This document shows positions 1 to 64,000 of a DNA stretch of 64,000 nucleotides, piece after piece. The stretch lies in the NCBI GenBank assembly GCA_965649825.1, contig OZ287698.1, positions 511,949 through 575,948 on the forward strand. The letters are read 5' to 3'. This stretch comes from Penicillus capitatus. Lineage: Eukaryota > Plantae > Chlorophyta. Under the pieces are notes generated by a model. That model was not told the origin of the DNA and did not search any database. It worked only from the letters and a program-made list of their open reading frames with translations. A program made the translations under genes and the position numbers. Each line of letters starts with the position of its first letter. Within the stretch, counting starts at the first letter, position 1.

Positions 1-872
1 CAGAGACGACAGAGTTCACACACTTCTCCTTTACGGAAGACTTGAGCATTTCTACCAGCCAGTCATTAAAATCTGCCACGGCCATCTGTTGAATGATGAA
101 ACGCAGATCGTTCATGATCTCATTGAGGAAAGTGTGAAGAATGTCGCTCGTCGTGGATGCGTCATCTGCCGTTTCTCACTCACAAAAGAAGTGTGCTTCC
201 TTAACAGACCTGCCATCTGCTGTTGAATCTCTTCTAAGATATTGAGTGCTTGATAGAGTTTGTGCTCATCGATGTCGACACTCACATCGACACATCTGTG
301 CAGCAGACTGCATGCCCATTCCAAATTGCGCCCTGCATTCAGCAACGTATTTTCCACCTCTTGCAACTCCGCAAACTCCTTCCAACGCGTCAGCAATGCC
401 TCTCCGGATGACTAGAGACACACATCCACCTTCTTTCTGTCCCCGTTCAAACCTCCACCTGAAGATCCGTATTGATGGCTTGGTATTCCTTAGACAAGTT
501 CTCTGCAGATTTCTGTATGGACTCAAGCTCATCGAGTGCGGTGGTAATCGATCCAGTATTGGCCCTGATGGTCATGAAGTCCATGGGAATGTGCACTCAG
601 TTCTGACTTGCCTGGAGAGCACGGCAGCTGATGCATCTGCCTCGTCTATCACTTTCTTCAGGCATTTCTTCACCATCTCGGAGACGGGTTCCGGAACAGA
701 ATTGGTAGAAAAGGGAGAACCCACGTCGACTTGACCATCCAGCACTAATCGAACCTAAACAGAAATATCTGTTGAGCAGACCGCCTCAAATATGCGACAG
801 GACGAGAGGCAAGAGGTCACTGCCGTCGATGGATGCTTCCACCACTTCTTCGATCTGTTTCTGCTCCTCCAT
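1..872 (-). CDS. SEC15: Exocyst component Sec15/EXOC6, 5' part (runs off the window start)
   Basis: Manual splicing gives MEEQKQIEEVVEASIDGSDLLPL|VRLVLDG...KKVIDEADASAAVLSR|ANTGSITTALDELESIQKSAENL..., then ...KLYQALNILEEI... and FNDWLVEML. These match plant Sec15 motifs (DVGPLVR, FIVAVDEL, FYHALK, FNEWLV). Includes a GC-AG intron at 565-611. Confidence 0.7.
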
Positions 873-1000
873 GTTTCCCAGAGAATGCGTACGCATCGCC
901 ACGTTGTGCGTCATCTAGACGGTCGAAGAGATGACGTCACATCAACGATTTCTGCGTTTTTGCCCATTCGGCCGCCAAAGAGTGCCCGTTTGTTTTTTAC
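873..1000. promoter_or_regulatory. 128-bp bidirectional promoter between SEC15 and RPL15
   Basis: Head-to-head ATGs at 872(-) and 1001(+); palindromic TGACGTCA at 932-939. Confidence 0.55.
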
Positions 1001-1857
1001 ATGGGGTCGTCGAAGTACATCCAAGAGCTCTGGCGTAAAAAACAGAGCGACGTTTTGCGTTTTCTGTTGCGCATTCGTTGTTGGGAGTATCGCCAATGGC
1101 GCACGATCGAACGGGTGTCACAGCCGACGCGCCCAGAGAAGGCCCATCGTCTAGGCTACCGTGCGAAACAGGGTTACGTGATCTATCGTATCCGCGTGCG
1201 GCGCGGCGATCGCAAAAGGAAAGTGCCCAAAGTAAGCACGAACGAACATACACTGCGCCTCGTCGCATGCCACGTTTTGGCAATGCTCTCTGTCTGCAGC
1301 ACAGATTTTGGACTCGACCTGGCGAAATGGGCATAGGCGTGTTCCTAACACGCGTTGCGCCCTTTAGGGAATCGTCTATGGCAAACCGGTGAACCAAGGA
1401 GTCACGGCCATCAAGATGAAAAAGAATCTGAGAGCTATCGGCGAGCAACGTGTTGGGAAGAAACTCGGCGGATTGCGCGTCCTCAACTCCTACTGGATCA
1501 ACCAAGTGCACAACAGCGTCCATGACTCCGTTCATATGTCAAAGAGATTCGTGGCAGGATAACAAGTACAAATACTACGAGGTGATTCTCGTGGATCCTT
1601 TCCACGCTGCCATTCGCAACGTGAGTGCCTGTCTCGGGGGAGGAGAGGACTGACGTTGACGTTGTGAATGCTAGGATCCCAAAATCAATTGGATCTGCGA
1701 TCCAGTGCATAAACACCGCGAGCAGCGAGGATTGACATCTGCTGGACGGCAGCACCGTGGATTGCGCGGAAAGGGAGTGGGATATCACAAACTCCGACCT
1801 ACATGGAAGAAAGATTGGAAACGCAGAAACACGCTGAAACTGCGCAGATACCGGTAG
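1001..1857 (+). CDS. RPL15: 60S ribosomal protein L15 (4 exons)
   Basis: [32 protein letters not shown]...[13 protein letters not shown]|[11 protein letters not shown]...LNSYWINQ|[14 protein letters not shown]...RN|DPKINWIC...RRYR*. Introns 1232-1367, ~1507-1557 and ~1621-1674. Confidence 0.97.
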
Positions 1858-2114
1858 ACAGTATCGCATTCAAAAGCGCACGTCCGTCTGCCATTAAACA
1901 AGAATGTTACCGTACGCTCTATGATGCAAAGACGCGATTGGCGAGAACGGTGTCTCGGCGCCACATCAAAGCGGTTAGTACGTGTGACGGTTGTTCGCCT
2001 TCGGGAACATGATATGCGTCTACATTTCCTTCGTCCGTTAAGAGGAACAAGCCGGCGAAATATTTGCATTTCTATCTCCGTTGCACACGCTGACCGCGGA
2101 CGAACATAAACGAG

Positions 2115-3278
2115 ATGAATTTGCGAAGTGTGGGGGTTCTTTGCATTCTCTTCTTTGTCTCGCGTGTGAGCGGTGGTGCCTCTGTGTTCGAACCGACGGG
2201 TCGTTTAATGCTCGTGTCTGTATTCATCAACGAGTTCTTACAGCCAGACAGAAGCACGGCGGCAAATCTGACACTCACGTGCAGCACACGTACGTTCCTT
2301 GTCATTATGGATATGGCCTATGGGATTTCATTTCTCTAGCCTCGCGTGCTGGTCGTCTGGACTTCGAGTACGAGAACCTCTTTTACGGCTTGCGCATTGA
2401 AAGCGATATCTATGATCTGAAAGTCGACTTGTTACCGCACGAGAGCGTACAGTGCGAGCTGACGGAGGATATGTCTGACCAAGAGATGGATAACTCCCAT
2501 GGCAACTGTGAATTGACCTATGCGCGTTTCCTCAGCCCGAGGAACAACACTGTCACGTGCCGATTGAATAGAGGAAGCAAATATGCGCTGCGCATGGACT
2601 GTGGACAAGACTGCCCGCAACCGGTGCCTTCGCCCGAAACGCCTTACTGCAAGAGATCAAAAGTGATGCAGCCTGTGAGCAGTGGTACGCCGAAATCTCG
2701 ACGGCCAAGGATATGGACGATTTCTCTCTAGGCGCATCGCATACCATATCGGATGGGTCTCCCGGTTTCGCCCTGTATGCACCCAATACACACTGTTTTT
2801 GGAAGCTGCCTCGCAAGGGTCTAGGCGCCACGAATTTTCTCATCTCGAGATTGGACCTTGGGAGCGGCGATGTCCTCAATGTCTACGAATCTGCTGATGG
2901 AGTGCGCCGTACAAAGATAAAGGAGTATACCGAATACAGCACGCCGGAATCGGTCGCGACCTCTGCAGACTATCTCGTGCTCGAGCTCAAAACAGACGAC
3001 GTTGATGAGGGGCTCGGATTTGAAGGTTTCTACTACTACACAGAAGATATCATACCCCCTGTTGTCATTACGCCTAAGAAAGAAAGTGTGTCTCCGCTGC
3101 CGGGCACTAGATCTGTGGCTGAAGCATTCTGTTGGTACAGGGAAAAATGGCAACGCATTCTCTTCCCAGTTCACAAGCGTTGGACGCAGATTTATATGAA
3201 AACTGGGCATCTGGCGATGATGATCTTGCCCGGCTGTCTACCTTTCAGGATGTGGATATCCATAGCTATAGCTGCTGA
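2115..3278 (+). CDS. Secreted protein with a C-terminal CUB domain
   Basis: Signal peptide MNLRSVGVLCILFFVSRVSGG. CUB-like segment HTISDGSPG..YAPNTHCFWK...LDLGSGDVLNVYE...LVLELKTDDVDEGLGFEGFY. Short GT-AG introns join the ORF pieces. The last exon frame is ambiguous (stop at 3199 or 3278). Confidence 0.7.
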
Positions 3279-3740
3279 AGATTGTCATTGTACAGCAGAA
3301 GTTCCTATATGAAGTCCAGACCCGTGACTCGCAGCCTTACTGTTTTTTTTCTTCTCCAATAAAGGACGTAACGCCTTGAATTGCTGCCCTGTCGAACGAA
3401 TAAAGAATTCTACAAGGCTTTGTCTACTTCCGGCATGTTGGCTAACATTTAGCTGTCGGGTATAAGTCCTCATGGTTTCCCTTCATCACATGACACGGTG
3501 ACGTTGCTGTCGAGTCACGTAAGGACGCCTTGTTGCCATCAGTGATGTAAGCACCCAGGAACGCATTTACTCGCGTCATCGATCTTCACATCGCGTAACG
3601 TGGTGTCCACGAAGCAACTCGAAAGCGGCAAACGCCAAACGTAAGCTTCGCTTGGATGTGAGGTGACACAAAAGAGCTTGGTCATGTGTTGGAGAAACTA
3701 TGCGGGGGCAGATTTCCAAGGAAGACGTCGGTGTGGAGGA

Positions 3741-3859
3741 GACACGTCATTCGCTACATCCGGCATGGTTACGTAAGCGGTCGTTTGCGATCACCACAGC
3801 TTCGCGAGACGATATCGATGGGATTCGCACCATTCAATGATCATTTATAAAAACGCTGC
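3741..3859 (+). promoter_or_regulatory. GST1 promoter module (GACACGTCATT / ACGTAA / TCACCACAGCTTCGCGA / TATAAAAACGCTGC)
   Basis: The same four blocks with near-identical spacing occur upstream of GST2 (7805-7922), while the spacer sequences differ. Confidence 0.7.
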
Positions 3860-3938
3860 AGACTCGGCTACTCGTTGGCATACAGCGAATCGTTTTCCAA
3901 AGTTGAAACGCTCAATTTTTGTCGCAAGGAAAAGAAAT

Positions 3939-4653
3939 ATGTCGGCGCACGCAGCGTTGCAGGGCGACGTCGTGCTCAAGTATTTCAATCTCGGTCCTGT
4001 CGGCGGACGCGGCGCCGTCGTGCGCAACATGCTTTTCGTGCACGACGTCAAGTTTGAAGCGTCAGACGTGGAATCGTTCGAGGCGTGGCCTGCGGAGAAA
4101 CAACAGTTGATTTCTACGGGTGCGTGTCCAATTGGCACCCTTCCTGTTTGCTACATCGGCGACAAGATCTATTTCGGCCATATCCCTATCGCCCGTTATC
4201 TTGCTGCAAAGGTAAGACGACAGCGTAAGCACAGTCTGAACATTACCTAATGCTCTGCAGTTTGATGCGGTTCACTCGGATCCTGACGTGCGCTATCGCA
4301 GTGACGTTATCATTGACGAGTACATCAACTGGCGCAGTCAGTGGGGAACTGTCCTCCATGACGCAGAAAAGAAGAAAGAATACGAAGAGAAGAGAGAGAA
4401 AATCTATGCTCTCATCGAGAAGCTCTACGAGAATCGCGTTGACAAATCGACGCCGCACTTTATGGGTTTCGAAAAACCCGGCTTCGATGACGTCGCGGTC
4501 TACAGCATGATGTATGATGATCAGATTATGCATGGCAAGCTCGATATGGCAGCCTACCCAACCCTCGAGGAGTTGATGAAGAAGGTTGGTGAGATCCCTC
4601 GCATCGCGGAGTGGGCGAAGGAAGTTGCATCGAAGCCAATGCCTCAGTTTTAA
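3939..4653 (+). CDS. Glutathione S-transferase (Tyr-type, sigma-like), copy 1
   Basis: VLKYFNLGPVGGRGAVVRNML...CPIGTLPVCYIGDKIYFGHIPIARYLAAK | C-terminal helical domain ...GFDDVAVYSMM...YPTLEELMKKVGEIPRIAEW. One intron, 4212-4260. Confidence 0.85.
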
Positions 4654-5339
4654 ATTGAAGTGTTTAACGTGCCATGACTTTAATCTATTTCGTTCACGCA
4701 TTCATGCCTCTCGCCGACGCCGATGTCTGCGTTTCTATATGCGCGAGCTACGTGACCACGACACTTTATTATCCTCGTGTGTGGTCTTCCTTGGATCGTC
4801 GACAGGCAATCTTAGCGGCATGCTACACAAACCAAGAAAGCAATGGACCCCGAGTCGAAATGCCAAAGTATACACATCTTTGAGAACATTGCATGAAGAG
4901 CTCTTCAGTGGAACCGCGTCCCTCATACACGTTTAGATTACATGATTCTGCCTATCCGTCCTTATCACAGTCCCACCCGAGCGCCCAATGCGCCTCTATG
5001 ACCGGTCTCATGCTCCGGTCACAAAGAACACTGCTCTGCTGATCTCTTTCCGAACTTTTCCTTTGATGTTTAACCTAAAAGGGATGTAAGCCAAATCAAT
5101 TATAGACAAACCAGGAAAGCAAGACGGCAGTTACAAAAATCATAACACGGTTTGAGGGTAGGTTTCTTACCCCTTTTCCCAAACGGTGATAATGAGCAAC
5201 AATGTTTGTTGCCTTTACCAGTTCTCGTTTTAATGAACCTTTCTAGGTCTTTAACTTTTTGAAAGACTAGAGAATGAAAAATCGTAAGATAGTTTTAGCA
5301 TCAGTTGTGGAAACATGGTAGAGTTATATCCATAAGTGG

Positions 5340-5950
5340 ACACAAAGATGTTTTCCGCCACATAGACTTCGTATGTTAATCGATAGAATGCGAATTGAGA
5401 GATGAGATACCAAGTGGAGAGGTCTAAAAGATATGGAACCGCCGGAATTTGTAGGCGCACAATTTATCGCCGAAATCAGAACAGTAATAAACGGCAGTGC
5501 TTTGGTTTGTACAAATGATAAATCTTTCAACAAGAAATCTTTTAGTGATTGGTGTGACTACAGTTTGATAGAACCCTAACAACGATTTACCTAGGAGGTA
5601 GATTACGATTTTTTTCGTGACATCAATAAACAAGAAGAGATGATGTTCGGACGTTACTCAAAACACGCACTGCGTTCTCCTTCATATCTCTGAGAGCATA
5701 CAAACACTAAAACTCATACAAGCCATAACTATAGATAAGGAGAACATAATATGTTGTATTTGGAAATTCAAAGAAGCTCGTTCGTCACAGACAACGCTTT
5801 CAATGAGTTTGCCGTATATACACGGACTGCGAGGATAGAATTAGAACAACGAACGAATCATAACCAAAAAGCTCATTTCTTGCACGCAGATAAAAATCGA
5901 TCGCGTAGAAAGGAAATGAATGCACAAAAACCTATCAGTCCTGAGCATGT
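5340..5950 (+). mobile_element. Possible decayed retroviral-type integrase fragment
   Basis: 5406-5579 reads DTKWRGLKDMEPPEFVGAQFIAEIRTVINGSALVCTNDKSFNKKSFSDWCDYSLIEP*, resembling the integrase core (TKW..VA.F..EI...G....TDNG..F...F..WC). HIDF lies upstream in another frame. The region is AT-richer and full of stops. Confidence 0.35.
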
Positions 5951-6286
5951 AATCATATACTGCTTCCGACGATACGCCTGGGAAACACTGTTGGATGTTT
6001 CTTCGTGCCGGATTGTAAAAATTTGTTTCTTCTGCGGTTTTTTACTGTCTTCTGCGCTCTACTGCCAACAGCTTACTTACTGTTCTCTCTTGTTCACTGC
6101 CTGAAGTTAACACGATGCAACGTGCCGAGATGTCGAAGTTTCAAGTGATGGCCAATGACTTCACTGTCGCCGACACACCATGCGTTGCTGGCTCCAGTAC
6201 ATGGTGGACAGAACCCGTCGCGGCCTTTCTCTGCGCCCATACCCGTGAAAAAACAGGGGGCTGTGATTCTCATGGGATGCTCCGGG

Positions 6287-6328
6287 CTGCAGAAGAAAGC
6301 TCTGCAGAAGAAAGCTCTGCAGAAGAAA
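6287..6328. repeat. 15-bp tandem repeat (CTGCAGAAGAAAGCT) x2.8
   Basis: Directly visible. Confidence 0.9.
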
Positions 6329-7624
6329 ATTCGATACCAAAACGATCTTTATTTCCACACAAAGATTCCTATACCTTCGTCAACTTCGATCGTCCGATTA
6401 GATGCTGGAGAGCATTGATCCACGGGAGATGCAACGTTTTCTCAATGAAACATCTCTTCTTGAGGACCAAAGGAGACTTCTTGTGAATCTTGAGAACATT
6501 TAATCGAAGGGTTTGAGGGTAACGTTCATTGGTAAAAGGATAAGAGTCCAATAAATGATCTTACTCGTGAAAGGATCTCTAAAGCGTCTCGCATCGATAT
6601 GTTATCCGATTTAAAGATTTTCGATGGTGTCTTAGGACATGTCATCTCTCGGCCAAAGAAGACGAGAATGCCAAAATAGCTTAGCTATAAAGCAATATTG
6701 CAAGCCGCACTGTTGACGAGATGGAGCGCGATAGGACATGTCTGGAGTTGTGAAGACGATAAAGAAGAATCACGTTGCGCCAGACAAGTCATACCGCGTT
6801 TAAAAGACAAGCGAGAGACTCTGAAGATTCGGTGTTTGTCCTTGTAGAGTTACCCGTTCCTCTAGTCTGTTTCCACTCTAGAAAACGACGACGTAGGACG
6901 CGTTATTCGAGCGACTTTGTGACAACCGACCCCTCCACAACCAGAGAGTACTTGCTGCGTTCAAACGCTTCCGAGGAGCAGAACATGGCCGTCTCGCGGC
7001 AGCGGATCTCTTCCGTCGCCGGGCACAGCAGGTTATTCACGACATCCACATCTTTAGATCTAAACGAAGTTCAGAATACGAAGGCTGAGAGATTTAGGAA
7101 TCTTTACAAAAGACGAAGTAGAACTAAGACGACAAGACGCAAATCTGAACGCTGAGAAGTCGGAGGAACAATTAGACGAGGATAATGACCATCAGGGTGG
7201 GAGACCTGCCCAAAACACGCAGGAAGAGTGCCTTTGCTTAACTTATCGATTTCACGAGGTCGGTTGGAGAACTTTTGTTCTAAGGTGTTCCCACAGGTGT
7301 AGGATGTCGAATGCTTCCTTAGTCGAAACCCGTTTATAACTTCCCCTTTCTGATGCTTTTTACCGAGTTCTTTAAGATATGTCAATTCTTAGCAATAAAC
7401 ATCGGATCAACGTTCTTGTCCGGTCCTTTTACTGTGATCTCGGGAAATGGGGAGACTTGTTAGGTTCTTCGACCGATTCATCGTATTCTCGTTTTCTTAG
7501 TGAATTCAGTTTTAAAAGTCTTGCTATCGAATCACGCATAGATAGACGCCTTGTCGCTGTCGGCGATTTAAGCAAGTAAGAACGTGCCTTGTTCGTGTAT
7601 TTATTGTTATATCTCGAAGATAGG

Positions 7625-7847
7625 AGGTTCGACGATGACACGTCATTAGCGAGCTGTAAAGCAATCACGTCATCACTTGCTATATCACGAAAATAGTCTC
7701 CACGACAAAGGTTCGACGATGACACGTCATTAGCGAGCTGTAAAGCAATCACGTCATCACTTGCTATATCACGAAAATAGTCTCCACGACAAAGGTTCGA
7801 CGATGACACGTCATTAGCGAGCTGTAAAGCAGTCACGTCATCACTTG
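7625..7847. repeat. 84-bp tandem repeat x~2.65 in the GST2 promoter
   Basis: Units start at 7625, 7709 and 7793 and are nearly identical; each holds two ACGTCA motifs. Confidence 0.95.
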
Positions 7848-7922
7848 TCGCCGTCACCGCAGCTTCGCGACACGAAACTGCCGGAATTTGTAGCGTGTCC
7901 CTGCCGGGTATAAAAACGCTGC
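7805..7922 (+). promoter_or_regulatory. GST2 promoter module with TATA box
   Basis: GACACGTCATT (7805), ACGTCA (7835), TCACCGCAGCTTCGCGA (7854), TATAAAAACGCTGC (7909). Confidence 0.7.
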
Positions 7923-7999
7923 GGAGTTCGTTTTATCATTAGCATACGATAGAATTATCCTTCACCTATACTATCCTCGTTTTGGGCGCTATACGAATC

Positions 8000-8711
8000 A
8001 TGTCAGGAAACGGACTGTTGCAGGGCGATATCGTTCTGAAGTTTTTCGAACTCGGTCCTGTGGGAGGACGCGGAGGCGTCGTGCGCAACATGCTCCTCGT
8101 GCACGATATCAAGTTCACAGAATCGAAACTGCCAGCCTTCGAGAACTGGCAGGCAGAAAAAGAAAGATTGATTTCCTCGGGCGAGTGCCCAATTGGAACT
8201 GTCCCAGTGCTCTACGTCAACGGCAAGCCTTACTTTGGCCACATCCCTATTGTTCGTTATCTCGCTGCTAAGGTCAGCTCAGCTGCATCGCTTCGATGTG
8301 ACACTTGATACGCTGCAGTTTGATGCGGTTCACTCGGATCATGAAGTGCGCTATCGCAGTGACGTTATCCTTGACGAGTACACCAACTGGCGCGGATACT
8401 GGGCGAAGTCGCATTTCGATGAAGGCAAAAAACAAGAGTATCTCGAGAAAAGAGAAAAGCTCTACGCCCTCATGGAGAAGCTCTACGAGAATCGCGTTGA
8501 CAAATCGACGCCGTACTTTATGGGTTTCGCAAAACCCGGATTCGATGATGTTGCCATCCACAGCATGATGTATGACGACCAGACCATTTATGGCAAGCTC
8601 GACATGGCAGACTACCCAACACTCGAGAAGTTGTTGAAGAAGGTCAGTGAAGTTCCCCGCGTCGCGGAGTGGATGAAAGAAGTTGCATCGAAGCCAATGC
8701 CATTCACTTGA
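8000..8711 (+). CDS. Glutathione S-transferase, copy 2
   Basis: MSGNGLLQGDIVLKFFELGPVGGRGGVVRNMLLVHDIKF...YFGHIPIVRYLAAK | FDAVHSD...IPRVAEW-like end, KPMPFT*. Same intron position as GST1. Confidence 0.85.
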
Positions 8712-9650
8712 CTGCAGTGTTTAAGGTGACATGACTTTAATCTATTTCTTTTAAACGCTTTCGCCTTTCGCTAGCGTCGATGTCGCGATCCCCGCTGCGA
8801 TATGACCTTTCTTCGATGCTCGAGTCATAAGATATTGATGCTTTTTCCGATCCTTCTCAGGATTCGTTGTTCTCGATACAAAAGGATAACCTTCTCAAAT
8901 GCTTCTTACAGGTCACAACCCTCCATGCGGCTAGTGAACGGCACACCGAGACAGAGGTCTCCTCTTTTCCATCTAAAAATCATCTAGATGCTGCCTGAAA
9001 ACTGTTGACGATCGACTTTCAGCGTTCTTGATACGCATCGGCTTGAAGGATGAGTTACGGTTTCTCGAAATCGTTGATGTATTTCGACACTGACTGATGT
9101 TTGAGCCACACGGTGCTTCTGCAAGAGTTCCTTTTCCTTTGAATCGCGTCATGGCCATTCGATATCATCCATATCGCGCCTCGATAGCTTTCTATCATTA
9201 CTCAATATGGAACGCACATATCCATAGCTTCGTATTTGAGTAGATGTCTCTCGTCTTCGTTGCTTCCTCAGCGAGATGTGATATCTCCGACAACATTCTT
9301 GGATATATCACAGGAATGTCGTCTCGACGCATTTGTCGGCGTCGATATTGAGTTGGCGGATTACGAGGCCATCGTGGTCATGCGATACGTCCGATCCACT
9401 AAATCCGAGACAGACACAGTTGTGAAAGATCGATGCGCTCAACGGAATGTATGCTTTCGGGATGGCGAACATCGTGTGACCCTATCCTGTTGGCGTGCGC
9501 ACTTTCAATTGACGAATAAACCGATAGAAATCCATGGCTTGCCTGGAACTGGGCGACGCAACGCCAACGCGCATTTCTCAGAATGACAAGACAGTGACAA
9601 AACACGTCAAAGACTCCGTCTCTGCATACGCATTCCATTTCTCGTCAAGA

Positions 9651-11260
9651 ATGTGGCTCTATCTGTTTGCGGTGTTCGTTGTATGGAAAGCGACTTCGTG
9701 GCTCTGGATGCGATGGAATTACGACCTGCACAAGATTCCTTCTCCACCCAGCGTGCCATTCCTGGGTCACGCTTTGCGTTTCATCAAAGTGACCAAAGAA
9801 AACATCCCGATGTACGAGCATTTCAACAAATGGCGTCAAGATCTTGGTGCTCCCAAGATTATGCGCGTACATCTCTTCTTCGCACGGTAGACGTAGCAAC
9901 TCTTGTGGCGCAGCTGCTTCTTAGGAACACGACTTACCTCGTTGTCTTTGACACTGGATTTATAAGAGACGTCATTCTGTCGAGGCACAACGGATTGCCG
10001 AAAGCGCAGTCCTTTGTTGAAGATTCTAAACCAGTATGATCTCCTTTATGTGAAAAACGTCCGACAAAATGCGTTTAGATTCTGCTCGATGTCCCATGCA
10101 AACTGCCCTTGGTGATTACAAAGGACGTAACGCCGTATGTCAAAGCCATGCGTCGTGCACTGAGTGCTTGCATGAACTCTGCGGTGTTCGAAGCAGCCGC
10201 ACCACGTGTGCAGAGAATACTCACGCGTATGATAACGGTGGTGGAGCAGGAACGCGAAAGAGGGCCGATCGATGTCGAATCTCTGTTTAAGCGAACAGCC
10301 CTTGACAACATCGGCGCCTTTGCCTTTGATTTCGACTTTGGCGCCCTGGATCGCACAAAACCGTGTTACGAATGCATGAAAGCATGCGGCAGACACACCC
10401 GAGACATCTCTCTAAGTCCGCTGCTCAAGATGCAGATGAAGTTACTTCCATGGATGCATCGCTGTCGTAAGATCCAATCCGATTTGGACGACCTCATGTG
10501 TATCTGGCGCACCATCGCTGTCGACATCCGAAAGAGATCGGATACGGCGAACAGCGAAAAGAGCATATGGGAAGTGCTAAAGAATTTTAGAGATCCAGAG
10601 ACGGATGATCTGTTGCCTGTGGAACTACTGAAAGCGGAGGTGGCCACTCTGACCTTCGGAGCCACTGATACCGTAGGACACACACTCGGATGGACCTTCG
10701 CTCTTTTGGCTACCTATCCTCGAGTGACGGAAAAAATAGTTGACGAACTGAAGCGCCACGGACTTTGCGGTCCCGATTCCCGAGAGGTGGTCTTCTCCGA
10801 CGTTGCCGCATTGGAATACATTACAGCTGTGTTGAAAGAGTCCATGCGCTTGGCACACGTCGCCGTTTTCATTACCAGGAAGTGTACGGAAGAAGATATG
10901 GTTGTCCTCGGGTATCGCGTGCCGAAAGGGACACATTTCTTTCTGCCAAGTCATACGATGATGCGGCATAATGGGGATTGGAATGCACCTGAGGATTTTA
11001 TTCCCGAGAGGTGGTTGTCTGGAGAAGATATGTCAGAGAAGTATTATTTTCCGTTCTCTGGCGGCGCACGAAACTGCATTGGCCAAAGATTTGCAATGGC
11101 TTTCATGCGATGGTGCATGGCTATCTTCATTGCAAAGTATTCTTTCGAATGGAGCGAAGAAAACTCTTCTTTTGAATCGCAATTTGCAAAGATCGTTCAT
11201 GGGACAGTAATTCAGTCCTATGACGGAATTCGATTGCGCATCAGAAGACGCGTCTTCTGA
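9651..11260 (+). CDS. Cytochrome P450 (3 exons)
   Basis: N-terminal membrane anchor and PSPP hinge; I-helix FGATDT, K-helix ESMR, PERW and heme motif FSGGARNCIG are all intact. Confidence 0.93.
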
Positions 11261-12812
11261 GTTTTTCACATTGATTGTGGGAGGGGTTGCGCAAAACAAG
11301 ATGTTGTGTTTAACGTACAGACGGTCTAAATTTTCGCCCTACAGGGATATTAAATGCAGGGGAATGTGACCTTATTACGTGACCTCGGGGCAGGTAATTC
11401 ATCATACACTCAGAATTGTCATATTCACAGTTGTTGTCGCATCAGCCGACATCTCATCATTTGCAGTCAGTGATGGTTACTTAACGGGTGTTTCAAGACT
11501 GTCTATTGTTGTGTTCTTACTCTACGCGGAAACGCGGTGATCTCCGTAGAGGCGTCCGACGAGAGAAAACTGGACTTCGATTGTACTGTTCTTTCCCGTA
11601 GGTTCGATGATAGACATCATCTCTCGCACGATGTCTTGAGGACAAAGCTGTTTTCAGATGGTTCGAGTAACGCGGTTATGTTTACTCGATGAACGGTTTG
11701 GCACATAGCGTCGTTACGACGTTTGCTTGCATATCATCTTTAATCATTTTAACAGCTCCTTGAGTGTGTCATCCCGAATCTGCCTGCCGACTGTCAAAGT
11801 ATGGTGTGTTTCTGAGAGGACGCTAATGGCATGTCGTCGTAATGGGTGGCATTTCTGCCACTTTGTGTTTTTACGCCTCTAGCTACGCGACTTAACCGTC
11901 GCCGCCGAATCGCGATGAGCAGGCATGAGTCAAGGTGACTAGGAGTGAGCTCTTATGAAGTTCACACTAAAGTTCCTTAGAAGCTTCTAGAATCTCATTG
12001 GGAACTCACTCTTGAACTTCAAGCATTTTTCGGCCGTCACATCGGGGATTGATTAATTAAGCGCGGGTCGGACACATAAAAACATCTTTCGCTTGACATC
12101 TAACTTTGCACTTGTGCATGTGAATCGCATGCAGTCTGTTTCTGTTTATCAAAACACTCACTGTCTATTGTCGTTGTAACAAGCTGTCTCTTCGCAGCAA
12201 CTTTTAGCGTGGCCTCCGATATCGTTGCCCATCCTCATCTTGCTTCAAGACTTCCGCTGAGATTGTGAGATAAACCAACCCGGAGACGATTCAGGCACTC
12301 ACTCTCCTCGTTGTCGACCCTTTGCCTCGCAAGCGAGCGGGAGATACCTGTCCACAAAGAGGACATCCTGAGGAACGTGGAGGGTGAGGCTGCCGGAGGG
12401 AGTTCTTCACACCGACAATATGAAATATCCGTCTGCTGCAGTGGGAAAGGTGTTTTGTGACGACAGCATCACCCGTTAGTAATAAGGGTCATCTCTCAGC
12501 CTTACAGCAGAGCATCTATGAACCGCACTCCAGAAACAATCACCGCCGGGTCGCCTCCTCAGTCGCATCACTACCTCGGCGGTCCATTCGACAAGCAAAT
12601 TGAGATGTCATCTGATAACACCCTCGTTCTAACTGCATTAGGTTGCCGAAAGATTGGGTAATAGGTATCTTCTAGACAACCGAGATTTGATTATACCAAG
12701 TCTTCACCAATTACGATTCATCGTTAGAAGACGGCGGTCCTCGTAGTCTTCTTTTGTTTTGGCTTACCGTTGATTGTATTAGCATTTTTGTTCTACTGAC
12801 GCCAAAGAAATC

Positions 12813-13728
12813 GTGTATGGAAACGGAGTGCTGCATGGCGACATTGTTCCAAAGTATTTCGAAATCGGACCATAGGTAGAACGCCGCGGTGTCGTGCGCA
12901 ATATGCTCTTCGTGCACGATGTCGAGTTCGAAGAGGTTGAACTATCAATCGACGAGACATGGCTTGTGGAGAAAGAAAGATTGATTTCTACGGGAGAATG
13001 CCCAATTGGAGTTGTCCTAGTGCTCTACGTTTATGGCAAGCCCTACTTTGGCCACATTCTATCGTTCGTTAACTTGCTGCTGAGGTAAGCGAAGCAGCAA
13101 CAATCGATATAACACTGTCGCCAAGATTTGCTATGGCGATGTGACTGTCTTGTTTTGTGGCGGTTATCCTTGCCAAGGGGCGCTGCTTGTCACGTCAGAA
13201 GGGTGTTTGGTCTGCGAGGGGGTCTTCTTCTCTGCTCTGAGGCTCGGCTGACTCATCTGCCTAGAAAGTCGTTTCACCATGCGGGTATTTAGTCGACGAT
13301 CCGAACCATTTAGGACCTTGCCCTGTAAACGCAAAAAGTCTTCCGCTGTTAGTTCGTTTAGCGTGGCGTCTTCCACGTGACAAGCACTGATGCTCTACAG
13401 CTCGATGCTGTTCATTCGGATCCCGAGAGAGGTACGCTACCGCAGCGACATTATGATCGACGAGTACATCAATTGGCGCAACATTTAGGCAGGACCTTTA
13501 TGCTCGCTTGGATAAGCGATATGACAATTGAGTCGACAAATTGACGCCGTACTCATGGGTTTCGAAAAACCCGGCTTTGATGACATTGCAGTCTACACGA
13601 TGATGAATGACGACCAACTGTTCCTTGAACAGTTTAGCCTGGATGCATACCCGACTCTTAAGGAATTGTTTGAGAAGCTTCGCGCAATCCCACGCATCGC
13701 AGAGTGGACAGAGAAGCAATCGGCTTAG
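12813..13728 (+). pseudogene. GST pseudogene (copy 3)
   Basis: Start ATG changed to GTG (aatcGTG TAT GGA AAC vs aatcATG TCA GGA AAC in GST2), in-frame TAG after GP, frameshifts and a deletion in exon 2, and an intron expanded to ~315 nt. Clear homology throughout (VRNMLFVHDVEFE; MGFEKPGFDDIAVY; IPRIAEW). Confidence 0.85.
13141..13381. mobile_element. ~230-bp insertion flanked by GTGAC direct repeats in the pseudo-GST3 intron
   Basis: GTGAC at 13141-13145 and 13377-13381. Removing the insert restores CGATGTGAC...CAG, as in the GST2 intron. Confidence 0.45.
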
Positions 13729-14359
13729 AAACAAGCGCCGGTTCTTCACCATGACGAGCTCAGATACGATACAGTCACGCTTCAGACTGCTTTGCCTCTT
13801 TTATTGTGACCGTCAATTTTGCATTATTGCCACCAGAAAAGAAACCTTCAGACGACGCTTCGCTCCTAAGATCTTGAACACTAAAGCACAGAACATAAGG
13901 AATGGACTCTGTCTAGCAAACTCAGTTGGACGGAATACGTTGCTGCTCAGATTTAATAGATTCTTGACTTCAATTCGCGTTTCGCCTCCATTCGTGTATC
14001 TCTATTCCGCTTTCTGCGATTATCGTCGGAAGACAATGAAGATAAAGCCAGTAACATGCATTACTGCGACCATCCTTCTGCTGTTATCTCTCTAGTCCAG
14101 GAGCAATAAAATAAAGGAAAAGCTTTCAAGTGTTCGGAGAGTTACGACAGGCTCAGTTCCATCCTTATATATCTGCAGAGTGATGCGATTGTCTAGTCAA
14201 TCGCGTGATCGTAGTCTTAGGGCCAGGGAAAACGCTCTTATTACGTTCGGCAATGTATTCCACCCAAGGCACAAGTTCGACATTTCAATGGTCGATAGAC
14301 GGATAGGGAAGTCCGAAGCTCCGTCTAGAGGTTTCCTTAATTCCCCTACTCTTGCAGTC

Positions 14360-14610
14360 TGCGTGATGCTCACACCAAAGCGCTTTCTTGTGGAGGACGC
14401 ACATCGGGGAGGTGCTGTTCTGAATGCGCTAACCCACGACGTTGACTTCGAGGAGACGCAGATGGGTTCCGTAAGGATGGTGTGAATTGAACAAGCAGTG
14501 AATCAATTTTGATGATGATCCAGTCGCCGCTCTCTCGGTGCTCTACATAAGCGTGACCTTTACTTTGGCCGCCTCTCTGTCATCCTGTATCTCGCAATAC
14601 TTATCATGCA
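14360..14610 (+). pseudogene. Highly degenerate GST exon-1 relic (copy 4)
   Basis: RGGAVLNALTHDVDFEE ~ RGAVVRNMLFVHDVKFE; PVAALSVLYI ~ PIGTVPVLYV (shifted frame); LYFGRLSVILYLA ~ PYFGHIPIVRYLA; spacing is preserved. Confidence 0.55.
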
Positions 14611-14834
14611 GCGGAATTCCAACTTGACATCTTGCTTCATTCGAAATCTGGACTGTGACCATGTCGCTCCTTGCATAACGGTTTAGACAGGTGGTCTCAA
14701 AGATTAGACGCGCGTCGTACATTTCAGCGGACAGTGAATTATCTATCTATCCAGTGTCGAATTTCGCCTCTTCCGACTCGGTGTCCTTTGCATTGCGCAG
14801 AGTTGTGGCAACCACTCGGTCGCATTCCACCACC

Positions 14835-15850
14835 ATGGTACACAGAGCACGCGCGACACAAACGTAGTCTTTGTTCGTTTAGCCGTTTGAAGAGTGGTAT
14901 TCTCAAGTGCGTGGCAATTCTCGCCCTCGAACGCTTCCATCCGTCATCCTGCCTATGTAGCTCCCCGTCATTACGCGGTCGTACATTACGCTCTCTGTGC
15001 TGACAACGGCCGGCTGTGCTCTAGAAGTCCTTTCCCCGACTCACATGTCTTTCCTTCTGAGTTCCGCATTCCATTTAGATAATTACTCCGTTGAGTGTCT
15101 ACTTCAACACGAAATTGATCTTTCAGCAGTTTCAGTTGTGGAGGCTTCTGACAAATTTTCTGTACTTTGGGCAATTAGGTAATTCATCCCCTTCCCACAT
15201 CATCCATTCCCTCACGCCGCCCTTCTTGTAGGGCTGGATTTCGTCTTTCACATGTTCTTTCTTCTAAAGTACAGCAAGGCACTTGAAGAAGGTGATCCGT
15301 TGTGACGGCATCCATCAAGGTCAATCGTTGCATGCTATGCAGGTTCCTTCCATGGAAGGCCAGCTGATTTCCTCTGGATGTTGATCACTGGTAACGGACG
15401 ATCTTTTATCCCCTCACCCAACACAGTTTATGCTCGATTAGGGGCTGGTGTGCTGATGGGAATGGCGCCCTTTGTCAATATTCAATTCTTAGGTGCATCT
15501 CTCACTTATATGATGGTATGTCCCTCACGCAGAGACACCCCTTTCCAAGAGACCATCTCCAAATGCAGGTTTACGTGTGGAGCCGTCGGAATCCCCATGT
15601 TCAGATGAGTTTCCTCGGTCTGTTCACATTCACGGCTCCCTATCTTCCGTGGGTACTGCTGGGCTTTACGGTGATCATTGGGACCAATCCCATCATCGAT
15701 ATCTTGGGCATGATTGCCGGACATCTTTACTACTTCCTCGAAGATGTATACCCCATCATGAGCGGGCGACGCATCCTGACGACTCCGTCAATCGTGAAAG
15801 CTCTCTTTCCCCGTGCCGAGGTCGAAGTTCAACATCAACACGTTGAGTGA
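14835..15850 (+). CDS. DER1: Derlin (Der1-like ERAD membrane protein)
   Basis: M|PFEEWYSQ|LPVITRSY...[11 protein letters not shown]...[32 protein letters not shown]...[12 protein letters not shown]. The first exon is the ATG alone (14835-14837). Confidence 0.92.
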
Positions 15851-15940
15851 ACCACTTTTCGGTATCATCGTCGTACATGTATGTAGAGAAAGAACGTCTT
15901 TAATGAACCACGTTGAGCATTTTCCTTAAACTCGTCCACA

Positions 15941-17573
15941 ATGGCTCGCGTGCGCAACACTGGCCTCAAAGAACAGGTCCTCGAATCTCTGGACGTGACG
16001 AAACTGACGCCGCTCTCGCCAGAGGTCATCAGTCGTCAGGCTACGATAAACATTGGTATGGCTGCGGTGCTTTGTTGGCAGTGGAGTGATGGTGGGCGGC
16101 AGGGACGATCGGTCATGTGGCGCATGGCAAGTCTACCCTTGTCAAATCCATCTCGGGTGTTCACACTGTGCGTTTCAAAAACGAGTTGGAGAGGAACATC
16201 ACCATCAAACTCGGCTACGCCAATGCCAAGATTTATAAGTGTTCAGATCCCAAAGCGGAGAGACCGGATTGCTATGCCGCGTACGGAAGCGGAAAGGAAG
16301 ATACTTTCTACGAAGAGAAATGCGGTTCACACTTTTCTCACACTTTGGCTTCGATAGCATTCACTGTAAGACAGGGGGTCAGATGGAATTGGTCCGACAC
16401 GTGTCGTTTGTCGATTGCCCTGGACACGATATCTTGATGGCTACAATGCTCAACGGAGCTGCCGTGATGGATGGGGCATTGCTGTTGATCGCAGCGAATG
16501 AATCGTGTCCACAGCCTCAGACTTCAGAACACTTAGCCGCTGTCGAGATCATGCGCCTGGCCAACATCATCATTGTGCAGAACAAGGTGGAACGGGAAAG
16601 AGTGAGATAAGGAATGAAGTGTGCGCCCAGGTGGATCTCGTGACAGAGAATGTGGCGCAGACACAGTATGAAACGATTCTGGAGTTTACCAAGAATACAG
16701 TGGCTGATGGTGCACCCATTGTGCCGATGTCGGCTCAGCTGAAGTACAATGTGGATGTCGTGTGCGAGTACATCTGCAAACGCATCCCTGTCCCTGTCAG
16801 GTTACACATATGATCCAGTTGATCCCAGTTTGCCAAGGGAGTGTCCGCAGGGATTTTGTGTCACCGGCGCAGATGATATTGATTCGATCGTTTGACGTGA
16901 ACAAACCGGGATCGGAAGTGGACGAGTTGAAAGGAGGGGTTGCCGGGGGCAGTATTCTTCAGGGTGTTTTGAGAATGGGACAAGAAATCGAGATTCGACC
17001 CGGTATCTTGACAAAGCAATCGTCTGGAGATACCGTCTGCCGTCCAATTCGATCCAAGATCGTGACGCTGCTGGCCGAGAAGAACGAATTGCAGTATGCA
17101 GTTCCCGGCGGTCTCATCGGCGTTGGCACTACAGTTTCATACAATCTCTGGTGACTCAAAGTGTGAGAAAGAGTGATGTTTAGGTGGATCCCAGCTTGAC
17201 AAGAGGCGATCGTTTAGTCGGCCAAGTCCTGGGCGCCGTCGGTTCGCTGCCGGAAGTCTATCAGGAACTGGAGATCAATTTCTTCTTGCTGCGTCGTTTG
17301 CTGGGGGTCAAGACTGAAAAGGGCAAGAAGCAGAGCAAAGTGGAGAAGCTCGGTCGGCACGAGGTTCTGATGCTGAATATCGGATCCATGTGCACCGGGG
17401 CTAAAGTACTGGCCGTCAAACAAGATTTGGCGAAACTACAACTCACTTTACCTGTCTGCACGAAAGTCAAAGATCAAGTTGCACTGAGTCGACGTGTTGA
17501 CAAAAACTGGCGTCTGATCGGTTGGGGACAGATTCAGTCAGGCGTGTCTGCAAAGTTGGAGCAATTTGAATAG
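15941..17573 (+). CDS. EIF2S3: Translation initiation factor eIF2 gamma subunit
   Basis: [72 protein letters not shown]. Confidence 0.97.
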
Positions 17574-17660
17574 ATGCAACAAAAAGTGTCGTACAGTTGT
17601 GTTGTGTCGTACGATTGATTGGAGTTACGCGCCTTCGGCGATCATCTCGTTGCCGTCAAG

Positions 17661-20600
17661 ATGCACCGCCATCGCCTCAGGGGCCGTAGTTTTGGCTCCG
17701 GGTCTGAGTTGTTGCGAATGGATCTCTCTTTGTCGACCCGCGTGGCACCTCGGTCGCGTCTCGTCGTGACGGCGACGGGAGGATTAAAAGCGAAAGGGAA
17801 GCGACACTTCGCTCGGGACATCGCCGTGAAGCGCACCTTGGGCGAAGGCTCCTTCGGTCAAGTTTACGAAGTGCGTACCCGTCGTGGAAGGATACCGTCC
17901 GTCCGATTGAGGGAGTGCAGGGTTTGATGACGACGCCTACTGGGCAGGAACGTGTCGTACTCAAACGCACGAAGGCACAGATTCCTGTGAGAGCATCGGA
18001 GAAACGAACGGGATCAGAGGAGTATGTTATTTCGTGCAGGGTGCTCAGCAGATGTCCGAGATGGAGCATGTGCTGAATGTCTACGCGTCGAAGGTTTGCC
18101 GGAACAGCGTGGCCGAGTTCATGGGGTACTGTGGAGTGAGCTCCGATGAAGCGACCGGAAACCTGACACAGGGAACATGGCTGGTATGACAGACACTCTC
18201 GTGATGCAATAGGAGAGCTGTCATGCAGATGTGGAAATTTCAAGGAGACAAGACACTGGCCACGTACATGAGGCGACGTGACACATTGGCTGCTTTGGCA
18301 GAAGATCTGGACGTCGCTGAGGGAGAAGTCCCTCGCACCGTACTGAAACAGATTTTACTCAACCTTAAGGTCCGGGACGGATGAGCGTGAGGCCGCACGC
18401 TTTTCATTAAGGTCGTTCTAGGGTCTGCACAGTGCCGGTTTGGTACACCGAGATGTCAAGCCGTCAAATCTGGTGTTCTCGGTCGAGGACAAGGCGTTCA
18501 AGTTCATCGATCTGGGAGCCTGTGCCGATCTGCGCCTTGGCACGAATTATGTTCCGAACGAGTCCATCCTGGATGCCATCTATTGCCCACCAGAGCAATA
18601 CGTTTTGCCCACTAATGCGCCTCAGCTGTCAGCCAGTGCCTTCTCCATGGTTATCTCTCCAATGCTCTGGTCCAAACACAAGCCAGATCGCTTCGATGTC
18701 TACTCTGCTGGTCTGATCTTCTTTCAGCTGGCTGTGCCGACTATGTGTTCTGATCGTGCCATTAAGTCCTTCGTCAGCAACTTCGAGCGTCATGAGCACG
18801 ATCTACAACACTGGCGCCAATCGGCAACACTTCTGTCGCGTCACACACAGATACTCGATGCGAATGATGGCGCAGGATGGGATCTTCTGCAACGGATGCT
18901 GAGACCCAGGCGCATCGAACAGAGCAGTGATGGGACAGTGAGCTTTGTGGAGAGCGAAGACGAGAGCCTTCTGCGCGTCTCTGTGGATGCCGCTCTTGCA
19001 CACGATTTCTTTAAGACGGCAGAGACGAGGGAACAGAAGCCGATGCTAAATCTGTGGCGCAGATACTCGCGAAAACTCTTTGATCTGGAGGGGAAGATCC
19101 TGAATCAGGTCGTCGAAACGGAGCAACAGACGACGACGGTGAAGAAGCTGCAGTCCCAAGTTTCCCAGGGCGAGGCGTCGGAACAGGAATTGCGAAAAGA
19201 AGAGCGAAAACTCTCTTCCTTGCAGGCGTCGCTGAAATCCATGCAGAATGAATTCGTGAGTCTGTCAAAAACGGCTTTCGAAAAGTTCGGCGTGAAAAAA
19301 CAAGTGAATCAGGACACGGTCGCAGACGAGATCCTTGAATCTGTGGATGAGACCGAAGACGAAACGAGTATGCCGCTTGGCCAAAAGCCCTTTTATGATA
19401 TGTCTTGTCTGTTAGAAGCGCCTGCTGAGAAGACAGAGACACCTCGTTCTCCGTTCGGTTGGCTGAGAGGAAGAGGATCCAAAGAGAGGGGAGGCACGAG
19501 CACGAGCCCAGCAGAGATCCCTGGCCGACCGGAGAATCTGGTGTACATGGGTCTCAAGTTTACCGGACTTGCGGCTCGTGTTGCGGGAGATTTGGCGACG
19601 AGCATCAAGAAGGACGCCGAAAAGCTGATGGAGGAGATCGAAACAGAAAATGACAAGAAAGTACCTATGTCCTTGTTTTTCACACTTTCTCACTCTTTCA
19701 TCTTCAGCGACACCGCGAATCGACGGATCGACGATTTCTGGAGATGTTGAAGTCATCAAGAGTGACGCAAGCGATGGCGTACGACGATGTGGAAAAGCAG
19801 TTTCGGAGAGAAGATTCCTTCACGGCCGTGGAGCCTGAACGCCGTCAACTGCTGTTCGCCGCCTACATCCGTGCACTGATCGAGAAGCAGTCTAAACTCG
19901 AGAGCAAAGCCGAAGAGCAACTCAGGGTAACGACAGAAGACAGATGCTAGATTCTTAGTTCTCTCAAACATAGATACCTATCTGTTTCTCTCTCCTGTAT
20001 AGCTGAATCAGTTTTGAGAGACTTCTCTGTTGGGACCACTGTAATGTATGATTTTTTCTTGGCGAGTGGACTAAGTCGTCACATGCCGTTCCTGAGTCTT
20101 TGACTCTTGTGTGGTCTGTAGAGTCTGTTTGTCCAGCGAGGCCTTCATTCGGGATCCCGCTGGGAGGACATCGCCGCATCATTGGGTCAAGAGAAGGCCT
20201 TCCTCGCCGTCAAGGATGGAGAGAGACGTCGACAGATCTTCGAGAGTGTGAGGAAAGAACAGCATCAGAGAGACACGGACGAGGCGTCACTGGAGAAGGC
20301 AACGTCCGATTTCAGGATTCTCCTCAGAGGTGAGCTCTCTCATATCCCTTCTGTCTATCATTGCCAATCACTCAATAGAAACGCAGCCTGCCATCCGAGG
20401 ATGTTCATCGTGGCCGCATATCAAGCGTCAGATCTACGACGATCGGCGTTACCAGGCACTCCCTGAGAACCAACGCAGAGAGCTGTTTCTGGAATACCAA
20501 GCCATTGTGCGAGAGATCGAAGCAGAAGAGGAGACCGAACGGCTGAAGGCACTTGAATCTCTCAAGACAAAGGCCGCCGACGAAACGGCCGCTGCCGAGG

Positions 20601-20884
20601 CACGCCTCACAGAACTGCTGCAGCAGCGAGCAAACCTCAAGGAACAGTACGCAAAGATGCAGACCAATCTGGAACGCATGGAAAAGACACTGGACGCCCA
20701 CAAGGCTCGCATCGAAGAGAAGGAGCAAAGAATCCAGCACAGCGATGACGGATCTGTTCTCTTCAGATTCGGTGACGCGGATGGGACGACAGGGCAGACC
20801 GATCCATCTCCATCCCTCGATCCGGCAGCCGCGCAGAGCGATTCCTTCGCTCGAATGAACGGATCAGATGGATCGCCTGTGTGA
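17661..20884 (+). CDS. STN7/STN8-family Ser/Thr kinase with C-terminal coiled coil and FF-like repeats, probably plastid-targeted
   Basis: Arg/Ser-rich N-terminus; GEGSFGQVY, VHRDVKPSN, FIDLGACADLRLGTNYVP, YCPPEQYVLP, PDRFDVYSAG. C-terminal FF-like units (DSFTAVEPERRQLLFAAY; AFLAVKDGERRRQIFE; WPHIKRQIYDDRRYQALPENQRRELFLEY). Confidence 0.8.
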
Positions 20885-21020
20885 TCGACTGGGCTATATA
20901 CGAGTGCATTGTTTCCTGCCAGCATTGGATGCAGGCATTGTGAACGAGGATGCATATCTGCGCTTCTCCTCGATGTGTTTTGCATTGGTCGTCGAGATGT
21001 CACATCACGTTGCGTAATGA

Positions 21021-21551
<531 letters not shown>

Positions 21552-21847
21552 GAGACACCCCAGTGAACGTCATCCATCCCGTTGGATGGTTCATGTGTGC
21601 TAATCCATAAGTGTGCGTCGAAACACAACGATCGATCGGACTTTGTTACGGACGGGACACTGTAGTCGATGACCATCTGTTTGGCTGAATGCACCATCAA
21701 GCGCCATCGCGTCCAAGTCACGCACCGTATGCCGCGTCGCTATTCGCCGGTTAGCAAAACGAGGCAGAACGCAGCGAACTCTGTGCTTTTTAAAGCTGTT
21801 GAATTTTGCAACTGTCTCTTAGCGTGTAAAGCAAAAAGCTTGCGGAC

Positions 21848-24800
21848 ATGCGACTTTTCCGCACCATGCATCCCTGTTTGAATGCACTGTTGCTCTGTGT
21901 GCTGCTTGGCTCAGCTCCATTGGCTGAGGGTCAAGCGGAATCTCCTGGAAGTCAACCGGAGCTTGACGACGCCTTCGACGACGATGGGTTGACGGCGGTC
22001 GACACGTTGAAACTTCCAAACTCGGAAAAATACGGTTTTCGCTTTTCCATATCGGCCGTAAGACGATCTCTCTTTGCGGTGTATGCACATCATGTTGCAC
22101 ACCTCAGGAGAACACAGTGATGCATATTGTGCGCGTTCCTGCAAGGGAGAATAAATTTCCAGATGTGTTATTGACATTGGACTTATTGTTACCTGCCTCG
22201 AATGTGGATATCTATTGCCGACCTGGTAGGATTAATCTGGCAGCTGCTGGCTATTTCCCTCCTAAGTTCGATTATGAATGGAAATCGGGTTCGTTCTGTG
22301 CATCTCGGCAAAATCTGCTGACCCATCGTGCACAGATCATCGGCACGGCAATGACTATGTGTTTATCTCGAAGCATCATCCAGAGTACAGAAGCTATACG
22401 GGATTGGCAGAAGACGGGACGTTGACGGCTTACATTACCTGCACGGTAAGGCATTCCTGTTTTGTTGACGACGGGAGACGAACTGTTGCACTCTTGTGTC
22501 GCATAGCTGGCCGAAGAAGCAGGGGTCTCTGCTCATGGCGTCATGGAGGTCAAGTTTTCTTATGAGACGCAAGACCTGGTACAGAGAGAGCGGGACGCTC
22601 TGGACAACATATTCGAAGAGTAAGACCAACCGTTGCCCAATTGCAGATGATGACTTGAGTGTGACATTTCAGGTGCTGTCAAGGAGAGGAGCATTGTAAA
22701 AGATGGAAGGAGCACATTGAACAGGACAACGCAGAAGCAACAAATTTTTGCCATTACCTAGGCAACTATTGCGATGACGGTATTCGCCTGTGAGCGCGTT
22801 TGATCTTGCATGTCGCCTCGCTTTTTTGAAGGCCATCTCGTTCAGCTAAACTTGAATGACCAGAACATGAGTTGTGCGTTTCCTGGTCAAGAACTGGCGA
22901 AATTTCAACGTTTGGAGAAACTCCAGTTAAAAGGCAATCAGCTAAAGGTCGGAACCCTTATGCAGATCTCTTCTCCTTGGGGATCTCATTGCGTCAGGGT
23001 CGATTGGATGACGTTTTGGAAGACGTACTCGGGCACAAGAACTTGCAGCAGCTTGAGATTTCGGGCGCATCTTTCACTGGAGATCTCGCTGAAGATGCAA
23101 CGGATCGCGATGCGCCTGTGTGCGAGATTGCACGACAGGGAGTCCTTGTTCAGCTCGATCTGGTGAACTGTGGCATTACTGGACCCCTTCCTCACTGTCT
23201 TCTGGATAGCGAGTCCAAACTCAGAGACGTCAATCTCCGTACCCATCGCATCTGACTCACCTTTCGATGACATTCCTGCCTTCCAGATGGCAATCGACTA
23301 AGTGGCGTGCTTCCAGATGTGACAATGGAGGAATCCAGGTTGCTCGATCTCGTCCTGGCCGAAAACGCGTTCACAGGTGCGCCATTGCTGTTCCTCTTTG
23401 ATCATAGGTCTTGGTCATTGAAGGCACAATTCCGGAGAGTTGGACGGCGTTTCCCAATCTGCAAGCTCTGGATATATCATCCAATCAGTTGAGTGGCGAA
23501 ATCCCGAAAGGCTTTAACAATTCGCGCCACCTGCAACTCATGAACCTGGCAAACAATCAGTTGACGGGCTCCATCCCAGACGATCTGGCGGCGGGCAGAC
23601 ACTTTAAGAGTCTGAATATCAGCCACAATCGATTGACAGGAGAGCTCCCCGATGGCTTCTTCTTCGGGGCGAAGCATCTGGAGTTGATCGATGCGCAGGG
23701 CAACCGTTTTTCTGGATCGATTCCGCCAAGTGTGGCCAATGCTACCAATCTCGTTTGGCTCGATCTCAGTCACAACACGTTTACTGGGTCGCCCCCTTCG
23801 GAGCTCGGCAATTTGGAGTTACTCTTTACGTTGTTTCTCAACGACAATGCTCTGAGTGGTCCCCTTCCTCCAAGTCTCGGCCGGCTGCCACATCTACATG
23901 TGATTTACTTTCAATCCAATGCCTTCAGCGGTACCATTCCGATCGAGTGGAGCACCATCACGGTTCTGCGCCATCTCCGTCTGGATGATAATCAATTGGA
24001 GGGCGAGATACCAGGATGGATGCTTAACTTCCACAATCCATACTATCCCGTATATTTCCGAGTGAATCTGACTTCCAACAAGTTCAGCAGATTTGATGAG
24101 GCATGGTATGATCGTCCGACAGAGCCCAGCGGCATTATGGAGTTTTTCGCTGCACGTAATCAGCTCGAGGTCAGCCAACATCGACACATATCTGCTCCAG
24201 TTGGGATCGTTACTGTAGGGAGAATTTCCTCCACAGTTGGCGAAGGAATTGTACCTTGTACGCCTAGATCTGTCTGAGAATAAGATGACGTAAGCATCAC
24301 TTATGTGATTCGCTGCCTGAAGGGATGGTTGTGGATTAGAGGAGAATTGCCATCGGGAAAAGATAGACTTCGAAATGTCCTGAGTCTTAATCTATCGGAA
24401 AATGCATTTACTGGAAGCATACCAGAGGACTGGGCAAAGACAGCCCTGGTTACTGCACCCAGACCTACGGTATCTTGAGCATTCTGCAGGTCGTTGTGAT
24501 TTCGTCCTCCTGTTATAGACGATGGATTTATCGAAGAACAAGCTTTCCGGGAAGATTCCGAAATTCTTACAGGTGTCCAAGAATTCAGATATCGACCGTC
24601 AATTCTTCTTGAAAGCAAGCGAATCCTTCAGCATCTCGCCGTCGCTCTATTCTCTGTCTGTTGTCTGCAGGGCAACAAATTTGATTACCAGTGTCCATTA
24701 CCTAGTGCATTTTTTCATGTTCAAGATTTGGAATGCGATGAAGTCGACGCAGACGTAAAGACTGAGGTATCTGCAAGCAATTCTGCCGCAGATATCAAAG

Positions 24801-25126
24801 AACAGAACCAAGAGAGCGCAACCGTGAGCAGTCTATCAGACGGATCGTCCAATCAAGATTCGTCACCGTCTGTTTCGTCTGAAACATCGAGCTCTTCTTC
24901 TTCCAATATTCTTGTTCCTGTATTGGCAGCAACTGTTGCCGCATGCTTTGCCGTCGTCGTTATGCTGGTGGCCATGAGGATCCGCAGGCGAAATGGGCCG
25001 AAAGATCTGGCGTTCGCCGAAAAAGACATTTCGTCGACTGAATGGCCAAGCAAACACAAATCTAAGGGGGAGATGACAGATAGTGCGCGCATGTACGCCG
25101 CAGACGACAGCAGTGTCCCAGTCTGA
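21848..25126 (+). CDS. LRR receptor-like protein (signal peptide, plant-type LRRs, single TM, short tail, no kinase)
   Basis: Signal peptide MRLFRTMHPCLNALLLCVLLGSAPLAEG; Cys-rich N-cap; many LxxLxLSxNxLSGxIP repeats (23411-24600); Ser-rich stalk; TM ILVPVLAATVAACFAVVVMLVAM followed by RIRRR. Confidence 0.85.
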
Positions 25127-25697
25127 TACCGTGGATTCATCACTTTATGACTATTACGGATAAATCGGTTCAGAATAAAGCAAAAGGATCACACTGACGA
25201 CAGTATGAATACTGCCATGAACAGCATTTATCTTACTATTACCATTGTTTAAGCAATTGAGGAATTTTCTCAAAAGAGCGATTTCAAGAAACGTTCACGC
25301 GAAGAATGCACGAGATCATTGTCTGGATGAGCATGACTGCCAGGTAAGGAGGAGAGCTCGCGGCCAAAAGCAGATCCATGTTCGTAGCCAATGTTGTATG
25401 TGCCACACATCGAACCTGTGATGGGGATCGAATGCAGCAGTTGAGTGAAAAGGTAGCGCAGATCGCTGCGACTGTAGCTGGACACAAATAACAATGGAAT
25501 CGATCAGGAACCCAGGCAGTCGATGCTGAGCAAGGCATAGGGGATCGATCGCGGACCGAAACGTCGTTGTGCATCGAGACCAAGTCAAACAACCATAAGC
25601 TCGCTTTACTGTCCCATATCTTCTACTGTACGATTTTGTGCGTTCGACGAAGAGTGAGAGCTCATTCTTTTTCGAAAAGACAGGTGTGTTGGGTGCA

Positions 25698-27730
25698 TCA
25701 ATGCTTGAAGTGACGGATGCCGGTGAAGACGAGAACCACTCCGTACTTGTTGCAGCAGTCCACGGCATCGGAGTCGCGAATGCTGCCTCCGGGCTGCACA
25801 ATTGCGGTCACTCCTGCTTGGCACGCTTTCTCCACGGCATCGCCCCAAGAGAAAGGAAAGAACGCCTCGCTTGCCAGCACAGCCCCCTGGTCACCATCGA
25901 CAACCAATGCCGAGTTCGTTTGGGGGAAGCGATCGCACTTTGGCTTCGTCTTTGGCCTTGTCCAATGAAAGCTCAACGCTTGTCACTCGGTTTGGCTGAC
26001 CGCTGCCCATTCCCAACAGCTTCCCGTTCTTGGCAATAGCGATGGCATTGCTCTTCACGTATTTCACACACGTCCATGCAAACTTCAGATCTTTCAGATG
26101 TTCTTCAGACGGCTGCGTGTGCGACGCGCAGGTGAATGCGATATCATCAGGCGACAGCGAATCCTGTTCCTGATAGAGAAATCCACCGCATACCTGACGC
26201 AGGTTGCCCAGAGGCGCGCTTTTCGGCTTTGTCGCCTCCAAAATCCGAAGATTCTTCGATTTGCTCTTCAGCACTTCCAATCCCTATCACACAATATCTC
26301 ACTCTGTACGGAAGATAGAGAAAGAATGACGTCAGAGGTGTAGCTGGGAGCGATCACGATTTCGTAGAACATCTTGCTCTTGCCATCTGTCGGATTGAGC
26401 CCGTCTTTGATGCTCTGAGCCACGGCAGCATCGACTTCTCTATTGAATGCCACAATTCCACCAAAGGCGCTCATGGGATCGCCTTCCAGAGCCAACTGGT
26501 ATGCCTCACTCAAATCAGCCCTCCTGTGTCCATCCATCTACCTCGTCCAGTTCTCCTCTCACACTTCCTTACGTGGCAGCTCCGCAGGGATTGGTATGCT
26601 TAACGATGACGCAGCTTGGCTCTTTCATGTCACAGACACAGGCGTAGGCCGCATCGGCATCCTGTCACATCATCTCGCTTGAACAGACGGCAGGTCTCGT
26701 CGGGCATGACCAAGTAGTTGTTGTAAGACATCTCTTTTCCGTGATGCTGCACAGCCGTTGCGATGCCTCCGACACCATCCTTCTCCAGCGACCGATCCAA
26801 ATAGAACGCCGCTTTCTGGTGCGGATTCTCTCCGTATCTCAGATCTTGTAGCTTCTTGAGTGGGAGGGTCATCTCCCCAGGCGGTTCGGGATTCCCAATC
26901 TGTCCCCAGAACCATTCGCTCACCTGAGCATCGTATACCGCACAGTGCTGAAAGGCCTTCCAGGCCAACGTCCTTCTGAACAGACGCAACGCATCCACCG
27001 TCGCATCCGATCTCAGCATCTCCAGCAGCGGTGTGTAATCTTCTGGATCCACGACGACAAAGACATGCTCATGATTCTTGGCGGCCGCACGGATCATGGC
27101 CGGCCCACCAATGTCGATATTCTCCAGGCCCACATCAAAGGACGGAGCAGGATCCGAGAGCACCGTCTGGCGAAATGGATAGAGATTCACAACGACGATG
27201 TCGATCTGCGGAATGCCGTAGCTTTGCGTCGTCTCCATATGCGAAGGGCTGCTTCGCTTGGCCAGGATGCCACCGTGGATACTCGGATGCAACGTCTTCA
27301 CCCGACCTGCATCACACTTCGGCATCCATCAAACGCTTCCGCAGAGAGATGTCGACCGTCGAGCATTTCGGGGAACTGAGTGAGATCCTCCACGCGGGTC
27401 ACATCAAGTTTGTATCCTTCGATCGCCGCGGCGCTGCCTCCTGTCGATGTCAAATCGTACCCCAACTCGGTCAGCCCCTGTCCAATCATAAGCCATTCGA
27501 TTGCCAAGAGAGATAGACGCGCTATGCCTGTGCCAGTTCTTCCAGTCTAGTCTTGTCGGATACCGAAATCAGCGCAAACTTGCGATTCTGGACATCGACT
27601 AACACAATACCCGTCAGCAGGGATGCGTCATCGAGTCTGTGTCCTTTTCACTCTTCTTTGATGCGCTCTCTGTCTTTGCACTCGTCGCCATGATACACGA
27701 CCTCTTGCCCTTCGTTCTCCTGTCAACCAT
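25698..27730 (-). CDS. purH: Bifunctional AICAR transformylase/IMP cyclohydrolase (PurH); exact start uncertain
   Basis: [91 protein letters not shown]. Obligate GC-AG intron at 27478-27527. Confidence 0.95.
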
Positions 27731-28845
27731 CCTCCCTCACGAAACTGGATCACGGAAACGACGGCCGACAGCTCGTGTCGGTTCACTGAAGGTCGACGCC
27801 AAGGGGTTCGACGTATGGAGTGTCGCGTTTTTTGAAGACGTATCGCGACAGGACAGCGCCAACAGGAACGCGTGGCGTGACCCAACATCGAACGATATCG
27901 CGATCTACGTTTCTGGGCACGTCACGTCGTTACCAGCCGCGGGCGAGCGTGCCATGCAACGTTGCGCCTGTATGCACATCCCTTGGCAACAACAAGCGCC
28001 GCCCTTCTTTCATCGACCATTATTGCGCCCTGTCCCTTCGCCTCGAACGCATACACTACGGCCAATCGTCTCCACTGTACGACGCGCTCCTTACAGCACA
28101 CCCATACGCATTGTATATCCCCGTAGATGTCGTCTGAGTTCCATCCTTTACAGAATCGTCGGCATGTCATCTCAGATCAGCACGCATGCCGCCCTCGTCG
28201 CCTGATGACTCTTCATTCTCAGAGCAAAAAAGACACGAAACGGTCGGGAGTTCTCGGCGGCTTGATGCTGCTTTTCCAGAAACGTTCTGCAACTCTCCCT
28301 TTTCGCTCTCTGTATCGTTTTCCTTAAATCATGAAACTACACTCAGTTCATTCTTTCAGCAGTTAACATTGTTAAAGCATTCAGAACTGTTTGTCAATAC
28401 ATCGATAGCAGCAATCAGTTGAGAGAGAATCAGGGTGCCATCGACATTCCTTAAAACCTTTTCTTATTCTGCTTCTCACACCTCTTGACCACTTTATCAG
28501 ATGTCGTCGCAGCTTCGCGATGTGACGTCCGTCAGTCCGTCGCCGAGCGCTTGGCGTCCTTTGTACGCTTTGCCCTTTTGTCGCTATCTGGCCGTAACCG
28601 TCACAGCGCGTCTTTGCGTTATACGCCGTCTCGGGCCCATGACGGAGCGACTCGCACCGACGCCCAGACCGACTAAACAAAGATCACGGACAGGAAAGTG
28701 TCACAATCAGACAGGCATAAAGGTCTTCTTAGCAACGCAGTTTACGTACAAGGTCGTCGAGTCTATTCGTGCCGTTACGATCGTATCGTCGCATGATTGA
28801 CTCAGTGAAGTCAATGCGGCACTGTAACACTTTGTCGCATACGAC

Positions 28846-29076
28846 ATGGGAACATTCTACGATGGGACACTTGAATTTCTACTAGCCAAAAAGGCCATCG
28901 TCGGTAATGGAATAGAAATGCAACCCTTCTGCGACAACCGACAGTACGAGATCGATTACTGTAACCTGTGCAGTCAACAAATTTGCGATCTGACCGAAGA
29001 CGAAAGCCAAGAAGTGTTCCTTATCCGCTGTAAGGGCAAGGAGGTCGGGAGTTTCGGCAGCTTCCGTCAACAATGA
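28846..29076 (+). CDS. Small ORF of unknown function (possibly the last exon of a small gene)
   Basis: 76-aa ATG ORF with natural-looking composition (MGTFYDGTLEFLLAKKAIVGNG...YCNLCSQQIC...); no family recognised. Confidence 0.3.
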   Translation: MGTFYDGTLEFLLAKKAIVGNGIEMQPFCDNRQYEIDYCNLCSQQICDLTEDESQEVFLIRCKGKEVGSFGSFRQQ

Positions 29077-29241
29077 CAAGCGGCACGTTTAACGTTAACA
29101 TTTACCGAACGAACACACTCGTGTGTCATCGCCGTGGTTTGCATCCAACGCAACATCGCTGTTCGTTTAGCGTTGCAGTACTCTCACGGATTGAATCCGT
29201 TGTGTGCGGACTTTATTCCTCACTCGGTTCGCTGCAGACCA

Positions 29242-31211
29242 ATGTCGGACGTCGCGCGTTATGATCGACAGTTGCGCATCTGGGGTCCGCATGGACAGCG
29301 ACGACTGGAGGATGCTCGGGTCTGTGTCCTGAATAGCGGGCCTTGTGGCAGCGAGGCGTTGAAGAATTTGGTATTGGGAGGCATCGGATCCTTTACATTG
29401 ATCGATGACGCCACCGTCACAGATGAAGACTTCGGGAAGAATTACCTCATTGATGCCGAAGGCTACGGAAAACCGTTGGCCCACGTCGTCTGTCGTCTGC
29501 TGGAGGAGCTCAATGAAAACGTGCACGGCACAGCGGTGACGGAATCGCCAGCCGAGATGATCTCCACACGTCCCGCCTTCTTCCAAGAGTTTTCTCTCGT
29601 CATTGCATCACAAGTGCGATAGATATCGAGACATCGATATGTATAACATGATCTCCCTTACAGCTCAGTGCCGAAGCATCGAAGTCACTGATCGAGATGT
29701 GCGATGAACACGGCATTCCGTTGATCCTGTTGCAATCCTACGGCCTCCTGGGGTCCATGAAGGTGGAATCTTGGCGTCTAGATGCGCTCCGACGATGAAG
29801 TGCACGAGGATAGGTGCACGTGAAGGAAGCGTGTGTCATTGAGTCGAAGCCAGACGATGAGGTTCCGGATCTCAGGTGTGGTCACCGCCGTCGAAATGTC
29901 CTTCCACAGAATAAGAGTGATCGATGATAGACTTGATCGTCCATGGCCTTCACTTGCCGCCTTTGTCAATACATTCGATTTCGACGCAATGGAAGACGTC
30001 GAGCACAGTCATGTTCCTTACGGTAGTCGCACACGTTCCAGAAGTCTTCATGTGCCGTTCTTTAGTGGTCATTCTGCTGAAAGCAGCTGAGAAATGGAGA
30101 GAGACGTCATCGGCGAAGATCCCGACGACAAACGAAGAGAAGAGAGCCTTCCGATCGACCATTCAGAATCTCAGACGGACAGAAAAGAAAGCCGACATCG
30201 AAGTCCGGAGTTCATCGTCGGCGCATTGCCGTACGAGGCCTGTTAACAGGAAGAGAACTTTGCCGAAGCTTCCAGATCGGCCTATCAGTTCTGGACACCC
30301 TATTCGATCGGTAAGGCGACCACATCCGATCCATCTCTCTTCACGTAGTCGATGGTCGCAGCTCAAAGCGTAAAAGAGATCTTAGGAGACGCGTGTACCG
30401 ATGTTCGTCGGGATTCGTCAAGTTTCTGGATCATCGCCGCCGCTCTGAAGAAATTTCTCGATTCGACTGGCGTCCTGCCTCTGAGTGGTGCCATTCCTGA
30501 CATGACGGCCACGACCGAGTGTGCCTCCCATCTCTCGCTTCTGTCTTATCGGCTTCTCTTTGAACAGGTCTTACTTGAATCTGCAAAACATTTACTCCGA
30601 CAAAGCGGCTGAAGATATCGATCAAGTCATGCAGTTCGCGAAAGAGATTCTGGAAAGGCTCGAAATGCCGCTAGACCACATCCAGCGAGAGACCGTCGCT
30701 CTCATGTGCAAGAACGCACGGAATCTGCGCCTTGTACGCTCTCGTCCTTCGTCTATAGCAGAAGATCCAAAACAGCTCCTCTCTCACTTAAGGAATCAAG
30801 ACACCTTTAGAAACGCTGGCTACACTTTGTTACTGGAGGCAGCCGATACCTTCCGTCGAACACATGCGCGTACTCCTGGCGATAGGGAAGGAGAGGAGTG
30901 GACAGAAGACGTTGTTCTCCTCATGAAAGCATGCCAAAGCATCACCGATCTCGGTTCGCTGGAACAGGAACTCCAATCCGAGCTGCAGTCCATGGCGCTC
31001 GAAGTTTGTCCTGCCTCTCCAGCAACGCACCATTCTCGTTGCGTGTGCTGCATAGATCTGTCGATTCAGGGGAGGCGAATTACACAACATCTCAGCCGTC
31101 ATGGGCGGCATTGCGTCCCAGGAGGCCATCAAACTTCTCACACAGCAGTTTGTCCCGTTCAAAGGAACTCTGCTTTACAATGCTATGGACTCCACCACGA
31201 CGAGGTTTTAA
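29242..31211 (+). CDS. NAE1: NEDD8-activating enzyme E1 regulatory subunit (AXR1/APPBP1)
   Basis: RYDRQLRIWG, GSEALKNLVLGGIGSFTLID, HSHVPY, FWIIAAALKKF, LPLSGAIPDMTATT, AVMGGIASQEAIKLLTQQFVP. Confidence 0.95.
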
Positions 31212-31225
31212 TAATACTTTAATTC

Positions 31226-31975
31226 CTATCCAAAGTAGAGACTGATCGTAAATTTTGCCGGATTAAATCGTGACAGGACAGCGAACGGCAAAGACAGTAA
31301 TAGCAATCCGATCGGATAGAGAAACACTTCAGTGCGCTCCAGAAATGGCAGAGAGGCATATCCCAAGAAATTCAGGTAGTGATAGTAACTGAAAGCCAAG
31401 ACATAGAGCGACGTTGCCAGCACAGAGGAAAAGAAGCTGCGTGTTAGCAAGAGGGGACTCATGATAAACTGAACCACGTGGAGCAGGAGAAAGAGAGGAA
31501 AGAATGCATTGCACTGCACATCGAAAGCATAGAGCCATTCAACGGATTGATCAGCCGTGTGTGGCGGCAAGGGCTGCTTCTTTAGCGTCCGATTGGCCAA
31601 TAGCCAGCAGGCCGTAGACAAGATTCCACTGAGGAGAAAGAAATCGACGAAGAGGACGTAGAGGATGGTGTGGACAGAACTCCAGAATCCATGGCCGAAG
31701 GTCAGACAGTAGGCACTGGAAGAGACCAGCAGGAAGAGGGAGAGCAGTACGACGTAGGCAGGGTCGTCCCGTGACCACTGGTTCTTGGTTTCTTTGTGAT
31801 AGGAGGTGTGCAAGTAGGCTCTCTTGGGTGCCAGACACAGCTGCAGCATCAACCAGAGGGCGAATTCGAAGTCCATTTGCCTCGGACGGATGAGTCGACC
31901 GAAGTACGTTCCCCAGCCATTGAGGAAATGGCCTCTGTGAAAAGAGGAGCGCCGTGAGTGACGTGTGGGAAGCAT
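31226..31975 (-). CDS. UNC50: UNC-50/GMH1 Golgi membrane protein, intronless
   Basis: MLPT...QMDFEFALWLMLQLC...YHKETKNQWSRDDPAY...VEWLYAFDVQCNAFFP...YLNFLGYASLPFLE. Confidence 0.95.
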   Translation of the reverse strand: MLPTRHSRRSSFHRGHFLNGWGTYFGRLIRPRQMDFEFALWLMLQLCLAPKRAYLHTSYHKETKNQWSRDDPAYVVLLSLFLLVSSSAYCLTFGHGFWSSVHTILYVLFVDFFLLSGILSTACWLLANRTLKKQPLPPHTADQSVEWLYAFDVQCNAFFPLFLLLHVVQFIMSPLLLTRSFFSSVLATSLYVLAFSYYHYLNFLGYASLPFLERTEVFLYPIGLLLLSLPFAVLSRFNPAKFTISLYFG

Positions 31976-32219
31976 TGACGCGGACGACTGTGAGCTCAGC
32001 GTGGTACGAGAGGGAACGTCACATCAATGGACGTATGCAGAACACGTGTTGATGTCTCACTTTTTCGGTTGACTAAGAATAGCGTCGATACAGCGGTAAT
32101 TCGAGGAAGCGTACGTATCCCATATTCAGAGTCTCCTTTGACAAGGCAGTAAAACAAAGAACAATGCGCGAATGGATCTGTGCATCTGTTATCCACTACC
32201 ACCGTTCTGTGATTAGGTG

Positions 32220-33421
32220 CCCACTGTGTCATCGTACTGCCGCCGCTTTGGACTTGGGTCCGACCTTCTGACAGAGGTCGCTGTTTAGAAGTCACGAGCA
32301 CTATGCACAATGCTAATGTCTTCCGGCCAAAGAACAAAGGACGTTGCATCTCCAAGCCTCCGATGACGTGTCTTGATGAAGCTCCCTCGTAACGCAACTC
32401 GGCGACTGCCAGCTAGTGCGACTCAGAAGGTGGACGATTGATCCCCTTACTGAGGAGGTCGAAGCTGAGATATCTGACAGCAACTTAATTCGCCTTGACC
32501 TCATCTCGTTCGCGCTGAGGAAATAAGGAAGAGACGAAAACAAGGTTTGTCTGCTCTTGTGGCGCCAAGTCTCTTCATCTCTGAATCCGTCTAAGATGCC
32601 AATGGCTAGCTTAGAATTCGCAGAGTTTCTGCTCTGTTTTAAGAGAGAACGTAAACGGCGCGAATGGATGACTTGAGGAGTGAAAATGCGATCAAAAGGT
32701 CTAGTCGTCTCCCATTTGGACTGAACGATCATCATCGATTAACGACGTCGACACGACACTCGGACACTCTTTCCAGACTGTTAAGTTCTGAGATATCGGG
32801 TTGCTATCTTTTTGATAGAAGTATCTCCGCCCTACTCAGCAGAAACCTTACGAAGACATTTCAGATAAGAGGACATCAGAAACATGAAGTCCAGACTCTG
32901 ATCTATCCTTTCTGACTGTATGGCGTACTTTAAAGTGGCTCTCGTTTAACATCGGATGTCATCTGGCGATATGTGATGTATTTCTCTTTCACATGAAAGC
33001 TAGCTTTGTTGAACTGATCGCCTGATAGAGGGAGTAGACACCCTTCGACACGATTTCTGTTAGAAGATGGAGTCGGGACGAATCTTACGTTGATGAGTTT
33101 CTGATGTACTTGCTCTTCGAAAAAACACACACGGATACACGCAGCACACGTCTCTCTACACAAAGAATAGAAGAAGCGACGCCACAACGCATGACGGTCG
33201 CGAACAGCCACAGTTAAGGATGGAGTTGGCATCGTTCTGTGGAGTTACGATGCAGGGGTCGTCTGACGACTGTCGCCGAATGCTGGTCGAAGAGCCTAAC
33301 TTTGCTGCTTGTTTCTTTAGGGGGCAGGCAGCTGACCGACGTCAGCATGGAAGAAGCTGATGTCGTGCTTCGAAACGTCTGCCTGTTTGTTGAGTACCTA
33401 GTCGCCACGTGTCCTTATTAG
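32220..33421 (+). pseudogene. Decayed gene upstream of channel A, shared by all duplication units (possibly BTB/BACK-like)
   Basis: Homologous to 52820-53990(-) and 63640-64000(-). One frame is conserved across copies (QPQLRMELASFCGVTMxGSSDDxRRxxxxEPxFAAC), with many stops and frameshifts. The BTB resemblance (YRVERLK in copy B) is weak. Confidence 0.35.
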
Positions 33422-33560
33422 TATTAAAATCGATGCCATGCGTGCATTAGTGCGTTGGGTTTCTTTCTCGCCTTCGTTCGTTAACGAACTACGCGCAAAC
33501 GTCATCGGCCTTCTGTGTCACTGAACTCGACAGCAAACGAGGATTTCCGCAGGGCGAAGA

Positions 33561-36500
33561 ATGGGAAGTAACGACGAATCCCGACAACCACTACTGGAGG
33601 ACGACGGCGATGCGGATGAACACTCCCCGGTTCGCATAACATCTGCTAACTCCACGACAACGACGGCACGCAGACGTAAGTTAAAACAATAAGACTGCCG
33701 GAATTGAAGGTTTTCGGTGCCGTTCTTGCTCTGACGTCCAGTTCGTCCATCCGCCTTTCTAATTCTCTGCTAAACGAATCGTACGAATATCTTGTTTTGC
33801 GACGGCACGAGATTTCCTTCGATGACCTCTTCTGTGCTGCGACGTGGCAGACGGAGTCTCTAGCATTCGTTATGTCTTTATAGGCGCTCCACGCTTTTCT
33901 CTTATCGATTTCAAGCCTCTCAATGGAATTCCCTTTCGATCTCTTGAACCATCGAAAAACGGCATACTCTTCACCTGTCGTGCATTTTCGGCAGACGGGA
34001 CGTGTTTAGCCACAGGAGATATGGGTGGCTGTATCAGGTACCCGTCCCTGCTGTAGTCACTCACAATTGTGTTTAATGACCAGACTGTATGTAGGCTGTG
34101 GAGAACTACAGACTATAAGCTTGTCGCCGAAAAGAGTAAGGCGTTCGACCACGCCATCGATTGCTTACGCTTCATACAAAATGAAAACGATAGACTCATT
34201 GCCGTCGACACAAGAGGATACTACCGATGCCTGAACCTGCCGTGGTCTGATGATGAGAACCAGCTGGACGCCACATCCGTAGCAGAACTTAGCTGCAGTA
34301 GCTTCTCGTTGGTAGATGGTGAAAGATTTCTTAACGACATACCCAAACCGCTTCCTTACAGCGACACTTGCAAACATCAGTTCTCAAGAAATGGACGGAT
34401 CCTGCTGCGCATCAAATCTACAGGTACATACTTTGAACCCGAATACGAAATACGTACCATTGAAGTCATTAAGCTGGGAGGCAGTATACCGCAAGTCATC
34501 CATCTCGATGAAGATCGGAAGTATCAAAAAGGCTTCCCCTTGCTTTCTAAGAATGGTGAGGGTGTCCTGGTGTGCTCCATGCTGAATACAGAGGTACCCA
34601 AAATAGCCGCTGGTATGTGTGTAGACATTTTGCTTAGGTATGGCCAAAGTTGGATTTCGAAGCTGGGTCAGGTCATCAACACTCGATGACTCTGGATGGC
34701 ACTCGTGCCGTCTGGGGATTGCAGGGTCAATATTTGCTTTTGTGGAAGACGACTGATAATATAGAATCATCGACGAAACAATCGACGATCTTCGTGTACA
34801 AAACGGAAGATCTGCGTCGTCATCACAGTAGCGGTCAATTGAAGCCGTTTTGGGATAGGAAGTTTCCAGCGGGGCAATCTCGCTACGAAGCGCAAATGTT
34901 GAAACCCCTCTCAGCGTCAGACAAAAGCGTCGAAGTACTCATTGCAGAAATGGATGTGCACGGAAACCGAAGAGTGTTGATCTGGGATATCTTGACAGAC
35001 ACCGCCAGAAACCAGATAATGATTCCGGCGGAAAAAGAGACAAGAGTGTTTAAAACGCATCCAGCGTTTGGAGGAAGACAGGACGATGAAAGTGTAAATG
35101 ATCCGCAATCAGAACAAGATGATGAGTTCCACAAGCTCTGCATCATCGAGTCAGTTCATCCAAAATTCTGCATCTCCAAGAACAGACAGTGGATTGGTAC
35201 AATCTCTCGAAGGTTTCAGTCGTGTTCCATTGTCTCCGTCAAATCTGGAGCCACAGTGTGGAGTTCTGGCTTTGCACAACGCTTACAAGTGGGTCCGATC
35301 GACATGCCTATTAAAGCGATATTTGACCCAAGTGGGGATTATTTTTTGGTCATGGGCGAATGCGCTATCATGGTATGCGCTCCAGAGTTTCTCCACGAAA
35401 AGCCGCATGCCGAGGAATGTGATCAGACATTCCTCAGAGCATATACTTGTCTGCCTAGTCAGTCTCTCGCAAGTGCCTTGGAGGTCAGAGAATACAACAG
35501 TGGGGTTTCGAGCTGGATTGATGACGTCACCCGCACCATTAGCCATAACAATTATATATCCGATGCCACTCAGTCTGCTGACGGAAAGAGACTAGCCTTC
35601 ATTGTTTCCAACAGAGAGACGTCTTCCCAGCCAATCGGATCGGCAAAAATCGTCTGCTTTGAAAAAGGGGAAGGCAGAGCGTTTCCGGATCTAGCATTCA
35701 AAGACGCTGGAACAGAGGCAGCTTCAGAATCATTCATCCCTAATCGATTGTTCTTCTACGACAACGACAACGGACCAAATCAAGGGCTTGTTGCTTTTTC
35801 TGTGATTGACAAGCCGACAGCGACGTTCATCGACATTCGAACAAGGAAAATGCGAGAAAATGATCTGGAGAACATCGACAGATGCCTTCGGATATCTCAG
35901 ACAGCAGATCGGAAGAAGGTGACGATCCTCGACATCAGGAAAGTGATCATCCTTGACTTAAGAAGCGAGACAACGTCCGAGATGGAATACAAGGTTAACT
36001 TTAGGAACATCCTGGAAATGGTGACCGCCAAATCGAAGCGGAAGCGCAGGACAAGACTCGATCGCAGAGAAGAAAACACTCAGAGGCGAGTCTCTGATGA
36101 TGGTTGCTGCGTCCTGCTCTCGTGGGACGAAGGAAGGAAAGAGAGTATCGTCGTGCATCCATCCAGTGGACAGCAAGAAGTGGAAGACCTTCTGAAGCAA
36201 CCAAACAGACAACTGTCGGACCATTGCACACTGTCAAGCGACGGCAAAGCAACCTGCTTCATTGACATGTGCGAGATTCCCAGCGACAGGATAACGGTTG
36301 GAATCTTCAACGAATCTGGTAACGCTATCATGTGAAGTCCGATTTACAGTTGTGTCTGTAGATCGGAAAGCCTTTCATCGCATTCACCTTCCATTCGGTT
36401 CTCTTAAACCGCTAGATGGCAGTTTCTTCGACGCGTCTGATAGGACGGGCAGCATAGGAGACTCTTTAGACAACATCAGAAAGTCGATCTCTCGTACTTC

Positions 36501-39460
36501 CTTCTCTTCTTTCTTCCCTCGTGACACCGCCATCCAGGTGCTCTGGGATGTCGAAGGACGATGGCTTTCTACCGTAAACCGACGAATAAAAGCCAAGACC
36601 CCGAAGCCTTGGCCGATGAGCTTTCGGATGTGTTTTGTGGAGCATCTGATGACAGTTCAGAGATTTTCTTGGACGGCGGGCACTTGCACCACCGCTTCCC
36701 CTACGAACAAGGCATGCGTCGAATCCGTCGCTTTACATTTAGCGACACAGAAGGTAGTACGATGGGATACAGGAGGCTTGATGCCAGAGATCGCGACGAC
36801 ATCAACGACTGCTTTCAGAAGTAGGTGCATTCATGTATCTACAGCCGCCCAAATAGAATGCCATTCTGCAGATTAGCGAAGAGAAACGGTCCTTCCTTTG
36901 TCAACACGCCCTACGGATCCGGACAGTCGTTCTTCCGTGAAGCATTTAGGAATGGAGACAAAGAAGTAGTAAAGTGCTGTGTCGACCATGCCGTAAAGAC
37001 TGGTGTTCTGCTGGATGTGGGAGACGTTCCTTGCTTCGACGATGTGAAAGAGGAAGCAATTGAGCCTGCCTGTCGCAATATCGTTGTAAGAAGCACTCAC
37101 ACACTTTCTGTTTCGAAATGGACAAACTGTTTCATTCGCCAGGAAAAGCTCAAAGACCTTTGGCATCACTGGTGGAGCATCACAGACACGGAGAATGATC
37201 GACCTTGCAGAGAAGGGTCATCTGATATCCTGAGCGTGGCCTTGGATGAGAAATCAAAGGAGCGCGTCAAAGAGGCTGTCGAGTTGATATGTTCTCCGAT
37301 CACACCGTTTAGAAGCGCAGCATGGCTGATGAAGAGATATTACAAGCAGTTGTGGAAGGAATACCCAGAGGTTATCATGCACGTTCTTTACCATGACTCC
37401 GTCTTCTCCGAAACCTGTCAACCCAGAGTCTACGACAAGTGTTTGAACTTGGCATCATGGAAAGACAAAGCGTTGCATCAGGGCACATCGGACACGGTTT
37501 CAAACTGGGAGTTTATCGACTTGCCTGATCGTCTGGACAAACGAAACGGATTAAAAGATCAGAAAATTGTCGAAGTCGGAGAAAACGAAGAGGACGTGGC
37601 AACCGTGCTGGCCTCGCTCAAATTCCTTCGCATCGAGGATGCAACGCGGATTGGAATGAATGGAATCATTCGTCCATTGCTCATGCGTAATGCCCCAGTA
37701 GACATTTTCCGCAGCAAAGCAGTCAAAGCCGTTACCCAGTACAAATGGTTAACGTACTGGAGAAAAGGTTTTCGTTGGTACGTCGCCCCTTATGCACTGT
37801 TTATGGCTGTGTTCACTACATATGCCATTTTCGTTGCCAGATCCTCTGCCGTTTGCAAAGGAAAGTATTCAGACATTATTGTGAAACATTGCTGTCTCAT
37901 TCTTATGATTCTCTTCGGTCTGAAAATGTTGTACGAAGAAGTTTCTCAACTTTGTACATATATGGAAGACGGACGAGCACATCTTGGTAGCCGAATGAGA
38001 GGAGTGGCTTACTTCTTCAGATCGAAGTGGAATTGGCTGGATCTTGCCTCTTGCACGTTTCTGCTATTGTTCATTCCAACCCTTCACCTATCGGCTTGCC
38101 TTACATCAGGTTCGATGCCCATGTCATCAGACAACACTCGGAAAAACGATGGGACTTTGTTAGGCGAAGCGGAAGACTCTGGTGATGTATTGGATAAAGC
38201 ACTTTCAGCGACTCTGGCCGTGGAAGCCATAATAGCATCCATCAAGGTCGTCCTATGTGAATCAGATTCTTAATTGATGTCAATCATTCGTCGTAGGGTT
38301 GGTACTTTGCACAACCATTCCGTATCTTTGGTGCCCTGGTGCTGATGGTCTTGAACGTTATCGTCGACTGCTTCGCCTTTTTGGTGTTGTCTTCTGCAGT
38401 TGTCTTCGGATTCGGACTGGCACTGCACATCCTCCATCGACATGCAACTGAAGAGGCTGAACCTGATCACAACGACGATGATGAAAAACAAGGAGATTTC
38501 ACTGGCGATTATGGATCCTTACACAAAAGCCTACTGACCCTCTTCTACGCTCTTTTTGGGTCATTTGATGCCGATGTGAGTCTCCTAGGGCAATCGTCAT
38601 TGGTAAGCATTTTGTGTGCAGTTCCCAGGTATGGACGGTGGCATGACTGCACTTTTTACTCTCTTCTTCGCCTTTTACATGATCGGTGCAGTCATACTGC
38701 TGTTGAATCTTCTCATCGCTATCATGGGAGACACTTTCGACAAGATAAAGAGTTCCGAGGAGTCCCAGAAGTTGATGGCGAGGGCTAAATTCATAGACGC
38801 TTACGAGGCATCGCTGCGAAGCGACAGCAAGAAGGATTTTGAGTGAGATGTTGCAGAACTCCAGAACATGTGACGCACATCTTCTTCATTGGCTGTAGGA
38901 AAGAAACAGGAAAGTACTTGCACATCTTGGAGTATGCAGACGGTAGTGCCGTTCGTAAGATGTTTTCTTCGTGGACAGGAAAGCTCCGCATGCTGGAAGA
39001 ACGATTCGAGTACGTCGCCTGAAGGGGACGTTCTTTACATAAGAAACATCTATGTTTATGATTAACCAACATTGTACCCTTTAGGTCCTGTATCATGAAA
39101 GTCGGAGATAATCTGAAGGCTGACTTGGAAAAGCATGATGAGAATCTGAAGAGGAAATTAAAAAAGCAAGATGAGAAGCTGAAGGAAGAAATTAGAAACG
39201 AAAACGAGAAATTGAGAGCGGAATTGAAAGAACAGAATGAGAAACTGTATCGTCTGATGCAAAGAATGGCTGAGAAGGTTGAAACAGAAAGCACGACGAC
39301 GAAGGGGCAAACGCCGACAGCAGAGGGTGGCGACAAGCCGGACGATGCCAATATCTCAGCAATGGAAACAGATGGTGGTAAACAAGAAGATACAGCAGGT
39401 CGGAAGGAAGATAGCCCGGGATCAGGAAGTGCGAGTGGTGAAGGATCGTCAAACCCATAA
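33561..39460 (+). CDS. WD40-like beta-propeller + TRP-like cation channel, paralog A (~1700 aa)
   Basis: Exons splice in frame from MGSNDESRQPLLED. WD40 blade FTCRAFSADGTCLATGD..IRLWRT and many S.DG/N.G blade motifs. TM domain YFFRSKWNWLDL, S4-S5 GWYFAQPFRIFGALVLMVLNVIVD, pore LFYALFGSFD, S6 LLLNLLIAIMGDTFDKI, TRP-like helix MARAKFIDAYE, and a coiled coil. Confidence 0.85.
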
Positions 39461-40884
39461 CACAACCGGAATGAAACAGGAGTGGGTGGGCGTGCAAGGA
39501 AGATAGGAGGCCCCGACTGGGCTGCAGAAGAAGGATTAACGATTGAGTGGCTTTTACATCTCCCTTTGAACATAGTATATCGGGAGAGCAGAAGAAGGAT
39601 TGACAAGGTTCAGTGATACTGGGATTGCGAACACTTAAGGGAGATCATGGAGGGGGAGCACAAGAAAGAGTAAACAAACTTTCTGACAGTTTCAAGAAGC
39701 ATTCGGCGCGGCGAGGATCAAGTGGATCAATGATTCTGAACAATAAGGTCCTTCCCAACCAGAATGCTTGAACAGTTTGACGCGGAATTCTGTTGATTTT
39801 TTCTCCTTTGCCCGTAAGGTGTCATGCTTGATGCAGACGACCTAATTAGAAACAAACGACCGGAATGTGAGGGGGCGAGGCATCGATTTTGCATACCGAT
39901 TTTTTCAGCGGGTTGATTGTTAAGAGAGGAGACTTTCTTTCTTTGTACCATGCATCTCTGAAGAACAGGGATCAAACACTTTGGTGTGAAACCTGAAGAC
40001 GTGACGATTACGGACTACCGCTAAAGAACACATATTGTCTTGCAGATGAGGAAGAAAGACAATGAGCAAGACTCACTGGGTTAGCGGTGTAATTAATAGA
40101 AAACGATCAATATTTCAATCAGTGTTCCTCTATTTCCTTGCAGTTTTGATAAGCCAAACCTAGCAATCATGAAACAAGCATCTCGATTAAGCAGGAACCG
40201 CGTTATGTTAGACTCTGCCTGAAGGATGTTATTTGAATGGTCGATTCTGATCGAGGCCCCGATCGCGTGCGGCGCAGATGAAAGATTGATCACAGCTCTC
40301 CGACCTCGAAGAGATCGGAGTGCACGTGGAAGCACTGATTGCTCGTTCTCACTCAGCCTGGTGCGAATCTCGAACACTATCCGATGCGTGGAATCGGCAA
40401 CAGAATCTGGAACGTGTTGAGCACATCATGAGATGGTCTTCTGTCGATCTCTTCGCCGCGTGCGTGTTCCACAAGCGAGAGGTCAGCAGCTCTTAGACCA
40501 GCTCCCGATGGAGATCTTGCGGCCATGGCTCTCCTCTGACGCCTCCAACATGCAACCAAAGCACTTCGAGATTCGAGCTTGACGGTGTATAAATTCACAT
40601 TCATTTCAGAATGTGTTCAATTTGCCTTGAATCGTCTGACAGACGCGCGGAGACTCGCTCAGGCGTCTTGACCGCGTCACAGTTGCGATTTGCTTTTCAA
40701 GTGTCGCGGCGACGCGAATGGCGTAGGATCTGCGTCATCGAGATTCCTACACGCCGCTCACGGTCTCTGTTCTCTTCAGACGGCTGTCCTACTTTTGTCC
40801 TCCATGCTGATTGTGTGATGTGACGTAACCGCTTGACAACCTTCACCTCGGAAACGGGCGCATAGAGTTCGATGACGCTATTGC
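39281..40884 (+). repeat. Inverted-repeat arm 1 (partner 45384-46925)
   Basis: Identical six-frame ORFs mirror each other (39727-39975 vs 46295-46543; 40093-40377 vs 45893-46177; 40611-40823 vs 45445-45657). Confidence 0.95.
39640..40610 (-). pseudogene. Decayed unknown gene antisense to and downstream of channel A
   Basis: Mirror of 45660-46620(+). The diverged copy behind channel C keeps the same frames (QAExNITxxLLNRD; HLILAxPNAxxKLxESxFT). Confidence 0.4.
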
Positions 40885-40999
40885 TGAGGCTGTGATTATG
40901 CAAACGAGATACCTCGATCCCGGGCCTCACATTCGGAAACGCTGTCAACGCCGCGCTGAAAGAAAGAACTCAATGTCGACAAAGGGGTAAGATCTTGTA

Positions 41000-43560
41000 A
41001 AAGGCTTGAGTCTGGAGGCTTAAACTCCATTTGTAGCATGGGCATAGTTTAATCGCTTTGATTTCAATCAAATGATAATGTCATGTCAAACAACAGGAAC
41101 GTGGAGTCAAATGTCCGGCATTTCTTTCTGAATTCGCAACAATACTTGCCGAAGGCATGGATCAAGAACTCAAAGATAAAATTCTGGATGAATTGACAAG
41201 TAGCCGCACTGGGATTTAGGGATAATCCAAGAATGAAGTCATACCAGCTTCACAAAACTAGAAAGGCCGAAAAGCAAAAGTAAGACTTTTTGGCTGCTTG
41301 AACGCCCGAGAAACCTCAAGAATCTGTAGAAACAAAGACTTCTTTGACCTTTTGCTGACGAAGAAAGGCTTTCTCCTTGGAAACAGATTTTGAAACTGTC
41401 GGCACTATAAGAAGGCCAATTTCCAATGCCAAAGGCTAAGTCTCCAAGAAAACGTCTGAATACCACTTCTCTTCAAAATGTAGAACCTGTGGGAGAAGCC
41501 GTCTGACACCTGAGTGTATATCATGAGAACAGGAAAGGGCAAACGACTGACAGCCCAGCACACTCTCTCAGGACTGGGAAGACATAGTGCATCAAAAAGA
41601 AGGCCAAGAGAGGGACGCCCCTGAAGAAGGACCATACCAAGAACTCGGACTAATGGATACCTCTCCAGCAATGAGGAATCTAAGAACTAATTAATGAAGT
41701 CCTAAACGGCAAAAATTAGCTGTCATCTATTGGCTAGTTTCCTGCTGTAAGGTTAACTTAAGATCCACTCTCCTTAACTTCAGATTGTTAAAAATTCACT
41801 TGCAGTGGAAGTCATTCAATGTCATTGCGATCTCACAACCACTAAAGGAACTTAGACTTGGGCCAATTTCATTTCTAGCCGTTTTTAAGTCGGTTACTTG
41901 CTGCTCTTCTGAGATATCGGCCAGCTGGTTATAAAAAAGCACTTCCTATTGAATTGGGTATCCAACCCACTCAAGTTGCTGCCACTATTTTATTAAGAAC
42001 TGATACTGGGGAACTCGGTATTATCTTTTTTGCATTACACCGCACGACTGGCAAGAGGCAAGAGGCAATAGAGCCACTGAACGATAACATTATGGTCTTC
42101 AAAGCTAAAAGCCAACACATGCTCATTCTTGCTTAAACGGTCGTAGCATGTGTTGGTCCATGCCTGCCTGTCAACTGACGGCATAGGACAACTAATTGAA
42201 GAACTCTTCTTGTACACGTCAACTTGAACTTAGTCAATACATGCGCATCGGATTCCATTTTTCTTTGACTCGAACTATATCAAGACTGGTTAGACATTAC
42301 TCGGTCTGTCGTCATCTTACCGAGTTCAATACATCAATGGTTGCGAACTGTCGACGTCATGATCTGTCATTATCATTATACGTCCATATCACAATTTCTC
42401 CTTGTCAGACACATTAATTACTACACAACGATGTCATTTCTCGTCTTGCTAGGGCCAGATAGATTGCATCGCTCCGTTATCTCTTAATGCTTTGACTGAA
42501 CTTGCAAATGAGAGAGGGTTCAAGATGGTGAAAGTGAAATGCTAATAGTATCTAAAGAAAAGCAAACTCTTATATCTCATGGCTGACTTAAAGGATAGAT
42601 AAAGTCTACGAAGTCACTATCCAGTAAGAAAGATATCTTTTTCCAAAGAACAGTTTTGATTCGGAATTCAAGAATCTCCAACCGGTTTGACAGTGCAGAG
42701 AACAATCGGCCAAAGACCGAACCTGAAGCGTCCAAATTTCGTGTCCGTCAGGCCTGCAAACAGTTCTTCGTTCAAGCGAGAAAGAAAAAGCGAATACTCA
42801 CTCTTATCGAGTTTTGTAGAAAACTAATAATCTCTACTGATCGTAGACAGACTGCGCACATAGAACAAAATAAGAAATAAAGGTCTCTTCGGTTTGGCTT
42901 CTGGCAGAGACAGGCACAACAGAAGCACAGTGGAACTCCACTCATTCTATTTACGACACAATGACTCTTCTCCCAGACTAAAGCAATAAATGTTGACAGT
43001 CATGGATTATTTGATTCTGTGGACACTTGTATTCTTTGGCTAAAGTTAATGCACTGAGATACCTGATCATGTCTGTCTTCAAGTACTTCCTCTCGACATT
43101 ACATGTAATGTATTAGTCAGTTCATAAGGGTTTGCTTTTCAAACGACTGAGGGAGCTCTTCAAGGAAGCCTGCTGTCTCCTTGCTGTTCTTAATAGATAT
43201 CGACTCTTGTATGAACTTCATGGTTGGCAGTGTGAGAGGTTAAATCTTTGCAGATGATCTCCCCTTTCTCAGAAATTGATACACGGAGTAATGGGCTCGA
43301 AGGTCTCCAATCAGCTTTGAATCACCTGAACGACTAGTTCAGAGGAATGATGACTGATGCTGTTGTGGGCAACATAAAGCTAATCAGATTTCGCACCTGA
43401 GAAAGCTGTGATTACAGACTGGAAACTTTCTGGGATCTCTACTCAATGCAATGCTGGCATGTCCTGTTTGAGTGGTCTTGGTCCTGGTGCTGACTAAGTC
43501 AACACTTTACTCTTCTTTCCAAACTGCAACAATCATTGCTGTGCAAACAAATGTGAAAAT
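41000..43560 (-). mobile_element. Decayed non-LTR (LINE-like) retrotransposon
   Basis: Ordered degenerate motifs on the minus strand: endonuclease-like LYVAHN and IGDLRAH (~43300-43380), RT-like WPIS, VDLK, LLQGRPSLGLLF (~41590-41640, cf. QGxPLSPLLF) and FRRFLG (cf. FKYLG). Many stops; AT-richer. Confidence 0.55.
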
Positions 43561-43588
43561 TAAACTCTCATCTTATCACGCAGGTGCG

Positions 43589-45060
43589 CTAAATCCTTAT
43601 CAAGAATACATCTATCATATTTGCACAGTCTGTTAGTGTCCTTGCCGATCGTTTTGTTTCAATCATCTCTCTGATTTGATCAAGTTTCATTTCCAGAGAG
43701 ATGCTCTTGGCACACCGTTTGGAACTTGATTGTGTGCTGCAGCAACGACAGACTTTCGAAGAATAAAACCAATAATAGATCCACCAGCATTCGAGTGTAT
43801 ACGTTTGTTCGCGAAGCTTGCCTTTGCCGTTTAGACAGTCAGCTGGATATGCAAGAACCGATTGCAAATCGACCGTATTGATAACGCAGAGTATCTTTGC
43901 AAGAATCGTGTCTGTTTTGGGTTCTATGTGTGTCATAAATCACAGTCAAACGGGATGTTCTGGAATGAATACCCATAGATTCCTTCAAAATCTGTCTCCC
44001 TTTCACAATGGCTTGTAAGAGCAAGGTCTGCTTGAAAGCATCACACTTCAACGATAACTGAACACTGATTTGTTTTAACAATCCCTTCAAGAAGGTAGCA
44101 AGATCTTTGCTGAATGCATCGCTTGACATCCAGTCCATAATGGATAACTGTCCAATCCCGATCCTTCTCTCTTTTTACTGAATCTTGTGCGAGATGGACA
44201 GAGACCCACAAGCTATGAGTAATGATTGTTCTTCACATAAGTCTTCTTGCTGACGAAGCTTATATTCCTTCTGAGACGATTTCTGTGGATCTATCTGTGC
44301 CTTCGATAATCCGATGCCTTCTAAAAAGCAATCCCTCATTTTTGCAGCCACAATGTCATGCCTCATAACTGCGCTCAGCAGCACGAGCAACGGAGTCGTC
44401 TTTTCAATCTTGCCAATCTGACTGCGGTGACGCTCTTGAACAAGAGCGTTCACTTGTCTAAGAACATGATGCAACGCTCTCTGCGGCAAAGACCAGCAGA
44501 TCGCAGTTAGCGCGCTCGTCAATCACAACAGACGTCATTTCTTTGGTATGTCTCAGCCTCTTGGAGACTGTTCGGAAGGTTCTCTCTCTATCGACATCGA
44601 AATCGATGCCCAAAAGCGGAAAGAAGATGCAGAGCGAAAAAACGAAAGAAGTTTCGCTCCCTGTGGATATCGCGCAACAAAACAAAACGTTCGAATCTTC
44701 GACTGAGTATGTGGCTATGTAAATGATGACAGGTGAAAGGTGACGGACGACGTAGATCTGTCTCTGTACATATCACACAAGTAATCAGTGCGCTCCTCCA
44801 CCGACCGAAGTCTGCTTTACCTCTTCACCTCGTCGTCATCTTCAATCAGAACGCTCATGAAAGCTTTGACCATACGCGATTATTCATGAATCGTGCTTAA
44901 CTGAGTGAGTCACGCTGTCATTCTAGAGGGTTACTGTGTGGCCCTGACGATGGAGGTGACAGATGTGATAGAAGAGGTGATTAGGCGATGCTGACCTCAA
45001 AACGACGAAATAAACATGCTCGATGAAAGGAATTGGCTTCAACTGCTCCAAATACTTTGG
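43589..45060 (-). pseudogene. MON1: MON1-like (vacuolar fusion Rab7 GEF subunit) relic
   Basis: Colinear segments resemble plant MON1: EHVYFVVL ~ KHFFIL; VLLSAVMRHDIV ~ VLFSLLMCRHKVV; IMDWMSSDAF ~ SNFVMSSESF; VQLSLKCDAFKQ ~ ILLTTRSDAFHH. In-frame stops and frameshifts are present. Confidence 0.45.
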
Positions 45061-45383
45061 GACATCATATGACTATTTCTTCCTCTGAGTGTCACTTAGA
45101 GGTGGCAGATACAGTTACAAAGCACTATGGGCAGAGAATGAGTGTAGTGGTCTTTTGCATATCTGTATTCTAATGTGACAGCAAAGCTGCCGGTCGTCTT
45201 CTATTATTCACTCAAGTGGACCGTTAGATAGGTGGAGGCAGCTTCAAGGATCTGAAAATGACTCGTTTGACGCCGTATCATCTTCACTCTGCTTCGCGTT
45301 GTCAAATCGAACCAGAACATAAGGACGGAACACGGTACATTCTCTCCCTCAATTGTCGAAGTGAACTCATTGGTACAACCACG

Positions 45384-46925
45384 GCAATAGCGTCATCGAA
45401 CTCTATGCGCCCGTTTCCGAGGTGAAGGTTGTCAAGCGGTTACGTCACATCACACAATCAGCATGGAGGACAAAAGTAGGACAGCCGTCTGAAGAGAACA
45501 GAGACCGTGAGCGGCGTGTAGGAATCTCGATGACGCAGATCCTACGCCATTCGCGTCGCCGCGACACTTGAAAAGCAAATCGCAACTGTGACGCGGTCAA
45601 GACGCCTGAGCGAGTCTCCGCGCGTCTGTCAGACGATTCAAGGCAAATTGAACACATTCTGAAATGAATGTGAATTTATACACCGTCAAGCTTGAATCGT
45701 AGAGTGCTTTGGTTGCATGTTGGAGGCGTCAGAGGAGAGCCATGGACGCTAGAGCTCCATCGGGAGCTGGTCTAAGAGCTGCTGACCTCTCGCTGGTGGA
45801 ACACGCCGCGTGATTTGGAAGATCGACAGAAGACCATCTCATGATGTGCTCAACACGTTCCAGATTCTGTTGCCGATTCCACGCATCGGATAGTGTTCGA
45901 GATTCGCACCAGGCTGAGTGAGAACGAGCAATCAGTGCTTCCATGTGCACTCCGATCTCTTCGAGGTCGGAGAGCTGTGATCAATCTTTCATCTGCGCCG
46001 CACGCGATCGGGGCCTCGATCAGAATCGACCATTCAAATAACATCCTTCAGGCAGAGTCTAACATAACGCGGTTCCTGCTTAATCGAGATGCTTGTTTCA
46101 TGATTGCTAGGTTTGGCTTATCAAAACTGCAAGGAAATAGAGGAACACTGATTGAAATATTGATCGTTTTCTATTAATTACACCGCTAACCCAGTGAGTC
46201 TTGCTCATTGTCTTTCTTCCTCATCTGCAAGACAATATGTGTTCTTTAGCGGTAGTCCGTAATCGTCACGTCTTCAGGTTTCACACCAAAGTGTTTGATC
46301 CCTGTTCTTCAGAGATGCATGGTACAAAGAAAGAAAGTCTCCTCTCTTAACAATCAACCCGCTGAAAAAATCGGTATGCAAAATCGATGCCTCGCCCCCT
46401 CACATTCCGGTCGTTTGTTTCTAATTAGGTCGTCTGCATCAAGCATGACACCTTACGGGCAAAGGAGAAAAAATCAACAGAATTCCGCGTCAAACTGTTC
46501 AAGCATTCTGGTTGGGAAGGACCTTATTGTTCAGAATCATTGATCCACTTGATCCTCGCCGCGCCGAATGCTTCTTGAAACTGTCAGAAAGTTTGTTTAC
46601 TCTTTCTTGTGCTCCCCCTCCATGATCTCCCTTAAGTGTTTACAATCCCAGTATCACTGAACCTTGTCAATCCTTCTTCTGCAGCCCAGTCGGTTCCTCT
46701 TATCTTCCTTGCACGCCCACCCACCCCTGTTTCATTCCGGTCGTGTTATGGGTTTGACGATCCTTCACCGCTCGCACTTCCTGATCCCGGGCCATCTTCC
46801 TTCCGACCTGCTGTATCTTCTTGTTTACCACCATCTGTTTCCATTGCTGAGATATTGGCATCGTCCGGCTTGTCGCCACCCTCTGCTGTCGGCGTTTGTC
46901 CCTTCGTCGTCTTGCTTTCCGTTTC
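45384..46925 (-). repeat. Inverted-repeat arm 2 (partner 39281-40884)
   Basis: Reverse complement of arm 1, lacking the 64-bp segment present at 39538-39601. Confidence 0.95.
45660..46620 (+). pseudogene. Decayed unknown gene antisense to and downstream of channel B
   Basis: SLRGRRAVINLSSAPHAIGASIRIDHSNNILQAESNITRFLLNRD aligns gap-free with SL*GRRHVTKLSNAQRVIDD*ILFKDSISRYQAELNITLVLLNRD at ~56750-56910. Confidence 0.4.
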
Positions 46926-49900
46926 GATCTTCTGAAACATTTTTTGCACCAGATGATACAGGTTATCATTCTGCTTCTTCAAATCCGCTTTCAGCTTCTC
47001 GTTTTCCTTTTTTATTTCCTTCTTTAGATGCTCGTTTTCCTTCTTCATTTCCTTTCTCAGATTGTCATCGTGCTTTCTCAATTCAATCTTCAAATTCTCA
47101 TCTTGTTTTCTCGTTTCCTCTTTCAGAATCTCTTCAGTTTCCTTGATACATGACCTACAGAGTACAACGTTAGTTGATCATAAAGAGGCATGCTGTTTTA
47201 AGTAAAGAAAACAGCTTCTACTTCATGAAACGTACTTGAACCGATCATCCAACATGCGCACCTTTCCCGTCCACGAAGGTATATCGTGAACGGCGCCACC
47301 GTCTGCGTACTCCAGAACGCACAAGTACTCACCTGTGTCTTTCCTGTAGCCAGTGGCAGAGATGTATATCAAATGTCCTTGCGTTCTACAATGTCTTACT
47401 CAATCTCCTTTCGCTTCCTGCCTTCAAGCGATGCTTCACAGGCGTCAATGAAACTCGCCCTCGCCATCAACATCTGAGACTCTTCCGAACTCTTTGTTTT
47501 GTCAAAAGTGTCTCCCATGATGGCGATGAGAAGATTCAACAGCAGGATGACAGCAACGATCATGTACAAGCCGAAGAATAGAGTGAAGAGGGGAGTGAAG
47601 AAACGATTCACGTCAGGAAACTGCAAATGAAAACGCTGATCAATGCCGACTGTCAAGAGGGGACTACCTCGGCTTCAAAATCCCCAAAAAGGGCATAGAA
47701 GAGGGTCAGCAAGCTATTGGGTAAAGAATCGTAGTCTCTAAGGACATCTTCATGTCTTTCACTGTCGTCATTGATGCCCGGCACATCATCTGCAGGTGCA
47801 TGTCGATGGAGGATGTGCAGTGCCAGTCCGAATCCGAAGACAACTGCAAACGACAACACCAAGAAGGCGAAGCAGTCGACGATAACATTCCTGACCATCA
47901 ACACCAGAGCACCAAAACTTTGAAATGGTTGCGCGAAATACCAGGCCTGTGATGAACAGAAGATATCATTGAAAATCCGACATGGCTGGAATGACCTTCG
48001 TGGACATCAGTACGGCTTCCAATGCCAGTGTCGCTGAAAGTGCTTGATCCAATACAGAACTGAGGCTTTCCTGGCTTCCGTTGGATGGCACTGTCTTTGA
48101 ATCTGATACACGGCAGGCTGATATGTGCAAGGCTGGTATAAACAACAGCAAAAGCACGCATGAGGCAAGGTCTACCCAGTTCCAAATGGACTTGAAGAAG
48201 TAAGCCACTCCACTTATTTTGCTACCAAGATATTTATGCCCATCTTTTACGAATGTTTTGAGTTGGCATAGTTCTTCGTACAACATATGCATTCCAAAGA
48301 GAACAATAAAAGCGAGAGAACAATGCTTAGCGCTATCTATGAAGGGATCATCTTCGCAAACTACTGAGGATCTGGCAACTAGAGTGGAATATGTAGTAAA
48401 CAAAATGAGATATATCGCATAAAAACCGGCATACCGACGAAAACGCTGTTTCCAGAACGCTGACCATTTGTACTGAACGACGTTTTTGACGGCTTCACTG
48501 CAAAAGAGATTCACCGGAGCATTCTGCAGCAATAGTGGCCGAATAATTCCATTCATTCCAATTCGAGCAGCATCTTCGATGCGCAGGATTTTCAAAGATG
48601 CCTGTACAGTTGCTTTGTCGTCTTCGCATTCTCTTTCCTTGGCGATCTGCTGATTCCTTTCTTTCCATGTTTTCTCTATAACCTTTGGAGAGTCAATAAA
48701 CGCCCAATCCAGAACTGTATTGGTTGTGCCCAAAAGTGAGTCTTTACTTCCATTGGACGCCAATTTCAGAAAATCGTCGTGGATTCTGGGTTGGCAAGTT
48801 TCGGAAAACATAGGCTCCTGGGTTAGAATGGTCATCATTACCTCGGGATACTCCTTCCACAGCTGCTGGTAATACACTTTCATGATCCGCGATGCACTTC
48901 TAAACGGTGTCGTTGGAGAACATATCAACTCCACCGCCTCTTTCACTCGCTCCTTCGATTTCTCATCCAAGGCTTCTTTCAGTATATTGGATGACTCTTT
49001 TCTTCGCGGTCGATTACTCTTCGTCGGTGTGATGCTCAAACAGCGTCGCAGAAAGTCTTTGAGCTTTCTCTGAAAAGTGAAACAGTTAGTCCATTTCGAA
49101 ACAGAAAGCATGAGAGATGTTCTCACGATGATATTGCGATCGGCAGGCTTGATCGCTTCCTCTTTCACATCGTCGAAGCAAGGAACGTCTCCCACATCCA
49201 GCAGAACACCACTCTTCTCGGCATGAGCGATGCAACACTTCACTACATCTCTATCTCCGTTCCCGAAGGCTTCACGGAAGAACGACTGTCCGGATCCGTA
49301 AGGCGTGTTGACAAAGGAAGGACCGTTTCTCACCGCTAATCTGCAGTACACTGTCCTACTTAAGCGGCTGCATATCGATGAATGTGCTCACCTCTGAAAG
49401 CACTTGTGGATGTCTTCACGATCTTTGGCGTCAAGCTTCTCGTACCTTGCCGTACTGTCTGCTGTGTCCCGAAACTCGAAGCATCGAATGCGTTGTTTTC
49501 CCAATGTAGGAAAGAAGCTGAGGTCCAGCTGCCCTCTGTCAAAGAAAATCTCGGAACCGTCGTCAGATATTCCACAGAACACAGTCGACATTTTCTCTGC
49601 GGGACTTCTACCATCTTGACGTTTTGACCTTGTTTCAGCCAGTAGATCGATATTTCTTCCTTCTCCTAGAAATTTCGAGGTTCCGCGTAGCAGTGTTGAG
49701 AGGATCTGAAGAAGAGATTTATTACTTGAGTTTTGCGCCGGTTGAACGTCCAAGGTTCCTTCCTTGTTTCTTACTCTGCTGGTCGAACACATGAAATTGT
49801 ATTCTACCGAGTAGGCATCATCAAGCAACATGTCCATTTTGTCCGTTAGACTGAATGGAATATAAATGCGATGGAAGACTCTTTTATCTGTACAGAATGC

Positions 49901-52676
49901 CGTTGCTCGAGAGTACAGAGATCAGGAAAAGGTTACCCGATTCGTTGAAGATTCCAATCGTTATTCGGCTGTTGGGAATTTCGTGCATGTCAATGAAGCA
50001 GGTTGCTCTGCCGTCGCTTGACAGAGTGCAGTAGTCCGAAAGCATTTTGTATGGTTGCTTTAGAAGATCTTCCACTTCTTTCTGGCGACTGGAGGGATGC
50101 ACGACAATACTCTCTTGCATTCCTTGATCCCATGAGAGCAGGACGCAGAGACCATCATCAGAGACGCGCTTCTGAGTACCTTCTAGTCCGCGGTTGAGTC
50201 TTCTCGCGAATTCCCACTTCGTAGTGGCGGTCACTAATCCCAACAAGTTTGTGAAATCCACCTTGTATTCTATCTCGGACGTTGTCTCGCTTCTTAAGTC
50301 AAGGATGATCACTTTCCTGATGTCGAGGATCGTCACCTTATTCCGATCTGCTGTCTGAGATATCCGAAGGCATCTGTCTATATTCTCCAGATTGTTTTCT
50401 CGCATTTTCCTTGTTCGAATGTCGATGAACACTGCCGTCGGCTTGTCAATCAGAGAAAAGGCAACCAGTCCTTGATCTGGTCCGTTGCCGTTGTCGTAGA
50501 GGAACAGTCGATTAGGGATGAATGATTCTGAAGCTGCCTCTGTTCCAGCGTCTTTGAATGCCAGATCTAGATAATCTCCGGCTGCCCCTTCTTCAAGGCA
50601 AACGATTCTTGAGGATCTGATTGGCTGGGAAGGCGTCTCTCTGTCGGGAACAATAAAGGCAAGCCGCTTTCCGTCAGCAGACTGAGTGGCATCGGATATG
50701 TCACTGTTATTGTTAATAATTCTGGTGACTTTAGTAATCCATTCAGGAAACTCGTTGTCGTGTTCTCGGTCTTCCAGGGCACTTGCGAGTGACTGACTAG
50801 GAAGACAAGCATATGCCTTGAGGAATGTCTGATCACATTCCTCGGCACACGGCCTATCACTGAGAAACTCTGGAGTGCAAACGACGATGCCGCGGTTGCC
50901 CATAATCATGAAGTGATCTCCATTTGGATCAAACATCGCCTCAGTCGGCATCTCATGCGAAGCCGACTGCAAGCATTTTGGAGAATTAGAACTCCAGACT
51001 GTTGCCCCAGATCTGACAGCGGCAATGGAGCACGACTGAAACTTCTGCGAGAATGTACCGAGCCACTGTTTGTTCTTGGAGATACAAAACTTTGGATGCG
51101 CAGCTTCCATGATGCGATGCCGGTGCTTGCAAGATTCAATATCTAGATCTAACTGCGAAACCTCCGCGATTTCATCGACTGGTCTGTTATGTGTCTTCGA
51201 AGCTGCCTCGTTCGGTGTTGACTGTCTTTTCGCTGAAATCAACAACTCGTTGTTCTCGGAGTCGTTCACGACATCCCATATCAACATTCTCCGGTTTCCT
51301 TTCACGTCCATTTCTGCAATGAGCACTTCGATGCTTTCGCCCGTCTCGGAAAGAGGCTCTAACATTCGTGCTTCATAACGAGATTCTCCAGCGGGAAACT
51401 TCTTTTCCCAACGCGGCTTTGCTTGACGGCTTCTATGATGATGACGACTCAGATCTTCTGTTTTGTACACGGAAAGCGTCGGTTCTTCGGAATCTGTGCG
51501 CCACAGAAGCAAATACTGACCCTGTAATCCCCAGACGGCACAGGTGCCTTTCAAGGTTATCGAGTCCTTCTTCTGCGTCTTAGCGTCGAAATCCAACCTT
51601 GGCCACACCTAAGCGGAACGTCTACACACATGCCTGCGGCTACTTTGCATACCTCTGTCTTCGACACGGAGCACACGAGGACACTCTCACCATTCTCGGC
51701 AAGAAGGGGGAGCCCCTTTTGATGATGCTCATCATCTTTATCGAGCCGAATGATGATAGTGGTACTGTCTCCCTGCTTGAAGACCTCCATGGCGTTGATT
51801 TCGTAATCTCGTTCAGAATAAGTACTCGTGGAATGGGTGAGCAGCAAGATCTGTCCGTTCTTTGAAAACTGATGCTTGCGAACTGTACTCATCGGAAGCT
51901 CCGTCTCAATGGTGCTTTGAAATTTGTCCTTCATTTCAGTTGATAAAAGCAAGCGCATGCATTCCGTCGCGGACGCGTCCTCTCTGCTTGACTGGCTCTC
52001 ATCACTAGACCACGACAGCTTCATACGTCTGTAGTGTCCTTTAGTGTCGATTGCAATAAGTCTATCATTCTCATTGTGTTCGAAGCTTAAGCAATCGACG
52101 GGGTGTTCGAATGCCTTGCTTCTTTCATCGATAAGCTTAAAGTCTGCAGTTCTCCATAGCCTAATGTTGTGACATTTAACAGAATCGTGATTAAGGATGA
52201 GAGACGCACCTTATACCACCACTATCGTCTCCTGTCGCGAAGCACGTCCCGTCTGCCGAAAACGCGTGACAGGTGAAGAGTATATCGTCATTCGATGGTT
52301 CCAGCACTCGATAGGGGATTCCGTTCAGAGGCTTATAGTCGACGAGCGAAAAACGTGGCAGGCCTAGAAAAGAAAACACAGTGACTTTTAGACAGTCTCG
52401 CGTGACAGCACAGAAGTTGCCGAAGAAATGGTCCCGCCGCTACGGAGCCATTTGTACGAAACGTTTAGCAGAGAATTGGCAAAGAGGATGGACGAGCTGG
52501 ACGTCGAAGCAAGAACGGAACGGAGAACCTTCAACTTAAGACGTCAGACTGATTAACTTACGTTTGAGTGAAGTCGCTGTCGTGGACTCGTTTCGGATTT
52601 TGCGAGTCCGTGAGGATGCCTCCACATGCCTGCAGTCCTCCAGCAGAGGTTGACGTAGTTCGTGTTCGCTTCCCAT
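46746..52676 (-). CDS. WD40-like beta-propeller + TRP-like cation channel, paralog B
   Basis: Same exon structure as A, from MGSEHELRQPLLED; pore LFYALFGDFEAE; LLLNLLIAIMGDTFDK; ends GEGSSNP*. No disabling lesion found after splicing. Confidence 0.85.
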
Positions 52677-52819
52677 TCTGCGTCCCGTGAAAGTTCGCAT
52701 TTGCTGTCGAATTCGGTGGCACTGAAGGCCGATAACGTTCGTGCGACGTTCGCAACGAACGTAGGCAAGAAAGAAATCTAACGCACTAACTAAACGCAAG
52801 ACATGGTATCGATTTAAAT

Positions 52820-53990
52820 ACTAATAAGCACACGTGGCGACCACGTACTCGACGGACAGGCAGATTCCTCAGAGGAAGACGTCAGCTTCTATGCTGAAGA
52901 TCTCGACCGCTCTCTGCCCTTCAAAGAGACAAGCAGCAAAGTCAGGTTCTTTGACAAGCATTCGGCGATAGTCGTCGGACGACCCGTGAATCGTAACTCC
53001 GCAGAACGATGCCAACGCTATCCTTAACTGTGGCTGTCTGCGTTATGCGATGCACTGTCGCTTCTTCTATTCTCCGTATGCGCCTCTTGCTTGCTCAAAA
53101 GGCCTAGCACACCGAATACCCATTAATATGGGATTAGTCCTCGTTCCATCTCGTAGCAGAAACGTATTTCAAACGTTCTACTCTGTATCAGACGATCAGT
53201 TCAGCAACACTTGGTTTCATGTGCGACATGGATTCCTCATATAGCGCCAAACGACATCCGAGTTTTCAACAAGAACTGCTTTGAAGTACGCTGCACAGTG
53301 CGAAACAGAGGATCAGGATCTGGACTACGTGTTTTCTGACGCTTTTTTATCTGCAATGTCTGCGCAAAGTTACTGCTGTGTCTAGTGTGGAGATGCTCTT
53401 GTCAAGAAAAGATAAGAAATGCAGTATATAAAATTTTACAGTCAGGAAGAATGTCACAGTGCTGTGTGGATGTCGTCCATCGATGATGAACGTTGAGTCC
53501 AAGGAGACAAGGATTGTTTAATACATAATTACACAATTCGCCCACTCGTGCAGTTTACCGTCTCTCTCTCTCTGAACAGAGCAGAAACACAGAGATCCTG
53601 AGCTAACCATTGGCATCTTAGACGGATTCAGAGATGAAGAGACTCGACGCCACAGAGCGCAGAAGAACCCTGTGTTCATCTCTCCCTTATGTCTTCAACG
53701 CAAACGAGATGAGGTCGAAGCGATAGAGATCGATGTCGATATCACAGCCTCGACCGCCTCAGTAAAGGGGATCATCGTACACCTTCTGAGTCGTACTATC
53801 CAGCAATCGGCGAGATGCGTTACGAAGGAGCTTCATTAAGAAATGTCATTCGAAGCTTTGGAGATGCAACGTCCTTTGTTCTTTGTCCGGAAGATCCAGG
53901 CATTGTTCATAATGCCAGTGACTTTAAATAGCGACCACTGTCAGAATGTCGAACTCAAGTCCAAAGCGGCGGCGGCACGATGACACAATG
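52820..53990 (-). pseudogene. Decayed upstream gene of unit B (homolog of 32220-33421)
   Basis: Reverse-complement similarity to 32220-33421; QPQLRIALASFCGVTIHGSSDDYRRMLVKEPDFAAC. Confidence 0.35.
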
Positions 53991-56699
53991 GACATCTAAT
54001 CACAGTACAGTAGTAGTAGATAACAGATGCACAGATTTACTCGCGCAATGTTCTTTGTTTCACTGATTTGTCGTGAGAACACGAGAAAAGGTCTGGAATT
54101 TTGCGTTAATGGCATGCCCGTTCTCTTGTCGAGTAAGTGGGCGATATATCCGAGGTTAAAAACATGGCAGCTGCAAAAAGGATCCTAAAAAGCTGTAGAG
54201 GACAGAAGATGCACACGACACACTTACTGCTCATGCGGTCATTAAAGCGATGGAAGGGAACACTGCATACCAGAAAAAACGTTCTTCTTGTGACATCTTT
54301 GAGATGGTACAAGAACACATGGAGTCACGTAAATTATGTCTCTGTTCAATGTGTTTTGTTACGATGGGTTGGTGTTTGAAACCCCTGTCGCCACCAGATC
54401 CATTCCTGCAACTCGCGGCCATCGAGGTCCTGTCCGTATTATTCTGTCAGGCCATTCATTCTCTAATACGGGCGACGGCCCTCGTAGGCGATTCGACTGG
54501 GACCTATTGTATGTGTTATCGAGTGCGACTGCGTTCCACAGGACACTCACTGTGTTGCTGTGCTGATAGATTACAGAGGATCTGTCTTCGTCACCAAAGC
54601 GGAGTCGTCTTCTTCTTTCTCGAGTCAATTTGCACAAGAGGCCTGTAGATTTGAAGGTGCTTTAGCAACCGCAGCTTAAGGAAGGTTCGAAGCGGCCAGT
54701 GTCTCGCAGACAAGCTCTAGTTATACTGTTTACAGCGTATCTTGGATACAACAAAGGGGAACATGGTTTATGCAGCATTGGCAATAGCTCCCATACCGCG
54801 AACAACAGTTGAAGCACAAATGGCACAGATTTCTCTATGCTCATCTTCGTAGAAGGCTTGGCAAAGTGCCGTCACGTCATCCAACGAAACCAGTTTCTGC
54901 GACAAGCTCGAAAAAACATACAAAAAAGCGATCGCCATCGTTTACTGTCAGATCATCCACGAAAGCGACGAGTCCTTTTTTTGAGAATTCGACGAGAGGA
55001 GATTGCATTCACTGCACCAAATGACGCTTCTGGGTTTTTAATCTCAAGCTCAAGTTAAACAATCTTGTCAAGGATCTCGTCAACAGGAAGAACACGATTT
55101 TGTTGCGTCGGCAACTATGACGGCAAATCTTCTGATGATGGGACGGTGGTCGTTTAATGACAAAACCAATGTCTTTACATGGTTCTACACGTTACTCGGT
55201 GGATGATTGCAAGATTCATTCGGTTGTGTATTCAGCGACAACCTTTTCACATAGTCGCCAGACGCTCGCGTATAAACAGTCACGTATTTCAATCAGTGTC
55301 GAATCTAGACCTTCTTATGTCGAGATAAGTATATCTCACACTTCTGCCATGCCTTTATTCGTAAATCTGCGAGAATGAACAATCCAAGGACGGATGGGAC
55401 TCGCCAGATGCACGTCTTGCGAAATGCTGTTCATAAACTTATTTGGGACAACAATTATCAGAGAATCAAGAAGACTTACAACATGTCTCCTTTACTCTGT
55501 TGAATCAGTACAAGTTCAGAATGACATCATCGCGCAAACTTAAGAATTGGATGTGCGTTGTTTTTTCTTCGCACCTTCCAGATTTGCAGGAACATCAAAT
55601 GAATCTTCCAAGGAAAGAAGCATTCTTATGATGCATCTGGACTCTACAATATCTCAGTGGCCGATAAACGTCCAACGTGCCGAAGACAGCCTGGAAGAAA
55701 CAAACGTTCTCATGAGGAATCCGTTTCGAGTGTGTCTTCCAAAGAAGAGACACCGACGAAGGGATCGATCGACCCACATCGGGATCCGCCTGCAAACAAA
55801 CCTTGTCCAGAAAGGACATCCGGTTGATAAGACCCTTTCATCTCACGGAGATTAGAAGCTTGGGGGACTTTCAGTTTCGGGCATCGATGTGTTTAACGAT
55901 GTAAAGCGCCTCAACTTCAAAGACATCCCCTGTCCAGGGACTGATTCTCCGCGTCTGGTCTAGTACTGTGGGGGTCTTTGAATGCAACCAGCCTATGGTT
56001 GACGCCTTGGTGCCAATGTGCTCTGCGGAAGGCCGAGAGCTCGAAACAGAGAAGGGAATGCGGATTACTTCCTGCCTCGTGATGAAGAGAATCAGGCGAA
56101 TCGGTAGCAGATCTGCTGAGATTCATCAGAGCATCGACAGATTAGTCGTTCTCCGACAGAGAATCTGACTGTCCGAATCGCTTTCGAAAAGACCGAGTAA
56201 GCGAGGATCACAAGTTCTGCGGCATTAAGCAGAACGAAGTCTACGGACGGTTAAGAAACGTCAATGCAGAGATGTTGTCTGCACTTTTTCGTCTAAACGC
56301 TAGTTATCAACGCTTGCGTATGAACGGGAGAGACGGCCTGGTAAGTATTAAGATATGGATACATATGTGCAGGCAAAAAGAAAAAGCCAGGCGGATACAA
56401 AACGACCTTGAATGTGCTCTACGAACAATTGTTGGAGGGAGAGAAGCGATATAGCCATTCTCCCACACAGTCTGTAAATTTAACGCATTTCGTCACGATC
56501 GAAAGACATAGAGATTCGCGTTCACGATCAGAGGAACAGCGAAGAGACGAGATAGAATGTGTCTCCGAAGCCAACAGTCCGTAGTGATAAGCAGTCCCAT
56601 GTGTCGACAGCTCTCTGGGTCAGCAATGCAAACGGAAGTTGACGATGACCCATACTGGCAGAAATGCCCGACCGTGTTCCGAAGGCTGACGGGACGTCA

Positions 56700-57470
56700 G
56701 TGCGGAAGGTAATCGTAGAAATCGCGAGCTCGACGCTTTGGGAGACATGACGGCCTGCATGACACAGGGCTTCTCTTTAAGGTCGGAGACATGTTACTAA
56801 GCTCTCTAATGCGCAACGCGTGATCGATGACTAGATCTTATTCAAAGATTCAATTAGCCGATATCAGGCAGAGTTAAACATAACGTTGGTTCTGCTTAAT
56901 CGAGATGTTGTCTCCTTGAGGAAATTGTTGTCACCGGCCAGAAAAGTGCATGGAAACAGAGAAGCTCAAATCAAATGCATTCATTCCCAATAGCTGCACA
57001 ACTAGAGTCATTGAACTTGTTTGTGTAATCTTCTCTTCTAATTTGCCAGAGCAATCTGTCCTCTACCATATTACTCAAGAATTATCATGTCTTCAGATTC
57101 CACAACAAAGTGTTTCCCATTCTTCAGAAATGCATCGCAGAAAAAGATATCATCCTTGTCTCTTAAAAATCAACCCGTTGCACAAATCGGTGACCGAAAA
57201 GGGTCCCCACACTTAGGGTTTTTTTTTGTTTTTCTGGTCAGTCGTCTGCATTCCGCCCGATGCCTTACAGAGAGAAAAAGAAAAAGATAAGAATCGACGT
57301 CGAACGGTTCGAGCATGTTGACGAGAAGGATCTTATGTTCAGAATCGCTGATCACTTGATCCTCGCTCGACCGAATGCTGCTTGGAAGTTGCTAGAGAGC
57401 TTCTTTACTGTTTCTAGAATCGACCGAATGCTGCTTGGAAGTTGCTAGAGAGCTTCTTTACTGTTTCTTG
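56700..57470 (+). pseudogene. Decayed unknown gene antisense to and downstream of channel C
   Basis: KKKIRIDVERFEHVDEKDLMFRIADHLILARPNAAWKLLESFFT, homologous to the 46430-46610 region; contains stops. Confidence 0.4.
57367..57468. repeat. 53-bp-period tandem duplication
   Basis: TCGACCGAATGCTGCTTGGAAGTTGCTAGAGAGCTTCTTTACTGTTTCT at 57367 and 57420. Confidence 0.95.
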
Positions 57471-57603
57471 AAGCTCCGCCTCGATGGTCTCGCCCTTTAC
57501 TGTTTGCAACACCAGTTTCACCAGATCTTGTAATCTGTCGGCCGCATCCCGATCGGTCCCTCTGATTTCCCTTGCATACCATCCGCCTTTCTTGCGGTTT
57601 GTG

Positions 57604-60600
57604 TTATGGGTTCGACGGCCCTTCGTCGCTCGCATTTCCCGATCCCGAGCTATCCTCTTTCAGACATGCTGTATATTCTTGTTTGCCACCATCTCTCTCC
57701 ATTGCTGAGATATCGGCATCGTCCCGCTTGTCGCCACCTTCAACTGTCGGCGTTTGTCCCTTCGTCGTCTTGCTTTCTGTTTCAATCTTCTCAGCCATTC
57801 TTTGCATCAGACGATACAGTTTCTCATTTTGCTTCCTCGTGTCGTCTTTCAGCTTCTCGTTTTCCTTTTTCAAATTCTTCTCAGATTTCTTGATGCACGA
57901 CCTAAAGCGTACAACGTTGATTAATCATAAACACACATGTTTCGGATGAAAAGAACATCTCCTTCAGGCGACTGACTCACTCGAATCGTTCTTCCAGCAT
58001 GCGGAGCTTTCCCGTCCACGAAGAAGATACCTTGCGAGCCTCACCGTCTGCGTGCTCCAGTATGTACAGGTACTTGCCTGTTTCTTTCCTAAGTCCAGAC
58101 CAAAGAGTTAAGGTGAAGTGTCTTATCGCACTGCGACATCTCACTCAATCTTTTTTCGCTCTTTTTTAGTCAGCGTTGCCTCCCAAGCGTCAATGAAGCT
58201 CGCCCTCGCTATCAGCATCTGAGACTCCTCGGAACTTTTTGTCCTGTCAAAAGTATCTCCCATGATAGCGATGAGAAGATTCAGCAGCAGTATGACAGCA
58301 ATAACCATGTACAAGCCGAAGAAAAGAGTGAAGAGTAGAGTGAAGAAACGGTTCACGTAGGGAAACTGCAAATGAAAACACTGATCGATGCCGACTGTCA
58401 AGAGAGGATTACCTCGGCTTCAAATGCCCCGAAAAGAGCATAGAAGAGGGTAAGTAGGCTTTTGGGTAAAGATCCATAATCGCCAGTAAAATCTCCGCTT
58501 TTTTCACTTCTTCCATTGAAATCTCCGCCTTTTTCACCTTTGCCATTGAAAAATCCGCCTTCTTCACTGTCGTCATCAATGCCCATCACTTCCTCTGCAG
58601 GTGCATGTCGATGGAGGATGTGCAGTGCCAGTCCGAATCCAAAGATAACTGCAGAAGACAACACCAAGAAGGCGAAGCAGTCGACGATGACATTCCTGAC
58701 CATCAACACCAGAGCACCGAAGTTCTGGAATGGCTGTGCAAAATACCAAACCTGCGATGAACAGAGGATATCATTAAAAAACTGACACGGCTGGGATCAC
58801 CTTAGTAGACACTAGTACGGCTTCTAATGCCAGTGTCGCTGAGAGTGCTTGATTCAATGCAGAACTGAGACCTTCCTGGCTTCCGTCGAATGGTGCTGTC
58901 CCTGGATCTGACGTAAGACAAGCTGATATGTGCAGGGCTGGTATAATCGACAGCAGAAAAATGCAAGATAAAAGATCCAGCCAATTCCATTTTGATCTGA
59001 AAAAGTAAGCCGCTCCTCTCATTCGACTGCCAAAATGTACTCGTCCATCTTCAACAAACGTACAGATTTGATAAAGTTCTTCGTACATCATATATATGCC
59101 GAAGAGAACTAAAACAGCGAGACAGCAATGTCTCATGTTATCATCCGAAAGGTCTCCTTCGCAAACGGCTGAGGATTCCGCGACATAAATAGAGTAAGTA
59201 GTAAACACAGCCATGAATAGTATATAAGGGCCGACATACCAATAAAAACCTTCACCCCAGTATATTAACCATTTATACTGAGTGACAGCTTTGACGGCTT
59301 TGCTGCGGAAAATGTCTGTCGGGGCATTCCGCATTAGCAATGGGCGAATGATCCCATTCATTCCAATCCGAGCTGCATCCTCGATACGAAGGAATTTGAG
59401 AGATGCCTGAACTGTTGCCATGTCCTCTCCGTTTTCTCCTCCTTGAATAAAGAATTTCATAGATCGCAGCGTGGTTACTTTGGTCTCTTCGTGCTCTTCC
59501 CTGTCGACCATCGTCTGATCTTCTAACCCATTTCTTTTATCCAGACGATCGGGAGAGTCAATAAACTGCCAGTTTGAAACCGCGTCCGATGTGCCCTGAT
59601 TCCGGGTTTTGTCTTTCCAAGATGCTAAGCTCAAAAAGTTGTCGTAGACTCTGGGTTGGCATGTTTCGAAGAACATGGACTTCTGGAAAAGAGCGTTCAT
59701 TATAATCTCTGGGTATTCCTTCCACAACTGCTTGTAGTACGTTTTCATAAGCCATGCTGCGCTTCTAAACGGTGTGATCGGAGAGCATATCAGCTCGACA
59801 GCCTCCTTAACTCTCTCCATTGATTTCTCATCCAAGGCTTCTTTCAGAATATTGGATGACACTTCTCTCGATTGATCCTTCTTCGGGCGTCTGACACTCC
59901 ACCAGCGATCCCAAAAGCCTTTGAGATTTTCCTGGCGAATAGAATTTAGTGTATCTCAAAAAAGAAGGTGTACGAATGCTTCTTACAACGATATCATTGA
60001 AATCGGGAAGCTCGACTGCTTCCTCTTTCTCATCATCGAAGCGAGGAACGTTTCCCACATCCAGCAGAACACCAGTCTTTTCGGCATGAGCAATGCAGCA
60101 CTTCACTACTTCTCCGTCCTTGTTCTTGAAGGCTTCGCGAAAGAACGACTGTCCAGATCCGTAAGGCGTGTTGACAAAAGAAGGACCGTTTTTCGTCGCT
60201 AACCTGCAATACACAATCCCGTTTGGGCAGCTGTGGGTCAATGATTGTGTTCACCTCTGAAAGAAGCTGCCAATGTCTTTGCGATTTTTGCCATCAAGCT
60301 TCTTGTATCTCGTCGCACTGTCTTCTGTGTCCCGAAATCTTAAGCACAGGAATCGACGTCTCTCTTGTTCGGAGGAGAAGCGGAAGTGTCCGCCGTCCAA
60401 GAAGATCTCTGAACCGTTATCGGATATTCCACAAAACACAGTCGACATGTCCTCAACTAAGGTTTCGGGTTCTTGGCTTCTGTTGGCTTCTCTGTGATAG
60501 ACAGCGACCGTCTTCTGATGTTCCAGAGGATCTGAAAAGTGGTGTCGTAGGGGAAAAGAAGAGAAGGAAGTACAAGAGATCGAATTCCTTGTGTTGTCGA

Positions 60601-63499
60601 AAACACTCTCTGTGCTGTCAATCCTTTCAGGCATGTCGAAGAAACTGCCCTCCGATAAAGGAGAGGAACCGAATGGAATGTGAACACGATGGAAGACTTG
60701 TCGATCTGTGGACACAGCTACAGAACAAGAGTACAGAGATCAGGATAAGGTTACCTGATTCGTTGAAGATTCCAACAGTTATTCTGTAGTTGCGAATCGC
60801 GCACATATCGATAAAGCAAGTTGCTCTGCCGTCGCTGGACAGAGTGCAGTAATCCGACAGCACTCTGTTTGGTTGCTTCAAAAGGTCTTCCACTTCTTGC
60901 TGTCCACTGGAGGGATGCACGACAATACTCTCTTGCATTCCTTGATCCCATGAGAGCAGGACGCAGCGACCATCATCAGAGACTCGCTTCTGGGTGTCTT
61001 CAACGATGCCGTCCCTTCTCTTGCGTTTCCATTTCGTCTTGGCGGTCACTAATCCCAACAGGTTTGTAAAGTCAACCTTGTACTTTATTGTTTCAAACGT
61101 TGTCTCGCTTCTTAAGTCAAGGATGACCACTTTCCCGATATCGAGGATAGTCACCCTTTTCCGATCTGCTGTCTGAGATATCCGAAGGCATTTGTCGATG
61201 TTCTTTAGCTTCTTTTCTCGCTTCTTCCTCGTCATAAGGTCGATGAACATTGCCGTCGGCTTGTCAATCAGAGAAAAAGCAACCAGTCCTTGATCTGGTC
61301 CGTTGCCGTTGTCGTAGAGGAACAGTCGATTAGGGATGAATGATTCTGAAGCTGCCTGAGTTCCAGCGTCTTCGAATGCCAGATCCGGAAACGCTCTGCC
61401 TTCCCCTTTTTCAAAGCAGACGATTTTTGCGGATCCGATTGGCTGGGAAGACGTCTCTCTGTTGGAATCAATGAAGGCTAGTCTCTTTCCGTGAGCAGAC
61501 TGAGTGGCATCGGATATATAACTGTTGCGGCTAATGCTGCTGGTGACATCAGTTATCCAAGCAGGAAAGTCACTGTCGTGTTCTCTTTCCTCCAAGGCAC
61601 TTGCGAGTGACTGACTAGGAAGACAAGCGCATGCTTTTAGGAAGGTCTTGTCGCATTCCTCAGTATTTAGCTTGTCATCGAGAAACTCTGGAGCAAACAC
61701 GATAATGGCGCATTCGCCCATGATCAGAAAGTGGTCTCCATTCGGATCATACATCGCCTCAGTCGGTATGTCTTGTTGCTCAGTCGAATGCAAAGGATAC
61801 AGAACGCCTGAACTCCACACTGTGGCTCCAGACTCGACGGAGACAATGGAACATGACTGAAACCTCTGCGAGAATGCACCAATCCACCGTCTGTTCTTGG
61901 AGATGCAAAATTTGGGGTAAACAGCTTCAATGATACGGAGTATATAAGACGCATCGTCTGGATCTGATTTCGGATCATTCGCACCTTTATCGCCATGTCT
62001 TCCTCGAAACGTTGTATGCGTTTTAATCAGTCTTGGCCCCCTTTCCGTTGGAATCAGTATCTGGTTTCTGACAACGTCTTTCGTAATATCCCAGATTAAC
62101 ACTCTTCTTCGGTTTCCATTAACATCCGTTTCTGCTATGAGTACTTCGATGCTTTCATCTGACTCGGAGAGGCGTTCTAACACTTGCGCTTCATAGCGGA
62201 ACTTTCCAGGAGGAAAGGTTTTGCTTCTTAACGGTATCAGTTGGTCGCTTTTCTGACAAAGACACAGGTCTTCTGTTCTGTACACGAAGATCGTCGATTG
62301 TTTCGTCGACTCTTTGTTTTCTGTTGTTTTCCACAAAAGCAGATACTCGCCCTGCAATCCCCAGACGGCACAAGTGCCATCCAGAGTGATCGAGTGTTGC
62401 TGTCCTGACCCGGCATCGAAATCCAATCTTGGCCACACCTAAACACAGTGTTTATATGCGAATTGGTGGCTGCTTTACGTACCGTTGTCTCCGACACGGA
62501 GCACACGAGGACACTTTCACCATTCTTGGAAAGCAGTGGGAACCCCTTTCGATACTTTCTGTCGTCATCGAGCTCGATATTGGACGCTATACTCTCTCTC
62601 AGGTTCAGCTTAAAGACATCGATGGTATGGATCTCGTATTTTGGATCATGGTACGTATTTTCGAACTGGACGCGCAGCACGATCCGTCCATTACTTGAGA
62701 ACTGGTACTTGCATATGTCACTGAGATTCTTTGGCGGAAAAAACTGATGAAATCTGCCACGACGTACCGATGCGAGGCTACAGCATACACCTTCTGTTGC
62801 GGATGCGGCATTCAGCTTCCTCTCATCATCGAACCACGTCAGGTTCATGCTTTTGTAGTTCCCTTCAGTGTCGATAGCAATAAGTCTATCATTCTTTTTC
62901 TGTTCGAAGCTTAAGCAATCGACGGCGTTTTCGAACGCGTCACTCCTTCCGGCGACAAGCGTGTAGTCTGCAGTTCTCCACAGCCTAATGTCGTGTCATT
63001 GAACACAATCGTGATAAGGATGAGAGACGCACCTTATGCAACCACTATCGTCTCCTGTCGCTAAGCACGTTCCGTCTGCCGAGAATGCACGACAGGTGAA
63101 AACTGTGCCGCCATTCGATGGTTCCAGCACTCGATGGGGAATTCCGTTCAGAGGCCTGTAGTCGACGAGCGAAAAACGTGGCAGGCCTAGAAAAGAAAAC
63201 ACAGTGACTGTTAGACTGTCTCACGTAACAGTACAGGAGTCGCCGAAAAAATCGTCCCGCCGCTACGGAGCCATTTGTACGAAACGTTTAGCAGAGAATT
63301 GGCAAAGAGGATGGACGAGCTGGACGTCGAAGCAAGAACGGAACGGAGAACCTTCAACTTAAGACGTCAGACTGATTAACTTACGTTTGAGTGAAGTCGC
63401 TGTCGTGGACTCGTTTCGGATTTTGCGAGTCCGTGAGGATTCCTCCGCATGCCTGCAGTCCTCCAGCAGAGGTTGACGTGGTTCGTGTTCGCTTCCCAT
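57604..63499 (-). CDS. WD40-like beta-propeller + TRP-like cation channel, paralog C
   Basis: Same exon structure, from MGSEHEPRQPLLED; pore LFYALFGAFEAE; LLLNLLIAIMGDTFDR; ends DEGPSNP*. The apparent frameshift at ~59950 is resolved by a 55-nt GTAAGA...CAG intron. Confidence 0.85.
58481..58570 (-). repeat. 30-bp coding tandem repeat x3 in the pore turret of paralog C
   Basis: A/AATCTCCGC-type blocks at 58491, 58521 and 58551; protein GGFFNGKGEK GGDFNGRSEK SGDFTGDYGS. Confidence 0.85.
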
Positions 63500-63639
63500 T
63501 CTCCGCCCCGTGAAAGTTCGCATTTGCTGTCGAATTCGGCGGCACTGAAGGCCGATAACGTTCGTGCGAAGTTCGCAACGAACGTAGGCAAGAAAGAAAT
63601 CTAACGCACTAACTAAACGCAAGACATGGTATCGATTTA

Positions 63640-64000
63640 ATACTAATAAGGACACGTGGCGACTGTGTATTCGAAGGGCAGGCACATTCTTCGACGCAAG
63701 ACAGCAGCTTCCATGCCGTAGACCGCGCACGCTGTCTGCCCCGCAGAAGACAAGCAGCAAAGTCAGGCTCAGCCGCCACGAGTCGGCGATAGTCGTCAGA
63801 CGACCCGTGCATCGTAACTCCACAGAACGATGCCAACTCCATCCTTAACTGTGGCTGTTCGCGACCGTCATGCGTTGTGGCGTCGCTTCTTCTATCCTTC
63901 GTATGGATGTCAGCTGTGTGTAACCTTGCGTACTTTCTCAAAGTAGGTGCAGTGCAAACCCGTCGACATCGGATCAGTCCTCGCTTCATCTCATAAAAGA
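63640..64000 (-). pseudogene. Decayed upstream gene of unit C (partial, runs off the window end)
   Basis: QPQLRMELASFCGVTMHGSSDDYRRLVAAEPDFAAC; ~87 nt identical to A 33167-33253. Confidence 0.35.

Follow-up and report, generated by a model that had tools for sequence, protein, structure and literature searches.

Three tandem-propeller TRP-like channel genes in Penicillus capitatus, probable members of the TRPW family

Three paralogous genes (A, B and C) lie within the 64,000-nt stretch of Penicillus capitatus DNA analysed here (the window), and the evidence taken as a whole is best explained if they encode TRP cation channels belonging to TRPW, an assignment that we consider probable. They would be new members of a known family, since their design has already been named TRPW and characterised. 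TRPW was defined by its combination of WD40 propeller and TRP channel in two preprints posted on bioRxiv on 15 June 2026, which found it in 184 of 993 eukaryotic proteomes and described TRPW1 of Salpingoeca rosetta, a channel that senses bacterial lipids, in a cryo-EM structure at 2.37 A (10.64898/2026.06.15.732144; 10.64898/2026.06.15.732245). TRPW1 is a sensory receptor and the founding member of the architecture (10.64898/2026.06.15.732144). The statement in a preliminary description of this DNA that TRP channels carry no large WD40 arrays is thus outdated by the June 2026 definition of the family, with its structure and 184-taxon census.

Gene models, duplication and selection

Gene models were built by hand, with the following coordinates in the window; their ends coincide with those given for A, B and C in the preliminary description.

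33561-39460, + strand: gene A, 12 exons, 1722 aa (33561-33675, 33884-34037, 34095-34593, 34638-36318, 36362-36493, 36538-36820, 36872-37085, 37143-38246, 38297-38575, 38622-38842, 38899-39009, 39085-39460); spliced frame stop-free, GT-AG introns; Pfam Ion_trans 1.2e-14, weak WD40
46746-52676, - strand: gene B, 11 exons, 1749 aa (52676-52562, 52363-52210, 52160-51653, 51608-49937, 49887-49392, 49340-49127, 49069-47996, 47946-47668, 47620-47400, 47343-47236, 47154-46746); stop-free on splicing; Ion_trans 2e-18; best PDB match TRPV1, E 8.8e-12
57604-63499, - strand: gene C, 12 exons, 1725 aa (63499-63385, 63186-63033, 62984-62483, 62438-60755, 60705-60574, 60531-60255, 60203-59987, 59931-58801, 58751-58413, 58365-58145, 58088-57981, 57901-57604); stop-free on splicing; Pfam Ion_trans 4.4e-16
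39588-40893 and 45375-46682, no strand: left and partner arms of an inverted repeat flanking A and B on their 3' sides, defined by identity between the arms

Each gene contains 10-11 introns, all GT...AG; the first measures about 200 nt, the remaining ones 42-81 nt. The window contains exactly three occurrences of the motif LLNLLIAIMGDTFD (+ strand at 38700; - strand at 47542 and 58287). Apparent frameshifts in A (near 36500) and C (near 59950) both fall within short introns that are open and in frame in the other copies, with conserved GT/AG ends and, in one of the two, an ACTAAC branch site. Because the underlying 2-nt indels lie inside these spliced introns, the three copies are read as intact coding sequences on the predicted splicing, bearing out the earlier proposal of three intact paralogues.

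A and B are arranged tail-to-tail, and B and C lie about 10.8 kb from each other as a direct duplication, in agreement with the locally duplicated family that had been suggested. The arms of the inverted repeat are 100% identical over 863 nt and 97% identical over a further 432 nt, and identity between the copies forms a mosaic along the genes. Given this mosaic and the perfect 863-nt inverted repeat, it is likely that the copies arose by local duplication and were partly homogenised by gene conversion. Purifying selection maintains all three copies: dN/dS (omega) between them is 0.36-0.39 and falls below 1 in every 100-codon window. Of the birth-and-death diversification proposed earlier, only the duplication is thus clearly seen; the copies are under purifying selection, and their mosaic identity is typical of gene conversion.

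Decay of any of the copies into a pseudogene, or into a relic that no longer conducts, is very unlikely. Two frameshift-like sites would appear if the short in-frame introns stayed unspliced, and selection at an omega of about 0.37 is rather relaxed; on the other hand, consistent splicing keeps all three frames intact, omega is well below 1 in each domain including the pore, and the pore and S6 motifs are kept in all copies.

Distant relatives at two other loci, L003 and L004 (21-30% identity), display the same collinear architecture. At L004 the divergent family member adjoins an NWD1-type STAND/WD40 gene.

Domain architecture of the encoded proteins

The predicted protein of gene B served as reference for the domain boundaries, and the equivalent regions of A and C are given on the same lines.

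49853-52352, - strand: gene B, two tandem beta-propellers (propeller 1 aa 43-383, propeller 2 aa 433-828; AlphaFold2 and Foldseek); A 33895-36396 (+), C 63175-60671 (-)
48443-49852, - strand: gene B, variable linker modelled with low confidence (aa 829-981), followed by a helical linker and the pre-S1 (aa 982-1262); A 36397-37769 (+), C 60670-59248 (-)
47408-48442, - strand: gene B, channel domain with S1-S6 (aa 1263-1545), followed by the TRP-helix region (aa 1546-1575; Pfam Ion_trans, HMMER); A 37770-38834 (+), C 59247-58153 (-)
46896-47240, - strand: gene B, C-terminal coiled coil of 11-residue (hendecad) repeats (aa 1613-1700; hydrophobic periodicity); A 39005-39310 (+), C 57985-57754 (-), with fewer repeats in C

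Structural modelling of the N-terminal part of the gene B protein in AlphaFold2 with a 36-sequence alignment gave a pLDDT of 72.9 overall, mostly 80-95 across residues 43-828, and about 53 beta-strands with a few helical inserts. A Foldseek search with the same part returned double seven-bladed WD40 proteins as the best matches (about 800 columns aligned, E 1e-13 to 6e-18), and the matches to the propeller region include PWP2/UTP, Apaf-1 and AIP1. Residues ~43-828 are accordingly modelled as two tandem WD40-type beta-propellers, in line with the preliminary description, although its estimate of ~1000 aa of propeller was too long: the structured part comprises ~790 aa, and residues 829-981 were modelled with low confidence (pLDDT <50). 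The first blade, which matches the Apaf-1 WD40 by sequence (E 1.4e-7), is the only one recognisable as a WD40 repeat at that level; Pfam WD40 (PF00400) matches were sub-threshold (E 4e-4 to 3e-3, 18-21 bits against a gathering cut-off of 27). The blades are strongly diverged from each other, as evidenced by self-comparison in hhalign (E 0.005 or worse).

Downstream of the propellers, the variable linker is the least conserved segment among the copies (35-48% identity). A profile of the linker gave a designed ankyrin protein as its sole match (E 0.017), via one repeat-like stretch, and Pfam Ank yielded no match in the linker at E up to 10; the "degenerate ankyrin-like linker" described earlier hence appears to contain only one weakly ankyrin-like repeat. 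The pre-S1 motif of gene B aligns with that of TRPV1.

Propellers and channel are predicted to form one polypeptide per gene, with a single transcript suggested by the open frame. The poor conservation and predicted disorder of aa 829-981 could indicate that a propeller gene and a channel gene are separately transcribed neighbours, fused only by the splicing model. We regard such an artefact as extremely unlikely, as in each of the three copies the frame runs through every junction without a stop and the canonical splice sites are conserved, the relatives at L003 and L004 share the collinear one-strand order with only intron-sized gaps, and the same architecture has been reported in transcriptome-derived proteomes of many protists. 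The single frame with propellers, linker, TRP-type six-TM pore, TRP helix and coiled coil that had been described was thus recovered in the domain tests.

Six hydrophobic segments are present in the channel domain and none in the N-terminal 1200 aa, and the Pfam Ion_trans (PF00520) matches of A, B and C each exceed the gathering score. A phmmer search of the channel domain against PDB copies without TRPW1 (the fold library ends on 2026-04-08) matched TRPV1-5, Nanchung and NOMPC, with E down to 8.8e-12. The HMMER alignment of gene B to TRPV1 extends across the pore helix, S6 and the TRP helix, up to residue 1568. In an ungapped post-S6 comparison with TRPV3 and S. rosetta EGD77421, the Arg-Ala pair of the TRP helix is kept, and sequence-level comparison places Met at the TRP-box aromatic (Trp or Phe) position. 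The S4-S5 motif reads QPFQSFGALVLMV in the present proteins, QPFQSTGPLVRMI in TRPW and RGFQQMGIYAVMI in TRPV1, with Leu where the TRPW motif GPL(V/I)R has arginine. If this arginine corresponds to R950 of TRPW1, a putative mapping, the present channels are unlikely to share the fatty-acid-type ligand of that protein. The filter region LFGDFEAE aligns with GMGD, the filter of TRPV1, which by analogy makes a non-selective, Ca2+-permeable pore probable.

Assignment to TRPP/polycystin (group-2 TRP) channels was rejected, because S1 and S2 lie only ~12 residues apart whereas those channels carry a large extracellular S1-S2 domain; the Pfam PKD_channel match is confined to S5-S6.

The C-terminal coiled coil is an amphipathic, K/E-rich segment of 50-90 residues, in which A and B show a hydrophobic periodicity of 3.67 far above that of 3.5 (amplitude ~13 versus 2-5); in the shorter repeat of C the 3.67 periodicity exceeds the other only marginally (8.6 versus 6.8). 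A 33-nt tandem repeat is found in the DNA of this region of gene A (39129-39210). The six-TM domain, TRP-type S6, TRP-like helix and coiled coil noted previously were therefore all found in our sequence analysis.

Family assignment and possible mode of sensing

In phmmer comparisons, the channel domains scored 50-51 bits against TRPW of Chlamydomonas, Gonium and S. rosetta and 32-43 bits against TRPV or TRPC, and TRPW domains outscored human TRPV3 and choanoflagellate TRPV side by side. A rough neighbour-joining tree of channel domains (216 columns, 200 bootstraps) nested the present family among TRPW sequences from S. rosetta, ciliates, diatoms and chlorophytes, with a TRPW-only sister group in 144 of 200 bootstraps. 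Monophyly of TRPW as a whole was recovered in 0 of 200 bootstraps of this tree, because TRPA and TRPV intrude among outlying TRPW members. By these scores and this rough tree, the channel domains group with TRPW rather than with TRPV, TRPA, TRPC or TRPM.

A different origin, as members or offshoots of TRPV (or of another animal-type group-1 family) that gained propellers independently of TRPW, was also considered, given that the best solved-structure matches are TRPV1-5 (E down to 9e-12) and that the pre-S1 and S6 motifs resemble TRPV. However, TRPW1 is absent from the PDB copies searched, TRPW outscores the TRPV references, which do not constitute the sister group, and a six-repeat ankyrin domain was not found in Pfam scans or with the linker profile, leaving this origin quite improbable.

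With membership of TRPW as the preferred reading, the working of the channels may be sketched by analogy. As in TRPW1 and other group-1 TRP channels, a tetramer, domain-swapped in TRPW, would surround a cation pore. Sensing of the stimulus would take place chiefly within the transmembrane domain or close to it, in a pocket to which S1-S4, the S4-S5 linker and the TRP helix contribute. Both propellers may project into the cytoplasm, where they would dock partner proteins or serve localisation, and the hendecad coiled coil could bundle the four C-termini. In TRPW1 the agonists occupy a vanilloid-like pocket in the transmembrane domain, and the authors propose that the propeller is a protein-interaction scaffold (10.64898/2026.06.15.732144; 10.64898/2026.06.15.732245).

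The preliminary description had instead suggested that the propeller array may be a variable ligand sensor gating the pore, comparable to Apaf-1 or HET-E/HNWD and serving, for example, immunity, allorecognition or chemosensing; on such a model the sensor surfaces would evolve under diversifying selection. Several observations would suit this idea: the similarity of the first blade to the Apaf-1 WD40, the multi-copy and fast-evolving nature of the family (~35 specific relatives at 50% clustering), the somewhat lower inter-copy identity of propeller 1 (58-65%) than of propeller 2 (72-76%), and the STAND/WD40 neighbour at L004. Yet agonists bind the transmembrane domain in TRPW1, the only characterised member, where the propeller is a proposed scaffold, so that a ligand-sensing propeller finds no support. 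Likewise, the likeness to HET-E/HNWD did not hold, as Pfam scans of the full A, B and C proteins revealed no NACHT, NB-ARC or other NTPase domain, and the blades are highly diverged rather than near-identical and hypervariable as in HET-E repeats. No 100-codon window has dN/dS >1, and the predicted disordered linkers, not the propellers, vary most between the copies. We therefore consider sensing by the propellers unlikely.

A more speculative reading, which we think unlikely, is that A, B and C represent a deep branch of TRPW in its own right, characterised by the double propeller, in which specificity moved from a TRPW1-type lipid pocket, as the loss of the S4-S5 arginine would suggest, to the propellers or their partners, and in which the palindromic and tandem cluster shuffles propeller and channel modules by gene conversion.

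Significance and comparison with known systems

TRPW has been proposed to be an ancient receptor family that helps to account for how the sensory TRP channels of animals originated (10.64898/2026.06.15.732144; 10.64898/2026.06.15.732245). The three genes add members with a clear two-propeller layout, and as mosaic paralogues they constitute a natural "domain-swap series" that could be used as comparison material for the role of the propeller. They open no new question, as the architecture, structure, ligand and wide distribution of TRPW have already been described. An initial possibility, that this is an already characterised, conserved single-copy family, proved correct in that TRPW is characterised, but the family is multi-copy and fast-evolving. 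The case indicates that reading of raw sequence alone can reveal a real protein architecture that was only recently recognised.

Among known systems, the tandem double-propeller WD40 proteins (PWP2/UTP1, UTP12/13, AIP1 and the WD region of Apaf-1) share the predicted fold of residues 43-828, with about seven blades per propeller, but they show only 8-11% sequence identity and no link in function, and their propellers lack the fusion to an ion channel seen in A, B and C. WD40 arrays are likewise carried by fungal HET-E/HNWD and further NWD STAND receptors in multi-copy, rapidly evolving genes; unlike them, the present proteins have neither NACHT/NB-ARC domains nor hypervariable repeats that are near-identical, and they carry their effector, a channel, on the same chain. 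TRPV1-6, Nanchung and NOMPC share the six-TM fold, the pore helix, the S6 motif LLLN(M/L)LIA(L/I)MG(E/D)T, the pre-S1 motif and the position of the TRP helix, whereas their N-terminus is an ankyrin repeat domain in place of the double propeller.

The closest likeness is to TRPW, which also combines N-terminal propeller(s) with a transmembrane domain of group-1 TRP type, a TRP helix and a coiled coil at the C-terminus (an ankyrin-like linker being optional in that family), has S4-S5 and S6 motifs in common with A, B and C, and is likewise multi-copy and fast-diverging. Propeller number varies across the family (10.64898/2026.06.15.732144; 10.64898/2026.06.15.732245): TRPW1 has one seven-bladed propeller, compared to the two (~14 blades) predicted here. 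The present proteins further differ from TRPW in that only one blade scores as WD40, the TRP-box aromatic is replaced by Met and the conserved S4-S5 arginine by Leu, and the coiled coil follows a hendecad periodicity.

Gene models and introns of the three paralogs

The S6-type motif LLNLLIAIMGDTFD is present in one copy on the + strand and two on the - strand of the window, which is eukaryotic DNA with a G+C content of ~48%, and round each of the three sites lies a collinear chain of stop-to-stop reading frames. Gene models were built by requiring GT...AG introns at positions common to all three copies. The resulting spliced models of A (33561-39460, +), B (46746-52676, -) and C (57604-63499, -) provide complete frames of 1722, 1749 and 1725 AA residues, respectively, under the predicted splicing. 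Their ends match those in the preliminary description, whose three paralogs are confirmed, with intact frames under the predicted shared GT-AG splicing. In each gene the first exon is followed by an intron 1 of ~200 nt and the remaining introns are 42-81 nt long, with donors of the types GTAAGT, GTGAGT and GTACGT and an ACTAAC-like branch site in some.

Inactivation by frameshifts, in A near 36500 and in C near 59950, was considered and dropped, as the three-way DNA alignment resolved both spots into conserved short introns. At both spots the 2-nt length difference belongs to a short segment whose GT and AG ends are conserved and which is in-frame and free of stops in the other copies (44 vs 42 nt at one site and 57/57/55 nt at the other), and the simplest reading of the alignment is that both segments are introns:

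A 36494-36537, C 60573-60532: first short intron (44 vs 42 nt)
A 37086-37142, B 49126-49070, C 59986-59932: second short intron (57, 57 and 55 nt)

If read as exon, these two introns (42-57 nt) mimic frameshifts, and a prokaryote-style gene caller or naive ORF reading would add 14-19 spurious residues from them. Two long antisense ORFs over the coiled-coil/tail exons are most likely not genes but a side effect of the K/E-rich coding repeats:

A 38791-39606 (-): antisense ORF, 271 AA
B 46664-47146 (+): antisense ORF, 160 AA

Domain architecture of the encoded proteins

Pfam Ion_trans was matched in all three proteins (2e-18, 1.2e-14 and 4.4e-16), with a partial PKD_channel match over S5-S6. Hydropathy analysis (residue numbers are those of the B protein) gave six segments at residues 1240-1540 and none in the first 1200 residues, indicating that the N-terminal part is cytoplasmic. 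The best matches among all PDB sequences were TRPV1 (8.8e-12), TRPV2, 3, 4 and 5, Nanchung and NOMPC. The alignment with TRPV1 extends from S4-S5 to the TRP helix and takes in the pore helix, S6 and the filter region (LFGDFEAE in the window protein vs TIGMGDLE in TRPV1), and a second, weak TRPV1 match lies at the pre-S1 helix. C-terminal of the channel, after a spacer of ~60 residues, follows a K/E-rich amphipathic segment. The hydrophobic periodicity of this coiled coil is 3.67, not 3.5, and its repeats are therefore hendecads, which suggests a non-canonical helical bundle, possibly right-handed or straight. In A the hendecads correspond to a 33-nt tandem repeat of the DNA; C has fewer repeats and a shorter segment. 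The 11-residue/33-nt repeats, which vary in number, are located as follows:

A 39129-39210: hendecad coiled coil
B 46896-47240: hendecad coiled coil
C 57754-57985: hendecad coiled coil

The TRP-type 6-TM pore, TRP helix and coiled coil that had been read from the sequence are present. C also carries, at 58482-58568, a 30-nt unit repeated 2.9 times that encodes a Gly/Lys/Asp/Phe-rich 10-residue repeat; this insert, which A and B lack, sits in the loop between S5 and the pore helix.

Residues 982-1262, which link the propeller part to the channel, are conserved and look helical. This linker contains one weak ankyrin-like repeat (matching a designed ankyrin protein, E 0.017) and gave no match to Pfam Ank, so that an ankyrin domain is not demonstrable there; of the ankyrin-like linker proposed at the outset, the single weak repeat stands.

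In the N-terminal half, one blade alone (residues 55-100) is recognisable as WD40 by sequence, with the Apaf-1 WD region as its best PDB match (E 1.4e-7), and Pfam WD40 remained sub-threshold. The profile of the N-terminal family matched the first WD40 blade only among the PDB sequences, so it is the predicted fold that carries the propeller assignment. Searched exhaustively with HMMER against 1.84 billion representatives, this half gave ~35 specific relatives, which align to query positions 90-825 and are 21-29% identical, the remaining matches being generic WD40 proteins aligned to the first blade only. None of nine unambiguous N-terminal relatives scanned had a Pfam match, and a tenth, P0044 (the N-terminal ORF of the distant locus L004), displayed weak first-blade WD40 matches only. 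Across the family alignment ~14 'S-x-D/N-G-x-x-hydrophobic' motifs recur, among which the off-diagonal matches in a profile self-comparison are weak.

AlphaFold2 gave a pLDDT of 29 with a 6-sequence alignment and a mean pLDDT of 72.9 with a 36-sequence alignment that took in the 21-29% identical relatives from the HMMER search. Residues 43-828 were predicted mostly at pLDDT 80-95 as nearly all beta with a few helical inserts, comprising ~26 strands in residues 43-383 and ~27 in 433-827, followed by a low-confidence region (residues 829-981). Foldseek against the PDB retrieved tandem double-propeller WD40 proteins with ~800 columns aligned and E values down to 6e-18, including PWP2/UTP1, UTP12/13, Apaf-1, AIP1 ('two seven-bladed beta-propeller domains') and IFT-A subunits. 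The TM-scores of these matches are low (~0.2), as expected where two propellers stand at a different angle to each other. Predicted fold and double-propeller matches together indicate that the N-terminal part is composed of two beta-propellers, so that the model bears out the N-terminal propellers of the preliminary description.

Relationship to the TRPW channels

This architecture is described in two bioRxiv preprints, both of 15 June 2026 (10.64898/2026.06.15.732144 and 10.64898/2026.06.15.732245). Coyle et al. define TRPW as TRP-related channels set apart by N-terminal WD40 repeats, with a TRP helix, a C-terminal coiled coil and often ankyrin repeats before the channel (10.64898/2026.06.15.732144). 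In the 2.37 Å structure of a founding member, Salpingoeca rosetta TRPW1, each subunit bears a single seven-bladed propeller, for which the authors suggest a role in protein interaction, and the activators of TRPW1, bacterial lipids and a synthetic agonist, bind a vanilloid-like pocket of the transmembrane domain (10.64898/2026.06.15.732144). The combination of PF00520 and PF00400 was found in 184 of 993 EukProt proteomes, its carriers including many stramenopiles, haptophytes, chlorophytes, ciliates, cercozoans and others (10.64898/2026.06.15.732144). The second preprint names the same clade independently and describes 'one or more' propeller domains (10.64898/2026.06.15.732245). The novelty initially claimed for the design is out of date, given its publication in June 2026 (10.64898/2026.06.15.732144), and we regard A, B and C, with moderate-to-good confidence, as further members of the already described TRPW family.

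Reference channel-domain sequences were taken from Data S1, S5 and S6 of 10.64898/2026.06.15.732144. The window proteins and their relatives from three loci in other assemblies (L002 and the distant, architecturally collinear L003 and L004) scored best against TRPW-labelled domains (50-53 bits), the best TRPC and TRPV references reaching 32-43 bits. The top-scoring references were Chlamydomonas P013314, Gonium P006068 and S. rosetta EGD81237, the last of which is without WD40 repeats and absent from the list of 17 TRPW genes, yet falls in the TRPW clade (10.64898/2026.06.15.732144). In a neighbour-joining tree (216 columns, Kimura distances, 200 bootstraps) the window channel family was monophyletic in 142 of 200 bootstraps and nested among core S. 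rosetta, ciliate, diatom and chlorophyte TRPW, with a TRPW-only sister group in 144 of 200. This rough method did not unite all TRPW in one clade, TRPA and TRPV sequences being interspersed with the outlying TRPW, and the tree was therefore taken as moderate support only. The S4-S5 motif (QPFQSFGALVLMV in the window proteins, QPFQSTGPLVRMI in TRPW) and the Arg-Ala pair of the TRP helix, kept after S6, agree with this placement. Based on scores, tree and motifs, the genes were filed under TRPW; the transmembrane part, with its TRPV matches in the PDB and best scores against TRPW, is of the TRP type, as first supposed. Word-indexed homolog searches yielded one aphid TRP and otherwise only pieces of ORFs on a small number of ENA and Logan metagenome contigs, with no annotated relative; metagenome assemblies in ENA and Logan were the sole source of relatives.

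Locus organisation, selection and proposed mechanism

Positions 1-33000 of the window contain ordinary, compactly spaced eukaryotic genes:

8193-8711: GST-like gene
10109-11260: cytochrome P450
about 15900-17150: eIF2-gamma-like exons
18440-19750: protein kinase
21150-21551: histone H3
23411-25126: plant-type LRR protein, likely TM tail
26630-27325 (-): purH/ATIC
29134-29622: ThiF/NAE1-like gene
31226-31975 (-): UNC-50

An exact copy of the H3 protein sequence is also in EukProt, and its 90% cluster holds stramenopiles (Phytophthora, Ectocarpus, a diatom and Paraphysomonas), a grass and a nematode; relatives of the less conserved neighbour proteins came from ENA metagenomes only.

A and B are arranged tail-to-tail, and B and C form a direct duplication ~10.8 kb apart. 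Three-way DNA identity is 74-78% overall and strongly mosaic: the 5' ends of B and C share 95-96% identity, A and C form the closest pair over much of the middle, and the 3' ends of A and B match at 93-100%. The 3' flanks of A and B form an inverted repeat with a spacer of ~4.5 kb:

39588-40893 and 45375-46682: inverted repeat, with 100% identity over 863 nt and 97% over 432 nt

The A and B coding regions are only ~74% identical, and the flank identity argues for either gene conversion in the recent past or maintenance of the palindrome; an assembly artefact is a possible source of so near-perfect a repeat. The order ThiF - UNC-50 - channel (+) ... channel (-) recurs in another assembly (L001 2451-21434, ERZ26696514), where the second channel gene lies ~6.5 kb past the first and the proteins are ~50-60% identical to those of the window, so the tail-to-tail pair is old and predates the split of these organisms. 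The perfect flank identity, unlike the pair itself, is recent, a combination that gene conversion would explain.

Whole-gene dN/dS (Nei-Gojobori) was 0.36-0.39; in windows of 100 codons it lay at 0.18-0.81 and never exceeded 1, with dS varying along the gene from 0.16 to 1.4. Predicted disordered segments are the least conserved among the copies (28-49% identity), propeller 2 and the pore the most (72-84%). The cluster reflects duplication, purifying selection and partial homogenisation. Of the birth-and-death diversification proposed earlier, one half is seen: the duplication holds, but the copies evolve under purifying selection and are partly homogenised. HET-E-type receptors display a hypervariable-repeat pattern, in contrast to A, B and C.

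Upstream of A and C lies a common 169-nt stretch in inverted orientation (33155-33323 and 63739-63907, 89% identity), possibly a promoter or 5' UTR element of both genes. Just 3' of the C stop codon, a 53-nt unit occurs twice (57367-57472, 98% identity). The assembly that holds L002 also contains, at L004 1799-5118 (-), a very divergent family member with 21% identity in the propeller part, head-to-head with an NWD1-type STAND NTPase and WD40 array gene (8001-12600, +; nSTAND1, WHD_NWD1 and WD40 matches). This adjacency may be coincidence, and is of interest in view of the STAND analogy drawn in the preliminary description.

With architecture, intact frames and purifying selection established for A, B and C, a mechanism can be proposed by analogy with TRPW1 and other group-1 TRP channels. 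The proteins would assemble as a tetramer with a central cation pore, gated via S1-S4, S4-S5 and the TRP-helix region, while the cytoplasmic propellers may serve as docking platforms and the C-termini may form a helical bundle. A sensor role of the propellers, as originally suggested, is unsupported, since TRPW1 agonists bind the transmembrane pocket (10.64898/2026.06.15.732144). The window proteins carry Leu in place of the arginine found in the conserved S4-S5 motif of TRPW, and if this arginine is R950 of TRPW1, a putative mapping, the ligand would differ from that of TRPW1.

Follow-up and report, generated by a model that had tools for sequence, protein, structure and literature searches.

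The 64-kb window, that is, the whole stretch of Penicillus capitatus DNA that was analyzed, contains three paralogous units that were delimited by self-BLAST and a three-way MAFFT alignment. Unit A extends from ~32140 to 40893 on the plus strand, unit B from ~54072 to 45375 on the minus strand, and unit C from the window end to ~56864, also on the minus strand. Each unit holds an intact gene of 12 exons and ~1,720–1,750 aa that retains the conserved splice sites (Table 1). Genes A and B lie tail-to-tail, and B and C head-to-tail (direct orientation). The background identity among the three is ~70%–78%, and they differ by 22%–30% over most of their length.

Table 1. Genes, shared tracts, and inverted repeat of the locus (positions in the window)
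Feature	Position	Strand	Description
Gene A	33561..39460	+	12 exons, 1,722 aa, intact reading frame
Gene B	46746..52676	-	1,749 aa, intact reading frame; A model projected onto B
Gene C	57604..63499	-	1,725 aa, intact reading frame
A=C tract, 5' flank of A	33167..33253	+	87 nt, 100% to C
A=C tract, C partner	63809..63895	-	87 nt, 100% to A
5' B–C tract, B side	52164..52807	-	5' UTR, exon 1, intron 1, exon 2, intron 2
5' B–C tract, C side	62988..63630	-	
Fine switching in exon 4	35534..35987 (A coordinates)	+	segmentation and Sawyer-type fragments, p ≤ 0.0005
A–C block, linker before S1	37298..37809	+	A/C 85%, 66% to B
B–C tracts in channel exons, C side	58312..58899	-	partner B 47567–48094
A arm of inverted repeat	39321..40893	+	end of exon 12 and 3' flank
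B arm of inverted repeat	45375..46885	-	
Spacer	40894..45374	.	4.5 kb, AT-richer, between the arms

The gene models are conservation-based (no RNA) and combine GT/AG sites conserved in 10 copies with continuity of the reading frame. Two introns of A (36494–36537 and 37086–37142) are in frame and were recognized because, at these places, other copies carry stops or indels of a length not divisible by three. Models of A with 10 and 11 exons, which read through both introns, were dropped. Gene C had appeared to be frameshifted, and this appearance was gone once the two in-frame introns were put into the model. The acceptor of intron 5 in gene B is GG, and this intron is read through in frame in the predicted model.

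The protein of gene A has an N-terminal WD40-like region, a C-terminal TRP-type channel with six transmembrane segments, and a coiled-coil-like tail. The channel matched Pfam Ion_trans with 56 bits (cut-off 25, E = 3.7e-15), and its best solved relatives were TRPV1 and OSM-9 (~1e-10), followed by TRPV3–5 and NOMPC (to 1e-6); these alignments span S5, the pore, S6, and the following helix. The WD40 match of A reached 23 bits, below the Pfam cut-off of 27, and several propeller families matched weakly. Full-length relatives in Bryopsis and Ostreobium, which were found with the channel half of A, exceed the WD40 cut-off. The tail is K/E-rich and heptad-like, with weak matches to Apolipoprotein and coiled-coil Pfam families. 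For the N-terminal 816 aa, AlphaFold2 with an eight-row alignment gave a mean pLDDT of 32, and this model was judged unusable. Word-indexed protein searches with ORF pieces gave eight relatives each, all from two ENA samples, and HMMER on cluster representatives gave 1,059. The nearest full-length relatives, all from siphonous green algae (Caulerpa, Bryopsis, and Ostreobium), are 27%–35% identical.

TRPW proteins, named in 2026 as a chemoreceptor family, combine a WD40 beta-propeller, a type-I TRP channel, and a C-terminal coiled coil; they were described in choanoflagellates, and the architecture has been reported in chlorophytes, diatoms, ciliates, and euglenids (bioRxiv 10.64898/2026.06.15.732144, 10.64898/2026.06.15.732245). 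By their domain order, A, B, and C are predicted to be WD40 + TRP channel genes of TRPW-type architecture. They resemble TRPW channels in the predicted order of a WD40-like region, a TRP-type channel, and a coiled-coil-like tail, in a length of ~1,700 aa, a lineage-specific expansion, and nearest structures among type-I TRP channels (TRPV); unlike the TRPW definition, the WD40 matches of A stay below the Pfam threshold, and the identity to the nearest full-length relatives is low.

The three genes are not NLR or HNWD genes. No Pfam match of A to NB-ARC or NACHT was found at E ≤ 0.05, and Tandem Repeats Finder detected no WD-sized repeat arrays in 32000–64000. The earlier note had likened the locus to NBS-LRR clusters and HNWD arrays; the likeness holds for the process, but not for the genes, which have neither NACHT/NB-ARC nor internally homogenized WD repeats. 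As in the fungal HNWD/NWD (NACHT-WD40) genes, WD40-containing paralogues exchange sequence, whereas here the exchange is between whole-gene paralogues over their full length and flanks, with no NACHT and no near-identical WD repeat array.

Shared tracts along the three genes

We found that the closest pair of paralogues changes along the gene. High-identity tracts (85%–100%) follow each other in the partner order A=C, B–C, A–C, B–C, A–B, A–C, B–C, and A–B, as segmented with a four-state model that included a neutral state (a three-state Viterbi over-segmented the alignment). The tracts are flanked on both sides by divergent sequence, for example, 95% (A–C), 94% (B–C), and 98% (A–B) versus 66%–78%. 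The peptide strings quoted in the earlier note were all present, and all partition among the copies as it had said: SSQPIGSAKIVCFEKGEGRAFPDLAF is common to A and C, LFLYDNGNGPDQGLVAFSLID to B and C, IDIRTRKMREN.LENIDRCL...ILDIRKVIILDLRSETTSE to A and B, and VDFTNLLGLVTA and SWDQGMQES to B and C. Its start coordinate for the mosaic, 35590, had to be corrected; this position falls within gene A, and the units and tracts start near 33060.

Upstream of the genes, the identity of A and C given in the earlier note was exact (87/87 positions) in a local background of ~80%; B and the sister-species copies are only 72%–79% identical there. The shared 5' part of B and C, described before as ~400 nt, aligned over 398 nt with 7 mismatches and a single gap (52431–52828 vs. 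63254–63650, 98.0%). It belongs to a tract (A coordinates 33435–34091) in which B and C are 94% identical and A is 72%–73% identical. The finest switching occurs in exon 4, where, in A coordinates, A and C are 95% identical over 35534–35687, B and C 96% over 35693–35824, and A and B 96% over 35835–35987. This lies within a block (35400–36000) in which A, B, and C group with one another, apart from the copies of the sister species. In the channel exons, two B–C tracts of 87% and 91% identity are broken by a 77-nt A–C patch. C is a hybrid, B-like at its ends and A-like in its middle parts.

The introns, flanks, and four-fold degenerate sites share the mosaic of the exons. Identity between B and C was 84%–95% in four introns (intron 1, 95%; intron 2, 92%; intron 8, 84%; intron 9, 91%), and introns 8 and 9 were only 57%–63% identical to A. 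Intron 3 was 82% identical between A and B, and introns 5 and 11 were 81%–84% identical between A and C; unconverted intron pairs had 50%–73% identity. At four-fold sites, identity varied along the gene between 0.47 and 0.88; over 35265–36250, it was 0.78–0.85 in all three pairs. The homogenized introns favor conversion over selection, as the earlier note had argued.

Clustering of the shared sites was strong. The runs test over the whole unit gave 1,030 runs versus 1,524 ± 22 expected (2,294 informative sites, z = −22); in the core (34075–39200), with the two large end tracts removed, z was −8.5, and not one of 2,000 permutations reached so low a value. A 3SEQ-type excursion test on the whole unit was significant for each of A, B, and C as child (p < 0.0002); in the core, it was significant for C (p < 0.0002) and B (p = 0.005) and not for A (p = 0.28). 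The Sawyer-type test detected a B–C fragment over 103 polymorphic sites, an A–B fragment over at least 66, and shorter A–C, B–C, and A–B fragments at p ≤ 0.0005. The same test also found fragments of 23–32 sites between species (A–A2, A–B2h, A2–E), which cannot be recent conversion, and therefore the A/B/C fragments of 21–28 sites are individually weak or borderline. In all three tests the shared sites are significantly clustered.

Related copies and a second haplotype contig

Neighbor-joining trees with bootstrap included A, B, and C together with A2 and B2, their counterparts at this locus in the sister species, and D and E, two copies from a second locus. D and E probably lie in the same genome as the window, judging from the sample that they have in common with L003, a second haplotype contig. 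Neighboring segments gave mutually incompatible topologies, each with 94%–100% bootstrap, so that no one consistent tree runs along the alignment. B and C grouped in 33400–33960 (bootstrap 100), and A, B, and C together in 35400–36000, 36872–37086, and 39110–39290 (94–100); in the first of these three, (A,B,C) had 94–99, and A2 + B2h and D + E stood apart. Segment 37143–37850 gave (A,C) 100, (B,B2) 100, and (A,C,A2) 99; segment 38060–38575 gave (B,C) 100 and (A,A2) 87; and A and B grouped in 39294–39590 (100). The distance matrices agree: within-genome paralogues are closer than same-locus copies in 35400–36000, 36872–37086, and 39110–39290, and the reverse is true in 37143–37850.

Recent conversion does not account for 37143–37850, where A pairs with A2 and B pairs with B2; C carries A-type sequence there. 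A-type and B-type sequences are thus older than the species split, and part of the signal in which A and C agree against B is old, especially in this block. In three sequences alone, such a signal may be a change on the B branch; the outgroups settle the main blocks, not every short tract. A concerted pattern is also found in the other clusters (up to 97%–99% between A2 and B2, and up to 95% between D and E), and a mosaic of like kind in three further contigs from two samples. The stretch examined upstream of B2 in the sister species (8.6 kb in L006) contained no copy of C and holds other genes instead.

The near-identical 3' ends of A and B, which the earlier note had simply described as shared, are really the arms of an inverted repeat around a putatively invertible spacer. 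The arms are 98.3% identical over 1.3 kb (39588–40893 vs. 46682–45375); over 39321–40490 of the A arm, A and B are 98% identical, with 100% over ~39646–40427. Inspection of the ORFs in the spacer and arms revealed no convincing gene, and tRNA and Rfam scans of the whole window gave no match. A transposable-element origin of the A/B identity was rejected, as C and all other copies carry homologous sequence there (60%–72%).

L003 is 98.9% identical to and colinear with window positions 24680–39531, through all A tracts there. Replication by an independent contig thus covers A up to 39531, and B and C are known from the window's contig alone. Within gene A, the ~55 differences from L003 are scattered SNPs, and no polymorphic conversion tract was found. 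The 3' flank of L003 is only ~70% identical to either window arm, where the window arms are 99.6%–100% identical to each other, and a switch from A-type to B-type occurs in its arm at ~40525–40625. The arm tract is polymorphic between the two haplotype contigs. Since the A arm of the window equals B at a place where L003 has retained its own A-type 3' flank, a transfer from B to A is suggested. In this one contig, L003 runs from the arm of A into the reverse complement of window positions 45375–41216 (99%–100% identity) and ends ~320 nt before the second arm. The comparison of these two contigs suggests an inversion of the spacer between haplotypes.

Probable gene conversion and its alternatives

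Recurrent ectopic (interlocus) gene conversion among A, B, and C, three paralogues that all look functional, is the best-supported explanation and very probably the right one. The recurrent conversion proposed in the earlier note is borne out by bounded and clustered tracts, homogenized introns and silent sites, incompatible segment trees, and a tract that differs between haplotype contigs. The molecular mechanism is an inference, as are the direction of the individual transfers and a possible selective value. Double-strand breaks would be repaired with a neighboring paralogue as template (non-allelic gene conversion), and stretches of ~90 nt to 1.5 kb would be pasted repeatedly between the copies. 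The events differ in age: some are very recent (the 87-nt tract at 100%, the 400-nt tract at 98%, and the 1.3-kb tract at 98%–100%) and others of intermediate age (tracts at 85%–96%), whereas some blocks have stayed free of exchange from a time before the two species separated. The outcome is a closest paralogue that changes along the gene and a hybrid C. Exchange between the 3' ends of A and B, which are inverted relative to each other, would keep the arms nearly identical, and at least one crossover within the arms would have flipped the spacer.

An unlikely alternative is a small number of large structural events, in which C arose as a chimera by unequal crossing-over or patchwork segmental duplication, the A/B arms are one recent inverted duplication, and the mosaic is the frozen record of two or three events. 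C does alternate between B-like and A-like blocks of 0.4–0.7 kb and is missing from the sister-species DNA upstream of B2, the direct orientation of B and C permits unequal crossing-over, and the two largest tracts are at the unit ends. However, exon 4 changes partner three times in 450 nt, the 77-nt A–C patch sits in the midst of B–C sequence, and the range of tract identities (85%–100%) indicates different ages. Since A and B are inverted, their internal tracts (35835–35987 and 36872–37086) cannot stem from a single unequal crossover. A2/B2 and D/E have independent patchworks, and the arm sequence varies between haplotypes.

It is far less probable that regional constraint or lineage-specific rates mimic a mosaic without any transfer of sequence, and this explanation is largely refuted. 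Patterns in three sequences measure branch lengths only, B is aberrant at 36362–36600 (47%–53% identity to every copy), and exon 4 encodes a conserved part of the protein, all of which would fit unequal rates. Yet introns and flanks bear the same tracts, the 1.3-kb A–B tract is almost entirely non-coding, and rate variation cannot produce the reversal between segments in whether the paralogue or the same-locus copy is closer.

An assembly artefact, whether a haplotype chimera or a collapse of paralogues during metagenome-style assembly of long reads, is equally improbable. The window does lie on a large contig from an assembly that was not curated, and L003 stops short of completing the inverted repeat and disagrees on the spacer orientation and 600 nt of arm. 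However, a divergence of 22%–30% is far too much for an assembler to confuse the paralogues, L003 reproduces the tracts of A up to 39531, none of the tracts coincides with the end of a contig, and the other contigs from two samples have a like mosaic.

Interlocus gene conversion is a textbook process, already known, and the present case is a fresh example in a recently named receptor-like family. Mosaic divergence of this origin is found in globin and olfactory-receptor clusters. The tandem HMA4 copies of Arabidopsis halleri are another example of a mosaic by interlocus gene conversion (bioRxiv 10.1101/2025.10.29.685298). As in plant NBS-LRR clusters and the HMA4 copies, short tracts of high identity lie in diverged paralogues, partners switch, introns are homogenized, and segment trees are incongruent; as in gene-conversion clusters, copies group within the genome in some segments and with the same-locus copy of the sister species in others. 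Unlike the NBS-LRR and HMA4 examples, the family is one of WD40 + TRP channels, the host is a chlorophyte, and the orientations are mixed (inverted and direct).

Palindromes with conversion between arms and inversion of the spacer occur on primate sex chromosomes, and the single-copy region between plastid inverted repeats undergoes flip-flop. The A/B junction is similar in that near-identical inverted arms (part of them at 100%) lie beside far more diverged paralogous sequence, the spacer appears to have both orientations in two assemblies, and the crossover point would be within the arms. In contrast to the multi-gene arms of primate palindromes, these arms are small and consist of the 3' ends and flanks of two genes of 70%–78% identity, and the putative inversion comes from the comparison of two contigs.

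A further reading, rather unlikely, is a module-shuffling system for sensory receptors, in which conversion would keep reshuffling the propeller, linker, and channel parts of TRPW-type paralogues and diversifying selection would shield exon 3, exons 5–6, and the linker before S1. If this were true, an algal repertoire of chemoreceptor-like channels would be evolving like NLR or antigen-gene clusters, and the invertible palindromic A/B junction would be a recombination hotspot.

The locus is a clean and well-controlled case of conversion in a green alga of a poorly sampled lineage. Old paralogue lineages, homogenization after speciation, and a polymorphic tract can be distinguished here because a sister-species locus, a second locus, and a second haplotype contig were available. 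For trees of the WD40 + TRP channel family, it is a warning that single-gene phylogenies will be chimeric. It also suggests that WD40 + TRP channels diversify like other receptor families that face the environment.

Paralogous units and their protein family

Self-BLAST and a three-way MAFFT alignment revealed three paralogous units of 7-9 kb each (A, B, and C; see table), with A and B lying tail-to-tail, B and C head-to-tail, and a background identity of ~70-78%. Gene models were predicted from an alignment of ten copies (A, B, C, the second haplotype of A, and six from related loci), with the requirement that GT/AG sites be shared by every copy and that the reading frame be continuous. The predicted model has 12 exons, introns of 43-75 nt (208 nt for intron 1), and ACTAAC-like branch sites in some introns; under this model the frames of A, B, and C were all open. 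Two introns of A were stop-free and in frame, and were recognized only because, at these places, other copies have stops or indels of a length not divisible by three.

Some peculiarities were restricted to one copy. In B, GG replaces the AG acceptor of intron 5, with in-frame read-through (49392-49887, minus strand, exons 5-6 plus the intron); the first half of this stretch showed just 47-53% identity to every other copy and is thus a B-specific replaced or fast-evolving segment. Exon 9 of C exceeds that of A and B by 60 nt, and a 30-nt unit present 2.9 times in it (58482-58568, minus strand) adds ~20 G/F/K/E-rich residues to a channel-domain loop. The 3' flank of C holds a separate 53-nt repeat in two copies (57367-57472).

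Pfam Ion_trans matched the C-terminal half (56 bits; cut-off 25), and the nearest solved relatives were TRPV1, OSM-9, TRPV3-5, and NOMPC (E 1e-10 to 1e-6, over S5-pore-S6 and the following helix). In the N-terminal 800 aa, all WD40 and beta-propeller Pfam matches were below threshold, and the AlphaFold model of this part of A had a pLDDT of 32. The tail is K/E-rich and coiled-coil-like in appearance. When the C-terminal 906 aa were used in an exhaustive HMMER search, 1,059 relatives were obtained (E<=1e-3). Those ranking best at full length (1,440-1,790 aa; 27-35% identity) belong to siphonous green algae, namely Caulerpa lentillifera, Bryopsis sp. KO-2023, and Ostreobium quekettii, and in several of them the N-terminal part scored above the Pfam cut-off for WD40. 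TRPW, which joins a WD40 propeller, a type-I TRP channel, and a C-terminal coiled coil, was named in June 2026 as an expanded chemoreceptor family of choanoflagellates, and the architecture was reported for chlorophytes too (bioRxiv 10.64898/2026.06.15.732144, 10.64898/2026.06.15.732245). Judged by sequence, A, B, and C likely belong to TRPW, the propeller in A itself being only putative.

Among the nearest full-length relatives, three from Caulerpa lentillifera (P0140, P0141, and P0142) have nearby gene numbers (g7462, g7446, and g7433), and two from Bryopsis (P0183 and P0189; BSKO_11758 and BSKO_11728) are on one contig, which suggests that the WD40 and TRP channel family is clustered there too. 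Elsewhere in the window, a second paralogue cluster consists of three direct repeats of ~780 nt with 72-80% identity (3949-4731, 8017-8787, and 12809-13616); a GST C-terminal domain (Pfam E=3.5e-7) is encoded by the second of the three, and between the repeats sits an ORF for a cytochrome P450 (10109-11257). An intergenic or intronic 84-nt tandem repeat (7625-7847) has ~2.6 copies at 98-99% identity, and an 83-nt direct repeat (83% identity) links the otherwise unrelated regions at 21036-21118 and 28227-28309. Next to A, the UNC-50 gene, with its best named matches in chlorophytes (see table), places the window in a chlorophyte whose lineage has been sparsely sampled.

Switching identity among A, B, and C

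The earlier note described the three copies as fine-scale mosaics produced by gene conversion. Its peptide strings were all found, distributed among the copies as it said. B 52431-52828 and C 63254-63650 differed by 7 mismatches and one gap over 398 nt, A 33167-33253 was identical to C 63809-63895 (87/87), and the common 3' end of A and B had 98.3% identity across 1.3 kb.

Coordinates of units, predicted genes, main mosaic blocks (four-state segmentation of the A/B/C alignment), and segment trees (neighbour-joining, bootstrap values); blocks and trees in A coordinates
Feature	Position	Strand	Detail
Unit A	about 32140-40893	+	self-BLAST, MAFFT
Unit B	about 54072-45375	-	self-BLAST, MAFFT
Unit C	window end to about 56864	-	self-BLAST, MAFFT
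Gene A	33561-39460	+	1,722 aa, predicted
Gene B	52676-46746	-	1,749 aa, predicted
Gene C	63499-57604	-	1,725 aa, predicted
UNC-50 gene	31229-31975	-	best named matches chlorophyte, 50-58% (Chlamydomonas, Myrmecia, Dunaliella, Volvox, Ostreobium)
Block	33435-34091		B~C 94%; A at 72-73%
Block	34604-34664		A~B 87%, short patch
Block	34665-34792		A~C 88%, short patch
Block	34801-34880		A~B 80%, short patch
Block	35006-35110		A~C 82%, short patch
Block	35534-35687		A~C 95%
Block	35693-35824		B~C 96%
Block	35835-35987		A~B 96%
Block	36418-36722		A~C 75%; B at 52-53%
Block	37298-37809		A~C 85%; B at 66%
Block	38118-38481		B~C 87%
Block	38487-38563		A~C 87%, 77-nt patch
Block	38569-38675		B~C 91%
Block	39321-40490 and beyond		A~B 98%
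Tree	33400-33960		(B,C) 100
Tree	34100-34560		(B,D) 100; (A,E) 99
Tree	35400-36000, 36872-37086, 39110-39290		(A,B,C) 94-100; (A2,B2) and (D,E) apart
Tree	37143-37850		(A,C) 100; (B,B2) 100; (A,C,A2) 99
Tree	38060-38575		(B,C) 100; (A,A2) 87
Tree	39294-39590		(A,B) 100

Informative sites (2,294) fell into 1,030 runs, against 1,524 +/- 22 by permutation (z=-22; z=-8.5 without the two large end tracts). A 3SEQ-type excursion test was significant over the whole unit whichever copy was the child; in the core, p was <0.0002 with C as the child, 0.005 with B, and 0.28 (not significant) with A. In a Sawyer-type longest-fragment test with seven sequences, the B-C fragment covered 103 polymorphic sites and the A-B fragment at least 66; exons 4 and 7 yielded further, short fragments for the pairs A-C, B-C, and A-B (p<=0.0005). 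The same test flagged between-species fragments of 23-32 sites, which cannot be recent conversion, so the shortest tracts in the window should not be over-read individually.

Introns, which the earlier note took to favour conversion over selection, tracked the identity of the surrounding tract: 95, 92, 84, and 91% between B and C for introns 1, 2, 8, and 9; 82% between A and B for intron 3; and 81 and 84% between A and C for introns 5 and 11, against 50-73% in unconverted pairs. Identity at four-fold degenerate sites ranged from 0.47 to 0.88 along the gene and was 0.78-0.85 for all three pairs over 35265-36250. The largest tract (A~B) is nearly all non-coding.

Outgroup copies and the age of the lineages

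Word-indexed protein searches with ORF pieces found family fragments in just two ENA samples. The sister-species locus (fetched stretches L001, L005, and L006) carries A2 and, in inverted orientation, B2; its two haplotypes are 97.6% identical, and it is adjoined by UNC-50 (97% aa identity). A second locus of the window's species holds the tandem copies D and E (L007 and L004) and a haplotig of D (L009).

Trees by segment were strongly supported and mutually incompatible. These groupings imply that the A/B duplication is older than the species split; some segments keep the pre-split A/B history, and others have been homogenized inside each genome after it. C combines A-like with B-like blocks and is thus a hybrid; the DNA fetched upstream of B2 in the sister species contained no C copy. 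The A=C signal that the earlier note attributed to conversion is real, but the sister-species trees show that part of it is old divergence. Lineage-specific rate variation as the cause of the mosaic was ruled out by the groupings with sister-species copies.

D and E (L007 8750-14850 and L004 8550-14600; ctg340476, sample ERZ25074695), each followed by a BTB-domain gene, are 81% identical over their whole length, rising to 90-95% in some segments. Between the two D haplotypes, identity is 100% in exon 3 and only 87-92% in other segments. Exon 3 trees joined B to D (bootstrap 100%) and A to E (99%), a hint that a block of two genes was duplicated long ago or that inter-locus exchange took place. 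A2 and B2 are 97-99% identical over a stretch aligned to window 36305-36560 (L001 ~9430-9700 and L006 ~11500-11760), against 57-82% elsewhere; this is an independent recent conversion in the sister-species genome. A2 has a 131-nt insertion in exon 8, and exon 4 is frameshifted by 1 nt in one of its haplotypes. As B2 contains an in-frame stop, too, some sister-species copies may be decaying.

The palindromic A/B junction

The two copies of the A~B tract face each other as the inner arms of an inverted repeat, separated by a 4.5-kb spacer (40894-45374) in which ORF inspection and Rfam and tRNA scans revealed no recognizable gene. L003, a second-haplotype contig covering A, had 98.9% identity to window 24680-39531 and was ~100% identical to A as far as 39546. 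For the following ~600 nt, where the window arms are 100% mutually identical, it showed 55-85% identity to both (by BLAST, ~70% to either arm, C, and the sister-species flanks) before rejoining them. The simplest reading is that, in the window haplotype, sequence from B recently replaced the A flank, or that both arms were homogenized.

The L003 arm is A-type at 40427-40525 and B-type from ~40525 on (switch at about 40525-40625), and L003 16150-20306 runs into the spacer reversed at 99-100% identity. Most simply, a crossover inside the arms would have flipped the spacer in one haplotype or the other, as read from this one contig, which ends ~320 nt before the second arm.

Taken together, the mosaic is real, and tracts, introns, statistics, and trees support gene conversion. 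Three points refine this view: the A-type and B-type lineages are old, C is a hybrid, and the A/B junction is palindromic. Such conversion is already well known, for example from HMA4 (bioRxiv 10.1101/2025.10.29.685298); the novelty is in the gene family and the host.
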